In this document: piece after piece, positions 1 through 64,000 of the stretch
Layout: the number at the start of each line of letters is the position of its first letter
Position numbering within the stretch: the first letter of the stretch is position 1
Source: a virus
Virus record (IMG/VR): IMGVR_UViG_3300022907_000007
Location: 1 to 64,000 of that record
Direction: 5' to 3' (one strand)
DNA: 64,000 nt
Program-made: the position numbers and the translations under genes
Notes under the pieces: model-generated
The model's database searches: none
What the model was told of the DNA's origin: nothing
What the model saw: only the letters and a program-made list of their open reading frames with translations

Positions 1-127
1 GGTTCTCCGTGGAGAGCCTACAACAGAGGCAGAGTTCAACGAAATGTTCCGCAAGGTCACTGGAGCAGACGCTAATGGTAGTGCCATTGAGTCAGCTAAC
101 TCAGCAGACTGGGGCGTAACGTGGACT
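1..127 (+). repeat. 127-bp exact direct repeat, copy 1 (copy 2 at 38929-39055)
   Basis: ggttctccgtggagagcc...ggcgtaacgtggact is identical at both places; the sequences diverge at the next base (gaa vs cag). Confidence 0.95.
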
Positions 128-340
128 GAAGTCTCTGCAAAGCAAGCAGAGCTTACAGCGGCAGAGCCTATGAAGGCATTGCGTGCAGAGCGTGATCGTT
201 TGATTGCCGCTACTGACTGGTGGGCATCATCTGATCTGACCATGACTGCTGAACAGACTGCATACCGTCAGGCACTGCGTGACATCACAGACACAGCAAC
301 TTCTTTAGATGACGTAACTTGGCCTACAAAGCCGGAGTAA
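1..340 (+). CDS. 3' part of a tail fibre assembly/chaperone-like protein (N-terminus lies at 38882-38928 if phage A is circular)
   Basis: C-terminal LRAERDRLIAATDWW...YRQALRDIT...WPTKP motif of tail assembly chaperones; homologue of 38882..39265. Confidence 0.7.
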   Translation, partial: VLRGEPTTEAEFNEMFRKVTGADANGSAIESANSADWGVTWTEVSAKQAELTAAEPMKALRAERDRLIAATDWWASSDLTMTAEQTAYRQALRDITDTATSLDDVTWPTKPE

Positions 341-343
341 GAG

Positions 344-1369
344 ATGACTCGTGCAAGAGACTTAGCCAACGTAGCAGATGACGTATCAACCGGGACGGTG
401 GTGACCACTGCATCTCCATCGTTGGGGCGCAGGAATCTCATCATCAATGGTGCGATGCAGGTGGCACAGCGTGGGACGAGTATTACGTTAGGTGCAGGAA
501 CAGGGACGTATACGCTAGATAGGGTGCGATCTCAGTCAAACGGTGGCGGTATTACAGTCTCACAAGAAACAAATGCAATCAGTGGTATTGGAACACAGAA
601 GATGTGCCGTTACACAGGTGCATCAGGTGTCACAGGCGTTTATTACATTTATCGTATTGAGAGTAAGGATGTTGCTCAGATTAACGGCAACAGCGTTACT
701 TTCTCCATCTATATAGAAAACAACTCTGGTGCAAGTATTAGTCCTACTATTGATTACTACCATCCGACAGCGGCAGATAACTTTAGTGGTAATACAACTG
801 TTGCAAGTGGAGTAGCATTGGGAACTGTTGCTAACGGTAGTTCAGCCAGATTAACTGCAACAACTGATGTAAGTGGCACAACAATTACTAATGGCCTAAT
901 GTTACAAGTTAATTTTGGATCAGCACTTACATCGGGCACTATTGATTTCACCGGAGTCCAACTAGAAGTCGGCTCTGTTGCGACACCTTTCGAGCATCGC
1001 TCATTCGGGGAGGAGCTTGCGTTGTGTCAGAGGTATTATGAAGTTTTAGCAAATGGGGCCGATAGCTCTTCCGGTTGTATAGGTAGTGGTAATTACTACA
1101 CCTCAACTAGTTTTCATTTACCTGTTAAATTTCAAGTACAAAAAAGAACCACATCATATTCATTAGATCAGGTAACGGGAACATACTTTTATCGTGTCTA
1201 TCGTGAAAGCGGAAACGATCAATTTGATTCATTTGGCTTAACTCGCAAAGGCGCACAATCTTGTACGTTATATAAAGGAAGTGGTTCAGTATCTAGCACG
1301 GCGGGAAATGGTGGCGAATTCTTATGCAATAATGCTAGTGCTTTTGTTGCTATTGATAATGAGTTATAG
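344..1369 (+). CDS. Tail fibre/receptor-binding protein with carbohydrate-binding-like domain
   Basis: RNLIINGAMQVAQRG and GVQLEVGSVATPFEHRS..EELALCQRYY motifs typical of marine phage fibre proteins. Confidence 0.7.
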   Translation: MTRARDLANVADDVSTGTVVTTASPSLGRRNLIINGAMQVAQRGTSITLGAGTGTYTLDRVRSQSNGGGITVSQETNAISGIGTQKMCRYTGASGVTGVYYIYRIESKDVAQINGNSVTFSIYIENNSGASISPTIDYYHPTAADNFSGNTTVASGVALGTVANGSSARLTATTDVSGTTITNGLMLQVNFGSALTSGTIDFTGVQLEVGSVATPFEHRSFGEELALCQRYYEVLANGADSSSGCIGSGNYYTSTSFHLPVKFQVQKRTTSYSLDQVTGTYFYRVYRESGNDQFDSFGLTRKGAQSCTLYKGSGSVSSTAGNGGEFLCNNASAFVAIDNEL

Positions 1370-1377
1370 GGGTTGAT

Positions 1378-1566
1378 ATGGATATTGTTTTGGCAAAATA
1401 CACAAAGGCTCCAACAGAAACAGAAAATACTGCGGTGTATGTAGTTTTAAATACAAACCCATCAAGGGCATTGTCAGTCCCACTAGACCCTGCCAACCGC
1501 CACTACGCAGAAATCATGCGTCAGGTTGATGCGGGTGAGCTAACCATACAAGAAGCAGACAGCTAA
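1378..1566 (+). CDS. Small fibre-associated protein
   Basis: VPLDPANRHYAEI motif; homologue of 41388..41582. Confidence 0.6.
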   Translation: MDIVLAKYTKAPTETENTAVYVVLNTNPSRALSVPLDPANRHYAEIMRQVDAGELTIQEADS

Positions 1567-1575
1567 GGACGGAGT

Positions 1576-1767
1576 GTGAAAGAGATGGCAACAGAAAGCA
1601 CGAAAACTTTAGTAGACGGTTTAAGTGTAGTCACTGTGGTAGGAACGATTGGTGAACTGTTGCCTCCGATGGCGGCGTTGTTTACATTAGTATGGACAGC
1701 AATAAGGATCTACGAGACAAAGACAGTACAGAGGTTATTGGGCAAGGACAGCCCCGATGATAGCTGA
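1576..1767 (+). CDS. Small membrane protein, putative holin
   Basis: Hydrophobic segments in 63 aa; GGAG RBS upstream. Confidence 0.45.
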   Translation: MKEMATESTKTLVDGLSVVTVVGTIGELLPPMAALFTLVWTAIRIYETKTVQRLLGKDSPDDS

Positions 1768-2197
1768 ACTCGCCGCCGCTAATGCGGCCTTTGGCGTTAT
1801 CAAAGAAACCATCGCCAATGGTAAAGAACTGTATGAAGCAGGACAGGCACTAGCAGACTACTTTGGCCTCAAGGCTGAGATACAAAAGAAAGCACATGAA
1901 CACGGATATAAGTCTGACCTTGAAGCGTTCATGGCCACAGAGCAACTTAAAGAATATGAGGATGCTCTGAAACAAATGATGATCTGGCAAGGGCGAGCCG
2001 GGTTATGGACAGATTGGTTAGACTACCAGAGTAAGATGAAAGAAAGCCGTGAAGCCGCAGAGAAAGCTGAGAAAGCCAAGAAAGCTAAACGTAAAAAACA
2101 AATTGTTGATATTTGTATTAGCATCGGTTTGGGCGTTAGCGTTCTCTCAGCCATTGGCTTGGTAATATACATCTTCTATTGGCTCAGTAAACAGTAG
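1757..2197 (+). CDS. Hypothetical coiled-coil protein with C-terminal TM helix
   Basis: Homologue of 54587..55036 (shared GRAGLW.D motif). Confidence 0.6.
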   Translation: MIAELAAANAAFGVIKETIANGKELYEAGQALADYFGLKAEIQKKAHEHGYKSDLEAFMATEQLKEYEDALKQMMIWQGRAGLWTDWLDYQSKMKESREAAEKAEKAKKAKRKKQIVDICISIGLGVSVLSAIGLVIYIFYWLSKQ

Positions 2198-2204
2198 GTC
2201 ACCT

Positions 2205-2387
2205 ATGTGGTTATTATTTGCAATCCTAATTCAGTCTGATAGCTACGCTGTCTATCCTCAAGGGCCATTTGCAACAATGGACGAGTGCTTTGAAGCCCGT
2301 GAGTATTTCATGGCAACAGCACCACAGCCTAAGATAAACTATGAAGCAGTGTGTGTACAGACGGATGTAACAGGAAATGCCTCATGA
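2205..2387 (+). CDS. Small hypothetical protein with hydrophobic N-terminus
   Basis: ORF in operon; GPF.TM.EC...AVC pattern. Confidence 0.5.
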   Translation: MWLLFAILIQSDSYAVYPQGPFATMDECFEAREYFMATAPQPKINYEAVCVQTDVTGNAS

Positions 2388-2749
2388 TTGGGTTAGTCAC
2401 AGCTATCACGGACTTGGCAGGTACATGGGTCAAGAGCAAGGCGGAATCAACCAAGGCCACCGCAGAGGCCAAAGCCACCGCACTGAAAACAGCGGCACAG
2501 TCCACAGCGGATTGGGAACGCATCATGGCCGAGTCATCCAAGAACTCGTGGAAAGACGAGTGGTTAACGATAGTATTCAGCATCCCCTTGATACTTGTCT
2601 TTATACCAAGCATGGTAGGACATATCCAAGCGGGGTTCAACGCATTGGCAACTTTGCCGATTTGGTATCATGAGATTCTCATGGTAATTGTACTGGCCTC
2701 ATTCGGTGTCAAAGCCGGTAAAGGTCTTATGGAAACATTAAGGAAATAA
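2384..2749 (+). CDS. Holin-like membrane protein (3TM type)
   Basis: SWKDEW motif plus TM helices; ATGA overlap with upstream stop; homologue of 56162..56539. Confidence 0.55.
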   Translation: MIGLVTAITDLAGTWVKSKAESTKATAEAKATALKTAAQSTADWERIMAESSKNSWKDEWLTIVFSIPLILVFIPSMVGHIQAGFNALATLPIWYHEILMVIVLASFGVKAGKGLMETLRK

Positions 2750-2751
2750 TC

Positions 2752-2994
2752 ATGCCATTAAAAATTGTAGTTGATGGAAAGACTAAAAAGACTATCCCAC
2801 CAAAGAAAAAACAACCGCCTAAAAAAAACTACGATCCTAAAAAAGGCTCACCTAACGCAGTTAAGTCTATGTCTGCAAAAACTCAAGGCAGTGGTAAAGC
2901 AAAAGCGATGCCTAAAATTAAGAGTAAACCAAACTCAGCGGCAAAAGGTTTTTATATGAAACCTAAAACTAAAGTTACTAAAAGAGGTAAGTAA
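2752..2994 (+). CDS. Small Lys-rich basic protein
   Basis: Very high Lys content; N-terminus paralogous to next gene. Confidence 0.6.
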   Translation: MPLKIVVDGKTKKTIPPKKKQPPKKNYDPKKGSPNAVKSMSAKTQGSGKAKAMPKIKSKPNSAAKGFYMKPKTKVTKRGK

Positions 2995-2995
2995 G

Positions 2996-3196
2996 ATGCC
3001 ATTAGCAATTAAAGTTGACGGTAAAACTGTAAAGACTTTACCTCCAAAAAAGAAACACCGTGATCCGGGTGCAGATGATCGTATGAAAAAGTTTGAATCT
3101 TCTTTGCGTCAAACAATGGAGAAGCCTGCTAAAAAGAAACCATCTGCGTGCGGCCAAGGTTCTTGTTCATCTGCAAACATTAGAAATTATAAGTAA
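2996..3196 (+). CDS. Small Lys-rich basic protein (paralogue of 2752..2994)
   Basis: MPL.I.VDGKT.KT.PPKKK shared N-terminus. Confidence 0.6.
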
Positions 3197-3393
3197 TGCC
3201 TCTGAAGAAAGGTTCTAGTCAAAAGACAATCTCTAGCAACATACGCACAGAGATCAAAGCAGGTAAACCGAGGAAACAAGCTGTGGCAATTGCAATGAAG
3301 AAAGCAGGTAAGTCAACATTCAAACCATGTAAGGGATGCCCGAGTCCTGCCGCTTGTAAGAAAGCAGGTAAGTGCAAGAAGAAGGGTAAGTAA
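3196..3393 (+). CDS. Small basic protein with CxxC-x5-C-x5-C motif
   Basis: [16 protein letters not shown]...KQAVAIA; [16 protein letters not shown]. Confidence 0.6.
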
Positions 3394-3683
3394 TGCCAAC
3401 AAAGAAAGACTCACGCCTCGCAAGAGCAGGTGTTAGTGGTTACAACAAACCAAAGCGTACTCCTAATCACCCTAAGAAGTCACACGTTGTAGTGGCTAAA
3501 CAAGGTGATCAAGTAAAGACTATTCGGTTTGGTGAGCAAGGTGCTAAGACTGCAGGCAAGCCTAAAGCAGGTGAGTCTGAAGCAATGCGTAAGAAACGTG
3601 CATCATTTAAAGCTCGGCATGGACGCAACATTAGTAAAGGTAAAATGTCAGCGGCATACTGGGCTGATAAAGTTAAGTGGTAG
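3393..3683 (+). CDS. Conserved basic phage protein
   Basis: IRFG...RASFKARH...SAAYWADKVKW; homologue of 55039..55290. Confidence 0.7.
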   Translation: MPTKKDSRLARAGVSGYNKPKRTPNHPKKSHVVVAKQGDQVKTIRFGEQGAKTAGKPKAGESEAMRKKRASFKARHGRNISKGKMSAAYWADKVKW

Positions 3684-3686
3684 GGG

Positions 3687-3715
3687 TTGACATTTGCACA
3701 AAAGTGTGCTATAAT
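3687..3715 (+). promoter_or_regulatory. sigma70 promoter for tail operon
   Basis: TTGACA-N17-TATAAT with extended -10 TGTG. Confidence 0.85.
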
Positions 3716-3741
3716 ATTAATCTCTTAAGTAGGAAACGCAA

Positions 3742-4386
3742 ATGACGTATCTTGAAATAGTAAACAATATTCTCAGACGCTTGAGAGAACGTACTGTCTC
3801 TACAGTAAACGAGACTGCGTATTCTACTCTGATTGGTGTGTTGATCAATGACGCAAAAGAAGAGTGTGAAAACGCTTGGAACTGGTCAGCACTACGTACT
3901 ACGTTGTCAGCAACCACTGTGTCTGGTACATTCAACTACGAACTCAACGGCACTAAGAATAGATTTAAAGTGTTGGATGTTGTGAATGACACAAGCAACT
4001 TCTTTATGACCTATCGTACTGCAAGTGAGTTTAATAACTGGTTCTTGAATCAAACTCCTGCGTATGGAACACCTAGGTACTACTCATTCAATGGTATCTC
4101 TAGTGATGGTGATACGCAAGTAGATTTATATCCTATTCCTAATGGTGCATTTAACTTACGCTTTAACGTAATCATGCCTCAAGCAGAATTGACAGCAGAT
4201 AGTAACGTACTACTAATTCCTGAAAAGCCAGTGCAAATGCTTGCGTATGCTAAAGCAGTCGAAGAGCGTGGTGAGGATGGCGGTGCTTCTGCAAACTCTG
4301 CCTACGCCACAGCACAACGTGTACTGAACGATGCAATTGCATTTGATTCAGCTAAACATCCTGAAGAAATTATCTGGACAGTATAA
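3742..4386 (+). CDS. Tail tubular protein A / head-tail adaptor
   Basis: MTYLEIVNNILRRLRE...WNWSALR...LYPIP pattern; position before a 509-aa beta-rich gene. Confidence 0.65.
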   Translation: MTYLEIVNNILRRLRERTVSTVNETAYSTLIGVLINDAKEECENAWNWSALRTTLSATTVSGTFNYELNGTKNRFKVLDVVNDTSNFFMTYRTASEFNNWFLNQTPAYGTPRYYSFNGISSDGDTQVDLYPIPNGAFNLRFNVIMPQAELTADSNVLLIPEKPVQMLAYAKAVEERGEDGGASANSAYATAQRVLNDAIAFDSAKHPEEIIWTV

Positions 4387-5916
4387 ATGGCTACTCCCTT
4401 ACAGTCAGCTAGTATTGCCGCACCGGGCTTCTTTGGATTAAACACCCAAGAGTCTGGTATTACGCTTGAGTCTGGCTTTGCACTACAAGCTACCAACTGT
4501 GTGATTGATAAGTTTGGACGCTTAGGTGCTAGAAAAGGTTGGCAATTTCTTGATGAGTCTACTGGTGTTGGTCTTCAAGGTATGCATCGGTTTATTGACA
4601 TTGATGCAACTGAATACTTTGGTGCGTGGTCAAATACAAACTTTTATATTTACTCTGCAGGTACGCTTAACGCTATTACCTACTCAGGATCACAGTCAAT
4701 TACTGAAGGTAACTGGCAAGCTGTTACATTAAACGATGCGGCGTACTTGTTCCAAAAGAACTATGAGCCATTGTACTTTGATACGGTTACTGGAACTATC
4801 TTAGATATCTCTGCATCTCCTTCAGCATCTGGTACACCGATTGAAGGTAACTGTGCATTGTCTGCGTATGGTCGAGTATGGACAGCAGATACAGCAACGA
4901 ACACTACCACAGTTTACTGGACTGACTTGCTTGATCCTACTCGTTGGAACTCAGGCACAGCAGGTAGCTTAGATCTGTCAAGTATTCTTGTCAATGGTAA
5001 TGACGAGATTATTGCATTAGGAGCGCACAACGGTTTCTTAATTATCTTCTGTAAGAACAACATTATTATCTTTGGCGACAGTGATACTGCTCAAACTTAC
5101 CTTGACCCTACGACACTGCAACTGGTAGAAGTTATTAACGGTGTTGGTTGTATTGCAAGAGACAGCTTACAGAACACAGGTACAGATATTTTATTCTTGT
5201 CTGACTCAGGTTTGATGTCGTTAGGCCGAGTCATTCAAGAGAAGTCAACACCAATGCGTGACTTGTCAAAGAACGTGCGTGATGATCTTGTGCAGTTAAT
5301 TGAATCTGAGACACCTGCTAATATTAAATCTACATACTCAGCAACAAACGCATTTTATTTACTTGCGTTTCCAACAACTAAACAAGTGTATTGTTTTGAT
5401 ATGCGTGCGCCATTAGAAGATGGATCGGCTCGTGTAACCATCTGGAACAACATGGAGTTTACTGAATGGCTTGGATTTGACGGTGAAATATACATGACTC
5501 ATGCGGATGGGCTTGCTAGATATGCCGGATACCAAGACAATGGTCAGTCATATCGTATGGTGTACTTTACAAACTACTTTGATCTTGGTGCGGCATCGCA
5601 AACAAAGATACTCAAACGTCTGTCTATGACTGTCATTGGAGCCACAGGACAGGACTTTGTTGTTAAGTCAGGGTTCGACTACAGTGACCAGTACAACTCC
5701 TATCCACTAACAGTACGTACAGGTACAGTGTATGAGTATAACGTAGCTGAGTACAACATTGGTGAATACTCAGGCGGTACATTGGTTGACACAGTACGTG
5801 CTCCAGGATCTGGCAGTGGATCAGTATTACAATTAGGATTTGAAGCAGACCTTAACGGTGGTGCTTTGTCAATACAAAAGATGGATGTCTATGTTAAACA
5901 AGGTAGGACAATCTAA
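4387..5916 (+). CDS. Tail tubular protein B / nozzle-like protein
   Basis: 509 aa, beta-propeller-like composition, GVGCIARDS motif, synteny. Confidence 0.6.
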   Translation: MATPLQSASIAAPGFFGLNTQESGITLESGFALQATNCVIDKFGRLGARKGWQFLDESTGVGLQGMHRFIDIDATEYFGAWSNTNFYIYSAGTLNAITYSGSQSITEGNWQAVTLNDAAYLFQKNYEPLYFDTVTGTILDISASPSASGTPIEGNCALSAYGRVWTADTATNTTTVYWTDLLDPTRWNSGTAGSLDLSSILVNGNDEIIALGAHNGFLIIFCKNNIIIFGDSDTAQTYLDPTTLQLVEVINGVGCIARDSLQNTGTDILFLSDSGLMSLGRVIQEKSTPMRDLSKNVRDDLVQLIESETPANIKSTYSATNAFYLLAFPTTKQVYCFDMRAPLEDGSARVTIWNNMEFTEWLGFDGEIYMTHADGLARYAGYQDNGQSYRMVYFTNYFDLGAASQTKILKRLSMTVIGATGQDFVVKSGFDYSDQYNSYPLTVRTGTVYEYNVAEYNIGEYSGGTLVDTVRAPGSGSGSVLQLGFEADLNGGALSIQKMDVYVKQGRTI

Positions 5917-6362
5917 TGAGTGCATATACTAAATCAACAGACTTTGCTTCTAAAGATGCATTGCTTACAGGTAACCCACTTAAGGTTGTCAAGGGTACAG
6001 AGATTGACGATGAGTTCAATGCAATTCAAACAGCAGTTAACTCTAAGGCAGACACTAACTCTCCTGCACTCTCTGGCACACCTACGGCCCCTACAGCTTC
6101 TGCAGGAACATCAACAACACAGATTGCAACAACAGCATTTGTTGATAATACTTATGCTCCTATTGCATCACCTACGTTGACGGGTACACCCTTAGCTCCA
6201 ACAGCTACAGCAGGTACAGATACAACACAGATTGCTACCACTGCTTTTGTTACTGCCGCTGTTGATGCTATTCCAGACCTAGAGTATGCATCTCAAACAA
6301 CCAAAGGTGGTGCAAGAATTTATATTTCTGGTGGTGATCTTTACATTTACACTCAGGACTAA
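5916..6362 (+). CDS. Short tail fibre-like protein
   Basis: Two SP.L.GTP.APTA.AGT.TTQIATTAFV repeats; homologue of 41607..42143. Confidence 0.65.
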   Translation: MSAYTKSTDFASKDALLTGNPLKVVKGTEIDDEFNAIQTAVNSKADTNSPALSGTPTAPTASAGTSTTQIATTAFVDNTYAPIASPTLTGTPLAPTATAGTDTTQIATTAFVTAAVDAIPDLEYASQTTKGGARIYISGGDLYIYTQD

Positions 6363-6364
6363 TC

Positions 6365-6823
6365 ATGGCTATTGTCGTAAACGGTGCAGTATTAGATTGG
6401 TATCAAGAAGCAGTATATCTTAACGGTACTGCGGTAAGTACGCCTAATTCACCGGGAGATGTTTATTTTAACGGTACTCGTGTGTTTGGTCTGACCAGTC
6501 CTGCATTTAGCTCAGAGACTACACTGACTACATTAAACCTTGCTCCTGATTCTTCTGATATTGAAAACTGGGTATCTGGATTAACAACAGAAATTACAGA
6601 TGCGTTTCATTCACACAGCTATGCTCAAGGGCCGGGGACAGATACAATCTATAGAATGTATTTAAAAGAAGGCTACCGATGGGTTACAGGTGATGGAACA
6701 TTTGTAGGTAGCGCAAGCCCCGGAACTCAAGTTGATGCATACTCCGGTAAATCTGTCACAGGGTTTAATACATCACATAACGGTGGAGTAAGCGGCACAC
6801 TACGTAGAGACGATGGCGTTTGA
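6365..6823 (+). CDS. Virion accessory protein
   Basis: Clear homologue of 42146..42592 (LAPDS.DIEN, QGPGTDT, NTSHNGG). Confidence 0.6.
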   Translation: MAIVVNGAVLDWYQEAVYLNGTAVSTPNSPGDVYFNGTRVFGLTSPAFSSETTLTTLNLAPDSSDIENWVSGLTTEITDAFHSHSYAQGPGTDTIYRMYLKEGYRWVTGDGTFVGSASPGTQVDAYSGKSVTGFNTSHNGGVSGTLRRDDGV

Positions 6824-7107
6824 TAAAAACACCAGTAGCAATACAACCTGCATACACGATTTACTTTGAACGGTTTGCAGATAGAACTTGGACTCACGCA
6901 GATGTACACAAGTGGACACCAAGTATTAAGAAAGAATTTAAACAAGTACATGGACTTTTACAGATGATGCATGGACAACCGTTTTTTTGTTTGACTGACA
7001 ACCCCAAGTTGGAGAAGTTCGTGCAGTCTATTGGTTATAAATATATACAAACATTGTCATGTGATGACGGAATAGATAGACCTATGTGGAGATATACAAA
7101 TGGGTAG
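6820..7107 (+). CDS. Small protein, possibly GNAT-fold (T7 gp13-like position)
   Basis: Lies between tail and internal virion genes; LEKFVQSIGY motif. Confidence 0.4.
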   Translation: MIKTPVAIQPAYTIYFERFADRTWTHADVHKWTPSIKKEFKQVHGLLQMMHGQPFFCLTDNPKLEKFVQSIGYKYIQTLSCDDGIDRPMWRYTNG

Positions 7108-8050
7108 CGCAGTAGGCTCAATTGCAGGGTCAGCTTTAGGAGGCATGGTCGGCGGCCCAATGGGAGCGCAACTAGGTGGTTCAATTGGTGGTAGTTTATT
7201 TGGCGGAGGCGGCGGAGGCGGCGTTGGCGGTGGCATGGGTATGTCTCGTGAAGCTATTGCTGAAGCTAAACGGCGAGCAGATCAAACATACTTTAAACCA
7301 TACACTGTAACATCTGCAACTGGGTCTACATCGTATGATCCTAGTAGTGGTTACCAGACAACCCTCAGTGCTCCATATCAGCAAATTATGGGTACAGCCC
7401 TTGGTGGTGCAGGTGATATGTTTGCACGGGCGGCGGCGTTTGATCCATCAGCGAGAGCCGCTGAAGTGTATGGAGAACAAGCGGCGTTACTACAACCACA
7501 GTTTGAACAACAGGCTACAGCATTACAGTCACGGTTATTTGGCGGTGGACGTTTAGGTCTCCGACTTGCGGGTGAAGGTGCAGGTTTAGGAGCAGGCTCT
7601 GGTATGGTACAGCCTGATGCGTTAGGACTTGGACAAGCACAGCAACAAACTCTTGCACAGCTTGCGGCTAATGCACGTACTCAAGCATTTGGTGAGCAGG
7701 CACAGCTTGGTCAGTTTGCTCAAGGATTACTTGGTGCAGGTACACAGATTAGCGAGCTTGAAAGATTACTTATGTCTCAAGGACTGGACGCAGAAACTGC
7801 ACGCTCTAACGCGGCGGCGATGGCGGGTAAACTTGCAACAGGTCAATTCTCTGATGCGGTCTCAGCACAGAATCGAGCACAACAGAACCAACAGAATCTT
7901 ATTAGTGGCATTGCCGGAGGTTTCTCAGGAGGCTTTGGTACAGCAAGTGGTGGTTTTGGTAGTGGCTTAACTAATAAAATTGGAACAGCAAGAGGATTGT
8001 TTGCGAACTACAATGATCCATACAAAGTAGGCGGAACATTCGGAGACTAA
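7100..8050 (+). CDS. Internal virion (ejection) protein
   Basis: Gly/Ala/Gln-rich; synteny. Confidence 0.55.
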   Translation: MGSAVGSIAGSALGGMVGGPMGAQLGGSIGGSLFGGGGGGGVGGGMGMSREAIAEAKRRADQTYFKPYTVTSATGSTSYDPSSGYQTTLSAPYQQIMGTALGGAGDMFARAAAFDPSARAAEVYGEQAALLQPQFEQQATALQSRLFGGGRLGLRLAGEGAGLGAGSGMVQPDALGLGQAQQQTLAQLAANARTQAFGEQAQLGQFAQGLLGAGTQISELERLLMSQGLDAETARSNAAAMAGKLATGQFSDAVSAQNRAQQNQQNLISGIAGGFSGGFGTASGGFGSGLTNKIGTARGLFANYNDPYKVGGTFGD

Positions 8051-8051
8051 C

Positions 8052-8939
8052 ATGGCACAAACACGTAATCAAGTATTATCATTATTCGGTATGTCTCCTG
8101 ATCAAATTATGCAACAGGAGCAAGAAGCTCGACGTAAAGAAATTGCCGCAATTGAAGATCCTTATCGCCGTTCAGGTATGCAAATGGGTCAGCAAATTGA
8201 AGGTATGTTTGGAGGAGGTGCTGAATCTCCTGACGTTACAAGAGCGCGTCAACTTCAAGCTACATTACAAAATGTTAACATGAGTGACCCTGATCAAATG
8301 ACAGCGGCGGCACAGGTATTACACCAAGCAGGGTTTTCTAATGAAGCATTACAATTGTTAGCTCGTGCAGATGACTTCCGTACTACTGCTCAAACTCGTG
8401 AAACATCAGCGGCACAACAAGCCCAACTAGAAACTCAAGCAGGTCAAGTACAAGTCCCAATCTTAACAATGAAGACTACTGTAAATCTAGATGGGTCAAC
8501 AAGTACCACGCCTACAGTTTCTAATGTGTACGTGCCAAAAGAACAACGACAAGAATATCTTGACAGATTTAATCAAGCTATGCAAGGCGGTGGTGCAACT
8601 GACGACACTAATCAACCACAACCAGACGCTATTGTAACAACTAAAACTGGAGCAAGAGTAGGTCTTTACGGGGATAAATATTATTTCTTGACAGATGATA
8701 ATAAGCAAGCCGGATTAGTCCCTGACATTGAAGAGTTAGGCGGAGTTGCAAGTTCTGAAACTGAAGCAGAAAAAAAACCAAAGGGTGAAGTTAAACCTCG
8801 ACCTCCAAGTCCTGCTTATGGTGGCAAAACTAAAAAGCAAGATGAATGGGATAAACAGTATGGAGAAACTTATAATCCTGACGGAACTCGAAAAGGAAAT
8901 CAAGATCCAAACGCAGGTTACACCTTTGATATGGGATAA
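8052..8939 (+). CDS. Internal virion protein
   Basis: Gln-rich helical protein; synteny. Confidence 0.5.
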   Translation: MAQTRNQVLSLFGMSPDQIMQQEQEARRKEIAAIEDPYRRSGMQMGQQIEGMFGGGAESPDVTRARQLQATLQNVNMSDPDQMTAAAQVLHQAGFSNEALQLLARADDFRTTAQTRETSAAQQAQLETQAGQVQVPILTMKTTVNLDGSTSTTPTVSNVYVPKEQRQEYLDRFNQAMQGGGATDDTNQPQPDAIVTTKTGARVGLYGDKYYFLTDDNKQAGLVPDIEELGGVASSETEAEKKPKGEVKPRPPSPAYGGKTKKQDEWDKQYGETYNPDGTRKGNQDPNAGYTFDMG

Positions 8940-8945
8940 TGTCCA

Positions 8946-10736
8946 ATGACAATTACTGTTGATCATCCAGTCCTAGGTAAAGTTAAATTTCCTGACACTG
9001 CAACGCCTGAGCAGATTAACAATACCCTGCTAAAACTTGGTACTGATCTTTTACCTGAAGGTTCATCAGGTGAAGTATTCTTTAATCAAATGGGTGAGGG
9101 GCTTGAGTCTTCTATTGAAGGTCTCTCTAATATTACTGGTTTAGGATTCTATGAAGACTCATATGAAGATGAGTTTAGAAGTAGAGTACAACTAGAGCAG
9201 TCTCCTATTGCAGGTTACGGCGGTAACTTCATTGGTAATATGCTTGATCCTGTTACTCTTCCTGCGGCATTCTTAAAACCTATTGCATTTGGTAGTAAAG
9301 TCCTTACTGGTATAGGTAGAGGTGGCGCGGCAGGTGCGGCAGGTGGTCTTGTTGAGCCAGTGTTTGAAGAGTTTGGTGATAGTCGTCTGTTAAACACTAC
9401 AGTTGGTGGTGTCTTTGGAGGCGCATTAGGTGGTGCATTATCTAAGTTTATTGCCCGCGATATCAAAGTTCCGACAAAGCAAGACACTGAGAAAGGCGTA
9501 GATGCTGCACTTGAAGATGCGGCAGAGGCGGTAGATCCTCCTGTTAAAGTTGCAGATGATGAAGTCATTACTCCTGCGGCTACACCTACACAAAGAGTAG
9601 AGTCTGAACTTGTTACTCAAGCACAAAGAGGACTGAGTCCTGTTGCAAAAGAAACAAGGGATGAGTATCGTGCATTAGTCCAAGCGGCTAAGGATGCTAA
9701 GGCTAAAGTCACACAAGCAGAAGCAGATCTAGCTCGTGCTAAGAATAATGAAAGCCTACGTTTGCGAGCACAACAGAAACTTGATGCTATCAAGAAAGAC
9801 GCAGATAAAATCACAAAGCGTTTGGATGATGTTAAAGCAGGTAACAAAGCACAAGCAAACCTCAATGCATTACGCCGTGGGGTTATTGACCAACTCAGTC
9901 CTGATGTACGTATTAAGTATAATCAAGCCAGAGCAGAAGAAGCAGGTGCTGTTAAAGTTGCAGATGATGTAACAGTTGAACAACCTACTCCTGTCACAGA
10001 AGCACCAGTTACTCCACGTCAAGCACCTCCAACAGATGAAGCAGAAGAGTTTGCTCCGTTACGTATGGGTACTGAGGCGCGTGAGTCTGCAGGTTCTGCA
10101 GGTGTACGTCCTGAACAGCAGTTTGCACAGCAGGTTGCTGAGGGTGTGAATGAAGAAGAGATGGTTGCTACTGCATGGTCTCTTAAGAACAAACAGCCTG
10201 CGGGATCAAAAGGTTTTGATGAAACTGATGCTGATCTAAGGCGTGCGGCAGGACGAGAGAGTGCGGCTGAGGTACGGCTACGTGATCTCATGGGTCACAA
10301 GTTTGGTTCATACACATTCAAAGATAACCCTGAACTAGAAATAGAAGCACGTCAATTAATCGGAGAAGACTACGATAGTATTGTTGAATGGTTGATGGAT
10401 TCTGCTCGCAAAGGACGGGTGTTCAATGCACAAGAACAACGAATCTTAGAACCACTGAGGGCGGAAGCAGAGCAACGTATACGTGCCACATATAAGGCAA
10501 TGAGAGAAATGCGTAGACAAGGCTCATTCAGGACTAACAAGTGGACGCAAGAAGAGTATGACTCAGTTATGGAACTACAGTTCTACTCTTACATTGCTGA
10601 TGCAATTGATACCAATGGTACTCGTGCATCCCATGCGTTAAAAGAAATTCAAAACATCAAGATGAAGCGAAAGCAAAATGCCGGTAAGATTAAAGCAGGC
10701 AAACCAATTGATGATATCTTTGGAGTTAAGTGTTAA
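8946..10736 (+). CDS. Internal virion protein
   Basis: 596 aa, Gly-rich hydrophobic segments plus coiled coil. Confidence 0.55.
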   Translation: MTITVDHPVLGKVKFPDTATPEQINNTLLKLGTDLLPEGSSGEVFFNQMGEGLESSIEGLSNITGLGFYEDSYEDEFRSRVQLEQSPIAGYGGNFIGNMLDPVTLPAAFLKPIAFGSKVLTGIGRGGAAGAAGGLVEPVFEEFGDSRLLNTTVGGVFGGALGGALSKFIARDIKVPTKQDTEKGVDAALEDAAEAVDPPVKVADDEVITPAATPTQRVESELVTQAQRGLSPVAKETRDEYRALVQAAKDAKAKVTQAEADLARAKNNESLRLRAQQKLDAIKKDADKITKRLDDVKAGNKAQANLNALRRGVIDQLSPDVRIKYNQARAEEAGAVKVADDVTVEQPTPVTEAPVTPRQAPPTDEAEEFAPLRMGTEARESAGSAGVRPEQQFAQQVAEGVNEEEMVATAWSLKNKQPAGSKGFDETDADLRRAAGRESAAEVRLRDLMGHKFGSYTFKDNPELEIEARQLIGEDYDSIVEWLMDSARKGRVFNAQEQRILEPLRAEAEQRIRATYKAMREMRRQGSFRTNKWTQEEYDSVMELQFYSYIADAIDTNGTRASHALKEIQNIKMKRKQNAGKIKAGKPIDDIFGVKC

Positions 10737-12922
10737 TGGCAAAGCCAATCATTATTGAAGTAGCGGATGCGTGTAATACAAATGTTAATTCGGCTTTAGA
10801 TTTAATTGACAATACAGATACGTTACTGAGCGAGAAAGCGTTAGGTGTTGCTATTCGCAAAGGGCTGAACAAGGCTACTCAGCCTACACGATTTAGGGAT
10901 ATGTTTCTTGAAGGCGTAATCAACGGTTACCTTTCAGGCTTTGGTACTCCTATTGCAAACGCTATCTCTATTGGTGTTCAAAACTTTACAGCACCAACTC
11001 TTGAAGCTATTGGTGCATTGACTGATACGTTGCGTGTAACTAACAGAGCACGTAATGCGGCAGGAGAATTACTTAAACCTAATCGTGAACTACGTGATGC
11101 TGTTGCTATGTTTGAAGCGGCAATGGAGGGGTTTGGTGCGGACATTATGTTCCTCAAGCAAGGATGGAAGAGTGGTTATCCTCTTGATGTAAACAGGTCA
11201 TCTGCATCTCTTGCACGTCAACTAGGTGTCAGTACAGCAGAAGCGCGTAAGGTAATTATCAAAGAGATTGCCGCAACTAAAGCGGCAAAAGCATTTGCTG
11301 AACCAGACAACACATCCACAATGGATCAATTAACTAAAGGCTTCACTGCTCAAATGCAGAAGGAAGGGTTAAACCCTACTGAGTTTGAAGCGTATATGGA
11401 TGAAGCCTATGATTATATCTCAGGTCATATTCCATCTAAGTTTGGTGGCAAGATTATCCGTTGGCCTACTCGCGCAACAGTTGCAATTGATGAGTATGGT
11501 AAGGCACGTTTTCGTAGACAGAAGATTGCACAGATGGCATCTGTCAAGGCGCGTGAGGATGAAGCAAAAGGACTTGGATCATACCGTGATCTGTATAACC
11601 AGTATCGTAAGGACTCATTGAGATCAGTCGATGAAGTTAAGGCTGATGAGATTGAAGAAGTCTTTGGCCGCATGAAGATGGATATTGGTAAAGTCTTTGG
11701 TCAATCAGATGATGACATGACTCCATACGGTAGCATCAAAGAGTTTGCATTACGTCAGACGTTTCAGTCTCCCTTGTTCGGTGCGGCTAAAGCGGCACAG
11801 GATATTAGACGTGACCATGCATTCGTTGCTTACTTTGTACCGTTCATTAAGACACCATGGAACATCCTAAAAGAAGGTACATCATTTGTTCCTGGGCTAG
11901 GTTACGCATTACGTCCTGCTTATTTGAAGGGTGCAGTGCCTGTCAAGATGTCTAATGATGAGCTTATTCCTAGACAGATTCTAGGGGCTACAATGTTTGC
12001 AGGAGTCGGTGCTATGTTTGCTAGTGGTAATATCACTGGCTCTCCTAGAAATGCAGATGAAGCGCAAGCATGGAAGGATCAAGGCATTCAACCTTTCTCA
12101 ATTAAGATAGGGGATAGTTGGGTTTCGTATCAGCGGATTGAACCTATCGCTACAGTGCTTGGTCTTGCGGCTGACTTGTTACGTCTAACCGATGAGTATG
12201 TTCAGAACCCTGATCTTGATGCGTCATTCTTGGATGAAGCGGCAAAGCCTACACTTGTAGCAATCAAGGCAAACATCTTAAGTAAGTCATTCATGGAAGG
12301 GTTCTCAAATATCCTTGAGGTTATGTCAGACCCTGCTCGATATGCTGAATCATTCATGGCATCTACATTACGTCCACTGTCTCCTGCAGTATTAAACATG
12401 GTTGCCCGCGCAACTGATCCATATGAACGTCTTGCAACAACACCCGTCGAGAAGTTACAACAACGCTTCCCGTTCCTGCGTCAAGACTTACCAGTGGAGT
12501 ACGGTGCAATTGGAGGTCCGCGTGAGACTAACTTTACACAGGCAGTTACTGGCTTTGGGATTACATCAGGGCCAGAGACAATGCTACAACAAGAGCTTGC
12601 TGATCTGAACTATACAAAGGGGCGTGTAGGAGATACCATTATGCGCGTTGGTTTAACAACAGCACAGCTTGGTGAGTTCCGTATGATGTCTGCTGAGATG
12701 CTGACTCCTATACTAGATCGCTTTATTAACTCAGCGACATACAGGAATGCAACTAATTCTAGACGTAAGGTACTACTTGATAAGATTACAGGACAAGTGC
12801 AGAACGCAGTGCGTAGGAAATACTTTGCACAGTTGCGGAAGCAAGACCCAGAGGTTGCACGTAAGTTCTACAATCAGGAGATCTTGAAGAGAGGACTAGA
12901 GGAACAAGTACCACTCCGCTAG
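10730..12922 (+). CDS. Large internal virion protein
   Basis: PFIKTPWNI, GIQPFSIKIGDSWVSYQRIEP motifs typical of large podoviral ejection proteins; last gene of late arm. Confidence 0.6.
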   Translation: MLMAKPIIIEVADACNTNVNSALDLIDNTDTLLSEKALGVAIRKGLNKATQPTRFRDMFLEGVINGYLSGFGTPIANAISIGVQNFTAPTLEAIGALTDTLRVTNRARNAAGELLKPNRELRDAVAMFEAAMEGFGADIMFLKQGWKSGYPLDVNRSSASLARQLGVSTAEARKVIIKEIAATKAAKAFAEPDNTSTMDQLTKGFTAQMQKEGLNPTEFEAYMDEAYDYISGHIPSKFGGKIIRWPTRATVAIDEYGKARFRRQKIAQMASVKAREDEAKGLGSYRDLYNQYRKDSLRSVDEVKADEIEEVFGRMKMDIGKVFGQSDDDMTPYGSIKEFALRQTFQSPLFGAAKAAQDIRRDHAFVAYFVPFIKTPWNILKEGTSFVPGLGYALRPAYLKGAVPVKMSNDELIPRQILGATMFAGVGAMFASGNITGSPRNADEAQAWKDQGIQPFSIKIGDSWVSYQRIEPIATVLGLAADLLRLTDEYVQNPDLDASFLDEAAKPTLVAIKANILSKSFMEGFSNILEVMSDPARYAESFMASTLRPLSPAVLNMVARATDPYERLATTPVEKLQQRFPFLRQDLPVEYGAIGGPRETNFTQAVTGFGITSGPETMLQQELADLNYTKGRVGDTIMRVGLTTAQLGEFRMMSAEMLTPILDRFINSATYRNATNSRRKVLLDKITGQVQNAVRRKYFAQLRKQDPEVARKFYNQEILKRGLEEQVPLR

Positions 12923-12938
12923 GTTAACTTGGTTAACC
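12922..12938. repeat. GGTTAAC-N3-GTTAACC motif copy 1
   Basis: GGTTAACTTGGTTAACC at the convergence of the two arms. Confidence 0.9.
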
Positions 12939-12941
12939 TCT

Positions 12942-12966
12942 AAAAAGAACCCCGCCGAAGCGGGGC
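12942..12966 (-). terminator. Rho-independent terminator of the early/replication arm
   Basis: CCCCGC-CGAA-GCGGGG hairpin (UUCG loop on minus strand) with A-tract on plus strand. Confidence 0.8.
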
Positions 12967-12986
12967 AAGTTCCACTGGAGGGTGGT

Positions 12987-13184
12987 TCAGTCGTCAACAA
13001 GTCCGTAGACACTGCCGACCATAATCTTTACAAAAGGTATATTGAAGATGTATCCATCAAAGAAGTAGATAGTTGCGTCTTCTTCTGATTCTCCATGCTG
13101 ACGACCGTACACAGGCTGTGCTTCCACAGACTCAACAGACAGTCCAAAGACGTGCCAAAAACTAAACTGTACTACCATCCCCAA
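12987..13184 (-). CDS. Hypothetical protein
   Basis: 65-aa ORF overlapping nrdB end. Confidence 0.5.
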   Translation of the reverse strand: MGMVVQFSFWHVFGLSVESVEAQPVYGRQHGESEEDATIYFFDGYIFNIPFVKIMVGSVYGLVDD

Positions 13185-14125
13185 TCATCTCCATCTAATC
13201 CATGTGCATTGTAATCAGTCACTCGCTTCTCAAAGAAGTTACTCATAGAGCTACCTCCAAGAATCTCCTCCATCCACGGTAGAGGGTTCTCCTTAACCTT
13301 CCAGTTTGTCTTGAGACCAAGTTGCAGTAGTCGTCTGTCTGCGAGATAACGAATGTACTGCTTGACATCTGCCGACGACAGACCTTCCAAGTCACCCATC
13401 TCATACGCAAGATCAATAACCTTGTCTTCAAGTTTGACTGCAGTACGGAACATCTCGTAGATATCTTTCTTGAAATCGTCGTTAACGATTCGTGGATGTT
13501 CATTACAATACTCCCTGAATAACTTAGCCATCCCCTCTGCGTGTTGTGACTCATCACGTACTGACCACTCAACAACAGTACACATACCCGGCATCTTACC
13601 ATAGCGTTGATAGTTAAGTAGCATCGCAAATGCTGAGAACAAACTCATACCTTCATTCAACACTGAGCGTGCAATTGCAAGGGCTGTACCGCTTATAGAA
13701 GTTACGTCTAATCCGGACATGAACTCCAGTTTTGCAGACATTTGCTCATACTCTAAGAACGCTGTGAACTCCTCTTCCGGAAGTCCGAGAGTGTCATTGA
13801 GTAAGGCATATGCTCGTTGATGGATGAACTCACGAGAAGCAAAGGCTGTGAGCATGGCTCTAATCTCATTGTTCTTGAACTTGGGAATATAATACTCAAG
13901 ATAGTTTGTTCCAACCGCCACGTCTGTCTGCGTAAATAACCGCAAGATCTGGGTGATATGGTTCTTCTCGCTCTCCGATAGTGCGCCTGACTTCCAGTGT
14001 GATACATCTGTTTGTAACTCTAACTCATCCTCAATCCAGTGGATACGCTCATGCTCTGTGGCATACGTAACAGCCCAAGGGTAGTTGAATGGTTTATAAC
14101 TTTTGCTCTGTTCCTGCAAGCTCAT
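13172..14125 (-). CDS. nrdB: Ribonucleotide reductase class Ia beta subunit
   Basis: Di-iron ligand motifs TQTD, EFIHQRAY, EGMSLFSAF, RDESQH; NFFEKRVTDY C-terminus. Confidence 0.95.
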   Translation of the reverse strand: MSLQEQSKSYKPFNYPWAVTYATEHERIHWIEDELELQTDVSHWKSGALSESEKNHITQILRLFTQTDVAVGTNYLEYYIPKFKNNEIRAMLTAFASREFIHQRAYALLNDTLGLPEEEFTAFLEYEQMSAKLEFMSGLDVTSISGTALAIARSVLNEGMSLFSAFAMLLNYQRYGKMPGMCTVVEWSVRDESQHAEGMAKLFREYCNEHPRIVNDDFKKDIYEMFRTAVKLEDKVIDLAYEMGDLEGLSSADVKQYIRYLADRRLLQLGLKTNWKVKENPLPWMEEILGGSSMSNFFEKRVTDYNAHGLDGDDWGW

Positions 14126-14258
14126 ATAGTTGTCTCTCCAGTGTGTCCAGTTTATTGGACAAGTCTATGATTGTGTCGTATGCGTCATTTAATAATTGTT
14201 TATTGAAAGGGTCTATGTCTTTGACCAGTTCAATTCTCTCTAGTATATTGGTTTGCAT
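14094..14258 (-). CDS. Small coiled-coil hypothetical protein (54 aa, not in ORF track)
   Basis: Read by eye: MQTNILERIELVKDID...GTEQKL*, fills the nrdA-nrdB gap, GGGGA RBS. Confidence 0.55.
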   Translation of the reverse strand: MQTNILERIELVKDIDPFNKQLLNDAYDTIIDLSNKLDTLERQLYELAGTEQKL

Positions 14259-14264
14259 AGTCCC

Positions 14265-16022
14265 CTATCCCTGACAACTCACACAGACATCATCGTCTTC
14301 AAAGTCTTTCAACGCATTACGGTCCACTTTAGTCCCAACCTTCTCCGCTGTAACACCTGCAGTCGTGCGTAAATAATATAATCCTTTAAGCCCTTCCTTC
14401 CACGCCTTGAGGTGTACCTGATTGACAATAGCCTTGTCAGTACCCGATGGAAAGAACACGTTAACACTCTGCCCTTGACATATAAACTCTTGTCTTTTAG
14501 CTGAGTGTTCGACAACCCACCCCTGATCGAGTTCAAATGCTGTCTTAAATGTAGCCTTCTCGTCGTCGGATAGGAACTCCAAGTGCTGTACAGAGCCTTC
14601 ATTCTCAAGAATACTTTGCCATATCTTCTTGGTGTTCTTTCCTTTGTCATCTAAAAGTTCCTCCAAGTACGGATTGCGAACAGTATGACTCCCGGCACGA
14701 GTACGATGGACAAAGCAGTTGCTAAGACGTGGTTCAATGCTAGCAGAGCACCCACATAGGATACTAGAATTAGCGTTAGGAGCAATAGCCAACAGATGCA
14801 TATTTCTAATACCATAACCCACCCCATCAGGACACTCACCACGTCCCACAGCGAGCGAGTACGTGGCCTCAAGTGCTTGGGATTTGATGTCCTTGAAGAG
14901 GTTGTAGTTTTCACTCGCCGCTTGCCATGACTCCCAAGCTATGCCTTTGCCTTGGAGGTAGCCGTGGAAGCCCATTGCTCCAAGACCGACTGAGCGTTCT
15001 CTGTAAGCTGAGTAGACAGCTTTTGATAGTTCTTCTGGTGCGTTGTCAATAAAGAATTGAAGGACGTTGTCCAAGAATCTGATAAGGTCTCCAACCATGC
15101 CGCTTGATTTCCAGTCATCGTATCGCTCAAGGTTGACTGAGGAGAGGCAACAGACTGCTGTGCGTTCTTCACTTGTTGCGAGATGGATTTCGTTGCAGAG
15201 GTTACTGCCATTAATTGACAGTCCAAGTTTTCTTTGAGCTTCCGGTAAACCTCTTCTGGCTGTGTCGATAAAGTTAAGGTAAGGACTGCCAGTTCTGAAG
15301 CGAGCTTCAAGTATTCGTTGCCAAAGTTTACGAGCTTGGATTGTATCTCTAACAATTCCTGTGTTGGGATCAACAAGGTTCCATTCTGTTCCATTGATTA
15401 CACACTCCATAAAATCATCTGTGATATTCACAGCATTAAAAAGATTAAAACATTTGCGGTTGATGTCACCACCAGTCGCTACTTTAAAGTTGATGAACTC
15501 CTCGATATCAGGATGGCTTACGTCTAGGTACGCCGCGTAGCTTCCCTTCCGTGTCTTCCCCTGTTTGTACGCTGTCATCTGTGCGTCCACTACTTTCATG
15601 AACGGTATCGGTCCCGGTGCTTTGTCGGAGATCCCTCTCACGTCTGACCAATGCCCACCCACACCTCCGCCCTTTACGGAAAGCCATGCTACTTCACCAT
15701 TGTGTTCAATAAGGCTGTCAAGAGAGTCAGCCACATAAGTAAGGAAGCAACTAATAGGCAAGCCACTAATCCTTCCGTTCGGTTCTGGGGCATTAGATAA
15801 GACAGGCGACGCAAACATGAACCAACCCTTTGAGGCATAGTCATAAATACGTTGTGCCAAATCCAGATCCCCATCGCAGTAAGCCACTGCCGCGCGAGCA
15901 AACGCCTGCTGAGGAGACTGCTCATGAGCAAGCATATAGTAATCTTGCATGAGCGTAGTCGCTTGGTCACTGAGGCGAAAGTCTCTTTCATAGTCAATCG
16001 TTATCCCAAGGTGTTGAGTCAT
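14265..16022 (-). CDS. nrdA: Ribonucleotide reductase class Ia alpha subunit (short, no obvious ATP cone)
   Basis: PISCFL, GGGVG, SNLCNEI, APNANSS, KGLYY and C-terminal CVSC; likely start MTQHL at 16022. Confidence 0.95.
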   Translation of the reverse strand: MTQHLGITIDYERDFRLSDQATTLMQDYYMLAHEQSPQQAFARAAVAYCDGDLDLAQRIYDYASKGWFMFASPVLSNAPEPNGRISGLPISCFLTYVADSLDSLIEHNGEVAWLSVKGGGVGGHWSDVRGISDKAPGPIPFMKVVDAQMTAYKQGKTRKGSYAAYLDVSHPDIEEFINFKVATGGDINRKCFNLFNAVNITDDFMECVINGTEWNLVDPNTGIVRDTIQARKLWQRILEARFRTGSPYLNFIDTARRGLPEAQRKLGLSINGSNLCNEIHLATSEERTAVCCLSSVNLERYDDWKSSGMVGDLIRFLDNVLQFFIDNAPEELSKAVYSAYRERSVGLGAMGFHGYLQGKGIAWESWQAASENYNLFKDIKSQALEATYSLAVGRGECPDGVGYGIRNMHLLAIAPNANSSILCGCSASIEPRLSNCFVHRTRAGSHTVRNPYLEELLDDKGKNTKKIWQSILENEGSVQHLEFLSDDEKATFKTAFELDQGWVVEHSAKRQEFICQGQSVNVFFPSGTDKAIVNQVHLKAWKEGLKGLYYLRTTAGVTAEKVGTKVDRNALKDFEDDDVCVSCQG

Positions 16023-16170
16023 CGAAATCATTCTCCAGTGTATCTTGTTTTTGTTCAATCAGGTCAGAGAACCTGTCAACCAAATCTTCAGAGGTGAGTT
16101 CTAATGTTTCCATCAGAGTCACCTCATCCAACTGCTTGAGTTTATCTTTAATATCTTCAAGCGTAAGCAT
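15994..16170 (-). CDS. Small acidic hypothetical protein (58 aa, not in ORF track)
   Basis: Read by eye: MLTLEDIKDKLKQLDEVTLMETLELTSEDLVDRF... Confidence 0.55.
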   Translation of the reverse strand: MLTLEDIKDKLKQLDEVTLMETLELTSEDLVDRFSDLIEQKQDTLENDFDDSTPWDND

Positions 16171-16175
16171 CTATT

Positions 16176-16406
16176 TTACCACACTTCTATGAGTTTGTCA
16201 AGGTAATGTTTGCACTTTTGTAAGTCTAACACGCCACCTTTATCCTGAAAGCGAGCAATGTATTTGATCACATTACCAATTAGGAAACCTTTGAACTGCT
16301 CTTCAGTCATCCATTCCTGCATAGCATCCCAAGGCTGTACCTTCTTGTCGGTGTAGTGTGTGCCACCAAGCTGATAGTTCCTAGCCATCTCATTTAAGTC
16401 AGGCAT
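16176..16406 (-). CDS. DUF3310-like protein (T7 gp1.7 nucleotide kinase-related)
   Basis: GGTHY...GFLIGNVIKYIAR..DKGG..DL.K..HYL. Confidence 0.8.
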   Translation of the reverse strand: MPDLNEMARNYQLGGTHYTDKKVQPWDAMQEWMTEEQFKGFLIGNVIKYIARFQDKGGVLDLQKCKHYLDKLIEVW

Positions 16407-17160
16407 AACGCTCCCTCAAATAATTGATAGACACTGGCATCTCATCGAACGTACCTTCCATTACCTCATGTAACATCCAGATACCAGACCATGATCCATT
16501 AGTCTGCGGGTTCAGATACTCTTCATCATGTTGATAATAGATACCTGCAAACAGACCAGTGATTCGTTTACCATCAGCGCGTCGAGCGTAAGAGATACTA
16601 CGATCCTGTACGTGACCCATCACACATGACATATGTTGCTTATTGATTAGTGCATTAGAAGAACTTACTGGTCTTCCCATAACACCACTAACAAAATAAT
16701 GGCTGTAACAGACACCATCAATAACCACAGGTTGTAAGAAATCATACACTTCCCATCCCATCTCTGTCAAGTACAGATCATCAAAGGACATGAGACCTTC
16801 TAGCTTAGGGTCTGCATTGATAGCGCGAGCAATACGATACTCATGGTTACCTAATGTAAATACTAAGCGAGGGTTCCACTGCTTGTCTTTGTTACGCTTG
16901 AGTCTATCTTGTTCCTTACGAATAGGATCAAGGAACTCTTGCATTGCCTCGACACCTGCATTGATGTCATTGATGTATCGCCTACCTTCAAACGATTTCT
17001 TACCGACATCATAGGTAGATAGACTAGGCATATCAAAATGATCACCGATGTGTACGATTACATCAGGCTTCTTCTCTACGGCATATTCTCCTGCCCAACG
17101 CAGATGGCTAGTCGGATGATCCGGCTTCACTTGCGTGTCAGGTATGACCATATGTTTCAT
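16399..17160 (-). CDS. Calcineurin-like metallophosphoesterase
   Basis: IPDTQ, GDHFD, GNHE, GHVQ motifs. Confidence 0.85.
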   Translation of the reverse strand: MKHMVIPDTQVKPDHPTSHLRWAGEYAVEKKPDVIVHIGDHFDMPSLSTYDVGKKSFEGRRYINDINAGVEAMQEFLDPIRKEQDRLKRNKDKQWNPRLVFTLGNHEYRIARAINADPKLEGLMSFDDLYLTEMGWEVYDFLQPVVIDGVCYSHYFVSGVMGRPVSSSNALINKQHMSCVMGHVQDRSISYARRADGKRITGLFAGIYYQHDEEYLNPQTNGSWSGIWMLHEVMEGTFDEMPVSINYLRERYA

Positions 17161-17161
17161 A

Positions 17162-17515
17162 TCAGTCTCCTGTGGTTAACTTGGTTAACCTCAACAATTC
17201 AAAAAAGTGTTCGGCATCTAAGACTGCGAGAGGTCTTCGTCTGTTTTCTTTAACGATGACAAGTGGCTGTGCATCACCTCGATTGTTGCACTGGTCAACA
17301 AAACGATAGACTCCAACTCTCGCAAGGCTTTTGCATTCGACATCATACGTGAAAGACTTGCGAGCCAGAGGGCTAAGTTGAACATCACTGCCACTAACAC
17401 CCATACTGGTTGATCTAACATCATCACTCTCCAGATGCGGGAACGTCTGTAGTATCTGTTCCGCTGTCCATTGTTGTAGTTTCCTTCCCTTTGCTTTCGC
17501 GCTCTGTGTCTTCAC
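17162..17515 (-). CDS. PD-(D/E)XK endonuclease, putative Holliday junction resolvase
   Basis: SAKAKGRKLQQW...GSDV...VECK; probable GTG start 17515. Confidence 0.7.
   Translation of the reverse strand: MKTQSAKAKGRKLQQWTAEQILQTFPHLESDDVRSTSMGVSGSDVQLSPLARKSFTYDVECKSLARVGVYRFVDQCNNRGDAQPLVIVKENRRRPLAVLDAEHFFELLRLTKLTTGD
17174..17190. repeat. GGTTAAC-N3-GTTAACC motif copy 2
   Basis: GGTTAACTTGGTTAACC, encodes LTKLT. Confidence 0.9.
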
Positions 17516-18179
17516 TTGGCGGCTCCCATTGCTCTCCTTGTTGACGCTGAAGGTACAGTAGTTTTCCATTCTCTACTGCACGTTCAACACTACCTAATTG
17601 CTCAACGCAAGTATCAAACATTTCTTTTTCACTCAGTCCATTGAGTAACTTGTAAGCCTTCTTAGGCCCAATACCTTTGACACCCATGATGTTATCAATG
17701 CGGTCTCCAACAAGGAACTGCATATAGAAGTTGAGTAATCCCTGCTCATGCGTGATGTAGTACCTGTCTTTCTTAACAAAGTTGTAGTGCCATCCCTGCA
17801 CCTGATCAAAGTCTTTGTCAAGAGAAACAATGATAGAGTCGTCACCATGTGAGGTTGCCGCAATAGCGATCTCATCATCAGCTTCACACCCATCAGATAC
17901 TACACCATTCCATGATAGCTCAAGGTACTCACGCAACAGTGCATGATGCGTAGGCTTTTCACCTTTGCGGTTTCCCTTGTATGGGGCGGTGACTGCAACA
18001 TCAAATCGGAAGTTGGTCTTACCAGTTAGGTAAGTCTGCCAGTCTGATACGTTTATCTCAAACATCAACATCTCCTCCAAGAAGGAGGCCATCGTCCTGA
18101 TAGCCACACTCTCAGATTCTTCGTTGGTTGCAAACCCAATGCGGTAGCAAAGGATGTCACCGTCAATCAGCGCAATCAC
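17424..18179 (-). CDS. 5'-3' exonuclease (T7 gp6/FEN-like)
   Basis: LIDGD, YKGNR, EADD, SLDKD, GDRIDNI.GVKGIG. Confidence 0.9.
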   Translation of the reverse strand: MIALIDGDILCYRIGFATNEESESVAIRTMASFLEEMLMFEINVSDWQTYLTGKTNFRFDVAVTAPYKGNRKGEKPTHHALLREYLELSWNGVVSDGCEADDEIAIAATSHGDDSIIVSLDKDFDQVQGWHYNFVKKDRYYITHEQGLLNFYMQFLVGDRIDNIMGVKGIGPKKAYKLLNGLSEKEMFDTCVEQLGSVERAVENGKLLYLQRQQGEQWEPPSEDTERESKGKETTTMDSGTDTTDVPASGE

Positions 18180-18595
18180 AGGGTGTCTTCTTCTACCGTC
18201 ACGTCTGCCTTAGTTTCTTCAGGCACATACTGATTCAACTCAGTGACCATGAGCTTGACGATACCAAGAGAGATACCAGTCTGTCCTGTTGGAGACTTCC
18301 AAGAGTAAGGCTTCGCCATGATAGTCGCACGCGAACCATTACCAACAAGGACGTTACGGCTGATAGCTTCACCGTTCTTGTCGTATGGAGTGATCTCATA
18401 CTTAGACTTGCAGGTTACAAAGAACCCACGCTCATCGTCTTTCGACTTGATCTGCACACCAGTCGTCTCGATCTGATCGATCTGATCTGTTGACAGGTTA
18501 GCCAAGTCTACCTGAAACTTTTGTGACAACTTGTTGACCTCGAAAAGGTTAGGCCAGAACAGTTCGACGTTGTCTAGTTTAATTAAGTTACTCAT
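18176..18595 (-). CDS. Single-stranded DNA-binding protein (T7 gp2.5-like)
   Basis: VGNGS motif, acidic C-terminal tail, position next to PolA. Confidence 0.65.
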   Translation of the reverse strand: MSNLIKLDNVELFWPNLFEVNKLSQKFQVDLANLSTDQIDQIETTGVQIKSKDDERGFFVTCKSKYEITPYDKNGEAISRNVLVGNGSRATIMAKPYSWKSPTGQTGISLGIVKLMVTELNQYVPEETKADVTVEEDTL

Positions 18596-18624
18596 ACTTT
18601 TCTCCTACGGAAGTGAGTCTATAT

Positions 18625-18653
18625 ATTATAGCACACAAATTAATGTGTGTCAA
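18625..18653 (-). promoter_or_regulatory. sigma70 promoter for SSB and downstream genes
   Basis: Minus strand TTGACA-N17-TATAAT with TGTG extension, overlapping polA stop. Confidence 0.8.
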
Positions 18654-20274
18654 ACCAAGTCTTACCAATTTTAGACTCGGCATCTACTGGGCATCGAAAG
18701 CCCAAGGTAAGCCCTGCTTGTGAGGCAGAGTCGCACATGATCTGTGCAACCTCTTCACCATACTTCTCCTCTGTTTCAATTTGAATTTCATCGTGTACAA
18801 ATGCAACCTGTCGCACAGGTAAGCAAAGTCGCTTAAACTTTTGGTGTGCTTCAATACACCACTGCTTTGCAATGATAGCCCCACAACCTTGAAGGAGGCT
18901 GTTGAGTGCGGCGTGCTCAGATCTAACAATGATCCTTCTACCATCCAACCCCGGTACGTACCCTTTGCTCGCCACTTTCTTAACTTTTTCCATAAGTCTT
19001 GATAACGCAGGGGTGTTAGCATAAAAGCGCGACAAGACCTCTTGCCCCTGACGCGCACCTCCCCCGACAATACTACCAATCTTTGCGGGTCCCGCGCCGT
19101 AAAGGGTTGCATAGATGAGAGTCTTAGCCTGCGGTCTCGTAATGCCTGCGGCATCTGCGTTCTTCTGATGGATATCTCCATTCAATAACTCCTCTGTCCA
19201 CTCATCATCCTGCATATAATGGGCAAGACATCTCAACTCGATCCCGCTTAAGTCCGTGCCGCATAAGACATGACCATCATCAACAGTCCACAGACCACGA
19301 CACTCAGGTCCATACTCACTGTTGACACTGGGGATTTGTCCCATGTTTGGTTTTTGGTGGGTCATACGTCCAGTAACAGCACCATTAGTAATCACCCTAC
19401 CATGTACCCTGCCGTCATCCTTGAGGTTATCAATCCATGACTCAAGCAAACCGACACGCTTCTGTATCATCAGGTACTCAGCGATCAACTGCGCTTCAGG
19501 CAGATCAATAGCCTTGAGTGTACCCTCATCAACTATGATAGTACCTTTCTCAGTCTTCTTAGTAAACTTAACACCACGCTCCTGAAGACGCTGTGCGATC
19601 TGTTGTCTTGACCCCACATTGAATACGGTAACCCCATCTTTGAGACGCTTGCCTGTCTTCTCTGACCAACGCTCTTCCACAATCGGAGGAAATATATTTT
19701 GCAAGTGATCAGTAATATAAGCCATTCGATCTTTAAGTTGAGCCAACAAAGTGATAGCTTCTTTCTCGTTGAGTTTGAATCCATTGTCCTCTTGCCTCTT
19801 CATAATAAAAGCGATGCTGTGTTCCAGATCAATAGACACACTGTAGTCTTCTAGTTCTTTGCACAATTGTTTGTACAACTTGACTGTTAAGTTCACGTCT
19901 TGAGAACAATACTCAACCATCTGTTCAGTAAGACCGCCATTGAAATCAGTGAAGTCCTGTTTGTAATCACCAAGACGTTCGCCCCATGCACGTAGACTAT
20001 GGCCACCCTCCAGTTGTGGATTCCATAGCCTTGACATGACCAGAGTATCACGAACTTTGGAGAGGGGAATCTTTACTCCCCAAATCCGTGACAACACTGG
20101 CCCGTCAAACCCAATGATGTTGTGACCTACTACTACATCAGCCTTGTCCACTAGCTCTTGGACTTTCTGTGCGTTTGTGTATACAGATGTATAACTGTCG
20201 TAGTTACATCCACAGCACCAGATTCTGTCGTGCGTTAGGTTGGTCTCAATGTCGAGTACCAATACCTTCATCAT
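18640..20274 (-). CDS. polA: DNA polymerase family A with 3'-5' exonuclease
   Basis: LDIET, HNIIGFD, DLSGIELR, AKTLIYATLYG (Tyr at the E. coli 762-equivalent, as in T7), VHDEIQ. Confidence 0.95.
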   Translation of the reverse strand: MMKVLVLDIETNLTHDRIWCCGCNYDSYTSVYTNAQKVQELVDKADVVVGHNIIGFDGPVLSRIWGVKIPLSKVRDTLVMSRLWNPQLEGGHSLRAWGERLGDYKQDFTDFNGGLTEQMVEYCSQDVNLTVKLYKQLCKELEDYSVSIDLEHSIAFIMKRQEDNGFKLNEKEAITLLAQLKDRMAYITDHLQNIFPPIVEERWSEKTGKRLKDGVTVFNVGSRQQIAQRLQERGVKFTKKTEKGTIIVDEGTLKAIDLPEAQLIAEYLMIQKRVGLLESWIDNLKDDGRVHGRVITNGAVTGRMTHQKPNMGQIPSVNSEYGPECRGLWTVDDGHVLCGTDLSGIELRCLAHYMQDDEWTEELLNGDIHQKNADAAGITRPQAKTLIYATLYGAGPAKIGSIVGGGARQGQEVLSRFYANTPALSRLMEKVKKVASKGYVPGLDGRRIIVRSEHAALNSLLQGCGAIIAKQWCIEAHQKFKRLCLPVRQVAFVHDEIQIETEEKYGEEVAQIMCDSASQAGLTLGFRCPVDAESKIGKTWFDTH

Positions 20275-21881
20275 AACTCCTCATCTTTTACCTCAGTCAT
20301 TCTACCTGTTGCGTGAGTATAAAGCAAGCTACAAGCAGGACCAGTGATACCACAGAAACGATTCTTCAGTACCCGCACGCGAGTGGTATTACGCTCAGTG
20401 ATATCCTCAGCCTGACCGTTACGCTCCAGACCAATCACCATGTCAGATAGCTGTGCGATAGAACCAGAGCCACGCAACTGTGCCAGTGATGTAGCTGTCC
20501 CTTCCTCATGTCCCTTACCTTCAGGACGCTTGAGGTGTGAGACACAGATAAGACATATACCTGTCTCTTGCACCAACATCCGGAGCTTGGTCATGATCTC
20601 ATCTATCGCTTTACGTTCGTCACCACTGGCTTGAGCAGACACCACGATACTAATATGATCGAGAAATATATAACTACACCCCAATCCTTTAGCAAGATAT
20701 CGGACACGATTAATAATGTTATCGACGCTAGTGCTACCGAAATGGTCAAAGAGATATATGCGATCAGTCCCAAGAGTTTTGCTAAAAGCATCACGCTTCT
20801 CCTCTTCAGTGGCATCTGAGTCTGGTAGATGCAGTGGTTGATTTGCCGCAAGCGACATGATAGACAGCGCAGACTTCCGCACTGACTCCTCTAAGAACAT
20901 CAGACCTACGTTGTCCTCTGTCTTATTCAAGATGTGCCATACAATCTCTCGCACAAACTGTGACTTACCTAGTCCAGATCCTGCAGTGATAGTCACTAGC
21001 TCACCCTTACGTACACCATAGGTTAACTTGGTTAACCCTGCGAATGGGTAATCACAGTCCGATGGGGCAACAGGTTTCATTACCTCCTCAAGCAGAGTAC
21101 CACCCGCAACAATACCATCAGGTACGTGCTGTTCAGAAGACCACCACTTGTCAGTGAACTCCTTCATCTTCTTGTTCTGAAGATAGTCGCACGCATCCTT
21201 CATACCATCGAGGTGCATAAAGACTTTGGCTTTACTACCAAAGATCTCTGCCGCCTGTGATGCCGCACGCTTGCCTGCATCGTCACCGTCAAAGCAGATC
21301 ACGACGTTGTCAAAGGAATCTAACCACTCATACTGAGCGCGGATGTCTTTGGCGGCAGAGGCCGCACCGTTCCGTACCGAAACCACCGGATACTTAGACC
21401 CTAGCATTTGGTATGCCGCCATCGCATCGAACTCTCCCTCAACAATGGTGACGTACTTACCACCCTTGCTGAATAGATTCTGTCCGTACAGCACAGCACT
21501 CTTCCAGTCACCTGCGATTGAGAACTGCTTGTCCTCTGCACGTTCCTTCTGTGCCACGAGTTGACCACTCGCATTACAGTAGCCAAAGAATGTAGTGCCG
21601 TCAGCGACAGAGCACTTGTATGCCTTGGCGGTATCGCTACTGATACCACGGTCAATAATTGTACGATACCCTGCGTCTTGGAACTTAGACAGTTGAGTAT
21701 CAGTCAGTTGTTTAGCTTCCACCTGTACCTCCCTATGGGTTGGTGTGTAATCGTCGCTCTGTGAGCCTGTGTATGCCTCGCAGACAAAGCAAAAGGATGA
21801 ACCGTCATCGTTGTATGACAGCCCATCGCTTGAGCCACAGTCACTGCATGGTTGGTGCGTCTTGACAAATGGCACGCTCAT
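20271..21881 (-). CDS. T7 gp4-like DNA primase-helicase
   Basis: CxxC...CxxC zinc finger, TOPRIM EGEFDA/FDGD, Walker A AGSGLGKS, LDHIS, LRGSGSIAQLSD. Confidence 0.95.
   Translation of the reverse strand: MSVPFVKTHQPCSDCGSSDGLSYNDDGSSFCFVCEAYTGSQSDDYTPTHREVQVEAKQLTDTQLSKFQDAGYRTIIDRGISSDTAKAYKCSVADGTTFFGYCNASGQLVAQKERAEDKQFSIAGDWKSAVLYGQNLFSKGGKYVTIVEGEFDAMAAYQMLGSKYPVVSVRNGAASAAKDIRAQYEWLDSFDNVVICFDGDDAGKRAASQAAEIFGSKAKVFMHLDGMKDACDYLQNKKMKEFTDKWWSSEQHVPDGIVAGGTLLEEVMKPVAPSDCDYPFAGLTKLTYGVRKGELVTITAGSGLGKSQFVREIVWHILNKTEDNVGLMFLEESVRKSALSIMSLAANQPLHLPDSDATEEEKRDAFSKTLGTDRIYLFDHFGSTSVDNIINRVRYLAKGLGCSYIFLDHISIVVSAQASGDERKAIDEIMTKLRMLVQETGICLICVSHLKRPEGKGHEEGTATSLAQLRGSGSIAQLSDMVIGLERNGQAEDITERNTTRVRVLKNRFCGITGPACSLLYTHATGRMTEVKDEEL
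21021..21037. repeat. GGTTAAC-N3-GTTAACC motif copy 3
   Basis: GGTTAACTTGGTTAACC inside the helicase domain (GLTKLT). Confidence 0.9.
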
Positions 21882-22080
21882 TCTCCTTGTAGAAATCTGC
21901 CATCAATGATAGCGCATATGACTCCTTGTTGTCAGCGCAGTAGTCTGCAAGAGAAGTCAGCACTCGATGTAATCCATAACGATAAATCAAATCGCAAGTG
22001 TCAACAAGAACTTGATGTTGAATCATCTCTTCCATCGCAAGAGTAAAATCGTCAACAGGAATATTTAAATCTTTATACAC
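21841..22080 (-). CDS. Hypothetical protein
   Basis: AGGAG RBS, GTG start, overlaps primase start. Confidence 0.55.
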   Translation of the reverse strand: MYKDLNIPVDDFTLAMEEMIQHQVLVDTCDLIYRYGLHRVLTSLADYCADNKESYALSLMADFYKENERAICQDAPTMQ

Positions 22081-22158
22081 TTCAGCACTCCTAAGTAGAT
22101 GTAAGAGATAACTAAGATAATAATTATCTCTTGCATATGTCTTTAAAGTAATATTATA

Positions 22159-22356
22159 TCACGAATCAGGACGAAAGTCTGCTTGAAAAAGATCATCATC
22201 ATCTTCATGCATTAGATCCATTCGCTCGACAGCCTTTACCTCATCCTTAACAAAGGTATAACAATGATTGCATAAGTCTATGAATTCATTGGTCTCAGCA
22301 CTCTTGCGTGTGGACTCAAAGTCTGTCAGTTCTACGTTACACGATAGGCATCTCAC
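22159..22356 (-). CDS. Small Zn-binding protein
   Basis: CLSC...LCNHC; AAGGAG RBS before GTG at 22356. Confidence 0.6.
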   Translation of the reverse strand: MRCLSCNVELTDFESTRKSAETNEFIDLCNHCYTFVKDEVKAVERMDLMHEDDDDLFQADFRPDS

Positions 22357-22417
22357 AACTGTGCGCTCCTTATTAAGTACAGTAAGATGACTAGTATAAC
22401 ACACCCGAATAAAAATC

Positions 22418-22651
22418 TCAAACGTGACTCCACGCCCCATCACGGGCATTGACAATTTCCCACACACGTTGCTTGCTGATGCCAAACTTCTCACCGATAG
22501 CCCGCTGAGATAGGCTGTCAAGTTTTTCTTTGGCGCGTATGCGCTCTTGATTCAACTCAAGAATCAATCGAACATCGCTCTCATCAATCTTTGCGTTGTG
22601 ATGCTTCGATCCGCGTGGTGCATAAGGACGATCTGTATCATAATTAGCCAT
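22418..22651 (-). CDS. Helix-turn-helix DNA-binding protein
   Basis: LSQRAIGEKFGISKQRVWEIV HTH; GSKHHNAK N-terminal motif. Confidence 0.75.
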   Translation of the reverse strand: MANYDTDRPYAPRGSKHHNAKIDESDVRLILELNQERIRAKEKLDSLSQRAIGEKFGISKQRVWEIVNARDGAWSHV

Positions 22652-22685
22652 TGTGTTCTACCTTGTATATACAAAAAAAATACGA

Positions 22686-22702
22686 GGTTAACTTGGTTAA
22701 CC
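22686..22702. repeat. GGTTAAC-N3-GTTAACC motif copy 4
   Basis: Intergenic, just upstream of the HTH gene. Confidence 0.9.
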
Positions 22703-22711
22703 CCGCGAGTG

Positions 22712-22999
22712 TTATTCGTAACTTACCTCTTCCATTTTCATTGATGGTCCTTCATCCACAACATAACGCCAGATCTCTCTGTCTGTTCCACACATCCACT
22801 TGACTTCCTCGATGAACCCTTGTGGCAAACTCTGGCTGTAGTCTTCCAACTCAACAGACTGCAAGTGCCATGAGTCAGGGATATCATAACCCTTCTCAAA
22901 CTTCCACACGACATTGAGACAGAACTCATTGTCCTCTGGGTCATACCACCAATGAGTACCGTAATACTCATGACCATCTTTGTATAAGCTAGTTGACAT
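22712..22999 (-). CDS. Hypothetical early protein
   Basis: 95-aa ORF in tightly packed operon. Confidence 0.55.
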   Translation of the reverse strand: MSTSLYKDGHEYYGTHWWYDPEDNEFCLNVVWKFEKGYDIPDSWHLQSVELEDYSQSLPQGFIEEVKWMCGTDREIWRYVVDEGPSMKMEEVSYE

Positions 23000-23342
23000 A
23001 CATCACCCCATACATTCTACCTACTTCATCACGGGTCATAAACTTGTGGTCAATGTCCGCAACATCCTCTGCATCAAGCCATGCATCCTTGGAGTTACCT
23101 CCCGCATCAATACCAAGGAACAACACACGACCTGCATACGGATCAGGGTATATATCAGGGGCATACCAGAACTCAGACTCCTCATGTAACCCATTGTCAT
23201 TGACATAGATTGCATCACCGCCCTCATCATAACCACCACTGCAGAAGATATCACACTGCAAATGCTTACTGATATCTGTGTAGTCATTCACTTCTACATT
23301 CTCAATCGTCTTGAGATATGGATCTACTAATACTGCTTTCAT
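22989..23342 (-). CDS. Hypothetical early protein (DUF3846-like)
   Basis: LVDP...IYVNDNGL...YAGRVLFLG.D..G. Confidence 0.55.
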   Translation of the reverse strand: MKAVLVDPYLKTIENVEVNDYTDISKHLQCDIFCSGGYDEGGDAIYVNDNGLHEESEFWYAPDIYPDPYAGRVLFLGIDAGGNSKDAWLDAEDVADIDHKFMTRDEVGRMYGVMYVN

Positions 23343-23551
23343 TACTTCACCTCTGCTATCAAACCGTCACTCATTGTGACCTGTGCAAAAAACTCACGAC
23401 CTTTGTTAGTCGTAAGCTGTGGTCTGTTAGAGCCTGTCAACACACCATTAGGTCTGTACTCTGGACCAAAGTAGGATGTCTCAGTGTAGTTAAGACGCTG
23501 ACCAATATGCTCACGCATTTCTTTCTTGCTACTGTAATTGAATATCATCAT
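23342..23551 (-). CDS. Hypothetical early protein
   Basis: YSSKKEMREHIGQRL.Y.ETSYFGPEY...REFFAQVTM.DGLI; start uncertain. Confidence 0.55.
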   Translation of the reverse strand: MMIFNYSSKKEMREHIGQRLNYTETSYFGPEYRPNGVLTGSNRPQLTTNKGREFFAQVTMSDGLIAEVK

Positions 23552-23619
23552 GGTTATGTACCTATATGTCATACACTTTTAAAGACAAGCAGTTTTACAT
23601 CATGCTCAGGATGGGAGGA

Positions 23620-24249
23620 TTAACCGATCAGCGCGGCAACGTGCATCTGAGATACTTCATTGCCATCTGCAAAACGCCCACGGTTACATGGCTTGTAAAC
23701 TAATTGCTCACACCATGAGTCCCACAGTTTCTCTGTACTACGATTGACCTTGCACAGGCTGACGTAGTTCATCAGCTTAGCAAACTTAGTCTGCGGCTTG
23801 GTGATGTCAGAGAATGTAAAGTCTTTGGGATCTACCTTGCGGAATCGTCGCAAGTTATGCACATCAAAACAACCAACACGACCGAACATCATCTGCATGA
23901 CAAAGCCTGCCTTGACAGCGCGGAGTCCAGGCACTTCGACAAGACGCAACAACATCGCCGCATCTTTCTGATCCTGAGTACCACCAAACTCTTTCTTCGG
24001 TGACATCCACAACTGCATGAGATCATCATACAATTCCTTGCCGTGTTCTTGCAGATAATTGTGAGTGTCAATCTTGAATCCCCACACATACTTAGAGTTA
24101 ACTTGGTTAACCCTGTAGTCGTCCATCTGACGCTTCATCGTATGGAATGGTGTCTTCACAGACAGCACAACAAACATAATACCCATGCTCATTTGCTCAT
24201 GGTTCTCTTGCATATACGCATTGATAATTGGATTATGATTCTTGAACAT
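23620..24249 (-). CDS. HhH-GPD superfamily DNA glycosylase-like protein (Ogg2-like)
   Basis: LVEVPGLRAVKAGF HhH motif with Lys, followed by CFDVHNLR (catalytic Asp position). Confidence 0.6.
   Translation of the reverse strand: MFKNHNPIINAYMQENHEQMSMGIMFVVLSVKTPFHTMKRQMDDYRVNQVNSKYVWGFKIDTHNYLQEHGKELYDDLMQLWMSPKKEFGGTQDQKDAAMLLRLVEVPGLRAVKAGFVMQMMFGRVGCFDVHNLRRFRKVDPKDFTFSDITKPQTKFAKLMNYVSLCKVNRSTEKLWDSWCEQLVYKPCNRGRFADGNEVSQMHVAALIG
24096..24112. repeat. GGTTAAC-N3-GTTAACC motif copy 5
   Basis: AGTTAACTTGGTTAACC, encodes VNQVN. Confidence 0.9.
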
Positions 24250-24346
24250 TATTTTAACCCTCTCAAGAAATTAGAAATAACTTGGGACAGCAAATGCGCC
24301 GCCCCAATAAAGGCCAACAGGCCAAGCCACAGTACAAAGAACTCCA

Positions 24347-24640
24347 TCAGTCTTGAAACTCCGGAGTGTCTATCCCTTCATATGCTTCCATGATCTGACG
24401 ACAATGAGTGTGAAAGAACTCTTGCATTCTTGTCTCAAGATCACGAGCTTGATCATACGATAACTCACGCGCAACATGACGTATCGCCCAATAAGCACCA
24501 CCAATCTTGCAACTCACGCGAGGCTCGAAAGTCTTCGGTTCGTTGTAAGCCACAGCATATTTATCAACGTCTTCAGGTCTTGTAATATCCTCAACAACTT
24601 CGCTGATGAACGCACCAAGTAATGTTTTAACTGTAATCAT
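24347..24640 (-). CDS. Hypothetical early protein
   Basis: GGAGG RBS before ATG 24640. Confidence 0.6.
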   Translation of the reverse strand: MITVKTLLGAFISEVVEDITRPEDVDKYAVAYNEPKTFEPRVSCKIGGAYWAIRHVARELSYDQARDLETRMQEFFHTHCRQIMEAYEGIDTPEFQD

Positions 24641-24656
24641 TTTGCAACCCTCCACA

Positions 24657-24673
24657 GGTTAACCAAGTTAACT
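24657..24673. repeat. GGTTAAC-N3-GTTAACC motif copy 6 (spacer inverted)
   Basis: GGTTAACCAAGTTAACT, intergenic. Confidence 0.9.
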
Positions 24674-24769
24674 TCACAGCCGGAATGCATACTGTCGCCC
24701 GACTGTGTAAGCACAGTATAACACAGCAGACCCAGTAAATCCGGCGTAAAAAAATTTATTTTAGACAAA

Positions 24770-24792
24770 GAAAAAGGGGCTTTCGCCCCTCT
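24770..24792 (-). terminator. Rho-independent terminator after first early gene
   Basis: Minus strand AGGGGC-GAAA-GCCCCTTTTT. Confidence 0.8.
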
Positions 24793-24797
24793 CTCGA

Positions 24798-25337
24798 TTA
24801 TGCCGCTTTCGGTGCGGCGGTCAGTTCCTTGAATGCTTTCTGGATATCGGCTTGGCTGTATCCCTCCTCGAATGCTTTCTCGATCAGTGCATTCATCTTC
24901 TCGCCGAGATCCCATTTCTTTGGTTGCGCCTCATCCCCTTCGGCTTCGCGGCAGAGTCCGGCCAGTGCGTTGATATTGGTGGCGCCCTTGAATTCTTGAA
25001 CGACCATTGTCTTACCTTCGCCATTTCCCCATAGTTCGGGTTGCTCCTGTTGCTTTTTGCGGATGCCTAGTGCAAAATCTAGGATGCATTTTCTCGCTGA
25101 TTTCAGCGCCTTGATGCTTTTCTTATCCCGTCCGGACGCGAGTAACATGGAATCAAAATCAGCGCAATAGGCCTTAATGATATCTTTGTCGAGGTTAACC
25201 GAGTTAACCATGTCAATCATGTTATCCACTTGCTTACCATCAGTAGAGTTTACAATCAACTCCACATCAGTATTCAAGAACTTCGCGTAAGACGCACCTT
25301 TCCCATCGAATTGAATCGCTTCGTTTTTAGTAGTCAT
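24798..25337 (-). CDS. First early gene, unknown function
   Basis: 179 aa, GGAGG RBS, own promoter and terminator. Confidence 0.7.
   Translation of the reverse strand: MTTKNEAIQFDGKGASYAKFLNTDVELIVNSTDGKQVDNMIDMVNSVNLDKDIIKAYCADFDSMLLASGRDKKSIKALKSARKCILDFALGIRKKQQEQPELWGNGEGKTMVVQEFKGATNINALAGLCREAEGDEAQPKKWDLGEKMNALIEKAFEEGYSQADIQKAFKELTAAPKAA
25193..25209. repeat. GGTTAAC-N3-GTTAACC motif copy 7 (spacer inverted)
   Basis: GGTTAACCGAGTTAACC, encodes VNSVN. Confidence 0.9.
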
Positions 25338-25400
25338 GAGACCCTCCAGTCTATATATTTACTATTTAATTTATGATCATTTGTTATTGACCATATGTAC

Positions 25401-25428
25401 ATATTACCAGAGTCAGGGTAGATAGCAA
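25401..25428 (-). promoter_or_regulatory. Putative sigma70 promoter of first early gene
   Basis: Minus strand TTGCTA-N16-TAATAT with TGn extension. Confidence 0.5.
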
Positions 25429-25433
25429 GCAAT

Positions 25434-25450
25434 TGTTAACCGAGTTAACC
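25434..25450. repeat. GGTTAAC-N3-GTTAACC motif copy 8 (spacer inverted)
   Basis: TGTTAACCGAGTTAACC immediately upstream of the putative -35. Confidence 0.85.
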
Positions 25451-25563
25451 TTGTATATTTCTATCGATATGGCTGGGGTGATAGTTTAATACTATGGGGA
25501 GGCTATAGCGGGTACTTATCAGACCCTCACATTCAATAGTCTGGGGCAATGATTGCGTTATCT

Positions 25564-25580
25564 AGCAAGAACTATGCCAA
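25564..25580 (-). promoter_or_regulatory. sigma54 (-24/-12) site 1
   Basis: Minus strand TTGGCATAGTTCTTGCT = GG-N10-GC. Confidence 0.7.
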
Positions 25581-25588
25581 CTTTTCCA

Positions 25589-25605
25589 TGCAAGAGGCGT
25601 GCCAA
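25589..25605 (-). promoter_or_regulatory. sigma54 (-24/-12) site 2
   Basis: Minus strand TTGGCACGCCTCTTGCA, full match to TGGCACG-N4-TTGCW. Confidence 0.75.
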
Positions 25606-25827
25606 CTATGGAGGGGCGGGGGAGGCGCACAACAGTACGTCGAATATAGTGTACCTGCTTAGACACAATAAAGGGTGAAATTAGGATTTAAATAAGAATG
25701 GTTCGCATTTGCGTAAAAGAGCTATAAGTATATTGTTATTAATAGTAAAAATCAATCGCGCACTGCGGAGAACAGTCTACTGAAACCCGCTGAGTAAAGG
25801 GAATCTGTACTGATCTTTAAAAAGAGC

Positions 25828-25856
25828 TTGACATTTACTAAAAAGTATGCTACAAT
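25828..25856 (+). promoter_or_regulatory. sigma70 promoter for packaging operon
   Basis: TTGACA-N17-TACAAT with TATG extension. Confidence 0.8.
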
Positions 25857-25947
25857 ATTAGCACTAAAGAGATACGCAAGAGACATATGCAAAAGAATTA
25901 ATATTTAAAAGTAATAATCTCTTGCGATAAACTACATAGAGTACAGA

Positions 25948-26331
25948 ATGACTGAGAATACTCAACCTAAAAAGCGTGGAAGACCCAAGAAGAGTCTTGT
26001 TGAATCCAAGAAGCCGGGCAATCGCGGTGTTAGAGGAAGACCTCCCGGCGATGCGGCGGCAATCAATGAGTTCAAAGCCCGATTGTTGTCCTCTCCACGG
26101 TCGCAAAAGGTACTCGATAGTATTATGAGTGCCGCATTAGACGATGAACACAAGAATCAAGCGGCGGCATGGAAGTTATTAATGGATCGTATGTTACCCG
26201 TTAGTTATTTCGAGAAAGATAAAAACAATATGGGGCGATCTGCTGTATCTATTACCATCACTGGTGTAGGTGGAGAAACTGTAATCACAAATGACGAGGA
26301 TATAATTGATGTTACCCCCGAATCTGATTGA
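25948..26331 (+). CDS. Putative terminase small subunit
   Basis: KKRGRPK N-terminus, AWKLLMDR helix, first gene of late arm upstream of TerL. Confidence 0.55.
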   Translation: MTENTQPKKRGRPKKSLVESKKPGNRGVRGRPPGDAAAINEFKARLLSSPRSQKVLDSIMSAALDDEHKNQAAAWKLLMDRMLPVSYFEKDKNNMGRSAVSITITGVGGETVITNDEDIIDVTPESD

Positions 26332-26761
26332 TGTCATCAAGGAAGACCTTGTTAAACACGAAGGATACGTAACAGAAATCTATCTATGTTCTGAGAACTA
26401 CCCTACCTTTGGGATTGGTCACATGGTTACGGAAAATGATATGGAACATACGTGGCCTGTTGGTACACCAGTGACTGATGAGCGTATCCTCCAAGTATTC
26501 CATGATGATTGTAACGCCGCTTGCGTAGATGCAAGTGCATTGTTCCTAAACTTTAGCTCACATCCTGAAGATGTACAGCGTGTGTTAGTGAACATGGCGT
26601 TTAATCTAGGGCGTTCACGCTTAGGTAAGTTTAAGAATATGATTACTGCTGTCAATGAGGGGAACTACTCCAAGGCCGCAGATGAGATGGTAGATTCAAA
26701 GTGGTATCGTCAGGTTAAACGCCGTGGCGAAGAACTCGTGGAGATAATGCGTGGCGTATAA
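26306..26761 (+). CDS. GH24 (T4-type) lysozyme
   Basis: HEG....Y......TFGIGH, NMAFNLG, AADEMVDSKWYRQV.RR. Confidence 0.85.
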   Translation: MMLPPNLIDVIKEDLVKHEGYVTEIYLCSENYPTFGIGHMVTENDMEHTWPVGTPVTDERILQVFHDDCNAACVDASALFLNFSSHPEDVQRVLVNMAFNLGRSRLGKFKNMITAVNEGNYSKAADEMVDSKWYRQVKRRGEELVEIMRGV

Positions 26762-27797
26762 AGTACAAGCAGGCGATACTCTAGGTAAGATCGCACAGAA
26801 TCAAGGCGCAACTCTGGAACAGATCCTAGCATTGAACCCAGAGATTACAAACCCTAACATGATCCGTGCAGGTCAAGACATTCTCCTACCTGATACACCA
26901 GAGGATGAAGTTGTTTCCTTGGAATCAGAGTTTGATGCTCCTGCACCTGTAGAGCCACGTAACCTTGCTGAGGTTGTTCCTCCTGTGGAAGAAGAGTCTA
27001 GCATGGTAGACAGTATGTTTGGCGCAATAGGAGACATAGGAGCAGGATTAGTGAATATGTTAATCCCTTCTGCGCGTGCTGATGTATCTGAAGTTCCTGA
27101 AGAGAATGTTATTAAGGTTGGTGAGCCTCCTCCTGTAGAAGCTGTAGCAGACATCGCTGCATCTAAGAACCCTGCAAGTGTAGCCATGAAGTATCTTGGT
27201 ATGTCAGAAGATGACAAGGAAGGAGCAGAAGCAATACGTGGATTCTTTGATAATGCTGTGGGTAACTGGCGTGCAGATATGACACCAGAACAGTTTGCAA
27301 AAGAAACTCCGTGGTGTGCGGCATTTGTTACACAGGTACTACGTGACTCAGGTGTCAACCCTCAAGAAGAACTAGGGCAAGACAGCTTTAATCAAATACG
27401 TGCCTCGTCCTATGCCAAAGCAGGCGTAGGGGTTTCTCCTGAGTTAGCTAAGCCCGGTGACATAATGGTTAAATTCCATGACGAAGCTACGCGAAAGAAA
27501 TATAATACTGGACCTGCTCATGCGGGTATTGTTGTTAAAGTTGAAGGCGACACAGTATGGTACGTTGGTGGTAACACAGGCGATAAAGTTGAAGTATCTT
27601 CATATAGTTTGAAGGATAATGATATTCGGTTGCGTCGAGTTCGTGGTGCTTCAGATATTCCTCCAGAAAGTTTACCTTCAATTACTGAGCTACGTATTGG
27701 TAAAGCAGGTCGGAAGATTGCAGATGAGTTATCTAGTTTCTTTTCTGCAAGTGCCGCTTCTCCACAAGATCCAAATGTAAATATCAATGGAGCTTAA
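26751..27797 (+). CDS. LysM plus CHAP/NlpC-like cell-wall hydrolase
   Basis: YKVQAGDTLGKIA...LNP..I..GQ LysM; TPWCAAFV, HAGIV, GGNT catalytic motifs. Confidence 0.8.
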   Translation: MAYKVQAGDTLGKIAQNQGATLEQILALNPEITNPNMIRAGQDILLPDTPEDEVVSLESEFDAPAPVEPRNLAEVVPPVEEESSMVDSMFGAIGDIGAGLVNMLIPSARADVSEVPEENVIKVGEPPPVEAVADIAASKNPASVAMKYLGMSEDDKEGAEAIRGFFDNAVGNWRADMTPEQFAKETPWCAAFVTQVLRDSGVNPQEELGQDSFNQIRASSYAKAGVGVSPELAKPGDIMVKFHDEATRKKYNTGPAHAGIVVKVEGDTVWYVGGNTGDKVEVSSYSLKDNDIRLRRVRGASDIPPESLPSITELRIGKAGRKIADELSSFFSASAASPQDPNVNINGA

Positions 27798-29040
27798 TGT
27801 TGAGTTGCTTCCTTGGCAACAGGAAGTCTTTAACGATCCAACACGATTCAAGATTGTAGCGGCAGGGCGGCGTACTGGTAAGTCTCGTCTAGCCGCGTGG
27901 CAGTTGATTATCTATGGACTGCAAACAAACCGTGGTCATGTGTTTTATGTTGCTCCGACTCAGGGGCAGGCTCGTGACATTATGTGGTCTACTCTGCTAG
28001 AGTTAGCACATCCTGTTATTAAAACATCCCACATTAACAACTTGCAAATCACTCTTATTAACGGTTGCACTATCTCACTGAAGGGTGCTGACAGGCCAGA
28101 GACGATGCGTGGTGTATCCCTAAAGTTCCTTGTTATGGACGAATATGCGGATATGAAGCCTAGTGTGTGGGAACAGATCCTACGTCCTGCGCTTGCTGAC
28201 CAGAAGGGTGAAGCCATGTTTATTGGTACACCGATGGGACGTAACCACTTCTATGAACTGTATCACTATGCAGAGTTAGGAGATGATGATAGCTACAAGG
28301 CGTGGCACTTTACATCATACGATAACCCATTGCTAGACCCTGAAGAGATTGACACAGCCAAGAAGTCAATGTCTAGCTATGCATTCCGTCAAGAGTTCCT
28401 TGCCTCGTTTGAAGCATCAGGCAGTGAAGTATTCAAAGAAAATTGGATACAGTTTGATGACGAAGAACCAGAACTTGGTGATTACTACATTGCAGTTGAC
28501 TTAGCAGGTTTCGCAGATGTGGAATCGGCTACCAAGTCTAAGAATAAAAAACTTGACCAAACAGCAATTGCAATTGTTAAAGCAAGTGAGAACGGATGGT
28601 GGGTAGCGGATATTGTACATGGACGATGGGATATCAAAAAGACCGCCAAGAAAATATTCGATGCTGTAGAACATTATCAACCAGTTGCGGTTGGTATCGA
28701 AAAAGGGGCATTGAAGAATGCGGTACTGCCTTATCTTACAGACGTGATGAAGTCCAAACAAAGATTCTTCAGAGTGGAAGAGTTGACACACGGCAACAAG
28801 AAAAAAACTGATCGTGTTGTGTGGGCTTTGCAAGGACGTTTTGAACACGGACAGATAACATTAAACAAAGGCGACTGGACTGCTAACTTTCTTGATGAGT
28901 TGTTTCAGTTTCCCAATGCCCTAGTGCATGATGACTTAGTAGATGCTCTGGCATACATTGACCAGTTAGCAAAAGTGTCGTACTTCTACGATTATGAAGA
29001 AGACGACTTTGAAATTTTAGACCCTGTAGCAGGATATTAA
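27787..29040 (+). CDS. terL: Terminase large subunit
   Basis: AGRRTGKS Walker A, VMDEYA Walker B, GTPMG, AVDLA, HDDLVDALAY. Confidence 0.95.
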   Translation: MELNVELLPWQQEVFNDPTRFKIVAAGRRTGKSRLAAWQLIIYGLQTNRGHVFYVAPTQGQARDIMWSTLLELAHPVIKTSHINNLQITLINGCTISLKGADRPETMRGVSLKFLVMDEYADMKPSVWEQILRPALADQKGEAMFIGTPMGRNHFYELYHYAELGDDDSYKAWHFTSYDNPLLDPEEIDTAKKSMSSYAFRQEFLASFEASGSEVFKENWIQFDDEEPELGDYYIAVDLAGFADVESATKSKNKKLDQTAIAIVKASENGWWVADIVHGRWDIKKTAKKIFDAVEHYQPVAVGIEKGALKNAVLPYLTDVMKSKQRFFRVEELTHGNKKKTDRVVWALQGRFEHGQITLNKGDWTANFLDELFQFPNALVHDDLVDALAYIDQLAKVSYFYDYEEDDFEILDPVAGY

Positions 29041-29041
29041 C

Positions 29042-31009
29042 ATGGACTATGATCATAACCACGAAGACCCCACATCATTAGAAGGTTGGGTTATACACAA
29101 GTGCAACCAATGGCGTGACCACTTTGAGTCAAACTATCAAGAAAAGTTTGATGAGTATTATCGTCTATGGCGTGGCATCTGGGCTGAAGAAGATTCAATG
29201 CGTGCATCAGAGCGTTCACGTCTTATCTCTCCTGCATTACAACAAGCTGTTGAGTCTGCTGTTGCTGAAGTAGAAGAAGCAACCTTTGGGCGTGGTAAAT
29301 GGTTTGACATCAAGGATGACTTTGCTGATGAGCAACCACAAGACATCCAAGTCTTACGTACTCAACTTGATGAGGATATGACTTTTGCTAAAGCTCGTAA
29401 GGCAATTGCAGAATGTTTAATTAACTCTGCTGTCTTTGGTACAGGAATTGGTGAAATCATTTTGGATGAAGTCAATGAGCTACGTCCTGCAACTCAACCA
29501 ATCATGGACGGTGAGATGACAGCCGTAGGTGTGACAGAACAACCTCGTACTCTTGTTAAGCTACGTCCGGTTATGCCTCAGAACTTTTTGATTGATCCAG
29601 TTGCTACAAGTATTGAAGAAGCATTGGGTGTAGCAATTGATGAGTTTGTACCTTTACATCAAATTGAGATTGCTCAAGAAGCAGGCATCTATCGTGACGT
29701 TGACGTTGCTGTAGCGGCTCCTGATACAGACATTGAGCCTGATCAAGATCTAACAATTTACATGGATGATAAGGTTCGTCTAACAAAGTATTATGGTCTT
29801 GTTCCTCGTGAGTTATTTGAAGAAGCTCTGTATGATCCTGAAGGCGAAGACAAACCTACTGACGAAGAACTAGAAGAATACAGCGGATACATCGAAGCAA
29901 TTGTTGTTATTGCTAATGGTGGTACTCTTCTTAAGATTGAAGCAAACCCATACATGATGCAGGATCGTCCTGTTATTGCTTTCCCTTGGGATGTAGTACC
30001 TAGTCGTTTCTGGGGGCGTGGTATTTGTGAGAAAGGCTACAACGCACAAAAAGCCCTTGACACCGAACTACGCGCACGTATTGATGCCTTGGCATTGACT
30101 GTACATCCAATGATGGCTGTAGACGCTTCTAGGCTCCCTCGTGGTGCTAAGCTAGAGGTACGTCCGGGCAAAGCAATCTTGACTAATGGTAACCCTTCAG
30201 AGATCCTTCAGCCATTTAATTTTGGTACGCTTGATCCTAATACCTTTAACCAAGCGGCTACCCTACAGCAGATGGTACAGCAAGCAACAGGTGCTATTGA
30301 TGCCGCAGGGATTCCTGGGTCAATCAATGGAGACTCAACAGCGGCAGGTATTTCAATGTCACTGGGTGCTATTATTAAGCGGCACAAGCGTACATTGATT
30401 AACTTCCAAGACTCGTTCTTACTACCGTTTGTAACTAAAGCGGCTCATCGGTATATGCAATTCAGTCCTGAGTTGTATCCAATCAAAGACTTTAAGTTTG
30501 TTGCAAGCAGTTCACTTGGGATTATTGCTCGTGAATATGAAGTCACTCAGTTAGTTCAGTTACTACAAACTATGAGTCCTGAGTCTCCTATGTATCCAAT
30601 GTTGATTGAATCAATTGTGGATAATATGAACTTAAGCAACCGTGAGCAAATCATTGAAGGATTGAAACAGGCTAACCAACCTGATCCTCAACAACAAGAA
30701 ATGCAACAGATGCAAGTACAAATGGAAATGGCTCAGAAGGAAGAGACCATTAAAAATATCCAAGCACAAACTGCTGAGATTCAATCGCGTGTACAACAGA
30801 ATGAGATTGAGTCGCAATTGCTTCCATTGGATGCAGAGACACGTCGTATTGCGGTACAGCTTAAGGCAGGCGGTAGTGATGACGTAGATAAAGAGTTTGA
30901 GCGTAGAGCTAAACTTGCAGAGCTTGTACTCAAAGAACGTGAGATTGCAAGTAAAGAAGACATAGTTGAACAACAAATGAGGAAATCTAATGGTAGTTAC
31001 CAAGCGTGA
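29042..31009 (+). CDS. Portal protein
   Basis: 655 aa directly after TerL; FGTGIG, FWGRG motifs; coiled-coil C-terminus. Confidence 0.85.
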   Translation: MDYDHNHEDPTSLEGWVIHKCNQWRDHFESNYQEKFDEYYRLWRGIWAEEDSMRASERSRLISPALQQAVESAVAEVEEATFGRGKWFDIKDDFADEQPQDIQVLRTQLDEDMTFAKARKAIAECLINSAVFGTGIGEIILDEVNELRPATQPIMDGEMTAVGVTEQPRTLVKLRPVMPQNFLIDPVATSIEEALGVAIDEFVPLHQIEIAQEAGIYRDVDVAVAAPDTDIEPDQDLTIYMDDKVRLTKYYGLVPRELFEEALYDPEGEDKPTDEELEEYSGYIEAIVVIANGGTLLKIEANPYMMQDRPVIAFPWDVVPSRFWGRGICEKGYNAQKALDTELRARIDALALTVHPMMAVDASRLPRGAKLEVRPGKAILTNGNPSEILQPFNFGTLDPNTFNQAATLQQMVQQATGAIDAAGIPGSINGDSTAAGISMSLGAIIKRHKRTLINFQDSFLLPFVTKAAHRYMQFSPELYPIKDFKFVASSSLGIIAREYEVTQLVQLLQTMSPESPMYPMLIESIVDNMNLSNREQIIEGLKQANQPDPQQQEMQQMQVQMEMAQKEETIKNIQAQTAEIQSRVQQNEIESQLLPLDAETRRIAVQLKAGGSDDVDKEFERRAKLAELVLKEREIASKEDIVEQQMRKSNGSYQA

Positions 31010-31145
31010 GTTCCAAGAAATCATTGATCAAATGAATGGTATCTTGACAAAACTTGACAGCCGTATCAAAGACTTAGAAGATACTAAGACTCCTCGTAAT
31101 ACTAAGCCTGCAAAAAGTGTGCCAAAAGACTTGACAAATGAATAA
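30990..31145 (+). CDS. Small hypothetical protein (51 aa, not in ORF track)
   Basis: MVVTKREFQEIIDQMNGILTKLDSRIKDLE...; GAGGA RBS. Confidence 0.5.
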   Translation: MVVTKREFQEIIDQMNGILTKLDSRIKDLEDTKTPRNTKPAKSVPKDLTNE

Positions 31146-31159
31146 AAGTATGGTATAAT
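31131..31159 (+). promoter_or_regulatory. sigma70 promoter for scaffold/capsid operon
   Basis: TTGACA-N17-TATAAT with TATG extension. Confidence 0.85.
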
Positions 31160-31186
31160 ATTTGCTTATAAATTAGGAGAAACTCT

Positions 31187-31420
31187 TTGAGTCCTGAAGA
31201 ACAAAAGTATTACGAAACTTATTTTGATCTGTTCATGACAGATGGTTGGAAACAATTCATCGAAGAGATCAACGAAATTCTTGATAGACATCGTATAGAA
31301 GATATTAAGAATGAAACACATTTAGCGTTTGTCAAAGGTGAACGCGATGCACTGTTCAGAGTGAGACGCTTTGAGACAGGTATCAAAACAGCTTATGACG
31401 TATTGCAGGGGCCGAAATAA
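31187..31420 (+). CDS. Hypothetical head-module protein
   Basis: AGGAG RBS; LFMTDGWKQF. Confidence 0.6.
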   Translation: MSPEEQKYYETYFDLFMTDGWKQFIEEINEILDRHRIEDIKNETHLAFVKGERDALFRVRRFETGIKTAYDVLQGPK

Positions 31421-31632
31421 TGCTTAGGCGATACGATTATAAATGCACCGTATGTAACCATACAGAGGAAGACTGGGCTGACTCGTCAGACTGTGACTTC
31501 TCAACCTGTAAGGAATGCGGTGAAACATCAGTACGGATAATCTCTCCTGTCCGAACACATTTCGTTGGTCACGGTTGGCCGGATAAAGACGATAGGTGGG
31601 CTAAGGATCATGAGAGAGCCGCACGTAAATAA
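31420..31632 (+). CDS. FmdB-like zinc-ribbon protein
   Basis: YDYKCTVC...CKECG...RIIS. Confidence 0.7.
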   Translation: MLRRYDYKCTVCNHTEEDWADSSDCDFSTCKECGETSVRIISPVRTHFVGHGWPDKDDRWAKDHERAARK

Positions 31633-31666
31633 CTTTCCATAATGCTACGGCACGGAGTTTAACAAT

Positions 31667-32485
31667 ATGGCACGTTTTATAGATGAGAGTCCCGAGTATC
31701 AACCAGAAGACGGGGAAGCACTCGCTAACTTAGAAGATGAAGAGACGCAGATTCCGGAAGAGGAACAACCTGCAGAACCTGAAGAGATTCAAGAAGCACA
31801 AGAAGAAAGCATTCCTGAGAAATATCAGGGTAAGGATATCAAAGATGTTGTCCGAATGCATCAAGAGGCTGAGAAACTTTTAGGTAAACAATCATCAGAA
31901 GTTGGTGAGTTACGTCAGATAGTTGATAATTTCGTAAAGACGCAACTTGAAGCCAATAGCCCACAAAAAGAAGAAGACGAAGAAGACGACATTGATTTCT
32001 TTGATGATCCAAAGAAAGCAGTAGAGCGAGCAATTGCGAAGCATCCTAAAATTAGGGAAGCAGAAGAAGTTACTCGCGCCATGAAGCAACAGGAGATCCT
32101 AAACAAACTCCAACGTAGCCATCCCGATTTCAATGAAATCATTCAGGATAGTAGGTTTGGAGAATGGGTAGCGGCTTCTAAGGTACGGACTGAATTGTAC
32201 CAACGTGCAGACCAACGGTTTGACTTTGACAGTGCTGATGAACTTTTAAATACTTGGAAGGAACGTCAGAACTTAGTTAGTGAAACTGTTGAGATGCAAG
32301 AGGCTGACCGTAAGCGTCAGTTAAAATCTGCTTCTACTGGTACTGCTAAAGGGTCAGGCGAAAAGCCAAGTCGTAAAGTCTATCGTCGTGCTGATATTAT
32401 TAAACTTATGCAAACAGACCCTAACAGATATCAAGAACTGGCGGCTGAGATTCGCCAAGCATATGCTGAGGGTCGAGTTAAATAG
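31667..32485 (+). CDS. Capsid scaffolding protein
   Basis: Acidic N-terminus, PEKYQGK, C-terminal AYAEGRVK; precedes MCP. Confidence 0.8.
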   Translation: MARFIDESPEYQPEDGEALANLEDEETQIPEEEQPAEPEEIQEAQEESIPEKYQGKDIKDVVRMHQEAEKLLGKQSSEVGELRQIVDNFVKTQLEANSPQKEEDEEDDIDFFDDPKKAVERAIAKHPKIREAEEVTRAMKQQEILNKLQRSHPDFNEIIQDSRFGEWVAASKVRTELYQRADQRFDFDSADELLNTWKERQNLVSETVEMQEADRKRQLKSASTGTAKGSGEKPSRKVYRRADIIKLMQTDPNRYQELAAEIRQAYAEGRVK

Positions 32486-32504
32486 CTATTAGGAGATATT
32501 TACA

Positions 32505-33440
32505 ATGGCAAACTTAACCCCCGCAAGTAACAATACCGTTACTTTAGCAAACGCGGCTACGTTCATTCCAGAACTGTGGTCAGATGAAATCATTGCGGCG
32601 TACAAGCAAAACCTCGTTCTTGCTAACCTCGTAAACAAAATGCCTATGACTGGTAAGAAAGGTGATACTCTTCACATTCCTAAGCCTGTCCGTGGCGCGG
32701 CCAATGCTAAGACAGCGGCTGACACTGTAACAATTCAACAGACTGCTAACACAGAAGTTATAATCACTATCGACAAGCACTACGAATACTCACGCTTGAT
32801 CGAGGACATCACAGAAGTACAGGCGTTGGATTCACTCCGCCGTTTCTACACTGACGATGCAGGTTACGCTCTTGCTAAGCAAGTCGATGACGATCTGTTC
32901 GCAGAGTTGTTGAACGTGTCAAACGATGCAGGTACTGCTGATGGTGCTGATGCTACTCAGTCTCACTACCAGATCAACGGTGCATCTGATGTCTTGATTG
33001 ACTACGATGACTCTACTGCTCTTGAAGCGTTCTCTGATGCGGCTTTCCGCAACATGATTCAACGGTTGGATGATGCTGATGTTCCTATGGAAGGTCGTGT
33101 ATTGATTATCCCTCCTGTGATTCGCAACACTATCATGGGCATTGAGCGTTACGTGTCTTCTGACTTTGTCAACGGTCGTGGTGTTAACAACGGTCAGATT
33201 GGTCAGCTTTACGGTGTTGACGTTTACGTTACATCTAACGCTCCAACTGTCACTGGTACTACCACTTCTGGTCGTGTCATGACTATGATGCACAAGGACG
33301 CTTTCGTTCTTGCAGAGCAAATGGCTGTACGTTCACAGACTCAGTACAAGCAAGAGTTCCTTGCGAACTTGTTCACTGCTGACACTCTGTACGGCACCAA
33401 GGTTCTCCGTCAAGAGAACGTACTCTCTGTTGTAGTATAA
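32505..33440 (+). CDS. Major capsid protein
   Basis: FIPELWS, GDTLHIP, GYALAKQVD, DTLYG motifs; followed by terminator. Confidence 0.9.
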   Translation: MANLTPASNNTVTLANAATFIPELWSDEIIAAYKQNLVLANLVNKMPMTGKKGDTLHIPKPVRGAANAKTAADTVTIQQTANTEVIITIDKHYEYSRLIEDITEVQALDSLRRFYTDDAGYALAKQVDDDLFAELLNVSNDAGTADGADATQSHYQINGASDVLIDYDDSTALEAFSDAAFRNMIQRLDDADVPMEGRVLIIPPVIRNTIMGIERYVSSDFVNGRGVNNGQIGQLYGVDVYVTSNAPTVTGTTTSGRVMTMMHKDAFVLAEQMAVRSQTQYKQEFLANLFTADTLYGTKVLRQENVLSVVV

Positions 33441-33450
33441 ACAGAGTCCG

Positions 33451-33482
33451 GGGGAGTCTACTCAGGCTCCCCTATCTTATTT
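33451..33482 (+). terminator. Terminator after MCP
   Basis: GGGGAGTCT-ACTC-AGGCTCCCC followed by T-rich tail. Confidence 0.65.
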
Positions 33483-33498
33483 CTAACTGGAGAGTGTA

Positions 33499-34671
33499 AT
33501 GGCTATCTTTCGTGGTATTGGTGGTGCAGGTGATTCAACAACTGACGCTACAGTTACTGAAGTAACTCAGCAAGCAACTAACGCCGCCGCATCTGCAACA
33601 GCCGCCTCCTCTTCAGCTTCATCAGCCGCTACTTCAGCAAGTAATGCGGCAACCTCAGAAAGCAATGCCGCTACCTCTGCAACTAATGCGGCTACCTCTG
33701 AGTCTAATGCAAGTACCTCCGCAACTAATGCCGCAAGCTCTGCTACTACAGCATCGACAGCGGCTACAGCGGCTCAGACTGCTCAGACTGCCGCAGAAGC
33801 GGCTCAAACAGCGGCAGAAACTGCAGAGACTAATGCATCTACTTCAGCCACGTCAGCGGCTTCTAGTGCAACCTCAGCGGCATCTTCAGCATCTGCGGCA
33901 AACACAAGTGAAACGAATGCGGCCACAAGCGAGACAAACGCCGCTACGTCAGAAACTAATGCGGCTACATCAGCGACTACGGCACAGAGCGCACAGACTG
34001 CGGCAGAGGCGGCAAGAGATGAGGCTGTAGCGGCACAAGAAGCAATTGATGGTTTGTATCTTGGAGCGCAAACATCTGATCCCACATTAGACAATAATGG
34101 TGATCCAGTTACTGCAGGTGATTGGTATTACAATACATCCACTGGTGTAACTCGTATCTACGATGGTAGTGCTTGGGTTAATGGTGCAGTCTCTACCGCT
34201 TCTTTTCTATTAGCGGCTAACAACTTATCAGACCTTACTAATGCGACTACAGCACGTACTAACTTAGGTCTTGGTACTGCGGCTACGACAGCATCTACAG
34301 ACTATGCGACAGCCGCACAAGGTACACTAGCTGATAGTGCTACTCAGCCCGGAGACAACATCTCCACATTAACTAATGACTCTGGTTATCTCACTAGCTT
34401 CACAGAGACTAACGATCTATCGACAGCGGTCACATGGGCAAACGTACCAGACGCTAACATTACGCAGTCTTCAGTCACACAACATCAGGCGGCACTGTCG
34501 ATCACAGAGTCACAGATCAGCGACTTTGGCACATACGCTACATCCGCAGAGTTAACATCAGCAACAGCCAACTCAGGCAACTGGGACACTGCATACTCAT
34601 GGGGTGATCACTCAGTCGCAGGATACGGGACAACTGACGAGGCTCTTGCACTCGCAATCGCACTAGGATAG
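33499..34671 (+). CDS. Fibre protein with Ala/Ser/Thr heptad repeats
   Basis: ATSE(S/T)NA repeats; NNLSDL...ARTNLGLG fibre motif. Confidence 0.7.
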   Translation: MAIFRGIGGAGDSTTDATVTEVTQQATNAAASATAASSSASSAATSASNAATSESNAATSATNAATSESNASTSATNAASSATTASTAATAAQTAQTAAEAAQTAAETAETNASTSATSAASSATSAASSASAANTSETNAATSETNAATSETNAATSATTAQSAQTAAEAARDEAVAAQEAIDGLYLGAQTSDPTLDNNGDPVTAGDWYYNTSTGVTRIYDGSAWVNGAVSTASFLLAANNLSDLTNATTARTNLGLGTAATTASTDYATAAQGTLADSATQPGDNISTLTNDSGYLTSFTETNDLSTAVTWANVPDANITQSSVTQHQAALSITESQISDFGTYATSAELTSATANSGNWDTAYSWGDHSVAGYGTTDEALALAIALG

Positions 34672-34675
34672 GACA

Positions 34676-34984
34676 ATGGCAAACACGTTCAAGAATTACA
34701 CATCGGCATCTGTAGGCACATCACCTGTGACGGTCTACACAGTGCCATCAGCAACCACTGCGGTTGTCATCGGGTGCAACGTAGCAAACCGCACAGCATC
34801 GTCCATTACTGTGGATGTACAGCTAGGGTCTACCTACATCGTGAAAGGCGCACCAGTGCCTGCAGGATCAGCCCTGAGCGTACTGGACGGCAAGATCATT
34901 GCAGAGACTACAGAGACTATTGTGGTGACATCTGATACCGCAAGCAGTGCTGACGTAATCCTGAGTGTACTGGAGCAAAGCTAA
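34676..34984 (+). CDS. Fibre-module structural protein
   Basis: MANTFKN...YTVPS beta-rich protein common in marine phage fibre modules. Confidence 0.55.
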   Translation: MANTFKNYTSASVGTSPVTVYTVPSATTAVVIGCNVANRTASSITVDVQLGSTYIVKGAPVPAGSALSVLDGKIIAETTETIVVTSDTASSADVILSVLEQS

Positions 34985-36654
34985 TGGCAGGCTATATTGG
35001 TAAGGCACAGTCTTTAGCCAACCTATCTGAAGCAGATACTTTAGATTCTGTAACGGGGCGTGGAGCCACTACAGCAAATGATTTATCGCTAACTGGCGAT
35101 CTCAGCGTAGACGGCGGCACAATCAAACTGGATGGGAATTATCCGGTTGGTACGGAAAACGTAGCTTTGGGTAATGAGGCTTTAGATGCCTTAACTTCAG
35201 GTGGTGATTACAACACAGCCCTTGGTTATGCGGCATTGACAGCTAATACATCCGGGCAAAGAAATACTGCGGTTGGTCGTACAGCAATGTCATCAAATGC
35301 TACTGGCTCATATAATACTGCTGTTGGTATGGCTTCACTAAGTGCTAGTGGTTCTGGAAATTCTAACACCGGACTGGGATATAATGCCTTAGCAAATAAT
35401 ACTACTGCCTCTAACAACACTGCTGTCGGTTTTGAGGCACTTGTTGTAAACACCACAGGTACACAGAACGTGGCTGTTGGTTATTTAGCATTAGATGCAA
35501 ACACCACAACAAGTAATAATACAGCTATTGGTGGAAATTCACTTTCTGCAAACATAGCGCACAATAATACAGCACTTGGATATAACACGTTTGCTGTCAA
35601 CACCACAGGCACAGACGGTGTAGCTATCGGTGCATATGCGCTAGATTCTAATACGACAGGTACAAATAATGTTGGTATAGGACGAGACGCATTAGGAGCA
35701 AACACCACAGGTGCATCAGGGACGGCAGTCGGTTATCAGGCAGGAGGTAGCGTCACTACTGGTAGTGGCAATAGTTATTTCGGGATGCAAGCAGGATATT
35801 CAAATACAACAGGGATATTCAATACTGCTGTTGGTTACAATGCTCTTTATACAAGCACAGCAAGTTACAACACAGCCTGTGGTATGTATGCGCTCAGATA
35901 TACTACGTCAGGAGGATATAATACTGCTGTTGGTTACAATGCTTTACAAGGCAATACTACGGCTACATTCAATACTGCGCTAGGTTGGTCAGCATTATCC
36001 GCCAGTACAACTGGAGACAGCAACGTAGCTGTCGGAGTATCGGCATCAGGTAACCTTACGACTGGTTCGCAAAATACTGTTATGGGACGGTATGCAGGTG
36101 GAGCAATTACAACCGGAAACGAAAATGTCGTCATTGGACATTACGCAGGTGCTTCTGGGACAAACGATTTAACAACTGGTTCGTATAACGTCTTAATCGG
36201 AAGATTGGCTCATATGTCCAGTGCAAGTGGGCAAGAGCAAATCGTTATTGGATTCAATGCTCAAGGTAAAGGTAACAACACGACCTTTGTTGGTGGCGGT
36301 TCAGGTGCTTATCAGGCAAACAATTCATCATCTTGGTCAACAACGTCAGATGAGCGTCTGAAAAAGAACATCGTTGATAACACAGATGGTCTAGACAAGA
36401 TCAATGCCATTCAAGTCCGCAACTTTGAATATCGCACTGAAGATGAAATCACAGAACTTGAGCCATCAAATGTCATTCAGATTGAAGGCACTCAGCTTGG
36501 TGTTATCGCTCAAGAGATCCAACAAGTTTGCCCACAGATGGTCAAAGAAGAGTCAACAGGTGTTTTATCCGTCGATACAGACAATTTAGTCTGGTATTTA
36601 ATTAACGCTGTTAAGGAATTATCAGCCAAAGTCGAAGCATTGGAGAACGCATAA
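34984..36654 (+). CDS. Tail fibre/spike with about 14-aa NTAVGY.AL repeats and C-terminal peptidase S74 chaperone
   Basis: Many NTA(V/L)G..AL..NTTG repeats; SDERLKKNI autocleavage motif. Confidence 0.85.
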   Translation: MAGYIGKAQSLANLSEADTLDSVTGRGATTANDLSLTGDLSVDGGTIKLDGNYPVGTENVALGNEALDALTSGGDYNTALGYAALTANTSGQRNTAVGRTAMSSNATGSYNTAVGMASLSASGSGNSNTGLGYNALANNTTASNNTAVGFEALVVNTTGTQNVAVGYLALDANTTTSNNTAIGGNSLSANIAHNNTALGYNTFAVNTTGTDGVAIGAYALDSNTTGTNNVGIGRDALGANTTGASGTAVGYQAGGSVTTGSGNSYFGMQAGYSNTTGIFNTAVGYNALYTSTASYNTACGMYALRYTTSGGYNTAVGYNALQGNTTATFNTALGWSALSASTTGDSNVAVGVSASGNLTTGSQNTVMGRYAGGAITTGNENVVIGHYAGASGTNDLTTGSYNVLIGRLAHMSSASGQEQIVIGFNAQGKGNNTTFVGGGSGAYQANNSSSWSTTSDERLKKNIVDNTDGLDKINAIQVRNFEYRTEDEITELEPSNVIQIEGTQLGVIAQEIQQVCPQMVKEESTGVLSVDTDNLVWYLINAVKELSAKVEALENA

Positions 36655-36863
36655 TGGAAGAACTCACAGCAGAACAAATCGCACAGCACTACTCAGCCGC
36701 TATGGACTCAGTGAACCTGTTGAACGCAGGACAACCAGACGACATGAGCGATGATGACTGGGCTGATTGTGTTGCACGAAACAAAGAACACTTACGGATC
36801 ATGTTAGCTAAGGACTTCTGGACTGATGAAGACCTTACACCATTACAGGAAGCGAGTGCATAA
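36654..36863 (+). CDS. Small fibre-associated protein
   Basis: Translationally coupled to spike gene. Confidence 0.55.
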   Translation: MEELTAEQIAQHYSAAMDSVNLLNAGQPDDMSDDDWADCVARNKEHLRIMLAKDFWTDEDLTPLQEASA

Positions 36864-37315
36864 TGTCAGGTTACATCGGAAACATCCCAGTACCACAGGC
36901 TACGCAGACTCGTGACAACTTCACAGCCACTGCAAGCCAGACTACCTTTGCTACCTCTGGGTACACTCCGGGCTACCTTGACGTATACCTCAACGGTGTA
37001 CACTTAGACCCTACAGACTACACAGCCGCTAACGGCACTGATGTGGTGTTGGCTACTGGAGCGACTGCAGGTGACGTACTATCAGTGGTGGCATTCACTA
37101 CCTTTGAACTAGCAGGGCCGGCAGGTGCGGGATACTTCCTTGGTGAGAACGGTGCTACTGGCGACACTACGAATGGCCTAGGTGACATCTTCAGGGTGCA
37201 TGAGGATGCCCTTGATACTGCAGTGACCATTGCCGCTAACACCAACGCATCAGCCACTGGCCCACTGACATTGAATGCGACAGTGACGGTCAACGGCACA
37301 CTGACGATTGTATAA
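36863..37315 (+). CDS. Fibre-module adaptor protein
   Basis: YIGN.P, ATASQTTF, DVYLNGV.L..DY motifs. Confidence 0.6.
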   Translation: MSGYIGNIPVPQATQTRDNFTATASQTTFATSGYTPGYLDVYLNGVHLDPTDYTAANGTDVVLATGATAGDVLSVVAFTTFELAGPAGAGYFLGENGATGDTTNGLGDIFRVHEDALDTAVTIAANTNASATGPLTLNATVTVNGTLTIV

Positions 37316-37324
37316 GGAACTGAG

Positions 37325-37867
37325 ATGGCTTCAGAGCTAATCGTACAAACACTCAAGGGGCCAACTAGCGGGGCCAATGCGAACAAGGTGATTATCCCGT
37401 CTGGGCAGACGTTGGATGCGAGTGCGGGTGGTTTTACTCCTGCTAGTGGTCAGATTGTTAATCATGAATATTACACAAATAATACTTATGTAAACAATTC
37501 TACTGAAACTTTTGCAGACCTTTGGAGTGTAACGTACACACCAGTTCTTACTCAAAGTCTTATTTACTTTATGTGGTCTTGCGATATTAGAACATCAAGA
37601 AGTGGCGGGGCGGATACACGAGCGCATTTACGCACTGTTGTAGATGGAGCAGGTTACGCAAATAACTATGATATGTCTCACTACGATTATGGCAATAGTG
37701 GGGCTTGGCATCACATGATGGTTGCAGTGACAAGTTTTAAAAACAATACGGACGGATCGGCTACAACTCATGTATTCCAAGGGCGTACAGCAGGCGGCGC
37801 AGAAGTTGGTATAAGTATAACCGCAACTAATACGAGCTACTTACACGTCATGGAGATCGCAGGATGA
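37325..37867 (+). CDS. Fibre/adhesin paralogue 1 (ends MEIAG)
   Basis: Family pattern shared with next two genes. Confidence 0.6.
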   Translation: MASELIVQTLKGPTSGANANKVIIPSGQTLDASAGGFTPASGQIVNHEYYTNNTYVNNSTETFADLWSVTYTPVLTQSLIYFMWSCDIRTSRSGGADTRAHLRTVVDGAGYANNYDMSHYDYGNSGAWHHMMVAVTSFKNNTDGSATTHVFQGRTAGGAEVGISITATNTSYLHVMEIAG

Positions 37868-38334
37868 CAACACTCTATGTAGACAACATCGCCCCGAATC
37901 TCCAGAGTCGTGTATCAGTGCCGGGTCATGTGATTCAGGTTGTAGGTGCTAATGACATTATTACTGCAACTAACACTAACTCAACAAGTTTTATCGCTAC
38001 GACACTAGCGGCCACAATTACGCCAACAAGTACATCTAGTAAAATTTTAGTTACGGCAACATTTAGTGCTACTCAAGACGGTGGCTCTAATGAACAAGCA
38101 TATGTACAAATTTATCGTGGAGCGTCTAATCTTAGGCCATCAGGCACTCCACAGTTTATGTATGATCATCCCGGTGGCAACGTGGGTTTCAGCGGGACAT
38201 ATATGTTTTATGATTCTCCTGCTACGACATCCGCAACAACTTACACTGTGTATATCAAAGTAAGTGGGTCAGGTTCATTTTTTAGAGCAGTAGCCGGGAC
38301 AGACACCATCACACTCATGGAGATCGCCGGATGA
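37864..38334 (+). CDS. Fibre/adhesin paralogue 2 (ends MEIAG)
   Basis: ITPTSTSSKILV...DSPATTSATTY...ITLMEIAG. Confidence 0.6.
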   Translation: MTTLYVDNIAPNLQSRVSVPGHVIQVVGANDIITATNTNSTSFIATTLAATITPTSTSSKILVTATFSATQDGGSNEQAYVQIYRGASNLRPSGTPQFMYDHPGGNVGFSGTYMFYDSPATTSATTYTVYIKVSGSGSFFRAVAGTDTITLMEIAG

Positions 38335-38870
38335 GCAGTATAATCAAAGTCGATCAAATCCAACTGGCTGATGGCTCGACACCAACTGCGGGTGATCTTG
38401 GGTTGAATGTTACTGGTAGCACTTTACAAACAGTCAACGCTGTTTTTTCTGGTTCAGAAACTTTTTCTTCTGATTCTTACGCAGATACTAGCTTAACGGC
38501 AACTATCACTCCTTCCAGTACAAGCAGTAAAGTGCTTGTTTTAGTGACTCAAAGATTATTAGTTACAGAAGCTCAATCCGGTATTGGTTATGGAAACAAC
38601 TCTAATATGGGATGGAAGGTAGTTAGAGATTCTACAGACCTTATGAACCCCGGTAGCGATAGCGGAGGTAAATACTCTATGGGGTTGGCCGCTTCTGACA
38701 CAAGCAGTGGAAATCTTATGATGACTGCGTATATAAATTATGCATATTTGGATTCACCCGGTAAAGCAACAGCTTGCGTGTACAAAACACAAGCCGCAAA
38801 AGGAACGTCCGGGATGGGTTCCGTTTACACAAGAGATGGATTTATCACCCTAATTGAAATCGCAGGCTAA
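38331..38870 (+). CDS. Fibre/adhesin paralogue 3 (ends IEIAG)
   Basis: ITPSSTSSKVLV...LDSP...ITLIEIAG. Confidence 0.6.
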   Translation: MSSIIKVDQIQLADGSTPTAGDLGLNVTGSTLQTVNAVFSGSETFSSDSYADTSLTATITPSSTSSKVLVLVTQRLLVTEAQSGIGYGNNSNMGWKVVRDSTDLMNPGSDSGGKYSMGLAASDTSSGNLMMTAYINYAYLDSPGKATACVYKTQAAKGTSGMGSVYTRDGFITLIEIAG

Positions 38871-38881
38871 AGGAGAAACAC

Positions 38882-39265
38882 ATGGCAAGCGTATCACAGG
38901 CTTTATCAGAGCTTAATATTACAGAATGGGTTCTCCGTGGAGAGCCTACAACAGAGGCAGAGTTCAACGAAATGTTCCGCAAGGTCACTGGAGCAGACGC
39001 TAATGGTAGTGCCATTGAGTCAGCTAACTCAGCAGACTGGGGCGTAACGTGGACTCAGGTATCAGCCAAGGTCACAGAGCTTACAGCGGCAGAACCGATG
39101 AAGGCATTGCGTGAAGAACGTAACCGCCGAATCGCTGAGACAGACTGGTGGGCATCATCTGATCTGACCATGACTGCTGAACAGACTGCATACCGTCAGG
39201 AACTGCGCGACATCACAAACAGCGCAACATCGCTTGATGACGTAACTTGGCCTACAAAGCCTTAA
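38882..39265 (+). CDS. Tail fibre assembly-like protein spanning the phage A/phage B junction (probably chimeric)
   Basis: Contains the 127-bp repeat; 3' part differs from 128-340. Confidence 0.65.
   Translation: MASVSQALSELNITEWVLRGEPTTEAEFNEMFRKVTGADANGSAIESANSADWGVTWTQVSAKVTELTAAEPMKALREERNRRIAETDWWASSDLTMTAEQTAYRQELRDITNSATSLDDVTWPTKP
38929..39055 (+). repeat. 127-bp exact direct repeat, copy 2
   Basis: Identical to 1-127. Confidence 0.95.
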
Positions 39266-39277
39266 TAGGAGATTGCC

Positions 39278-39784
39278 GTGTCTAAAATAGCTATCAAAGG
39301 TGCTACTACTGGCACTGGCACATTTACTATTGAAAGCCCTGCGACTAACACAGACCGCACACTGACTCTGCCAGATGAGGCGGGGACGGTTGTCACAAAA
39401 AATGGTTCTGGGACGATTGCGTCAACAAATATTTCCGATGGAACAAACAGCACAAGCACTACGAATGTTGTCAAGGGTAGCGCAAAGGCATGGGCTAATT
39501 ACAACGGATCATCTAACACTTTAGATAATAATTACGGAGTAAGTTCTGTAACAGATAATGGTACAGGTGATTTTACATTTAATTTTACAACTGCATTTGC
39601 TAACGCAAATTACGCTGTTTCAGGGGCTGTCGGTAACGATAATAACACGGACACAACAAATACCTGCATACGGCCCGGAGCAAAAACAACATCTTCTTGT
39701 AGAGTAAGTATTAACTATGCATCTGCAGGGACAAATTCTTTATACGATTACAGCGATATAAGCATAGTAATTTTCGGAGACTAA
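39278..39784 (+). CDS. Tail fibre-like protein
   Basis: DRTLTLPD..GT, AKAWANY, VSSVTDNGTGDFTFNF motifs. Confidence 0.65.
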   Translation: MSKIAIKGATTGTGTFTIESPATNTDRTLTLPDEAGTVVTKNGSGTIASTNISDGTNSTSTTNVVKGSAKAWANYNGSSNTLDNNYGVSSVTDNGTGDFTFNFTTAFANANYAVSGAVGNDNNTDTTNTCIRPGAKTTSSCRVSINYASAGTNSLYDYSDISIVIFGD

Positions 39785-39787
39785 GTA

Positions 39788-40030
39788 GTGAATCAACGAA
39801 TTATTTATACAACAGACGAAGGCGATCTTGCGGTAATCATTCCTACGAACGAAGCACTACAAACTCACACTATCCAAGAAATTGCAGAGAAAGACGTACC
39901 GGCAGGAAAGCCATACAAGATCGTCTCAGTGGATGACATCCCATCAGACCGCACTTTCCGCAATGCGTGGACGGTTGACGAGACGACATTGACCGATGGT
40001 GTTGGAGCAGATCGGAGTACGTTTGAATGA
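39788..40030 (+). CDS. Fibre-associated small protein
   Basis: KDVPAG.PY.IV...IPSDRTFRNAW. Confidence 0.6.
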   Translation: MNQRIIYTTDEGDLAVIIPTNEALQTHTIQEIAEKDVPAGKPYKIVSVDDIPSDRTFRNAWTVDETTLTDGVGADRSTFE

Positions 40031-40248
40031 TTACCGTAGACATGACCAAGGCCAAGGCCATAGCACACGAGAAGCGCAGACAGGCACGGGCTGAAGAATT
40101 TGCACCACTGGACATCAAGGCCACAATCCCTACGGAAGCTGATGCGGCTGAAGCGGCTAGACAGATAGTGCGTGATAAGTACGATACAATGCAAACAGCA
40201 ATGGATGCGGCTGAGACACCTGAAGCATTGAAGGAATTATTGCCATGA
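40027..40248 (+). CDS. Fibre-associated small protein
   Basis: ATGA coupling; ITVDMTKAKAIAH..RR.AR. Confidence 0.6.
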   Translation: MITVDMTKAKAIAHEKRRQARAEEFAPLDIKATIPTEADAAEAARQIVRDKYDTMQTAMDAAETPEALKELLP

Positions 40249-41387
40249 GCCAACTCAACGTAGATACAATCAAGAAAGCTGACGGCACAGGCAACCTCAG
40301 TGTCCCTGCTGAGACAGGTACGGTGGTGACCACTTCATCTCCATCGTTGGGGCGCAGGAATCTCATCATCAACGGTGCGATGCAGGTGGCACAGCGTGGG
40401 ACGAGTCAGTCAGGTGTATCTAATACTTCTGGTTACTATGTCTGCGATAGATGGAATGGTGAGGAAACGGGGTTTCAAACTCCTGCGTTTACTATTAGCC
40501 AAGAAACCTCTGTTGTCCCTGACGGATTTGGTGCGGCGTTAAAGTACGATGTTACTACTGCTGACGCAACTTTAGGAGCAGATAATAGTTGGATTATTCA
40601 ACAACGCCTAGAAGGGCAAGACCTTCAAGGATTAAAGTTTGGAACATCATCTGCTCAATCCTTAACATTATCGTTCTGGGTTTACTCTAACAAAACCGGA
40701 ACATGGATTGCTGAACTACAAAACAATGATGCAACAAGACATATCTCTCAAGCGTATACAATCAATTCAGCAAATACTTGGGAACAAAAAACTCTGACGT
40801 TTTCAGGAGATACCACTAGCGGTTTTGACAACGATAACAATGCATCTTTGTATGTAAACTTCTGGCTATATGGCGGGACAAACTTTACCAGTGGAACTTT
40901 AGCAACCTCATGGGCCGCAACTACAAACGCTAATCGTGCAGTAGGACAAGTTAATTTTGCCGACAGTACAGACAACAACTTCTATCTCGCCGGAGTCCAA
41001 CTCGAAGTCGGCTCTGTTGCGACACCTTTCGAGCATCGCTCATACGGGGAGGAGCTTGCGTTGTGTCAGAGGTATTTTTATAGGGCGAGTAGAGGAACAA
41101 TTATTGGTGCTTACATTGATTCAAATCGTATAGATGCAACGATTCATTTCCCTACTACTATGAGGGCTACCCCCACTATAACCGCATCTTCTGGAACAAA
41201 CTACTGGTATGCATATACTGGAGGATCGCCAGATTATTTTAATGCGTGGTCAGGAGCCGGAGGTGCTTCCGTAAACAACGGATCAATGTATGTGAGTAGT
41301 GGAGAAATTTCTGGGCCTGATAACGCAGGGTGTCAAATATCTTTCTCAACTGATGATTCATATTTTCAAGCAGATGCGGAGTTATAA
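40245..41387 (+). CDS. Tail fibre/receptor-binding protein (homologue of 344..1369)
   Basis: Same RNLIINGAMQVAQRG and GVQLEVGSVATPFEHRS blocks. Confidence 0.7.
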   Translation: MSQLNVDTIKKADGTGNLSVPAETGTVVTTSSPSLGRRNLIINGAMQVAQRGTSQSGVSNTSGYYVCDRWNGEETGFQTPAFTISQETSVVPDGFGAALKYDVTTADATLGADNSWIIQQRLEGQDLQGLKFGTSSAQSLTLSFWVYSNKTGTWIAELQNNDATRHISQAYTINSANTWEQKTLTFSGDTTSGFDNDNNASLYVNFWLYGGTNFTSGTLATSWAATTNANRAVGQVNFADSTDNNFYLAGVQLEVGSVATPFEHRSYGEELALCQRYFYRASRGTIIGAYIDSNRIDATIHFPTTMRATPTITASSGTNYWYAYTGGSPDYFNAWSGAGGASVNNGSMYVSSGEISGPDNAGCQISFSTDDSYFQADAEL

Positions 41388-41582
41388 ATGGAATCTATGG
41401 ACATTACATCAGCTAAATATGTAAACGATCCTGCTAATATTAAAGCAGTGTCAATTACTGCCACGATTGACGGTGATACTTTGTTTGTCCCACTCGATCC
41501 CGCAAACCGCCACTACGCAGAAATCATGCGTCAGGTTGAGGCGGGTGAGCTAACCATACAAGAAGCAGATGCTGTAGAATAG
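41388..41582 (+). CDS. Small fibre-associated protein
   Basis: Homologue of 1378..1566. Confidence 0.6.
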   Translation: MESMDITSAKYVNDPANIKAVSITATIDGDTLFVPLDPANRHYAEIMRQVEAGELTIQEADAVE

Positions 41583-41606
41583 GCAAAGGATTCAGAGGAT
41601 TAAGTA

Positions 41607-42143
41607 ATGGCAGATACCACAACCACTACCTACGGCCTAACCAAGCCAGAGCTTGGAGCCAGTGAGAACACATGGGGCCAGAAACTCAATAGTAATTTGG
41701 ATAGTATTGACGATCTACTCGATGGAACAACTGCCATCGCGCCTAATTTGACAGCGGGATCGTGGCAAGTCGGCGGTACTGCAGTTACATCGACTGCGGC
41801 AGAGCTAAACATCCTTGATGGTGTTACTGCTACATCGGCAGAGTTGAACGCTCTGGATGGCATCACAGCAACTGTCACAGAGCTTAACTACACAGACGGT
41901 GTTACATCAGCCATTCAGACACAGTTAGATGCCAAGGCTCCGCTAGCGTCTCCTGCGCTAACAGGAACGCCAACAGCGCCTACAGCATCGGCGGGGACAA
42001 ACAACACGCAGGTTGCAACTACCGCTTATGTAGACACTGCGGTTGGAGCTATCCCTGCTCTTGAATACGCAACACAGACAACAATTGGTGGCGTGAGAGC
42101 GTACACATCAGGTAGCAATCTTTACATCTTCCTGAGCGCATAA
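41607..42143 (+). CDS. Tail fibre anchor-like protein
   Basis: YGLTKPE.GAS..TWG.KLN; TAAELN.LDG repeats; GTPTAPTA motif. Confidence 0.65.
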
Positions 42144-42145
42144 TC

Positions 42146-42592
42146 ATGGCCTTATATGTAGATGGCACTGAGTATAAATGGTACGAGAAGACCATCTCTG
42201 TCGATGGATCGACTCTTAGTAGCCCAGATAGCCCCGGAGATATTTATGTCGGCGGCACAAAAGTATTTGGGCTTACTGGGTTTAGTTCTGAGACAACAAT
42301 AATGTCTGGTGGACTAGCCCCTGACTCTGCTGATATTGAAAACATGCTATCTACGTTTCAATCCTTAGACGCATTTCATTCTCAAGGATATACGCAGGGG
42401 CCGGGTACAGACACAACCTATACTGTCTACGTTAAAGAAGGTTACAGGGTGGTGTCATCCGATGGCACTTTCACTGGCACAGCATCTCCGGGGACTCAGG
42501 TTAACTTTTATTCTGGGCGAACAGTGACTGGTATTAATACATCTCACAATGGCGGCACAAGTTTTACTGTGCGCCGTGACAATGGAGTTTAA
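42146..42592 (+). CDS. Virion accessory protein (homologue of 6365..6823)
   Basis: Full-length similarity. Confidence 0.6.
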   Translation: MALYVDGTEYKWYEKTISVDGSTLSSPDSPGDIYVGGTKVFGLTGFSSETTIMSGGLAPDSADIENMLSTFQSLDAFHSQGYTQGPGTDTTYTVYVKEGYRVVSSDGTFTGTASPGTQVNFYSGRTVTGINTSHNGGTSFTVRRDNGV

Positions 42593-42594
42593 CA

Positions 42595-44073
42595 ATGCCA
42601 CTGATACCACTCCAGTTGAAGCCGGGCATGTATCGCAACGGCACAGAGTACGAGCAGTCTAATCGTTGGAGAGATGGCTCGTTAGTGCGTTGGTCAGAAG
42701 GCTCATTGCGCCCAGTAGGCGGTTGGACTGCGTTCACAACTGCCGCTGTTAATGCGGCCCCGAGAGGCATGCATGGATGGCGTGCTAATGACGACTCAAA
42801 CAACATTGCTGTCGGAACGTACAACAAGCTGTACTACATTTCATCTTCAGGAACTCTCACAGATATCACTCCTGTAGGGATAACTGCCGGGCGTGAGGAT
42901 GCAACTCAAAATACTGGGTACAGCGGCGGTTATTACAATGTTGGAACGTACTCGACTCCGCGCACACCAACAGCTACTTACCTTCCGGCTACAACGTGGG
43001 CAATCGACAACTGGGGTGAATACCTCGTTGCCTGTTCTATTGATGACGGCAAGATTTACGAGTGGCAGTTGAATACATCGAATCCTGCGGCAGTGATCAC
43101 TAACGCCCCGGTCAACAACAGATCAATGGTTGTGACAGAAGAGCGGTTCATCTTTGCTCTTGGCGCAGATGGCAATCCTCGTAAGGTTTCATGGTGTGAC
43201 CGAGAAGACAACACCACTTGGACTCCTGCGGCAACCAACGAGGCAGGTGATCTAGAGCTACAGACTTCTGGATCGATCATGACAGCGACTCGTGTACGAG
43301 GCCGCACACTGATCCTGACAGACACAGATGCTCACATCGCTACTTATCAAGGGCCGCCTTATGTCTACGGCTTTGAGCGCATTGGTTCAGCGTGTGGCAC
43401 TGACTCACCAAACTCACTGGTAGCGGTTGACCAGTTTGCATTCTGGATGGGGCAGAAAGGCTTCTTCATGTTCAACGGGTCTGTACCTACAGAGTTGAAC
43501 TGTGACGTATCCGACTATGTATTCCGGGATATCAACACAAACCAAATATCTAAGGTCTATGGCGTTCACAACTCGCGGTACTCAGAGATCTGGTGGTTCT
43601 ACCCATCGGAAGACTCAGTAGAGAATAATCGCTATGTGACCTTTGACTACAAGGATCAGATCTGGACGTTTGGCAACCTATCCCGCACAGCGGCGATCGA
43701 CACCGGCATTCTCAGATACCCAGTGTGGACGACTTCAGATGGATACCTGTACTTCCATGAGTACGGCTTCAATCATCAAGGCGACACCACGTTCGTTGAG
43801 TCTGGGCCGATCAGCCTAGGCAATGGCGACACAGTCATGAAGGTCAACCAGTTAGTCCCTGATGAACTCAATCAGGGTGACGTAACGGCTAAGTTTAAGA
43901 CTCGATTCCATCCTAACGACACAGAGCGTGAGTATGGGCCGTACACAATGGCTAACCCAACATCTGTACGGTTTACCGGCAGGCAGATGCGGATGCGGCT
44001 AGAGACAACAGTCAACTCAGACTGGCGAGCAGGCATTATGCGGGTCAAGGCAACCCCAGGCGGTGAGAGATGA
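42595..44073 (+). CDS. Tail nozzle/stabilisation-like protein
   Basis: 492 aa Trp-rich beta protein; EIWWFYPS motif; synteny. Confidence 0.55.
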   Translation: MPLIPLQLKPGMYRNGTEYEQSNRWRDGSLVRWSEGSLRPVGGWTAFTTAAVNAAPRGMHGWRANDDSNNIAVGTYNKLYYISSSGTLTDITPVGITAGREDATQNTGYSGGYYNVGTYSTPRTPTATYLPATTWAIDNWGEYLVACSIDDGKIYEWQLNTSNPAAVITNAPVNNRSMVVTEERFIFALGADGNPRKVSWCDREDNTTWTPAATNEAGDLELQTSGSIMTATRVRGRTLILTDTDAHIATYQGPPYVYGFERIGSACGTDSPNSLVAVDQFAFWMGQKGFFMFNGSVPTELNCDVSDYVFRDINTNQISKVYGVHNSRYSEIWWFYPSEDSVENNRYVTFDYKDQIWTFGNLSRTAAIDTGILRYPVWTTSDGYLYFHEYGFNHQGDTTFVESGPISLGNGDTVMKVNQLVPDELNQGDVTAKFKTRFHPNDTEREYGPYTMANPTSVRFTGRQMRMRLETTVNSDWRAGIMRVKATPGGER

Positions 44074-44729
44074 TTAAGCCGCCTCCTCCACTCGGTGACT
44101 TATGGACAGAGTGGGGCGAACGCCTCAACACTTATCTCGTTCGTTTCATGAACCGCATCCAGTTCAAGCAGGCAGATGACTCTGCAAGCGATGACGGCGT
44201 GTTCTTGTGGGATCGAGAAATCAATCAGCCGGTTGTCTCGTACAACAACGAATGGGTTCCACTGGCGTACAGCTACAATAGCTTTGGCGCGTTTTACACG
44301 TTAACAACTCAGGCCGCTACAACGATCAACACAGCTACAGCAATCACATGGGGCAACACGGCGGTTGCAAGTGGTATGGCGGTAGATGGTGCAGTAACAA
44401 GTAGAATAAATTTCAGCAGAGCAGGCACATATGAAATTCACTTTTCCGCCGAGATGCATTCGGAAAGTGCATCAGCTAAAACCATGTACATGTGGCCGCG
44501 TATCAACGGCACTGATGTGTCGGGTTCGACAATGGTTAACGTCATTACCGCAAACGATCAGCGTAAGACTGTCTCACGCACTGGTCTATTCCAAGTGGAG
44601 AGCGGTGATTACTTGGAAGCTATGTTCGCTGTGGATGACCTTGACCTTGACCTTCATGGGATTGCGGCTACGGCGTTTTGCCCGGCAAGTCCAAGTGTCA
44701 CACTGGTAATCACTGAGGTGACTGTATGA
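44070..44729 (+). CDS. Virion protein with C-terminal beta-sandwich (BclA/C1q-like)
   Basis: AGTYEIHFS, GDYLE patterns. Confidence 0.45.
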   Translation: MIKPPPPLGDLWTEWGERLNTYLVRFMNRIQFKQADDSASDDGVFLWDREINQPVVSYNNEWVPLAYSYNSFGAFYTLTTQAATTINTATAITWGNTAVASGMAVDGAVTSRINFSRAGTYEIHFSAEMHSESASAKTMYMWPRINGTDVSGSTMVNVITANDQRKTVSRTGLFQVESGDYLEAMFAVDDLDLDLHGIAATAFCPASPSVTLVITEVTV

Positions 44730-45133
44730 CTTACGGACATAACCTAGCCCAACAACTACCGATGGAAGACATCATGATGCTAGAACTCGATCGCTGTCGT
44801 CAGTGGATCGAAAACGCGCTGATGTACTCAGGAGGCACACACGAGTTCATTGATATCGTGAATGGCGTGTTATCAGGTACAATGCAACTGTGGGCCGGTG
44901 AGCGTGGATGTGCGGTGACAGAGATCACTGTTTACCCACGCAAAAAGATTTTGCATGTGTTCCTAGCAGGCGGAGATATGGAACAAATCCTTGATTTTCA
45001 GGAATCTGCCGCAGAATTTGCTAGAATAAACAAATGCGACAGTATGACCATAGCAGGTAGGCGTGGTTGGACACGAGTTTTAGACAAGCACGACTGGGAA
45101 GAGTCGTTCTGTGTAATGAGCAAGGAGTTATAA
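44726..45133 (+). CDS. GNAT-like tail-module protein
   Basis: LHVFLAGG...A...C...IAGRRGW.RVL. Confidence 0.5.
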   Translation: MTYGHNLAQQLPMEDIMMLELDRCRQWIENALMYSGGTHEFIDIVNGVLSGTMQLWAGERGCAVTEITVYPRKKILHVFLAGGDMEQILDFQESAAEFARINKCDSMTIAGRRGWTRVLDKHDWEESFCVMSKEL

Positions 45134-45508
45134 ATGGGCGGCGGCGGCGGAAAAGGCGGAAGCCAAACACAGCAGGTTGAGATTCCAAAGTGGATTGAAG
45201 ATCCTGCAACGCGAAATCTGGCACGAGCGGAAGAGGCTCAGAAGATCCCTTACATGCCATTTTATGGTGCTGATGTTGCGGCGTTTACCCCAACTCAGAC
45301 AGCGGCAATGCAGGGCCAGTACGACACTGCGGCGGCATTCGGTTTAGTTCCACAGGGCGGCGATGTAGCGGCAGGTATGCCACAAGCACAACAGTACGCA
45401 GGTGGTTTCATGGGCTACTCATCAGCCCCAATGTATGAGCAAGCACTGGCCGAGCTAGAGGCTCGCAACCCAGAAGCCGTTGCTCAGTACAACAAGATGT
45501 TTGTGTAG
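45134..45508 (+). CDS. Internal virion protein
   Basis: MGGGGGKGG N-terminus, Y.G..VA.FTP.Q. Confidence 0.5.
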   Translation: MGGGGGKGGSQTQQVEIPKWIEDPATRNLARAEEAQKIPYMPFYGADVAAFTPTQTAAMQGQYDTAAAFGLVPQGGDVAAGMPQAQQYAGGFMGYSSAPMYEQALAELEARNPEAVAQYNKMFV

Positions 45509-45517
45509 GAGATAACG

Positions 45518-46213
45518 ATGGCAGGCGCACCACAGGGCGGAGGTCAGACCGCAACTCCCAATATCAACCAAGCGGCGGCTCAAGGCATTTACGGCGCAGG
45601 AATGGGTACTGCGGCAGGCATGGGGTTCGATCCCGGCACACTAGCCCAGACTGACATCAGCCAGTACCAAAACCCATTCACCGAGCAAGTCATCAAAGCG
45701 AACGAAGCAGATATCCTGCGCGGCGCTCAGATGGGCATGAACGAGCTAGGCGCTCAAGCATCTCGTGCAGGCGCTTTCGGTGGTTCGCGGCAGGGTGTCG
45801 CAGAAGCAGAGATGGGACGCAACGTGCTTCAGCAGTTAGCCCAGTCATCTGCAGGCTTACGTCAGCAAGGGTTTACCACTGCACAGCAAATGGCACAGCA
45901 GGACATCCAGAACCGCATGATGGGTCAGACGGCTCGCACTGGAGCGGCAGGTCAGCTAGCAAACATCGCACAGACTGGTTTTGGTATGGGTCAGCAAGCA
46001 CTCGCAGGTCTACAGCAGACTGGAGCGCAACAGCAGGCTCTACAGCAGGCGCTTATCGATGCGGCAAAGGGTCAGTACGCAGGTTACGTTGGACAGCCAC
46101 AGCAGTCGATTGGTTACGTCTCTCAAGCTCTTGGTGCGACACCAGTACCTCAGACTACGACTACATCAAAACAGCCGGGTCTATTCGATTACCTCACACT
46201 AGCGTTGGCGTAA
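45518..46213 (+). CDS. Internal virion (ejection) protein
   Basis: YQNPFTEQVI, AGAFGGSRQGV; Gln/Ala/Gly-rich. Confidence 0.6.
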   Translation: MAGAPQGGGQTATPNINQAAAQGIYGAGMGTAAGMGFDPGTLAQTDISQYQNPFTEQVIKANEADILRGAQMGMNELGAQASRAGAFGGSRQGVAEAEMGRNVLQQLAQSSAGLRQQGFTTAQQMAQQDIQNRMMGQTARTGAAGQLANIAQTGFGMGQQALAGLQQTGAQQQALQQALIDAAKGQYAGYVGQPQQSIGYVSQALGATPVPQTTTTSKQPGLFDYLTLALA

Positions 46214-46217
46214 TACT

Positions 46218-46640
46218 ATGTTGATGGATGCACTAGACAGTTACCTCTCGGCAAAAGATGAAGAATCTAAGTTGAGAAGGCAGATGGCCGCAGGCGGAGA
46301 TACTGGAGATGTAGCAGGCGCAAACTCGATGAGTGCGGCTGACGCTCAGCGGTTACAAAATCTGCAAGCGACAACTCAGCAAAACTTTTTAGAGCATCTA
46401 GGCACAACATTAGGCGCTCGCATGTTAGGTAAGACAGGATTAGATGCATTTGGCGTAGGTCAGGGCAATCAGGCAATGCAGAACGCAATGGCGTATCAGC
46501 AATATCAGCGCCCAGAAATGTTAGCCGCAGGATCTACAGACGGCCTGACAGGCGCTCTCAACGTCCCATCATCAGGAGGCGGCGATAAAAGCAACCTCAA
46601 GAAGATGATCGACATGTACAAGATGATGCAGGCAGGGTAA
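46218..46640 (+). CDS. Hypothetical (internal virion) protein
   Basis: Synteny, composition. Confidence 0.45.
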   Translation: MLMDALDSYLSAKDEESKLRRQMAAGGDTGDVAGANSMSAADAQRLQNLQATTQQNFLEHLGTTLGARMLGKTGLDAFGVGQGNQAMQNAMAYQQYQRPEMLAAGSTDGLTGALNVPSSGGGDKSNLKKMIDMYKMMQAG

Positions 46641-46650
46641 GGCATAAGTT

Positions 46651-47973
46651 ATGGCTCAAAATACTTTACAAACATTGCGCCCAAGAGCTTCAGGCATTAT
46701 GGAAGCCTTAATCCAACGGTTTAATACGCCTGAGCGTGTCATGCAAATCCCGGAAAGGCCAACACCATTAAGACCGCTAACTGAACAAGAGATTGTATTA
46801 CCTCTTAGACAGCCAGTAATGCCTAATATGAGCGCGATGGCTGATGAAGCAATGGGCCAAATGGAAGCATCTACGACTCCTGCTGATTTTCCTGCGGAGA
46901 CTCCTGAGATTCCACAACAGCCTACTGAAGAGCCGGGCATGTTTTCCAAGTTGTATGACAGCACTATGGGAGATGAGGCGTGGCGCTTACGCAAGGCTAT
47001 TGCGCTGAACTCTATGCGGCTAAATCCAGACCAAGGACTAGCATCCGCTTTGAGTAGCCGTCTAGATTCCGTTACAAAAATGGGCGTAATGAATAAAACA
47101 GCAAAAGCTGTTGCCGACAGATTAAGGTTGATGGGATACGAAAATGAGGCCGCTCTTGTTGAGGCAAACCCATCAATGGCTAAAGAAGTTTATGCCGCGA
47201 TCAAGACAAAAGATAAGCCAATGTCAACCATTGGGAAGCTCACTGACGACTTAAACAATGGAAGAATCACTCGTGAGGAATATGACATAGGTGTTGAGGC
47301 TATAAAGAAATCAGGACTCACGCTCAATTTAGGCGAAAAAGCTCGTGGGCAAGCATTGGGCGCGGCAGGAAAAGATATATTCAAAGCTGATGTTGACGCG
47401 CATGCAGGCGCTGAAAAAGCACTGCAAACAATTGCAAAAGCAGATGAAATTACTTCTGTTCTAGCATCTGGCGCACCAACGACAGGCTTGACAGCGACAT
47501 TCAGAAACGCGGTGGATAACGCACTGGCGTTTATTGGCGATAAAGACGCAATCAGGTCAGCTAGTGATACACAGTTACTGAAATCACTGTTAGGGCAAGA
47601 CGTATTTGGAGCTATTAATTCATTAGGGATTGGAGCAAAAGGTCTTGATACTCCTGCAGAACGAGAGTTCTTGATCAGCGTTATGACTGGTGATATCACC
47701 ATGACTAGTGACGCGATCAGAAAGATCACATCGATTCGCCGTAAGTATGCTGAACAAGCAATCAAGCAGTACAACTCAAAGGTTAAACGAGGCGATTACG
47801 ATTTATTAAATAAAGAATTTGGAAATCGATTCAAGCTAATTGAGATACCAGAGGCTCCAGAAATTACATATGTGGGCGCTCCGCAGGTTGGGACAATTCA
47901 AGAACTTGATGGAATAAAATGGAAATACTTAGGCGGAGATCCAAAAGAACCAAGTAGTTGGGAGGAGCAATAA
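46651..47973 (+). CDS. Internal virion protein
   Basis: 440 aa helical; C-terminal Y.GGDP...SW motif. Confidence 0.5.
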   Translation: MAQNTLQTLRPRASGIMEALIQRFNTPERVMQIPERPTPLRPLTEQEIVLPLRQPVMPNMSAMADEAMGQMEASTTPADFPAETPEIPQQPTEEPGMFSKLYDSTMGDEAWRLRKAIALNSMRLNPDQGLASALSSRLDSVTKMGVMNKTAKAVADRLRLMGYENEAALVEANPSMAKEVYAAIKTKDKPMSTIGKLTDDLNNGRITREEYDIGVEAIKKSGLTLNLGEKARGQALGAAGKDIFKADVDAHAGAEKALQTIAKADEITSVLASGAPTTGLTATFRNAVDNALAFIGDKDAIRSASDTQLLKSLLGQDVFGAINSLGIGAKGLDTPAEREFLISVMTGDITMTSDAIRKITSIRRKYAEQAIKQYNSKVKRGDYDLLNKEFGNRFKLIEIPEAPEITYVGAPQVGTIQELDGIKWKYLGGDPKEPSSWEEQ

Positions 47974-49490
47974 TGGCAGAAAGAAAGCCGTGGGAGATGG
48001 ACTACGGTACTGCATCAGCAGTTGATGTTGCAGGAGCCGCTTTTACCAATTTGCCTGAGTCAACTTATAAGTTAGGTAAGCAGACCTATGAGGCGATTAC
48101 TAGCCCATTAGAAACGGCAGATGTAATCACTAAACTGGGAGCGGGCTTATTACAACAGGCTTTGCCAGACGAGCTTGTTGACATGATAGGACGAGATCAG
48201 GAGTCAATTGATTTAGCCAAAAAAGTCGGCGAAATGTATGTGCAGAAATACGGAAGCATTGAAGGTTTCAAAAATGCTTTTGCAAATGATCCTGCAGGCA
48301 TCATCAGTGACGTAGGTTTAGTCCTAGGTATTGGTTCTGCGCCTTTCGCGGCAAAAACTGGCGCTGTCGGTAGAACAGCTAGAGCAGGGCAAGCGACATC
48401 TAAGTACACAGATCCTTTAGGAGCGACTCTTGGTCTTGCAACAGCCGGAGGTAAAGTCGCCTCTGAAGTTCTTGGAGCCACAACTGGTGTTGGCGGGACT
48501 CCAATACGAGAGGCTTTTGAAGCGGGAGCAGAAGGCGGCAAGCGAAGCGAATTGTTTGTAGAAAGCATGCGCGGGAAAAGAGACCCTGCCGCTGTGGTAG
48601 CTGATGCTATAGAGAACTTATCTCAACTAAAAAGACGCCGTAGTGAGCAGTATAGACAGTCGATGGCGCAGGGCGTGTTGAAAGACCCTACTACACTCAA
48701 TTTTGCGGGAGTTGATGCGGCACTACAAAGTGGGTTTGATCGCTTCAGTTACGGTGGCAAGGTCACAAACCAACAAGGCGCTAGTGCGGTTGGTGATGTG
48801 AAGAAACTTGTTGATGAATGGAAGGCCGGAGACCCAAGCGTATTTCACACAGTAGAAGGTTTTGATGCTCTAAAGAAGGCTATATGGGAAATCCAAGACA
48901 GCCTACCAATGGAAGCTAAAAGCGCGAGAGGTGCAATTGGCGACATTTATAACACTGTAAAGTCAGATATCGTGAAACAAGCTCCTGACTACGGAAGAGT
49001 CATGAAGGGGTATGAAGAGGCAAGTCAGCTAATACGGGAAATCGAAAAAACTTTATCTCTAAACCCTACCGCAACGATCGACACTAAATTGCGTAAGCTA
49101 CAGTCGATTATGCGGAATAACGTAAACACTAATTATGGTCAGCGGGTAAAGTTAGTCGATGAACTCGAAGGTCAGCCTAATTTATTAAAGCCTCAGTTAG
49201 CAGGTCAATCTTTAGAGCAGGCAACTCCTCGCGGCATACAAAGCGCAACACAGCCAATGGCAATTGCCTCAACAGGATTTTTCCAAGGAATCCCAGAGGC
49301 AATAGGGTTAGCAGGTGCAAGCTCTCCGAGATTGATAGGAGAAATGGCTTACAAGCTAGGTCAGGCTAGAGGATTAGGCTCAAAACTTCCTGATATTCCG
49401 CTAGTGTATTCTCCTGAATTTAGATTGGCTCTGGCTGAGACACAGCAGGCAAAAGAGCAAGCAAGCGGCAGAAAGCCTTGGGAGCGATAA
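47973..49490 (+). CDS. Internal virion protein
   Basis: GGAGG RBS before ATG 47973; RKPWE at both termini. Confidence 0.5.
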   Translation: MAERKPWEMDYGTASAVDVAGAAFTNLPESTYKLGKQTYEAITSPLETADVITKLGAGLLQQALPDELVDMIGRDQESIDLAKKVGEMYVQKYGSIEGFKNAFANDPAGIISDVGLVLGIGSAPFAAKTGAVGRTARAGQATSKYTDPLGATLGLATAGGKVASEVLGATTGVGGTPIREAFEAGAEGGKRSELFVESMRGKRDPAAVVADAIENLSQLKRRRSEQYRQSMAQGVLKDPTTLNFAGVDAALQSGFDRFSYGGKVTNQQGASAVGDVKKLVDEWKAGDPSVFHTVEGFDALKKAIWEIQDSLPMEAKSARGAIGDIYNTVKSDIVKQAPDYGRVMKGYEEASQLIREIEKTLSLNPTATIDTKLRKLQSIMRNNVNTNYGQRVKLVDELEGQPNLLKPQLAGQSLEQATPRGIQSATQPMAIASTGFFQGIPEAIGLAGASSPRLIGEMAYKLGQARGLGSKLPDIPLVYSPEFRLALAETQQAKEQASGRKPWER

Positions 49491-49491
49491 A

Positions 49492-51600
49492 ATGACTCAA
49501 ACACCTCAACCGATGAAGCCTGATCAAATCGAGTCGATCGCTAGCGAAGCCGTTAGTGACGCACTGGACTTCATCGAGTCAGAGATTTCAGAAGACCGCA
49601 TCAAGGCACAGCGTTATTTCGATGGCGAGATCGATTTAGGCCACGAGGAAGGCCGTAGCCGTGTTGTGGCTACAAAGGTGCGTGACACTATCCGCTCAGT
49701 CAAACCATCGCTGATGCGTATCTTCTTGTCGAATGAGAAGTATGTTGAGTACATTCCGCGCTCACCACAAGACGTAGGGCAGGCAGAAACTGCTACCCGG
49801 TACGTCCACTCTACATTTACTGAGAACAACGGCTACCGCATCCTTCAGAATGCATTCCACGATGCCTTGTTGAAGAAGACAGGCGTTGTGAAAGTTTACT
49901 GGGATCAGTACACAAAGGGTAAAACCTACGAGCTTACTGGGCTGACCGAGCAAGAGTACCTGATGGTCACTCAGGAAGACGATATCGAGATCATCGAGCA
50001 ATCGATGGAAACCTCGGTCTCTATGGATGAAATGGGCATGGAGATCGAAACCCCGATCTATGACGTAAAGCTCATGCGTAGGAAAGAAGGCGGGAAGCTC
50101 TGTGTTGAGCCAGTGCCGCCTGAAGAGTTCTTTGTCGATCGTGGCGCTAAATCAGTTGAAGACTTTTATGTTATCGGTCACCGCACAGAGATGCGCGTAG
50201 GTGATCTAGTCGCAATGGGCTATGACTTTGAAGAAGTCTCTGAACTGACAGGTATCTCTGAGCATGACACTCTGGCCGAGGCGGAAGACTTTGAGCGCCG
50301 TGGATACGAGCAGTCAGATGAGGAAGATATCAAAGACCCATCGATGCGTAAGGTAGCCGTCACAGAAGCATATATGCGGATGGACGTAGACGGCACTGGC
50401 GTCCCAATGATGTACAAAATCACGTTGGGCGGCGGCCAGTATAAGTTGCTCGATTATGAGCCATGCGATGACGTACCGTTCGCAATTTTTGAGGTAGACC
50501 CGGAACCACATGCATTCTTTGGCCGGTCAATGGCTGACCTGATCCTTGACGATCAGGATGCGGCAACATCGATTCTGCGTGGAGTCCTCGACAATATCGC
50601 AATGACCAACAACCCGCGCCTGTCGATGGTAGAAGGTCAGGTCAACATCGATGATCTGCTCAACAACGAAATCGGCGGTATCGTCCGCGTTAAAGATCCA
50701 AGCGCCATACAGCAACTTGGAGTGCCATTCGCCGCAGGTCAGACGCTAGCGGCTCTGGAATACTACAATCAGGTTGTCGAGCAAAAGACTGGCGTTTCTC
50801 GTGCATCGAACGGGCTAGACCCAGACGCACTGCAGAATACCACTGCAACTGCTGTGGCGATGACAGCGCAGGCCCAGGCAGGGCAGATCGAGGTAATCGC
50901 TCGGAACCTTGCAGAAGGCGGCATGACGCAGTTATTCAAGCTCATGCTCAAATTGCTTGCTGAGAACTCTCCAGACGAGACGCTGATGAAGATAGCAGGT
51001 GACCAGTTCGCGCCGATCGATCCGCGCTCGTGGAATGTCGAGATGGGCGTATCAGTCAACGTAGGCTTAGGAACTGGCAAGGAAGATCAGCAGGCCGCTG
51101 TTCTACAGGCCACACTGCAAACACAGATGAACATATGGCAGACCTATGGCCCGATGAACGGCTTGGTGTCTATGGTCACAATTCGCAACACACTTGCAGA
51201 TATCCTCGCACTAGGCGGTGTTCGTAACTCTGACAGGTACTACCTGCCAATGAACCCACAGCAGGAGCAGATGCTGATTCAACAGCAACAGCAGATGCAG
51301 GCGCAACAGCAAGCAGGTCAGCAAGATCAGCAGGCTCAGGCACTGGTGCAGGCAGAAACAATCCGGGCGCAGGCCAAGGCTCAGTCTGACATGGCGAAGA
51401 TCCAGTTGGACGCACAGAAGGCTCTGGCATCAGATGACAGAGAGCGCGACAAGATGGATCAGGATCTATTGATCAAGGCGGCAGAGGTGATCGGAAAGTA
51501 CGGCACAGCGGTAGACGTAGAGCGCATCAAGGCAATGCAAGCAGAGCCACGATTTGCGGATACATCACCACAGCAGGCTGTGACGCAGGCTAGATATTAA
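49492..51600 (+). CDS. Portal protein
   Basis: 702 aa; DALL.K.G.VKVYW, VPPEEF, PH.FFGRS, TATA; Gln-rich C-terminus. Confidence 0.85.
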   Translation: MTQTPQPMKPDQIESIASEAVSDALDFIESEISEDRIKAQRYFDGEIDLGHEEGRSRVVATKVRDTIRSVKPSLMRIFLSNEKYVEYIPRSPQDVGQAETATRYVHSTFTENNGYRILQNAFHDALLKKTGVVKVYWDQYTKGKTYELTGLTEQEYLMVTQEDDIEIIEQSMETSVSMDEMGMEIETPIYDVKLMRRKEGGKLCVEPVPPEEFFVDRGAKSVEDFYVIGHRTEMRVGDLVAMGYDFEEVSELTGISEHDTLAEAEDFERRGYEQSDEEDIKDPSMRKVAVTEAYMRMDVDGTGVPMMYKITLGGGQYKLLDYEPCDDVPFAIFEVDPEPHAFFGRSMADLILDDQDAATSILRGVLDNIAMTNNPRLSMVEGQVNIDDLLNNEIGGIVRVKDPSAIQQLGVPFAAGQTLAALEYYNQVVEQKTGVSRASNGLDPDALQNTTATAVAMTAQAQAGQIEVIARNLAEGGMTQLFKLMLKLLAENSPDETLMKIAGDQFAPIDPRSWNVEMGVSVNVGLGTGKEDQQAAVLQATLQTQMNIWQTYGPMNGLVSMVTIRNTLADILALGGVRNSDRYYLPMNPQQEQMLIQQQQQMQAQQQAGQQDQQAQALVQAETIRAQAKAQSDMAKIQLDAQKALASDDRERDKMDQDLLIKAAEVIGKYGTAVDVERIKAMQAEPRFADTSPQQAVTQARY

Positions 51601-51833
51601 TGTCAAACATTAAGGATAAGGCTACCAAGATCCGCATGCTGATGAAGGATGAAACCTTCAAAGAAGTGATGCAAGGCGTGAGAACGGCGCAGGTTGGTGT
51701 ATTTTTATCCAGTAGTGCTACAATCGAGTCTGTTGAAGAAGCGCATCAAATTGTTGTTGCGCTTGATAAAATTGAGGCGTACATGCAAACCGTATTAGAT
51801 GACGAGGCAGTGTACGACAAGAAACATTCATAA
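51600..51833 (+). CDS. Hypothetical head-module protein
   Basis: Coupled to portal stop. Confidence 0.55.
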   Translation: MSNIKDKATKIRMLMKDETFKEVMQGVRTAQVGVFLSSSATIESVEEAHQIVVALDKIEAYMQTVLDDEAVYDKKHS

Positions 51834-51851
51834 CACTGGAGACACTGTACC

Positions 51852-52859
51852 GTGGAAACGACAGAATCTGGTAATACTGCACTGAGTTTAGACTCAGCGG
51901 CAGATTTGCTAATACAGGATCAGCAACCTGAGCAAGCTGAAGAGGTAGCAGAAGTTGAGGAGGAGCAACCCGTAGAGGACTCTTTCGATGAAGCGGATGA
52001 CTCGGAGGATGCTGAGGTTGAGGAAGTCGATGCCGATGAAGTCGAGGAGATCGATGACGAGGCAGAAGACGAGGAGTACGAAGACACAGAGGAAGACGAT
52101 GAGGAATCTGACCCTGCGCTAGAAAGCTATACCGTAAAGGTAGACGGCCAAGAAAAGCAGGTAACTCTAGAAGAACTCAAGCGTGGTTACTCAGGTCAGC
52201 AGTACGTCCAAAAGGGCATGCAGGAAGCGGCTGAGGCTCGGAAACAAGCTGAAGGCGTCTATGAAGCCCTGATGCAAGAAAGACAAAATCTTGCACAATT
52301 GGTACAGATGGCACAGGCAGGTGATCTTGCCCCGCCAAAAGAACCTAGCAAAGAGTTGTTTGACGCAGATCCGATTGGCTATATGGAAGCCAAGATGAAC
52401 TACGATGAACAGATGAAGGCATACGGCGAGAAGCAACAGGCATTGCATCAGCAACTGCAAGCGCAGTCTGAGGCAGAGCAAAGAGCAAGATCGGTGTATG
52501 CACAACAGGAAGCTCAAAAGCTAGTAGAACTCGTCCCTGAGTTACGAGACGCCGGTAAGGCATCGCAGTTCAAGGATAAGGTAGTGAAAGCGGCGACAGA
52601 GGTCTACGGCTATACGCCAGACGAGATCGCTAACATCCAAAGTCACAGAGACTTTATGGTTCTCAGGGACGCGATGCTCTACCGCGAGATGATGGCAGGC
52701 AAGGAAAATGTTCAGAAGAAGGCCAAAAAGGCCAGACCGATGATCAAGCCCGGAGCCAAAAAAGTCAGTACCAATAATGACGTAGTCCGCAAAAAGCGGG
52801 CAACACTGAAGAAGACAGGTAGCATCAACGATGCCTTGTCACTGATTTTAGATAACTAA
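51852..52859 (+). CDS. Capsid scaffolding protein
   Basis: Very acidic N-terminus; YTVKVDGQEKQVTLEELKRGY. Confidence 0.8.
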   Translation: METTESGNTALSLDSAADLLIQDQQPEQAEEVAEVEEEQPVEDSFDEADDSEDAEVEEVDADEVEEIDDEAEDEEYEDTEEDDEESDPALESYTVKVDGQEKQVTLEELKRGYSGQQYVQKGMQEAAEARKQAEGVYEALMQERQNLAQLVQMAQAGDLAPPKEPSKELFDADPIGYMEAKMNYDEQMKAYGEKQQALHQQLQAQSEAEQRARSVYAQQEAQKLVELVPELRDAGKASQFKDKVVKAATEVYGYTPDEIANIQSHRDFMVLRDAMLYREMMAGKENVQKKAKKARPMIKPGAKKVSTNNDVVRKKRATLKKTGSINDALSLILDN

Positions 52860-52887
52860 GCTAAGTTCTTGATTTAGGAGAAGAATC

Positions 52888-53862
52888 ATGGCGCAACCAT
52901 CGAACACGTTCGACTCATATGACGCGGTCGGCATACGGGAAGACCTAGAAGACATCATCTATGATGTGTCTCCAGAGGAAACTCCATTCTATTCAGCCTG
53001 CGCGAAAGTAAAGGCAACTAACACGTTCCACGAGTGGCAGACAGACGCATTGCGTTCATCTGCGGCAAACGCTCACGTTGAAGGTGATGACACAACTGCT
53101 GAAGCTCGCACAGCGACTTCACGTTTGGGCAACTACACTCAGATCTTCAAGAACGCAGTATCTGTTCCTGACACTGACGATGGCCTGAACAAAGCAGGAC
53201 GCGCAAAGGAAATTGCCTATGCCACGCTCCGCATGGCTAAAGAGCAAAAGCTCGACATTGAAAAGGCATTGTTCGACAACAACGCTCGTGTAGCAGGTAG
53301 CTCTTCAGTTGCCCGTGAATTGGCGGGCGCTCCTGCGTGGATGATCACTAACACTGACTTTGTTACTGGCGGCGCGACTGACGGTGCAGATCCTACTGGT
53401 GACGGTACTGACGCTCGTACAGATGCTGTTGGCTCGTTAACAGCGTTCAGCCAAACTAAGTTTGACGGTGTTATGCAGTCAATCTGGGAGCAGGGTGGTA
53501 ACCCAGACGTTGTTTACTTGTCAGCGTTCCAGATGAACAAAGCTCTGGGCTTCACTGGCATGAACAATCAGCGTTCAACTATCGGCGCTTCTGTTGGTGG
53601 TACTAACGCGGTAATCAACGCAGTAGATGTCTACGTTACTCCTTGGGGTACTGTAGAGTTCATTCCTACTCGTGAAAACCGTTCGCGTGACGTATTCATC
53701 ATGCAGAACGACATGTGGGCTGTTGGCGTATTGCGTCCAACTAAGAACACACAGTTGGCTAAGACTGGCGACTCAACTCGCCGTCAGGTCATCACTGAAC
53801 TCACTCTTGTTTGTAAGAACGAGAAGGCTTCAGGGATCATCGCTGACAACACAACTTCTTAA
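52888..53862 (+). CDS. Major capsid protein (DUF5309/SU10-like)
   Basis: GIREDLEDIIY..SP.ETPF, HEWQTD, NYTQIF, LAKTGD. Confidence 0.85.
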   Translation: MAQPSNTFDSYDAVGIREDLEDIIYDVSPEETPFYSACAKVKATNTFHEWQTDALRSSAANAHVEGDDTTAEARTATSRLGNYTQIFKNAVSVPDTDDGLNKAGRAKEIAYATLRMAKEQKLDIEKALFDNNARVAGSSSVARELAGAPAWMITNTDFVTGGATDGADPTGDGTDARTDAVGSLTAFSQTKFDGVMQSIWEQGGNPDVVYLSAFQMNKALGFTGMNNQRSTIGASVGGTNAVINAVDVYVTPWGTVEFIPTRENRSRDVFIMQNDMWAVGVLRPTKNTQLAKTGDSTRRQVITELTLVCKNEKASGIIADNTTS

Positions 53863-53876
53863 TGAAGTGACCAAGG

Positions 53877-53896
53877 AAGGGGCTACGGCCCCTTTC
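53877..53896 (+). terminator. Terminator after MCP
   Basis: AAGGGGC-TACG-GCCCCTTT; same hairpin at 61436. Confidence 0.7.
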
Positions 53897-53914
53897 TGCT
53901 TTGGGAGATAGACA

Positions 53915-54097
53915 ATGGCTAAATATAAAGTCGTAGTTGGAACACTATTTTTGGCAGGTCAGAAGTACCGCCGTGGCGACATCGTTGAATGCGCTAACCC
54001 AGAATTGCATGGAACCCGACTGGAGCCAGTCGTGGAGCCAAAGGTAGAAGAGAAGCCAAAACCTGCTCGTAAGCCACGGGCTAAGAAGGCGGAATGA
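53915..54097 (+). CDS. Small basic-tailed hypothetical protein
   Basis: GGGAG RBS. Confidence 0.55.
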   Translation: MAKYKVVVGTLFLAGQKYRRGDIVECANPELHGTRLEPVVEPKVEEKPKPARKPRAKKAE

Positions 54098-54384
54098 AAC
54101 TAGGCGAGAAGATTCTGTATGACCACACAAACGACAAAGTGGTAATCCAGAAGACTCATGACGTTACCCCTGAGATGCATCGCGCACAGATGTTGCGTGA
54201 GGCAGGTGCAGGCCAGAATGGTGAGCATCGGCTCGTAGGAACAATTCCACTGAACCTTATTGCAGAGTGGTGCAAAGAGGCAGGCGTAAAGTGGAATGAC
54301 ACTCAAGCCCGGCAGGAAGTTGTAAAGCGCAAGATCCTGTCTGGAGACTTTGACAAGTTCAGGGTTTGGAAGGGAACGTATTGA
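54094..54384 (+). CDS. Conserved hypothetical phage protein
   Basis: ATGA coupling; VGTIP....EW.KE.G...FRV. Confidence 0.6.
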   Translation: MKLGEKILYDHTNDKVVIQKTHDVTPEMHRAQMLREAGAGQNGEHRLVGTIPLNLIAEWCKEAGVKWNDTQARQEVVKRKILSGDFDKFRVWKGTY

Positions 54385-54580
54385 GGTGGATAGGCGGACT
54401 GCGGCTTCTGCTCATAAGCGAATTGATGATCTGGAGAAACAACTCGTGAAACATGAGGCTGTATCTACAGAGCGTTGGACAGAAACAATATTACGAATCA
54501 AGAGGATTGAGGCGATCATGATCGGGACAGCGGGTGCTACCATCATGCTCCTGATCACCCTGTTAACCAAAACGGGATAG
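54350..54580 (+). CDS. Small coiled-coil protein with C-terminal TM
   Basis: AHKRID...HEAV..ERW; true start probably further downstream. Confidence 0.5.
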   Translation: MTSSGFGRERIEVDRRTAASAHKRIDDLEKQLVKHEAVSTERWTETILRIKRIEAIMIGTAGATIMLLITLLTKTG

Positions 54581-54586
54581 AGAGCC

Positions 54587-55036
54587 ATGATATTTGAGGC
54601 CATAGCCGCTATTAAGATTGCCAACGAGGCGATCGGCGCGATCAAGGAATTTGCGGGCCACGTTTCTTCTGTAGGAGAGATGGGCAAAGATTTAACGAAA
54701 TTGGCAGACGCCAAGGACGATATCGAGAAGGCGGCTAAGGACGGCGACATGGAAGCGTTCTGGGCTTTAGAAGATATCAAGCGGCACGAGGCTGAGGTAA
54801 AGCAACAGTTCATCTACGCGGGACGCGCAGGGCTGTGGGACGATTACTGTAAGTTCATAGCAAACCGCAAGCAACTGCGTGAGAACGAGCGGAAACGTGC
54901 AGAAGCTAAAAAACTGGCTCGTAAAAAAGCCATACAGAATGGATTCCTGTATGTGGCTATTGGCATTGCTGTCCTCGGTGCTGTGGGCGGGGCCGTGGCC
55001 TTACTACTGTGGCTTATTAGCCTTAAAGGTACTTAG
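54587..55036 (+). CDS. Coiled-coil plus TM protein (homologue of 1757..2197)
   Basis: Shared GRAGLW.D motif and layout. Confidence 0.6.
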   Translation: MIFEAIAAIKIANEAIGAIKEFAGHVSSVGEMGKDLTKLADAKDDIEKAAKDGDMEAFWALEDIKRHEAEVKQQFIYAGRAGLWDDYCKFIANRKQLRENERKRAEAKKLARKKAIQNGFLYVAIGIAVLGAVGGAVALLLWLISLKGT

Positions 55037-55038
55037 AG

Positions 55039-55290
55039 ATGGCTATCGTATACCGTGGTGAAAAATTCAGCGGCTACAACAAGCCGAAGAGAACGCCGGG
55101 AGCATCCAAGAAGTTTGCGGTGCTAGCCAAAGAAGGCGAGACGATCCGACTCATCCGATTCGGTGATCCTAATATGACGATCAAGAAATCAAACCCAGAA
55201 CGCAGAAAATCTTTCAGAGCGCGGCATCGCTGTGACAGCAGTCCGCCGTCAAAACTAACGGCCAGATACTGGTCATGCAAGAAGTGGTGA
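55039..55290 (+). CDS. Conserved basic phage protein (homologue of 3393..3683)
   Basis: SGYNKPKRTP, IRFG, RKSFRARH, RYW. Confidence 0.7.
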   Translation: MAIVYRGEKFSGYNKPKRTPGASKKFAVLAKEGETIRLIRFGDPNMTIKKSNPERRKSFRARHRCDSSPPSKLTARYWSCKKW

Positions 55291-55295
55291 AAACT

Positions 55296-55430
55296 ATGGC
55301 TAAGAAAGCATATGGCAAGAAGATGTCACAGAACAGCAAGGCGCAGAAGGGGTTCACGCCATGCAGTCGTTGCCCCAACCCTAGCTCCTGTAAGAAAGCA
55401 GGAATGTGTCTCGCACAGGCAATGTCATGA
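55296..55430 (+). CDS. Small basic 4-Cys protein (44 aa, not in ORF track)
   Basis: F.PCSRCPNPSSCKKAGMC matches C-terminus of 3196..3393. Confidence 0.6.
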   Translation: MAKKAYGKKMSQNSKAQKGFTPCSRCPNPSSCKKAGMCLAQAMS

Positions 55431-55588
55431 GCCTGTACGCGAACATCCACAAGAAACGGAAACGTATCAAGGCAGGCTCGAAAGAGACGATGCGGAAGCC
55501 GGGGACTAAAGGCGCTCCAACTGATGCGGCATTTGCTAAGGCAAAAAAGACTGCTAAGAAGCCAAAGAAAAGGACTAAGAAGTCATGA
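55427..55588 (+). CDS. Small Lys-rich protein
   Basis: SLYANIHKKRKRIKAGS.E.MRKPG.KGAPT; ATGA coupling. Confidence 0.6.
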   Translation: MSLYANIHKKRKRIKAGSKETMRKPGTKGAPTDAAFAKAKKTAKKPKKRTKKS

Positions 55589-55902
55589 CATTTGATCAAG
55601 TTGACCAGAATGGCGATGGTTTCATCGATCAGGCTGAATGGGAACGCATGAAGCTAGATGCAGAACGTGAGCGTCTAGCTGACGAGAACAATGACAGAGA
55701 TGCTAAAAGAAAGATGTGTTATTTCTGCTTGGCGGGGATGTTGATGTATCCGGCGGCAGTGGTAATCACTGAGATGCTTAAACTCCCTACGGCAAGCCAA
55801 TTATTATCATCAATGGCTAACATCTACTACCCTTCTGTTAGTTTGGTGGTAGGTAGTTACTTTGGCTTCAGCGCAATGTCTGGCAAGGATAAGGCAAAGT
55901 AA
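55585..55902 (+). CDS. EF-hand-containing two-TM membrane protein
   Basis: DQNGDGFIDQAE canonical EF-hand loop; two hydrophobic segments. Confidence 0.55.
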   Translation: MTFDQVDQNGDGFIDQAEWERMKLDAERERLADENNDRDAKRKMCYFCLAGMLMYPAAVVITEMLKLPTASQLLSSMANIYYPSVSLVVGSYFGFSAMSGKDKAK

Positions 55903-56022
55903 TGAAAACCTGTCTGTACTCCTACACTAAGGGAATGTACGAGACAGAGTGCGGATTAAAAGCATTGTTGCGCCCACATCATCGGTGCGATAAATGCGGT
56001 AGGAAAGCAGAAGAGGTGCGCT

Positions 56023-56169
56023 ATGCCACTGACAGCGAAAGGCAAGAAGATCATGAAAGAGATGATCGATCAGTACGGTAGGGACAAGGGTGAGTCCATG
56101 TTCTACGCGATGGAACGCTCAGGCAAACTGAAGGGCGTGGCAGGCAAAAGGAAGAAACGCAATGCTTAA
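56023..56169 (+). CDS. Small basic protein (48 aa, not in ORF track)
   Basis: MPLTAKGKKIMKEM..QYG..KGE..FYA; GAGG RBS. Confidence 0.55.
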   Translation: MPLTAKGKKIMKEMIDQYGRDKGESMFYAMERSGKLKGVAGKRKKRNA

Positions 56170-56539
56170 CATGTTACTCGGCCCGGCTCTTGAGCTAGGC
56201 AAGGACTTTCTGAAAGGGAAGGCGGAAGAAAAGAAAGCAATCCAACAGCGGAAGATCAACCAGATCAACAGTGACGCTGACTGGGAAGCTAAGATGGCTG
56301 ACGCCACTAAATCATCATGGAAAGATGAGTGGTTTTCCTTGATTCTAAGTGCGCCTTTGATTGCCGTGGCATATAGCGTGGCAATGGATGACACCGCTAT
56401 CATTACAAGGATGGATGAGGCTTTCACTGCGCTCAACTCACTGCCTGAATGGTATCAGTACCTGCTTTTTATAGCGGTCAGCGCGTCATTTGGTGTTAAG
56501 GGTGCGGACAAGATTATGAGCATGCGGGGTAAAAAATGA
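56162..56539 (+). CDS. Holin-like membrane protein
   Basis: SWKDEW motif; homologue of 2384..2749; adjacent to lysin. Confidence 0.55.
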   Translation: MLNMLLGPALELGKDFLKGKAEEKKAIQQRKINQINSDADWEAKMADATKSSWKDEWFSLILSAPLIAVAYSVAMDDTAIITRMDEAFTALNSLPEWYQYLLFIAVSASFGVKGADKIMSMRGKK

Positions 56540-57054
56540 TCGAGAATTATCAGCAATGTCTAGAAATGCTGTTGCATCATGAAGGCGGCTTTGTAAACCA
56601 TCCTGCCGATCCCGGCGGAATGACTAACCTTGGAGTGACCAAGAAGGTCTACGAAGATTATCTGGGCCGAGAGGTCACAGAGGATGAGATGCGAGCTTTG
56701 ACGCCAGAGGATGTCGCGCCACTGTACAAGCGTAATTATTGGGACAGGGTGAAAGGTGATGATTTGCCGTCTGGTCTTGATTGGGCTGTTTTTGATTGGG
56801 CTGTTAATAGTGGGACTGGCCGGAGTGCAAAAGCTCTCCAAACGTGTATCGGAACTACAGCAGATGGAGCGATCGGCCCTAACACACTGAAGAAACTTGC
56901 TGAGTTTGATCCTAAAGAGATCGTTATGCAGATGTTTGAGGCGCGTCAGGCGTTCTACGAGAGCCTGTCTACCTTTGACACGTTCGGCAAGGGATGGACA
57001 CGCAGGAACAGCGAGACACTCGATCAAGCAATCGCAATGTTAGAAAACAAATAA
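56536..57054 (+). CDS. GH108 lysozyme with peptidoglycan-binding domain
   Basis: HEGGFVNHPADPGGMTNLGVT; DGAIGPNT; FGKGWTRR. Confidence 0.9.
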   Translation: MIENYQQCLEMLLHHEGGFVNHPADPGGMTNLGVTKKVYEDYLGREVTEDEMRALTPEDVAPLYKRNYWDRVKGDDLPSGLDWAVFDWAVNSGTGRSAKALQTCIGTTADGAIGPNTLKKLAEFDPKEIVMQMFEARQAFYESLSTFDTFGKGWTRRNSETLDQAIAMLENK

Positions 57055-57080
57055 TGTTGCACAGATAAACATAATATGTT
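57046..57080. promoter_or_regulatory. Two tandem AACA-N5-TGTT operators over the sak promoter
   Basis: AACAAATAATGTT (57046-57058) and AACATAATATGTT (57068-57080). Confidence 0.6.
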
Positions 57081-57115
57081 GTAATTCTCCTGTTGTTTAC
57101 CAATGGGAGAATGCA

Positions 57116-57748
57116 ATGAAAAATCAAACAACACTAATGGCCCGTGTCTGGGCTGACCTATCTGCGATCAACGTCAACGATCACATCCAAAAGAAAGGCA
57201 ACTTGTCCTATCTGTCTTGGGCTTGGGCTTGGTCAACTCTTATGACTAAATACCCTGAGTCGTACTACGTCTTCCAAGACACCCGTACTGAAAACGGTAC
57301 GGTAATGGTTGAGTGCGTCCTGACTATTCATGAAGGCGAAGAGGTTGCCACGCGCACAATGTGGTTGCCGGTCATGGATCACAAGAACAAGGCGATCGTT
57401 GACCCTGACACTCGTGCGATATCTGACACACGCATGCGCTGTCTTGTGAAGTGCCTCGCTATGTTTGGTCTAGGTTTCTACATCTATGCAGGTGAAGACA
57501 TCCCGCAGGCTGAGAAAGAAGCCCTAGATCAGCCGATCGACAAGGCTCAGGCTCAACGCCTCAATGAGATGTTGGACTACTCAGGAACCGACATACAGAA
57601 GTTCCTAGCGCACTATCGGATCAGTTCTGTGTCCGAGCTACCACAATCGCATCATGAGCAGGCGTATAACGCGCTGTCGCAGAAGATCTCGCAAATGGAA
57701 GCCCAGACTGCGCAAGCTGATAACGAGTTGTCAGATGTCGATCTGTAA
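57116..57748 (+). CDS. Sak-like (DUF1071, Rad52 superfamily) single-strand annealing protein
   Basis: LSYLSWAWAW, WLPVMD, MRCLVKCLAMFGLGFYIYAGED. Confidence 0.85.
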   Translation: MKNQTTLMARVWADLSAINVNDHIQKKGNLSYLSWAWAWSTLMTKYPESYYVFQDTRTENGTVMVECVLTIHEGEEVATRTMWLPVMDHKNKAIVDPDTRAISDTRMRCLVKCLAMFGLGFYIYAGEDIPQAEKEALDQPIDKAQAQRLNEMLDYSGTDIQKFLAHYRISSVSELPQSHHEQAYNALSQKISQMEAQTAQADNELSDVDL

Positions 57749-57760
57749 GGGGCAAGCACG

Positions 57761-58366
57761 ATGAGAATGATCAATCACGAGCAAGGGACACAGGAGTGGC
57801 TGAACAGCCGCCTAGGCTGTCCTAGTGGGTCAGGATTCGACAAGTTGATTCAGGCCAGTGGCAAGCCTTCTACGCAGGCTGAAGGGTACATTAATCAGTT
57901 AATCGCTGAATTGATGACCGGGCAGACCACAGAAGTCAAAGTCACTGAGTGGATGCAACGGGGAACTGAACTGGAGCCGATGGCGCGTAACTTTTACGAG
58001 CTAGCGTCAGGCAATGACGTTGAAGAGGTTGGGTTTTGCAAGCATGACGTTTTGGAGTGCGGTGTAAGCCCTGATGGACTGATTGGTGAGGATGGCGGGC
58101 TAGAGATTAAATGCCCGACTCCTGCAACACATATTGCTTATTTACGGGCAGGTGTGTTACCAACTAAATACAAACAGCAGGTGATGGGCTGTATGTGGAT
58201 CACTGGCAGGCAGTGGTGGGACTTTGTGTCTTACCACGAGACGATGCCTGCGCTGATCGTCAGAGTCGAACGTGACGATGACTACATCACGCTACTGGCT
58301 GATGAGGTATCAAAGGCCGTAGACACAATTCAATTAGAAGTTAATCGATTAAGGAAAATGCAATGA
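57761..58366 (+). CDS. YqaJ/lambda-exonuclease family protein
   Basis: QGTQEWL..RLG, GTELEP, SPDGL, LEIKCP, QVMG.MW. Confidence 0.9.
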   Translation: MRMINHEQGTQEWLNSRLGCPSGSGFDKLIQASGKPSTQAEGYINQLIAELMTGQTTEVKVTEWMQRGTELEPMARNFYELASGNDVEEVGFCKHDVLECGVSPDGLIGEDGGLEIKCPTPATHIAYLRAGVLPTKYKQQVMGCMWITGRQWWDFVSYHETMPALIVRVERDDDYITLLADEVSKAVDTIQLEVNRLRKMQ

Positions 58367-58635
58367 CACAATATGACAACACAAACCGGGGCGCTATCTG
58401 GCGCAATGAGAAGAAACGTCCTGACAAGCGTGACCCAGACTTTACCGGGGTCATGAACATCGAAGGTGTGGAGTATCACATGTCAGGTTGGTTGCCTGAT
58501 CCAGAGCGCAAGGGGCCAAAAACGCCTGCAATGACGTACTCGTACAGGCGCGTTGAAGAGCAGAATTTTCAGCCGATCGAGAGAACGATTGAGACCAATC
58601 CTGCGGCTGATGTTAACGATCAGATTCCTTGGTAA
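58363..58635 (+). CDS. Small SSB-like protein
   Basis: PDFTG...IEG....SGW; C-terminal DQIPW resembles SSB DDIPF tail. Confidence 0.6.
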   Translation: MTQYDNTNRGAIWRNEKKRPDKRDPDFTGVMNIEGVEYHMSGWLPDPERKGPKTPAMTYSYRRVEEQNFQPIERTIETNPAADVNDQIPW

Positions 58636-58701
58636 CAAAAAAAGCCCCGTAGCTTAACGGGGCAAAGGAGTCATCCCAATGAGAGAAACATCTTGCGATG
58701 C
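58636..58701 (-). ncRNA. Candidate about 66-nt small regulatory RNA
   Basis: Minus-strand TGn-TAATAT at 58708-58716, 5' CATC-GCAA-GATG hairpin, CU-rich linker, GCCCCGT/ACGGGGC terminator with U7. Confidence 0.6.
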
Positions 58702-58728
58702 AGTTACATATTACCACGGGAGCGATAA

Positions 58729-58947
58729 ATGACACGAGTAAACGCAGGGCTGTGTGTTAAGAACGCCCAGAAAGAACTCAACATACCGAACGAGCGGATG
58801 GCTAGGGACTTCAGTGTTCACCATCAGCAGGTGTCGAGATGGCGGGTCAATTCAGATATGCACCTGAGCAAATTGCAGATGTTTGCCAAATATTTTGAAA
58901 TGGATTTGTATGAGTTTTTGAAATTAGGAGAAGAATCCAATGGGTAA
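58729..58947 (+). CDS. Cro/CI-type HTH regulator
   Basis: NERMARDFSVHHQQVSRW...L...AKYF. Confidence 0.7.
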   Translation: MTRVNAGLCVKNAQKELNIPNERMARDFSVHHQQVSRWRVNSDMHLSKLQMFAKYFEMDLYEFLKLGEESNG

Positions 58948-59209
58948 CAAGAGATGGTCAAACAGTGAGCTATTGATGCTCGGTGACTTGTACCGGGACG
59001 GTCTGAGCTACAACGACATTGCGTGTAAGTTGAAGCGCAGTAAACGTGGAGTGGCGCATGCGCTTCACGCATACCGGCATGTGATCAACGTGGAGTACCG
59101 CAGGAAGCGCGGAGAGTACCACTCAGAGACGCCAACGCAGGAAGAGCTACGCGCACCAGTGAAGGACTTCACGCCTGCTAGCAAGCCTTGGTGGAAGTTC
59201 TGGGGATGA
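58940..59209 (+). CDS. HTH protein (GcrA/Myb-like N-terminus)
   Basis: WS..E...L..LY..GLSY.DIA..L.RS..GV. Confidence 0.55.
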   Translation: MGNKRWSNSELLMLGDLYRDGLSYNDIACKLKRSKRGVAHALHAYRHVINVEYRRKRGEYHSETPTQEELRAPVKDFTPASKPWWKFWG

Positions 59210-59658
59210 GTGACTCGCTCAAACAGACGGTAACGTCAGAGCAGGCCGCACTGCAGTCGTATCGTGACATCAAGAATATGATGAAAGATCACGGCTACTG
59301 TGTGGTCACCATCCGGGCAGGTGGCCGATCACTGGAGCAGAACGCGCTCTACCATGTATGGACGCAGGAGATCGCTGACAAGGTCAACAAGCACAACGGC
59401 ACTGACTTCAGCAAGGGTGAGATTCACACTAAACTGAAGGCGATGTTCTTGGGCTACACAGAGCCTAAGCAGATCGGCAGTACAACAATACCGCCACAGT
59501 TGAAAAGCACCACTAAACTAACGAAGGGCGAGATGTTTTTCTTCATGGAACAGGTGGAACACTGGGCTATCGATTCAGGGATCGCTTTATCGCACCCAGA
59601 AGACAATGAGTATTACCGGACAAAGCGAAAGCATGAAGTCGGCGAACAGACGCTGTAA
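59206..59658 (+). CDS. ninB: NinB/Orf family recombination protein
   Basis: RSLEQNALYH.W..EIA, STTKL.KGEM..F.E. Confidence 0.75.
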   Translation: MSDSLKQTVTSEQAALQSYRDIKNMMKDHGYCVVTIRAGGRSLEQNALYHVWTQEIADKVNKHNGTDFSKGEIHTKLKAMFLGYTEPKQIGSTTIPPQLKSTTKLTKGEMFFFMEQVEHWAIDSGIALSHPEDNEYYRTKRKHEVGEQTL

Positions 59659-60217
59659 ACAGTGCCGGAAGAAGGTTCCTGCTGAGTCGGCATTTGTCAC
59701 TCAGTTGCGAGCCTTCTGTTCTTTTGAGTGCCTAACACAATTCACCAAGTCAGAGAAAGGGAGAAAAACGATAGCAAAATCCTCCCTTGCAGAAATGCGT
59801 GAGCGTAAACAAAAACTCAAGACCAAATCTGACTACCTCAAGGAAGCCCAGGCGGCGTTCAACGCATACGTCAGGGCGCGTGACCATGACAAGGCATGCA
59901 TCTCGTGTGGGCAGTGGACAGACGATCGATACGGCGGAGGTTGGGACGCAGGCCACTACAGGTCTGTTGGCTCGGCCCCACACCTCAGATTCAACTTGCA
60001 TGGGTGTCACAAACAATGCGTGAAGTGTAACCGCTATCTCAGCGGCAACGTGGCCGAGTACCGCAAGGGTCTGATCGAGCGCATCGGCATCGAAAAGGTT
60101 GAGGCACTGGAGGCCATGAATGCTGTCGAAAACATAGGGAAAAAAGAAGAGTATTTAATCCGCATCAAAAAAATATTTACCAAGAAGAAACAAAAAGTGT
60201 TGCAATCAAGGTTGTAA
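59633..60217 (+). CDS. ninG: NinG/Rap family nuclease
   Basis: AQAAFNAYVRARD, CISCG, DAGHYRSVG, H.QC..CN..LSGN. Confidence 0.85.
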   Translation: MKSANRRCKQCRKKVPAESAFVTQLRAFCSFECLTQFTKSEKGRKTIAKSSLAEMRERKQKLKTKSDYLKEAQAAFNAYVRARDHDKACISCGQWTDDRYGGGWDAGHYRSVGSAPHLRFNLHGCHKQCVKCNRYLSGNVAEYRKGLIERIGIEKVEALEAMNAVENIGKKEEYLIRIKKIFTKKKQKVLQSRL

Positions 60218-60270
60218 AGTGCGAATATACACATGTCGGGAAATTAAATTGAAATGGAGAAAACGACATG
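60189..60270 (+). promoter_or_regulatory. Early expression cassette copy 1 (operator/promoter plus conserved leader)
   Basis: AACAAAAAGTGTTGCA ... TGTCGGGAAATTAAATTGAAAT-GGAG-CGACATG. Confidence 0.75.
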
Positions 60271-60498
60271 ATCACAGCAGGCATCAAGCACAACTTCCGC
60301 AAAGGCCAGTACATCTGGAGCCTCAACTGCCTTGAGGACATGGTATTTGAGATCGTCAAGATCACACCACACCGTATCGTTGCCAAGCACGTTGGATGGA
60401 TGGATGGCCGCAAGGTGAACTTCCACAAGGCCAACTACGCGGTCAGCAACTTCCGCCCATCAAATGTTTTTGAATTAGATTTTCCGGTCAAGCGGTAA
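60268..60498 (+). CDS. Hypothetical early protein
   Basis: Cassette leader with RBS. Confidence 0.6.
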   Translation: MITAGIKHNFRKGQYIWSLNCLEDMVFEIVKITPHRIVAKHVGWMDGRKVNFHKANYAVSNFRPSNVFELDFPVKR

Positions 60499-60516
60499 AA
60501 AATATCGCTTGAATGA

Positions 60517-60601
60517 AACAAAAAGTGTTGCAATCTATCTTCACTGTGGTATTATTCCTGTGTCGAATAAATTTAATTGAAATCTAAGGAGGTTCGACAT
60601 G
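60517..60601 (+). promoter_or_regulatory. Early expression cassette copy 2
   Basis: AACAAAAAGTGTTGCA, TGTGgTATTAT, TGTCGAATAAATTTAATTGAAAT-AGGAGG-CGACATG. Confidence 0.75.
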
Positions 60602-61129
60602 ATCACAAACAAATGCCCTAACAACGTCAGCGTTAAGTTCCACAATCAGGTTGTGGAGATTGTCACTGAGATGGCTAACGCTCTGATGAATGAGTGGGGC
60701 CATGACTTCCCACTGCTGATCAAGACCATCCACAACTGTGGCCGCTCTACTGGCGGTGGTTCGAACAATCATGTGTGCATCTCTGATGCGTATGACGTTC
60801 AGCCACGCAAGCGTGTTTACGAGCTTGTCGAGTACAAGAGCATCGCCAACAAAAAAGTCATTGGCACAATCAAGGGTGACCAAGAGACTGTCCTCAAAGC
60901 ACTGTGCGCTCATGAGGTTGCTCACTGGTGGCATCAGCAGTTACTCCGCGAGGAGTACGGCAATACTTGGTGGCTTGAGCCTGAAGCTCGCAAGGGCTAC
61001 AACTCACCACACGGTATGCGGTGGCAGATGATCTACGCTGATCTGCGTACCATGTTTGTCAACCCAGACACCAAAGGCACAAACCCTTGGTGGCCTGATG
61101 ATGTTTATTCAGATGAGGAGGCGGCGTAA
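60599..61129 (+). CDS. Zincin (SprT-like) metallopeptidase-domain protein
   Basis: HEVAH (HExxH) followed by distal HG..W. Confidence 0.6.
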   Translation: MITNKCPNNVSVKFHNQVVEIVTEMANALMNEWGHDFPLLIKTIHNCGRSTGGGSNNHVCISDAYDVQPRKRVYELVEYKSIANKKVIGTIKGDQETVLKALCAHEVAHWWHQQLLREEYGNTWWLEPEARKGYNSPHGMRWQMIYADLRTMFVNPDTKGTNPWWPDDVYSDEEAA

Positions 61130-61152
61130 GCCGCTCCACTGGAGGTATCGAC

Positions 61153-61437
61153 ATGAAACTTACCAACCAACAAATTATCCTGACCGCGCAGGCTATTGCG
61201 CGTGTCGGCTACCCTGACGAGAGCGACTTGGACGCAATGGTTGAAGTCCTTCAGAAGCTCGATCAGGAGATTGACTTCAGCCTGCCGCTTGGATACCACG
61301 CAGACAATGTGGTGGGCGAGGCTGAGAACGATCTTGAGGTACAGCGGTGTGCGATCTACGCCGAGCGTGAAGAACAGGAGCGCAGGATCGCAGAGTACGA
61401 GTACGAGCTAGAGCCGGATGGCGAGGATGATGACTAA
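61153..61437 (+). CDS. Acidic hypothetical protein
   Basis: GGAGG RBS; many Asp/Glu. Confidence 0.6.
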   Translation: MKLTNQQIILTAQAIARVGYPDESDLDAMVEVLQKLDQEIDFSLPLGYHADNVVGEAENDLEVQRCAIYAEREEQERRIAEYEYELEPDGEDDD

Positions 61438-61457
61438 GGGGCTACGGCCCCTTTTTT
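61436..61457 (+). terminator. Rho-independent terminator
   Basis: AAGGGGC-TACG-GCCCCTTTTTT. Confidence 0.85.
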
Positions 61458-61487
61458 AATGCCTGCAAAAATAATTAAAATAAATGC

Positions 61488-61570
61488 AACGTAAACTGTT
61501 GCTTTACGGCACACCTATTTGAGAAACTAACTGTGTCGGGAAATTAAATTGAAATCAGGAGATCGACATG
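61488..61570 (+). promoter_or_regulatory. Early expression cassette copy 3
   Basis: AACGTAAACTGTTGC ... TGTCGGGAAATTAAATTGAAAT-AGGAG-CGACATG. Confidence 0.75.
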
Positions 61571-61780
61571 ACAGTTTCAAACAAGCTCTTAGTTCTTTCA
61601 GCAGTTAAGCCTTTTCCAGAGTCTTACGATTTAGTTCTTGTGCGTGACAACGAGGTATTTGATGTCACAAGTCAGGAGTCTAAAAGCGTAGAACGTGCAG
61701 TGTCTGAGGCTCGCATTTACATGCCTCATTACACTTGGGAAGCGTGGGTCAAGCAAGACAACGATTGGGTGTTGGCGTAA
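61568..61780 (+). CDS. Hypothetical early protein
   Basis: Cassette leader with RBS. Confidence 0.6.
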   Translation: MTVSNKLLVLSAVKPFPESYDLVLVRDNEVFDVTSQESKSVERAVSEARIYMPHYTWEAWVKQDNDWVLA

Positions 61781-61805
61781 GCCACACCCTTACAGGGAGA
61801 ACGAA

Positions 61806-62006
61806 ATGATCCAGTCAATGGCAACAGCATCGGATTTCAACAACTGGACGGCTCACGCAAAGAGCCTTCCTGAGTCATCAATCCGCCACATCATGGGCGA
61901 CTGCCAGAAGGCAGAAGAAGCCATGCGCGGATGGAACCCAGAGCGCGAGAACTTCTACCGCGATCAGTACCTGACCTACAGGGACGAGTTGCTCAGACGA
62001 GCATGA
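61806..62006 (+). CDS. Hypothetical early protein
   Basis: GGGAG RBS before ATG 61806; Y.DQ..TY..EL.RR. Confidence 0.55.
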   Translation: MIQSMATASDFNNWTAHAKSLPESSIRHIMGDCQKAEEAMRGWNPERENFYRDQYLTYRDELLRRA

Positions 62007-62007
62007 G

Positions 62008-62033
62008 AAAGGAGCCGAAAGGCTCTTTTTTTT
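62008..62033 (+). terminator. Rho-independent terminator
   Basis: GGAGCC-GAAA-GGCTCTTTTTTTT. Confidence 0.85.
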
Positions 62034-62059
62034 GGCCAAATAAATATTTTATTGTCAGC

Positions 62060-62143
62060 AACAAAAAGTGTTGCATTATTATTCCATTGTAGTATCCTAT
62101 CTGTGTCGGGTAATTAAATTGAAATTGAGGAGAACACGACATG
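62060..62143 (+). promoter_or_regulatory. Early expression cassette copy 4
   Basis: GCAACAAAAAGTGTTGC ... TGTCGGGTAATTAAATTGAAAT-GAGGAG-CGACATG. Confidence 0.75.
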
Positions 62144-62494
62144 AACTTCAAAGTAACTGCAACACCAAACGGCAAGGGCAAGGTCAAGATCACTGTGACT
62201 AATCCTGATGGCACTTCTTGGGTTTACGCTGAGAAGGCTAAAGAAGGCCGTTTCACTCACTACGCTGTAGTGACTCAAGAAATCACTCAAGCGGCGATCG
62301 ATCGTCACATCTCTTTTGAAAAGCGCCACTGGAATGGCTGTTCTGTTGACCGCCCATATCTGGAAGGTCTGATCGGTGAGTCTTGCTCGTTCATCCAGAT
62401 GGCTACTAAAGAAAGCACCGCAAAGAAAGCAGGGCCATGTTTGCCATACGCTGAAGCTAAATCAGTCGAAGTATTTGAAGTGGAGGCGGCGTAA
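62141..62494 (+). CDS. Hypothetical early protein
   Basis: Cassette leader with RBS. Confidence 0.6.
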   Translation: MNFKVTATPNGKGKVKITVTNPDGTSWVYAEKAKEGRFTHYAVVTQEITQAAIDRHISFEKRHWNGCSVDRPYLEGLIGESCSFIQMATKESTAKKAGPCLPYAEAKSVEVFEVEAA

Positions 62495-62517
62495 GCCGCT
62501 CCTCCGGGGAGAGAATC

Positions 62518-62682
62518 ATGAGAATGGGAACTTATTTCGTTTATCCAAAGGGTCAGAAGTCTAAGGGCTTCAAGATTGATGCAGTTAGCTTTGATGCCGC
62601 TAAGTCGATCTTTAATCAGGTTGAAGGCATCGCGGACACCAACCAGAATCGTTGGAAACTTTGGGCAGACCGGGTCGCGTAA
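62518..62682 (+). CDS. Hypothetical early protein (54 aa, not in ORF track)
   Basis: MRMGTYFVYPKGQKSKGFKID...DRVA*; GGGGAG RBS. Confidence 0.55.
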   Translation: MRMGTYFVYPKGQKSKGFKIDAVSFDAAKSIFNQVEGIADTNQNRWKLWADRVA

Positions 62683-62702
62683 GCGGCCCTTTGGAGTTAA
62701 TC

Positions 62703-62915
62703 ATGAGAGCAGTAAAAATTACATCTGAAACCGCCGACACAATCGCTGACTTTATGTCCGAGTATCAGTCAACCCTTCACAACAAGCTCGTTGCTGAAGG
62801 TTTCGATCTAGAGGAGGTTTCCGAGATCATGAGCGCCTACATGTCCATCAACGGCAATCTAATCAATATGCTTGGCGAAGAGTCAGGCACAGGTTTCTCA
62901 ATCGAGATCAAATAA
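62703..62915 (+). CDS. Hypothetical early protein
   Basis: GGAG RBS before ATG 62703. Confidence 0.55.
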   Translation: MRAVKITSETADTIADFMSEYQSTLHNKLVAEGFDLEEVSEIMSAYMSINGNLINMLGEESGTGFSIEIK

Positions 62916-62918
62916 GGT

Positions 62919-62948
62919 TTGACAGGAAATAATTTAAAGGAGTAAGGT
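62919..62948 (+). promoter_or_regulatory. Putative sigma70 promoter
   Basis: TTGACA-N18-TAAGGT; first predicted helix starts 6 nt downstream. Confidence 0.55.
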
Positions 62949-62953
62949 TTAAG

Positions 62954-63328
62954 ACAGTGCCGGACGGGGTGTGCGAAGCCCCTAGCGAACCGGACTGAGA
63001 AACAGGAATAAACCCGTGACCGCACTCCGGCACTGGTTCCAATTGTGACCGAAACAGTATTCTCGGTCAACATTCCTAGAGTCTCATTCTGTATCGTTAG
63101 GGTTCATCCCGTACCGTTAAAGTACGCTCAGTGTCGTACAGCACCAGAAAGCACGATTGCAACCCAACCTTTGAGGACGGGACAAACAGCGTTAGAGGTG
63201 ATCCGCCTACGGGCAGGGACGGTTGAGCTACCGAGTCGAGATACCCACGACTAAAAGCACTGCTGATTACTGAGGTTGCATGGACGATAGCGTACCGGAT
63301 GGACAGGGATCACCCTACGTCCTCTAAA
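62954..63328 (+). ncRNA. Candidate large structured non-coding RNA (family unknown)
   Basis: No convincing ORF; many 6-10 bp complementary pairs including long-range ones. Confidence 0.5.
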
Positions 63329-63359
63329 TGACAACTATGACCAAAATTTGAGGTGACTC

Positions 63360-63812
63360 ATGGGTGAGCTAGACCCAAGAACATTTGTTGGAGAAACAGC
63401 GGAAGATTTGCAAAATGAAATCGCCGTGATTGAGAAATTCTGCAAAAAGTTTAACGTCAAGTATTTCAAGATGAGTAAATATGAACGAGTCGATTTTGTT
63501 CTGTACAGAGGCGAAGCACACAAAAGGCATGTTGTTGCAGTTGCTGAAGTCAAAACTAGATACGATCATAATTTTTTTGATTGGGGCGATCTTTTTTGCC
63601 CACTACATAAAAAAGCTCATTGCGTAATGTACGCAGAAGCAATCAATGTTCCTGCGTTCCTGATCAGTAAGCACAACGATGGTATTTTTTATGTTGATAT
63701 GCGAGAGCCATTTCATGATTGCAGGATCATCAAAGACCCAAGAAGCCGCAATGATTCGGATGAAACACCATGCGTAACTTGGATGGGCGATCTAATAAAA
63801 GAGCTAACATAG
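63360..63812 (+). CDS. PD-(D/E)XK nuclease-fold protein
   Basis: VDF...AEVKTR motif. Confidence 0.6.
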   Translation: MGELDPRTFVGETAEDLQNEIAVIEKFCKKFNVKYFKMSKYERVDFVLYRGEAHKRHVVAVAEVKTRYDHNFFDWGDLFCPLHKKAHCVMYAEAINVPAFLISKHNDGIFYVDMREPFHDCRIIKDPRSRNDSDETPCVTWMGDLIKELT

Positions 63813-63822
63813 GATCAAGAAT

Positions 63823-64000
63823 ATGCAACTAAGACCACATCAAGAACTGGCGATACAGATGCTGAGAGACAGTCTGGCGTCAGGCAAGAAAAGACCACTG
63901 CTTGCGGCTCCATGCTCATTCGGCAAGACAATTACAGCGGCGGCTATGCTCAAGTCAGCACTCGACAAAGGTAAACGCGGCATCTTCATCTGTGATCGCA
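63823..64000 (+). CDS. Superfamily II (DEAD/ResIII-like) helicase, truncated by window end
   Basis: MQLRPHQ Q-motif and APCSFGKT Walker A. Confidence 0.8.
   Translation, partial: MQLRPHQELAIQMLRDSLASGKKRPLLAAPCSFGKTITAAAMLKSALDKGKRGIFICDR

What the first reader, a model, noticed from the sequence alone, without database searches (positions are those of the whole stretch)
12922..25450. Eight copies of a 17-bp double palindrome (GGTTAAC-TYG-GTTAACC) mark only the early arm of phage A
Seen: copies at 12922, 17174, 21021, 22686, 24096, 24657, 25193 and 25434. None was noticed in the late arm or in phage B. Two self-palindromic GTTAAC hexamers sit 3 nt apart, so the site is both a direct and an inverted repeat. 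Four copies lie inside genes in different frames (LTKLT twice, VNQVN, VNSVN), so selection is on the DNA rather than the protein. Spacing shrinks toward the divergent non-coding region (about 4.3, 3.8, 1.7, 1.4, 0.56, 0.54, 0.24 kb). The outer copies bracket the arm exactly: one at the convergent terminator, one beside the first promoter. The asymmetric spacer flips orientation between 24112 and 24657. It matches no operator I recognise. Inference: a dispersed binding-site array. Candidate roles are a ratchet or protection for first-injected DNA, parS-like loading sites, arm-wide silencing by the HTH protein at 22418..22651 (copy 4 lies just upstream of it), or enhancers for the adjacent sigma54 sites.
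Basis: partly seen in the sequence, partly recalled or inferred. Interest (0 to 1): 0.85.

Follow-up and report, generated by a model that had tools for sequence, protein, structure and literature searches.

The report
Palindromic operator array, phage replication arm
A marine/salt-marsh phage carries eight exact copies of a 17-bp DNA palindrome only in its DNA-replication gene block. Related phages keep such sites at the same places but with different palindromes. This points to docking sites for a fast-evolving phage regulator, a kind of array already seen in other phages whose function is still untested.

Summary
Eight exact GTTAAC-N3-GTTAAC sites (0.01 expected) all lie in the minus-strand replication arm (12.9-25.5 kb). 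No copy, even with 2 mismatches, occurs elsewhere in the window, and the whole 74.7-kb record holds no further exact copy.

The record is phage A (about 38 kb, no RNA polymerase found) joined to a circular phage B.

In IMG/VR relatives, sites recur at the same positions: beside the arm promoter, inside the first gene, just upstream of ribosome-binding sites, and just after the terminal terminator. The palindrome itself differs by lineage (GTTAAC x2, TTAGTCATGACTAA, TTTGTA..TACAAA, and others). In-gene copies were created by amino-acid-changing substitutions.

Arms are invariant, the centre is free, its orientation is not conserved, and the relatives' RNA hairpins are weak. This favours recognition of double-stranded DNA by a dimeric protein.

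Motif type tracks the hypervariable first arm gene (24798-25337, orphan all-alpha protein) perfectly. It tracks DNA polymerase and primase less well. The small HTH (22418-22651) is a second candidate.

Best reading (0.45): a stoperator-like operator/roadblock array controlling host-RNAP transcription of the arm.

Closest known: the Cluster O mycobacteriophage 17-bp 7-3-7 repeat and Cluster A stoperators. This scan has noted similar arrays in other phages.

Mechanism and binder are inferred, not shown.

The parts
12922..12938 (.). Copy 1, perfect 17-mer. It follows the stop codon of the last late gene and lies 3 nt beyond the T-run of the arm's terminal terminator.
   Evidence: same placement in relatives L007, L020, L028, L056 and, with another motif, L011
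12942..12966 (-). Intrinsic terminator that ends the replication arm (GC stem plus T-run on the minus strand).
17174..17190 (.). Copy 2, perfect 17-mer, 3 nt upstream of the SD of the phosphoesterase gene (ATG at 17160). It is a roughly 21-nt insertion relative to relatives with other motif types and extends the RusA-like C-terminus.
21021..21037 (.). Copy 3, perfect 17-mer in the primase-helicase linker. It was written by an Asn-to-Thr change in the conserved G[LV]N.LTYG segment.
22673..22706 (-). Copy 4 (22686-22702) forms the core of an 11-bp-stem hairpin followed by T8, terminator-like at -14.2 kcal/mol. It lies 36 nt upstream of the HTH gene.
24096..24112 (.). Copy 5, inside the 209-aa gene (VNQVN). 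It was written by substitutions in a variable loop (DYRANG[LK]D in relatives without the site).
24657..24673 (.). Copy 6, 3-4 nt upstream of the SD of the second arm gene (ATG at 24640), about 35-50 nt downstream of the predicted promoter P2.
25193..25209 (.). Copy 7, perfect 17-mer inside the first arm gene (codons 44-48, VNSVN). It is present at the same codons in all type-A relatives.
25434..25450 (.). Copy 8, in the divergent non-coding region, 6 nt upstream of the -35 of the arm promoter and about 110-135 nt downstream of the sigma54-type sites.
24798..25337 (-). First arm gene (179 aa). It belongs to an orphan all-alpha family that is hypervariable between lineages. Best candidate for the site-binding specificity factor.
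22418..22651 (-). 77-aa HTH protein (long helix plus helix-turn-helix). Second candidate binder.
25401..25428 (-). Sigma70-like arm promoter P_E (TTGCTA-16-TAATAT). It is positionally conserved in type-A relatives. Predicted only.
25564..25604 (-). Two tandem sigma54-type -24/-12 elements (TGGCAC-N5-TTGCA and TGGCAT-N5-TTGCT) pointing into the arm.
24770..24795 (-). Intrinsic terminator directly after the first gene.
24702..24723 (-). Predicted extended -10 promoter P2 (TGTTATACT). It overlaps a 6-bp-stem hairpin that covaries in relatives.

Best explanation
The eight palindromes are most likely double-stranded-DNA docking sites (operators) for a dimeric, phage-encoded regulator. Its specificity changes quickly between related phages.

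Phage A appears to have no RNA polymerase of its own, so host polymerase would transcribe the replication arm. The predicted promoters are sigma70-like P_E, internal promoters such as P2, and upstream sigma54-type sites.

The sites lie in or beside every transcription segment: next to P_E, in the first gene, in the leader after P2, before several ribosome-binding sites, inside the primase-helicase gene, and just outside the terminal terminator. A protein bound there would therefore regulate or block transcription through the whole arm and insulate it from the converging late operon. This resembles Cluster A 'stoperators', but with a symmetric site and in an apparently lytic phage.

The most likely binder is the product of the first arm gene (24798-25337). 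The 77-aa HTH (22418-22651) is the alternative.

Shown: the array, its family-wide positional conservation, selection at the DNA level, and co-segregation with the first gene.
Inferred: protein binding, the identity of the binder, and the sign of regulation.
For: - **Non-random and arm-restricted.** 8 sites against 0.01 expected, none elsewhere even with 2 mismatches. By my arithmetic, (12.5/38.3)^8 is about 1e-4 for all eight falling in the arm of phage A.
- **Relatives carry arrays at the same positions but with lineage-specific palindromes** (PolA 70-88% identical). These are GTTAAC-N3-GTTAAC with other spacers, TTAGTCATGACTAA, TTAATCATGATTAA, TTAAGCAT(G/A)CTTAA and TTTGTA-N2-3-TACAAA. All copies within one genome are of one type.
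- **Sites are written into genes at the cost of amino-acid changes.** N to T in the conserved G[LV]N.LTYG of the primase-helicase; DVNxVN after its zinc ribbon; VN[QG]VN in the 209-aa protein; a 21-nt insert that lengthens the RusA-like tail.
- **The pattern fits a dimer reading two major grooves.** The arms are invariant, the central 3 bp vary, and spacer orientation differs at orthologous sites of close relatives. The half-sites are 10 bp apart. RNA hairpins of the equivalent motifs are marginal: -5.4 kcal/mol for type A but only -1.2 to -2.3 for types B, D and E. A nearby hairpin at P2 does show compensatory changes, whereas the motif stems never vary.
- **Motif type tracks the first gene.** It maps with the minimum 5 changes on the first-gene tree, against 8 on the PolA and primase trees.
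- **The 179-aa family occurs only in GTTAAC-type loci.** It is in all 12 such loci that cover the region. It has type-specific residues (R82, C84, insert 91-103) on its most conserved basic helix.
- **In lineages B-E the palindrome overlaps the SD or start of this first gene**, an autoregulation-like geometry.
- **No host origin.** The 17-mer occurs at chance level and never as arrays in 185,579 species genomes.
Against: - No binding has been shown.
- The 179-aa protein has no recognisable DNA-binding fold. Foldseek and VIA-align gave only generic helical bundles, with Z of 6.4 or less. Pfam gave only sub-threshold integrase-SAM hints. Its pI is 5.4. Its co-segregation with motif type rests on few independent events and could reflect linkage to the neighbouring promoter region.
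- The HTH-77 recognition helix differs between the A1 and A2 sublineages although both use GTTAAC arms. The gene is absent from L020-23, L052 and L090.
- In lineage E the gap between half-sites varies by 1 bp within one genome, which is awkward for a rigid dimer.
- Sites are enriched just upstream of SD plus start codon: 45-79% against a 17% background. They often follow terminators, which also fits RNA-level or promoter readings.
- The sign of regulation cannot be derived from sequence.
Confidence: 0.45

Rival explanations
1. RNA-level element. The transcribed palindrome forms a hairpin just upstream of ribosome-binding sites. A phage protein, for example the unstable-looking first gene product, binds it. 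The protein would then act either as a processive antiterminator (lambda N / nut-like) at the arm's terminators or as a translational repressor of replication genes (T4 RegA-like).
For: - Sites are strongly enriched 0-6 nt upstream of SD plus start, or overlap the start codon in lineage B.
- Several sites follow intrinsic terminators directly.
- The first gene is followed by a terminator and ends in a conserved ..KAA tail.
- The type-A hairpin is moderately stable at -5.4 kcal/mol, and copy 4 is a full terminator hairpin.
- With the sigma54-type promoters upstream, even copy 8 could be transcribed.
Against: - Hairpins of the equivalent motifs in lineages B, D and E are marginal, at -1.2 to -2.3 kcal/mol.
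- Stems are sequence-invariant with no compensatory changes, while loops vary freely within a genome (CAA, UUG, UCG; GGC, GCC, GAC). This is the opposite of what known hairpin-binding proteins read.
- Copy 1 lies beyond the arm terminator.
- In-gene copies have no start codon after them.
Confidence: 0.2
2. Phage-specific promoters. The motif would be the core recognition element where host RNA polymerase, redirected by a phage factor such as the first gene product, starts transcripts just upstream of the SD. That would be an analogue of T7 class II or T4 middle promoters without a phage polymerase.
For: - The number, spacing and location match the T7 class II promoters (8-10 copies over 12 kb of DNA-metabolism genes, some inside genes; established knowledge of T7).
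- TSS-compatible geometry, with the motif ending 14-17 nt before the ATG.
- In lineage E some sites sit directly between a terminator T-run and the next SD, with no other promoter-like sequence.
- Specificity is lineage-specific, as in the T7 group.
Against: - No RNA polymerase or sigma gene was found in phage A.
- The site is symmetric and orientation-free.
- In the window a separate extended -10 promoter (P2) already lies between the terminator and copy 6, and perfect sigma70 promoters occur elsewhere in the arm without the motif.
- Copy 1 and the in-gene copies would start useless transcripts.
Confidence: 0.1
3. Recombination or mobility sequences. The short palindromes would mark module boundaries and promote exchange of gene cassettes between co-infecting relatives (PeSL-like), or would spread as REP-like insertions.
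For: - Similarity between the window and relative L007 breaks at copy 8 and resumes exactly at copy 6, bracketing the hypervariable first-gene cassette, and ends about 30 nt before copy 1's centre.
- Copy 2 is an insertion relative to other lineages.
- In Cluster O a gene is flanked by a 17-bp direct repeat (PMC4351075).
Against: - In-gene copies arose by point substitution in conserved codons, not by insertion.
- All copies in a genome are one type although the arm's genes are mosaic. This needs a trans-acting reader.
- Most breakpoints do not coincide with sites.
Confidence: 0.08
4. Sites for something other than a phage transcription regulator: enhancers for the sigma54-type promoters (host bEBP), parS-like loading sites, or pause/ratchet sites for DNA entry.
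For: - The 7-3-7 dyad is the architecture of NtrC-type enhancers and is close to parS (established knowledge).
- Sigma54-type promoters are conserved 190-276 nt upstream of the first gene in lineages A, C and D.
Against: - The nearest site lies downstream of the sigma54 elements, and the others are up to 12 kb away.
- Lineages B and E have arrays but no sigma54 elements.
- No AAA+ activator or ParB-like gene was found in phage A.
- No host genome carries arrays.
- Motif turnover between phages with 85% identical polymerases argues against a host reader.
Confidence: 0.07

Closest known systems
17-bp dyad repeat of Cluster O mycobacteriophages (TGTTCGG-N3-CCGAACA; Cresawn et al. 2015, PMC4351075, read)
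   Same: Identical architecture: 7-bp inverted arms separated by 3 bp. The arms are invariant, the centre is variable, and there is no consistent orientation relative to transcription. Copies lie between genes, near 5' ends of genes and inside genes. Function and binder are unknown.
   Different: The sequence, host and phage type are unrelated. Cluster O has more than 30 copies spread over the whole genome. Here there are 8-10 copies confined to the replication arm, relatives carry different palindromes at the same positions, and a co-segregating candidate gene exists.
Operators/stoperators of Cluster A mycobacteriophages (L5 gp71-type repressor; PMC9283540 read; PMC6550527 listed)
   Same: Many copies of one short site lie at a promoter and in short intergenic spaces along transcription units. 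They are proposed to stop initiation and elongation. Site and protein specificities diversify between related phages.
   Different: Stoperators are asymmetric 13-mers bound by a monomer, and their orientation follows transcription. They belong to temperate phages and their immunity repressor. Here the site is symmetric and orientation-free, no integrase or lysogeny gene was found, and the candidate binder is unrelated.
T7 class II promoters (established knowledge, not tested here)
   Same: About ten identical short elements are dispersed through the DNA-metabolism genes of a T7-like replication module. Some lie inside genes, and they are lineage-specific in sequence.
   Different: T7 promoters are asymmetric and read by a phage RNA polymerase. 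No such polymerase is encoded in phage A.
Lambda N / nut (boxB) antitermination (established knowledge, not tested here)
   Same: The first gene of an early operon is followed by a terminator, and a lineage-specific hairpin-forming site lies in the leader.
   Different: nut sites are few, act as RNA, and are read through their loops. Here the loops vary and the stems are invariant.

Membership tests
Cluster O-type 17-bp dyad repeat (a kind, not a homologous family) | 7-bp inverted arms separated by 3 bp, with invariant arms and a variable centre | tested here: met
   window; relatives; definition from PMC4351075
Cluster O-type 17-bp dyad repeat (a kind, not a homologous family) | More than 30 copies distributed over the whole genome | tested here: not met
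   8 copies, all within 12.5 kb of the roughly 38-kb phage A
Cluster A stoperators | Asymmetric 13-mer whose orientation follows the direction of transcription | tested here: not met
   The site is a palindrome, and the orientation of its centre differs at orthologous sites. Definition from PMC9283540.
Cluster A stoperators | Sites at a promoter and in short intergenic spaces of transcription units | tested here: met
Cluster A stoperators | Cognate immunity repressor (HTH plus stoperator domain) of a temperate phage | tested here: inconclusive
   No integrase or repressor-like gene was found among the arm and structural genes annotated. The HTH-77 model gives only weak generic HTH matches; 7r6r ranks 11th at E=4.
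N4-type virion-RNAP hairpin promoters | DNA hairpin with a 5-7 bp stem and 3-nt loop, read by a giant virion RNA polymerase (from memory) | tested here: not met
   The hairpin geometry fits. However, no ORF longer than 730 aa exists in the record, so there is no vRNAP.
T7-type phage promoters | Single-subunit phage RNA polymerase encoded in the genome | tested here: not met
   No RNAP hit among the arm proteins and phage A structural proteins scanned
sigma54 enhancer (bEBP upstream activating sequences) | Dyad sites upstream of a -24/-12 promoter, with a cognate AAA+ activator | tested here: not met
   The nearest site is about 110-135 nt downstream of the sigma54-type elements. Lineages B and E have arrays without such elements. 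No AAA+ activator was found in phage A.
parS/ParB partition or loading sites | ParB-family protein encoded with the sites | tested here: not met
   No ParB-like hit in the Pfam or PHROG scans of the arm and structural genes. The fold search of the 179-aa protein was uninformative.

The most novel reading that the evidence does not exclude
The hypervariable first gene of the replication arm may encode a new family of sequence-specific regulators. The family is orphan and all-alpha, with a conserved basic helix and a C-terminal ..KAA tail that may make it short-lived. It would co-diversify with a rewritable operator array. If so, closely related lytic phages of one habitat each carry a private 'address code' for switching their replication genes, or for silencing those of a competitor that shares the code.

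That would be a lytic-phage counterpart of stoperator immunity. It would also be a natural series of matched protein/site specificities (at least five types).
Probability: 0.3. Interest if true: 0.75.

Novelty: new variant of a known kind. Interest (0 to 1): 0.55.

Why it matters
Dispersed perfect palindromes keep turning up in phage genomes, including Cluster O mycobacteriophages and several other windows of this scan. None of them has a known reader.

This family offers an unusually tractable case:
- a small genome and a short array;
- five or more motif types at conserved positions in otherwise 70-90% identical replication modules;
- in-gene sites whose creation can be traced codon by codon;
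- one gene that changes in step with the motif.

If the first-gene product, or the HTH, binds the sites, this would give a matched set of natural protein/DNA specificities. It would also give a model for how polymerase-less T7-like marine phages time their replication genes. If not, it remains one more well-documented member of an unexplained class.

Tried and rejected
- **Close cultured relative.** Megablast of the arm against 50,697 phage records found nothing. The best PolA match is 47% identity to Pelagibacter phage HTVC103P. Its annotation lists no RNA polymerase.
- **N4-like reading (hairpin promoters plus virion RNAP).** Rejected: there is no giant ORF.
- **CtrA-box reading.** TTAA-N5-TTAA here, against the canonical TTAA-N7-TTAA as I remember it. 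The other lineages' motifs do not resemble it. Dropped.
- **Second small HTH family in relatives.** It gives sub-threshold GcrA/HTH_23 hits. Its recognition helix is nearly identical across motif types B-E and it is absent from the window, so it is not the specificity determinant.
- **Fold and family of the 179-aa protein.** Pfam, PHROGs, PDB sequence search, Foldseek, VIA-align and the protein atlas gave nothing above noise. A profile search of 1.8 billion representatives found only 46 stand-alone relatives and no fused forms.
- **Metatranscriptomes.** Six salt-marsh RNA runs hold 46-85% of the arm's sampled words. They are kept only as contigs, so no 5' ends, strand or level could be read. 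Contigs bridge copies 1, 2, 6 and 7. Uninformative.
- **Host genomes.** The exact 17-mer gave 51 stretches, all but one with a single copy, roughly the chance number (my estimate is about 70), with no arrays and no prophage relatives.
- **Flank-extended stems.** Apart from the G/C that completes the 17-mer, only copy 4 has extra pairing (by inspection).

Full report
**The observation.** A scan for GTTAAC-N3-GTTAAC finds exactly the eight reported sites (12923 to 25449), against 0.01 expected. Extended to GGTTAAC-N3-GTTAACC, five are perfect and three miss one flank base. Allowing two mismatches adds no site anywhere in the window. The whole 74,742-bp record holds no further exact copy. Isolated GTTAAC hexamers elsewhere are at about chance frequency. 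The reported spacings, the TTG versus CAA/CGA centres and the four in-gene copies are all correct.

**What the surrounding DNA is.** The only minus-strand block of the record, 12987-25337, encodes:
- both ribonucleotide reductase subunits;
- a DUF3310 protein;
- a phosphoesterase;
- a RusA-like resolvase;
- a 5'-3' exonuclease;
- a family A DNA polymerase;
- a T7-type primase-helicase;
- a set of small proteins that includes a 77-aa HTH.

It is therefore a replication and nucleotide-metabolism module.

To its right a lysozyme, terminase, portal, scaffold and capsid operon starts divergently. To its left tail and internal-virion genes converge on it.

The last 125 bp of the record repeat 38331-38455. 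The second half of the record has its own portal, scaffold, capsid and Sak genes. The record is thus a roughly 38-kb phage A joined to a circular 36.3-kb phage B, as another first-stage note (e1-6090541) suggested.

No RNA polymerase, sigma factor, integrase or ParB-like gene was found in phage A. The nearest cultured relative by PolA is Pelagibacter phage HTVC103P at 47% identity. Near-identical DNA occurs in salt-marsh metagenomes and metatranscriptomes.

**Relatives.** Eighty IMG/VR loci encode a PolA 69-100% identical to the window's.
- Many carry the same double GTTAAC with 6-10 copies. The centres are CAA/TTG/TCG ('A1', as in the window) or GSC/GAC ('A2').
- Others have no GTTAAC pair but carry another palindrome several times: TTAGTCATGACTAA (B), TTAATCATGATTAA (C), TTAAGCAT(G/A)CTTAA (D) or TTTGTA-N2-3-TACAAA (E).

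The positions are shared across types:
- in the divergent region beside the arm promoter;
- at or in the first gene;
- a few nucleotides upstream of the Shine-Dalgarno sequence of several genes, for example the phosphoesterase gene at +3.1 kb from the PolA start in every type;
- before an internal SD plus GTG start just after the primase zinc ribbon;
- 0-5 nt after the T-run of the arm's terminal terminator.

An SD plus start codon follows within 32 nt at 45% (A), 70% (B) and 79% (E) of sites, against about 17% of random arm positions.

**Selection acts on the DNA.**
- In the primase-helicase, all relatives without a site read G[LV]N.LTYG. Relatives with the site read GLT[KA]LTYG, so a conserved Asn was changed to Thr to spell the motif.
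- After the zinc ribbon, site-bearing phages read DVNxVNH where others read DD[YL]xxTH.
- In the 209-aa protein, DYRANG[LK]D becomes DY[RK]VN[QG]VN.
- Copy 2 is a roughly 21-nt insertion that replaces the RusA-like C-terminus RNQK by RLTKLTTGD.

Within a genome all copies are of one type, even though the arm's genes are mosaic. On the PolA tree, type E (L012) groups with types A1 and A2 with 99% support.

**DNA or RNA?** The arms never vary and show no compensatory changes. The central 3 bp vary within a genome, and their orientation differs at orthologous sites of close relatives, for example TTG in the window against CAA in L086 at copy 6. The half-sites are one helical turn apart.

As RNA, the type-A hairpin is moderately stable (-5.4 kcal/mol). 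The functionally equivalent motifs of types B, D and E are marginal (-1.2 to -2.3). By contrast, a 6-bp hairpin at the predicted promoter P2 does covary between relatives (ACTGTG/CACAGT, ACTGAT/ATCAGT, ACTGGT/ACCAGT). Where structure matters in this region, the sequence drifts.

This pattern is what a dimeric double-strand-DNA binder produces. It is the reverse of what loop-reading RNA-binding proteins produce. The 1-bp variation in half-site spacing within type-E genomes is the main point against a rigid dimer.

**Local anatomy in the window.**
1. On the minus strand, two tandem sigma54-type elements lie at 25604-25564. One is a perfect TGGCAC-N5-TTGCA. They are conserved 190-276 nt upstream of the first gene in types A, C and D.
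2. Copy 8 follows, then 6 nt later a positionally conserved sigma70-like promoter (25428-25401).
3. The 179-aa first gene follows, with copy 7 at codons 44-48.
4. Next come a strong terminator (24795-24770), an A/T tract and an extended -10 promoter P2 (24723-24715).
5. Copy 6 sits 3-4 nt before the SD of the next gene.
6. Copy 4 is the core of an 11-bp-stem hairpin plus T8 (-14.2 kcal/mol), 36 nt before the HTH gene.
7. Copy 1 lies just outside the terminal terminator, directly after the stop codon of the converging late operon. That operon has no T-run terminator of its own in that direction.

Every copy therefore lies in or at the edge of a transcribed segment. Bound protein could act as an operator or roadblock for all of them.

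**Who reads the sites?** Among arm proteins, only two have BLAST relatives exclusively in GTTAAC-type loci: the 179-aa first-gene product and the 77-aa HTH.

*The 179-aa first-gene product.*
- Its family is present in all six A2 loci that cover the region.
- All six further loci retrieved with it carry the array.
- Its positional homologues in other types are strongly diverged but alignable. They share K79, K83, L86 and a ..KAA C-terminus.
- Motif type maps with the minimum of 5 changes on the first-gene tree, against 8 on the PolA and primase trees. Shuffled labels give 9 or more.
- Type-A proteins share R82, C84 and a 13-residue insert on or next to the conserved basic helix.
- Against it: the confident all-alpha model (pLDDT 83) matches no solved fold above helical-bundle noise. 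Pfam gives only sub-threshold integrase-SAM hints. The family is a small orphan of 46 representatives.

*The 77-aa HTH.*
- It has a plausible DNA-binding fold of a long helix plus HTH, with weak matches to 434/P22/lambda repressors and sigma region 4.
- Its gene carries a site either 36 nt upstream or in codons 4-8 in seven phages.
- Against it: it is absent from L020-23, L052 and L090. Its recognition helix differs between A1 and A2, which share the GTTAAC arms.

I rank the first-gene product first and the HTH second.

**Comparison with known systems.** The architecture (7-3-7, invariant arms, free centre, no orientation rule, mixed intergenic and in-gene copies) is that of the unexplained Cluster O mycobacteriophage repeat (PMC4351075). 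The proposed working resembles Cluster A operators/stoperators (PMC9283540). The defining features of stoperators (asymmetric 13-mer, orientation dependence, temperate immunity repressor) are not met. The resemblance is therefore functional and does not indicate membership.

T7 class II promoters, N4 hairpin promoters, NtrC-type enhancers and parS share single features. Each fails on a defining component (see the membership table). Earlier notes of this scan describe comparable palindrome arrays in other uncultivated phages. The kind is recurrent, and its reader is unknown in all of them.

**Verdict.** The most likely explanation is a lineage-specific operator/roadblock array for a phage-encoded regulator of the replication arm (0.45). 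RNA-level (0.2) and promoter (0.1) readings are not excluded. It is a new variant of a known but unexplained kind. Its value lies in the natural series of switched specificities and in a testable candidate reader.

Noticed in passing
window 25564-25604 (minus strand); relatives L007, L017, L020, L024, L032, L037, L039, L047, L060, L086, L091: One to three tandem sigma54-type -24/-12 elements, some a perfect TGGCAC-N5-TTGCA, lie 190-276 nt upstream of the first arm gene. They occur in motif types A, C and D but not in B or E. No AAA+ activator is encoded in phage A. A host-sigma54-dependent early promoter in a lytic podovirus would be unusual.
   Followed up: partly
window 24702-24723 (minus strand) and the same place in L007, L020, L039, L086, L087, L090, L091: A predicted extended -10 promoter (TGnTATACT) lies after the first-gene terminator. 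It overlaps a 6-bp-stem hairpin that is kept by compensatory changes between relatives.
   Followed up: partly
primase-helicase gene, window about 21650-21700; L007, L020, L028, L035: A conserved in-frame SD (AGGGAGG) plus GTG/ATG lies just after the zinc ribbon, like the internal start of T7 gene 4B. In several relatives a palindrome sits directly before it; in the window it does not.
   Followed up: partly
window 38331-38455 = record 74618-74742: An exact 125-bp repeat shows the record to be phage A (1-38330, probably incomplete or permuted) joined to a circular 36,287-bp phage B with its own structural genes. This is probably an assembly join through shared tail-fibre DNA. CheckV's '100% complete' for the 74.7-kb record is therefore misleading.
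   Followed up: partly
first-gene proteins of all motif types (window 24798-25337; L012, L013, L017, L024, L032, L037, L054 etc.): Nearly all end in ..KAA, ..EAA or similar, despite otherwise very low identity. This could be a C-terminal degradation tag. Not tested.
   Followed up: no
relatives, between the orthologues of window 22712-22999 and 22159-22521: A variable slot holds zero to three small HTH genes. These are the HTH-77 family in long and short forms and a sub-threshold GcrA/HTH_23-like family of 82-105 aa. In L045/L046 the slot also holds a 206-aa protein of unknown function.
   Followed up: partly
window 18625-18653 (minus strand): A perfect sigma70 consensus promoter (TTGACA-17-TATAAT with TG) lies between PolA and the next gene, without a palindrome. 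In relative L007 a palindrome overlaps the equivalent -35 region.
   Followed up: no

Follow-up and report, generated by a model that had tools for sequence, protein, structure and literature searches.

A doubly pseudoknotted RNA family heading replication and recombination operons in uncultured estuarine and marine phages

What fills a gap of 444 bp in an otherwise compact phage genome, directly ahead of a nuclease-like gene and a helicase gene, and what might it do there? The gap (62916-63359) opens behind the stop codon of a 70-aa ORF at 62915 and closes at the start codon of a PDDEXK_14 gene at 63360, in agreement with the roughly 440 bp that the initial annotation had given it. The 64,000 nucleotides analyzed here (the window) form the start of a virus record (IMG/VR IMGVR_UViG_3300022907_000007) that is 74,742 bp long and encodes an SU10-like capsid and adaptor, a GH108 endolysin, Sak, YqaJ, NinB, and NinG; 3' of the gap, the order is PDDEXK_14, the SF2 helicase, a protein of 131 aa that has a weak CHC2 zinc-ribbon match, and the two terminase subunits (small, large). 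The comparative data leave hardly any doubt that the gap holds a real structured RNA family, about 390 nt long and doubly pseudoknotted.

The gap is non-coding. Its sole ORF (63045-63254, 69 aa) has neither a Pfam nor a PHROG match, and we rejected it because its frame is not kept in near relatives, where non-triplet indels of 1 and 2 nt occur, one of them a single inserted nucleotide behind 63178; no conserved ORF explains the region. Nor does the gap belong to a known RNA class. Rfam 15 (4,227 models, including RNase P, tmRNA, group I and II introns, riboswitches, GOLLD, ROOL, OLE, HEARO, and raiA) gave no gathering-threshold match anywhere in the window and no match between 62700 and 63500 even at E ≤ 10 with permissive filters, and ARAGORN found neither a tRNA nor a tmRNA. 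The earlier impression that hallmarks of tRNA, tmRNA, RNase P, and introns are lacking was therefore correct. A group I intron was rejected on further grounds as well: the flanking ORFs are independent and variable, a promoter lies directly upstream, and the order of elements (Pd, Py, Px, three hairpins, Pd', Px', Py') does not match the intron's P3-P4-P6-P7-P3'-P8-P7'.

Homologues of the gap came from several searches. Starting from the PDDEXK protein, we reached three near-identical contigs in IMG/VR and one TARA scaffold (L006); the L006 gap has about 70% identity, its core is strongly conserved, and compensatory changes are visible. The core 17-mer GGGACGGTTGAGCTACC, scanned against IMG/VR, matched 32 stretches, 31 of which hold the whole element at 70-98% identity (the other, L022, is a chance match), and a second, independent pattern recovered the identical IMG/VR set; by these searches the element is present in 31 IMG/VR contigs and one TARA scaffold. 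A helicase alignment then supplied 80 loci, fetched from 315 IMG/VR relatives. The core covariance model R1 found the element in 47 of the 80, at bit scores from 185 down to 37 (E-values of the covariance models are rough, owing to a shortened calibration); a model of the Py/Px domain (R2) recovered the same set, and a model of the 5' domain (R3) gave 36 loci. The gap is 97-98% identical between contigs whose flanking genes diverge more, and the core can be recognized where helicase protein identity is only about 60%. In 50,697 GenBank phage records, blastn with the region, the core, and a diverged member returned only chance matches of 24-27 nt, and the core 17-mer had 19 matches in 185,579 prokaryote genomes, all without further similarity and equal to the chance expectation, with no prophage or host among them. 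Judging from these searches, carriers seem limited to one clade of uncultured phages from estuarine and marine waters.

Checked for covariation, these homologues support a predicted fold of ten helices (P1, P1a, P2, Pb, Pd, Py, Px, Pf, Pg, and Pe) with two pseudoknots (Table 1), so that the proposal of an undescribed, large, multi-helix RNA on the + strand gains comparative backing to go with the empty Rfam 15 search.

Table 1. Features of the element and its surroundings (window coordinates)
Feature	Position	Strand	Basis or remark
Sigma-70-like promoter: -35 TTGACA 62919-24, 18-nt spacer, -10 TAAGGT 62943-48	62919..62948	+	Recurs across the family
Whole element, ~390 nt	about 62955-63340	+	Directly 3' of the sigma-70-like promoter
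5' domain: P1 (62956-64/63026-34) around hairpin P1a (62966-69/62979-82), plus conserved internal region (UAGCGAACCGG ... ACCCGUGACCGCAC)	62956..63034	+	Model R3, 36 loci
P2, sequence-variable hairpin, core TGACCGA 63046-52/TCGGTCA 63063-69	63044..63072	+	Homologue folding
Pyrimidine-rich linker between the two domains, poorly conserved	63073..63113	+	Variable in length and sequence, C/U-rich in most members
Pa: 5' strand CCGU, tentative partner AUGG	63114-17/63280-83	+	RNAalifold prediction only, with G-U variation
Hairpin Pb (63122-26/63135-39) and pseudoknot PK1 (Pb loop 63131-34 with GCAC 63151-54)	within 63114..63154	+	Covariation
Pd, long-range helix: 63158-64 (+ C63165)/63274-80 (+ G63272)	63158..63280	+	Encloses the Py and Px 5' strands and Pf, Pg, Pe
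Py GAGGAC 63173-78/GUCCUC 63319-24 and Px GGUGAU 63197-202/AUCACC 63309-14	63173..63324	+	Both cross Pd, forming the main pseudoknot
Single-stranded motif GGGAC/UAAACAGCGU	63179..63192	+	(Nearly) invariant in 21 diverse members
Hairpins Pf (63203-07/63212-17, UACG loop), Pg (63220-23/63230-33), Pe (63234-38/63248-52)	63203..63252	+	Covariation
Single-stranded motif (C/U)UGCUGAU(U/G)AC, nearly invariant	63256..63270	+	Alignments
3' tail UAAAUGACAACUAUG	63325..63340	+	Conserved in alignments; common to type C
PDDEXK_14 nuclease-like protein	63360..63812	+	Pfam PF24579, E 1.8e-13; first gene behind the RNA here
SF2 helicase start (ResIII + Helicase_C, 502 aa)	63823..64000	+	Gene ends at genome position 65331

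Within the 5' domain, P1 is the pairing of CAGTGCCGGA with TCCGGCACTG that the initial annotation had drawn, and P1a is its GGGG/CCCC hairpin. Both are borne out: in the model-fitted alignment P1 is 96.8% paired with covariation in 5 of its 9 pairs, P1a is 100% paired with covariation in 2 of 4, and the covariation of both appears again in a structure-blind alignment (A5). Pairing P1 instead with the first CCGG copy was rejected by eye, since the outer pairs then show no covariation. The proposed TGACCGA/TCGGTCA stem, P2, has kept its place and changed its sequence, a hairpin standing at the same position in all eight of the homologues folded, with differing stem sequences; it is missing or shorter in some diverged members.

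The 3' domain, about 230 nt, is a true pseudoknot because Pd interleaves with Px and Py, and three nearly invariant single strands lie around the knot. Together with PK1 this makes two knots, both supported by covariation, where the initial annotation had ventured that the RNA might be pseudoknotted. Pd, which had been read as TGCAACC/GGTTGCA, has compensatory changes in 8 of 8 pairs, up to five pair types per position, and 99.1% pairing in 44 sequences, and its covariation is present in the structure-blind A5 as well. Px, likewise proposed before (GGTGAT/ATCACC), is 100% paired in the model-fitted alignment of 44 sequences, with 4 of 6 pairs covarying, and takes the forms GGUGAU/AUCACC, GGUGAC/GUCACC, GGCAAC/GUUGCC, and GGUGCC/GGCACC. 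Py had been entered only as an alternative (GAGGAC/GTCCTC), yet it is 100% paired in 44 sequences (AU replaced by GC in 10, GC by UA in 1) and again in a structure-blind MAFFT alignment of 21 members, where eight have GAGGGC/GCCCUC and one has GAUGGC/GCCAUC. The TTAGAGG/CCTCTAA helix listed in its stead is mutually exclusive with Py, and compensatory changes track Py.

The remaining helices of this domain behave similarly. In the model-fitted alignments of 44 sequences, covariation reaches 4-5 of 5 pairs in Pf, 3 of 4 in Pg, and 4 of 5 in Pe; three members (L013, L018, and L031) carry a 38-nt extra stem-loop in place of the UACG loop of Pf. The Pb hairpin and the pseudoknot made by its loop had been missed by the initial annotation. 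On a structure-blind MAFFT alignment of 21 diverse sequences, 5 of 5 Pb pairs and 2 of 4 PK1 pairs covary and 100% of the cells are paired, with a covariation score of 0.696 against 0.225 for shuffled and at most 0.16 for slid controls.

Taken over the fold, pairing is kept through many double changes: more than 40 distinct sequences are about 97-100% paired, against 20-55% in slid and shuffled controls, in model-fitted alignments that are biased towards the model and contain related sequences. For Pd, Pf, Pg, and Pe jointly, 97.6% of the cells are paired and 19 of 22 pairs show changes on both sides in 44 distinct sequences, at a score of 0.587 (0.145 when shuffled, at most 0.07 when slid). 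A structure-blind scan of all column pairs (MAFFT, 22 close members) picks out P1, P1a, Pb, Pd, and Pe and also flags a pairing of the Pb loop with a downstream AAAGCAC. All nine complementary pairs named in the initial annotation do exist where it placed them, and a repeat search recovers the three longest; covariation upholds six of the nine. The three that fail, namely the loop GTGCG with CGCAC, TCCCGT/ACGGGA, and GTACGCT/AGCGTAC, are jointly 49.2% paired versus 49.1% in shuffles and so serve as an internal negative control.

The + strand is the one that folds, because some 34 G-U cells in the core alignment A8 would become C-A mismatches on the opposite strand. Folding energy, another check suggested at the outset, is unremarkable (MFE z of -1.74 on the + strand and -2.13 on the - strand; the 3' domain scores -1.17). 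Pseudoknots are beyond what MFE folding can model, and since the fold contains them we do not hold the weak z-score against a structure that the comparative data carry.

The element also belongs to an undescribed superfamily with a common 5' domain and 3' tail, between which one of at least three exchangeable 3' domains is found (types A, B, and C), members ranging from about 390 nt here to about 480 nt in sister types. At two loci (L063 and L067), the promoter, 5' domain, P2, and linker are kept and the 3' domain is replaced by a common non-coding stretch of about 350 nt with visible compensatory changes. At three others (L094, L126, and L110), the gap is about 480 nt, with a 5' domain of like layout (GUGUUGG...CCAACAC around GAGG...CCUC), a GAUGG/CCAUC pair, the same 3' tail, and the motif GUACAAACAUAGU, which in type C relatives is related to the single-stranded motif at 63179..63192. 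The 3' domains of type B look unrelated to the one described here, and those of type C look diverged. Rfam gave no match for the sister loci L063, L094, L067, and L136.

The position of the element in its operon is constant. The view that it is promoter-led is confirmed by the alignments, in which TTGAC(A/G)-like and TAnnnT boxes, here TTGACA and TAAGGT, stand at a fixed distance 5' of P1 in close and diverged members alike; a simple consensus scan does not call this site, the -10 box matching at only 3 of 6 positions. Because the boxes precede P1 at that fixed distance, transcription is predicted to start at about 62955, at the foot of P1. At the other end, a purine-rich RBS and the start codon of the next gene follow 10-25 nt behind the tail in all loci inspected, whichever gene that is, and a terminator scan found no terminator-like site between the tail and the next gene. 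The element thus occupies the 5' UTR directly 5' of an ORF and behind promoter-like boxes, and whichever way it is oriented, it shares the sense strand of the operon behind it. By this arrangement, it is probably made as the leader of the operon.

Some features at the 3' end of the leader do not hold for the family. Here the sequence around the RBS (63341-56) duplicates the Py and Px 5' strands, so that it could compete for the CCUC strand, but this mimicry is absent from relatives with the RBS GAAGAAA or GGAGAAA. A mini-ORF beginning at the conserved AUG of the tail was rejected because the AUG is AUU in many members, and so was a likeness of GGAUCACC...CCUC to the 3' end of 16S rRNA, which is not kept across the family.

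Public RNA libraries contain the region as well. Part of the stretch is present in 19 RNA-library runs from salt-marsh, estuary, and marine studies, and assembled contigs cover the element in at least four of them; several short contigs from RNA runs are other family members. In two estuary metatranscriptomes the contig with the element has a k-mer depth of 27 and 24 versus 7 for the contig with the helicase, a depth per contig that cannot rank genes, and one element-bearing estuary contig stops at the 3' edge of the fold (63326). These assembled contigs are a weak hint of transcription, perhaps with higher abundance of the element, and may reflect DNA carry-over.

The neighboring genes narrow the question of partners. 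The initial annotation had tied the RNA to the adjacent PD-(D/E)XK protein, and this specific partnership does not survive a look at related loci: in upward of 30 of them, the slot right behind the RNA is occupied by PDDEXK_14, by one of several unrelated ORFs (99-208 aa), or directly by the helicase. What stays constant is that the RNA heads a DNA replication/recombination operon and adjoins the helicase gene. At two loci (L136 and L138) the element is inverted relative to the helicase and heads a Sak-YqaJ-SSB operon. By Pfam, the module comprises only Sak, YqaJ, NinB, NinG, PDDEXK, the SF2 helicase, and the weak CHC2 match, with several small ORFs that have no family and without an initiator, polymerase, or primase core. 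In the distant cultured relative Vibrio phage 1.233.A, whose helicase shares about 35% identity, the corresponding place is taken by a wHTH "replication protein" and by three direct repeats of 17 nt.

We found no paper describing the element in the searchable literature. The structured-RNA survey of IMG/VR (Fremin et al. 2023, PMC10690425), which draws on the same source of contigs and the same kind of evidence, reports 8,495 unnamed candidates with a mean length of 67 nt; its text mentions gene 32 but no helicase-associated or 400-nt pseudoknotted RNAs. Fragments of the element may sit among those candidates. Two language-model surveys of 2026 describe RNAs other than this one. The element resembles ROOL and GOLLD (cryo-EM in PMC12286853), which are likewise large, intricate phage or prophage RNAs of unknown function found by metagenome covariation, but those are 580-800 nt long and lie near tRNAs, whereas the element is a 390-nt, helicase-adjacent operon leader without a covariance-model match. 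On the strength of these comparisons, the window appears to hold the founding example of an undescribed RNA family.

What such an RNA does is a harder question. Because of its position, with the promoter before P1 and the start codon after the tail, we tentatively favor a leader that acts on its own operon. It would be transcribed as the promoter-proximal part of the operon and fold as an autonomous module, and it might then act in cis on its own transcript, setting how well the first cistron is translated and/or how the operon mRNA is processed or how long it lasts, perhaps under the control of a ligand or protein. This cis-regulatory mechanism is a possibility that we rank first and still regard as doubtful. 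Phages do have leader-embedded RNAs of 30-80 nt, such as P4 CI RNA, the c4 RNA of P1 and P7, the T4 gene 32 operator pseudoknot, and HK022 put; these come from the 5' leader of their own operon, and some are heteroimmune variants and some pseudoknots that govern translation of a gene for replication or recombination. The element is 5-10 times larger, however, and has neither downstream target repeats nor any sign of an autoregulating protein, and its 390 nt and two pseudoknots far exceed known leaders of the kind. Nor was a conserved expression platform found, the scan giving no terminator and the RBS mimicry being peculiar to this window, and the swappable type B and type C 3' domains suit a specificity module better than a ligand sensor. 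Antitermination of the HK022 put type was rejected: 9 terminator-like sites lie downstream versus 10.7 ± 3.2 in shuffled sequence, and none is strong.

Its size, two knots, and invariant single strands are what one would expect of a ribozyme or RNP RNA more than of a simple leader, and they lend some weight to a processed RNA acting in trans, be it a ribozyme, a scaffold for or partner of a protein (the SF2 helicase, for example), a ROOL/GOLLD-like multimer, or an anti-defense decoy. The variable accessory genes in the slot behind the RNA fit such a role. So, weakly, do the depths of the estuary contigs and the contig end at 63326, although contig depth does not rank genes and RNA libraries may contain DNA. 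At L136 a hairpin and a U-rich run lie about 70 nt behind the element, but that hairpin fails the terminator scan and most members have no terminator. On balance we consider a trans-acting RNA somewhat unlikely.

A primer or origin RNA is less likely again. ColE1 RNA II is the model, a promoter-led, folded primer transcript of several hundred nucleotides in a replicon without its own initiator, where it forms a lasting RNA-DNA hybrid and receives its 3' end from RNase H at the origin; the element shares the promoter, the folding, and the length, and its variant types could set specificity. By analogy, a persistent hybrid, or the loading of a host replication protein, near the 3' end of the RNA would start DNA synthesis. 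The lack of a recognizable initiator, polymerase, or primase core in the module speaks for this, as do the wHTH protein and 17-nt repeats that Vibrio phage 1.233.A has in the RNA's place, the persistence of the element beside the helicase even when inverted, and the likeness of interchangeable 3' domains to specificity or incompatibility determinants. Yet novel initiators among the many small ORFs could escape Pfam, GC skew is flat with no inflection, and the tail abuts an RBS, not an AT-rich unwinding region. RNA II itself differs in having an antisense RNA I unit and in lacking the strongly pseudoknotted, invariant core of the element; a search for such a unit here gave a single promoter-like site on the - strand, inside the P2 palindrome, a count below that of shuffles.

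The initial annotation had also offered a folded ssDNA origin, and a signal of that sort (an sso- or pas-like origin, or a loading site for a nuclease or helicase) now looks very improbable. Compensatory changes would preserve ssDNA hairpins too, and a replication/recombination module with a helicase and, here, a nuclease-like gene adjoining is a plausible setting. Nevertheless, a conserved promoter lies exactly 5' of P1, the cUACGg tetraloop and the two pseudoknots are typical of RNA, the strand whose G-U pairs mark it as folded is always the operon's sense strand, even at inverted loci, and the sequence occurs in RNA libraries. An ssoA-type origin has an RSB site and a CS-6 (TAGCGT/A) loop and belongs to a rolling-circle replicon with a Rep gene; the UAGCG conserved here at 62983-87 lies within a junction, not in a hairpin loop, and no Rep family was found among the neighbors scanned.

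That the region has no dedicated function, being a long 5' UTR or a recombination scar conserved by recent descent, would fit carriers that are all syntenic relatives from one phage clade and the unremarkable MFE z-scores but is scarcely credible for an element better conserved than its flanking genes, whose pairing outlasts double changes while slid and shuffled controls and the three rejected pairings do not.

Large, highly conserved pseudoknotted RNAs are rare, and those that have been solved are mostly ribozymes, RNP cores, or unusual regulators. The most far-reaching interpretation, which we think unlikely, is that the RNA serves as a replication initiator or primer in place of a wHTH protein and iterons, with the swappable 3' domains setting replicon specificity, or else that it is a large ribozyme of a new kind whose substrates are nucleic acids of the phage itself. 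The family is placed at the hinge of recombination and helicase genes in genomes that have no recognizable initiator, polymerase, or primase core, and it gives structural biologists a new and tractable RNA fold, along with a direct handle on how minimal phage replication modules are started or controlled. Should it prove to be merely a leader, no leader known in phages would come near it in size and complexity.

In two related phages (loci L063 and L067), the promoter, 5' domain, hairpin P2, and linker are the same as those of the pseudoknotted RNA in the window, and the linker is followed by a different noncoding 3' domain of about 350 nt that is common to both loci (type B). This domain has no Rfam match, and compensatory changes in it distinguish the two loci (GGACTAGAT..ATCTAGTC versus GGATTGA..TCAATCC). 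In loci L094, L126, and L110, the variant upstream of the helicase gene is of a third kind (type C, about 480 nt). Type C has an analogous 5' domain, the GUACAAACAUAGU motif, a GAUGG/CCAUC pair, and a 3' tail (UAAUGACAACUAUUGCCUGAAGAAA) that is the same as the tail of the window's RNA, and it probably represents a sister family that has diverged from that RNA. Smaller differences also occur: three relatives carry a 38-nt extra stem-loop (GUCGGAAUAAAA...UUUUAUUCGGAU) in place of the UACG tetraloop of hairpin Pf, and a variable-length insertion of this kind is typically the mark of a solvent-exposed RNA helix.

Location of features in the window and in loci of related phages (L-numbers)
Feature	Location	Remark
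Type B	L063:1-550; L067:2225-2800	
Type C	L094:2507-2989; L126:2493-2983; L110:2032-2495	
Pf extra stem-loop	Columns 322-359 of A5, a structure-blind MAFFT alignment of 22 close family members	L013, L018, L031
RBS repeats of Py and Px 5' strands	Window 63164-63176/63341-63353; 63192-63201/63347-63356	
Variable first-gene slot	Window 63360-63812	Same slot in L007-L038
Inverted RNA element	L136:2437-2840	- strand; L138 likewise
Strong intrinsic terminator	Window 61436-61453	+ strand
131-aa protein	Genome 65288-65683 (= L039:3289-3684)	Behind helicase
17-nt repeats	L139:1936-2061	Three copies

In this phage only, sequence of the Py and Px 5' strands recurs in the region around the RBS of the PDDEXK gene (CCAAAAUUUGAGGUGA), so that this region could compete for the CCUC strand. 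The gene that comes first after the RNA varies, being PDDEXK_14, one of several unrelated 99- to 208-aa ORFs, or missing altogether, and the slot, flanked by the conserved tail of the RNA and the helicase gene, looks like an accessory-gene hot spot.

The RNA is oriented opposite to the helicase gene in L136 and L138, where it leads a Sak-YqaJ-SSB operon. In L136, the inverted element is followed after about 70 nt by a hairpin (9 bp, GC-rich) and then a U-rich run; the hairpin did not pass a simple terminator scan. The only strong + strand intrinsic terminator of the window's early region (AAGGGGCUACGGCCCCUU then UUUU) lies directly 3' of a 94-aa ORF (61153-61437).

No polymerase or initiator was recognized anywhere in the replication/recombination module around the RNA, and the 131-aa protein has no primase catalytic domain, its match being to a CHC2 zinc ribbon alone and weak (E 0.002). 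In Vibrio phage 1.233.A (L139; MG592597.1), a gene for a wHTH "replication protein" precedes the orthologous helicase gene, and copies of a 17-nt repeat (ACGACAGAACCTGTCGC) are found immediately upstream of it, reaching into its start. These repeats are a probable iteron origin, at the site held by the RNA in the window's family.
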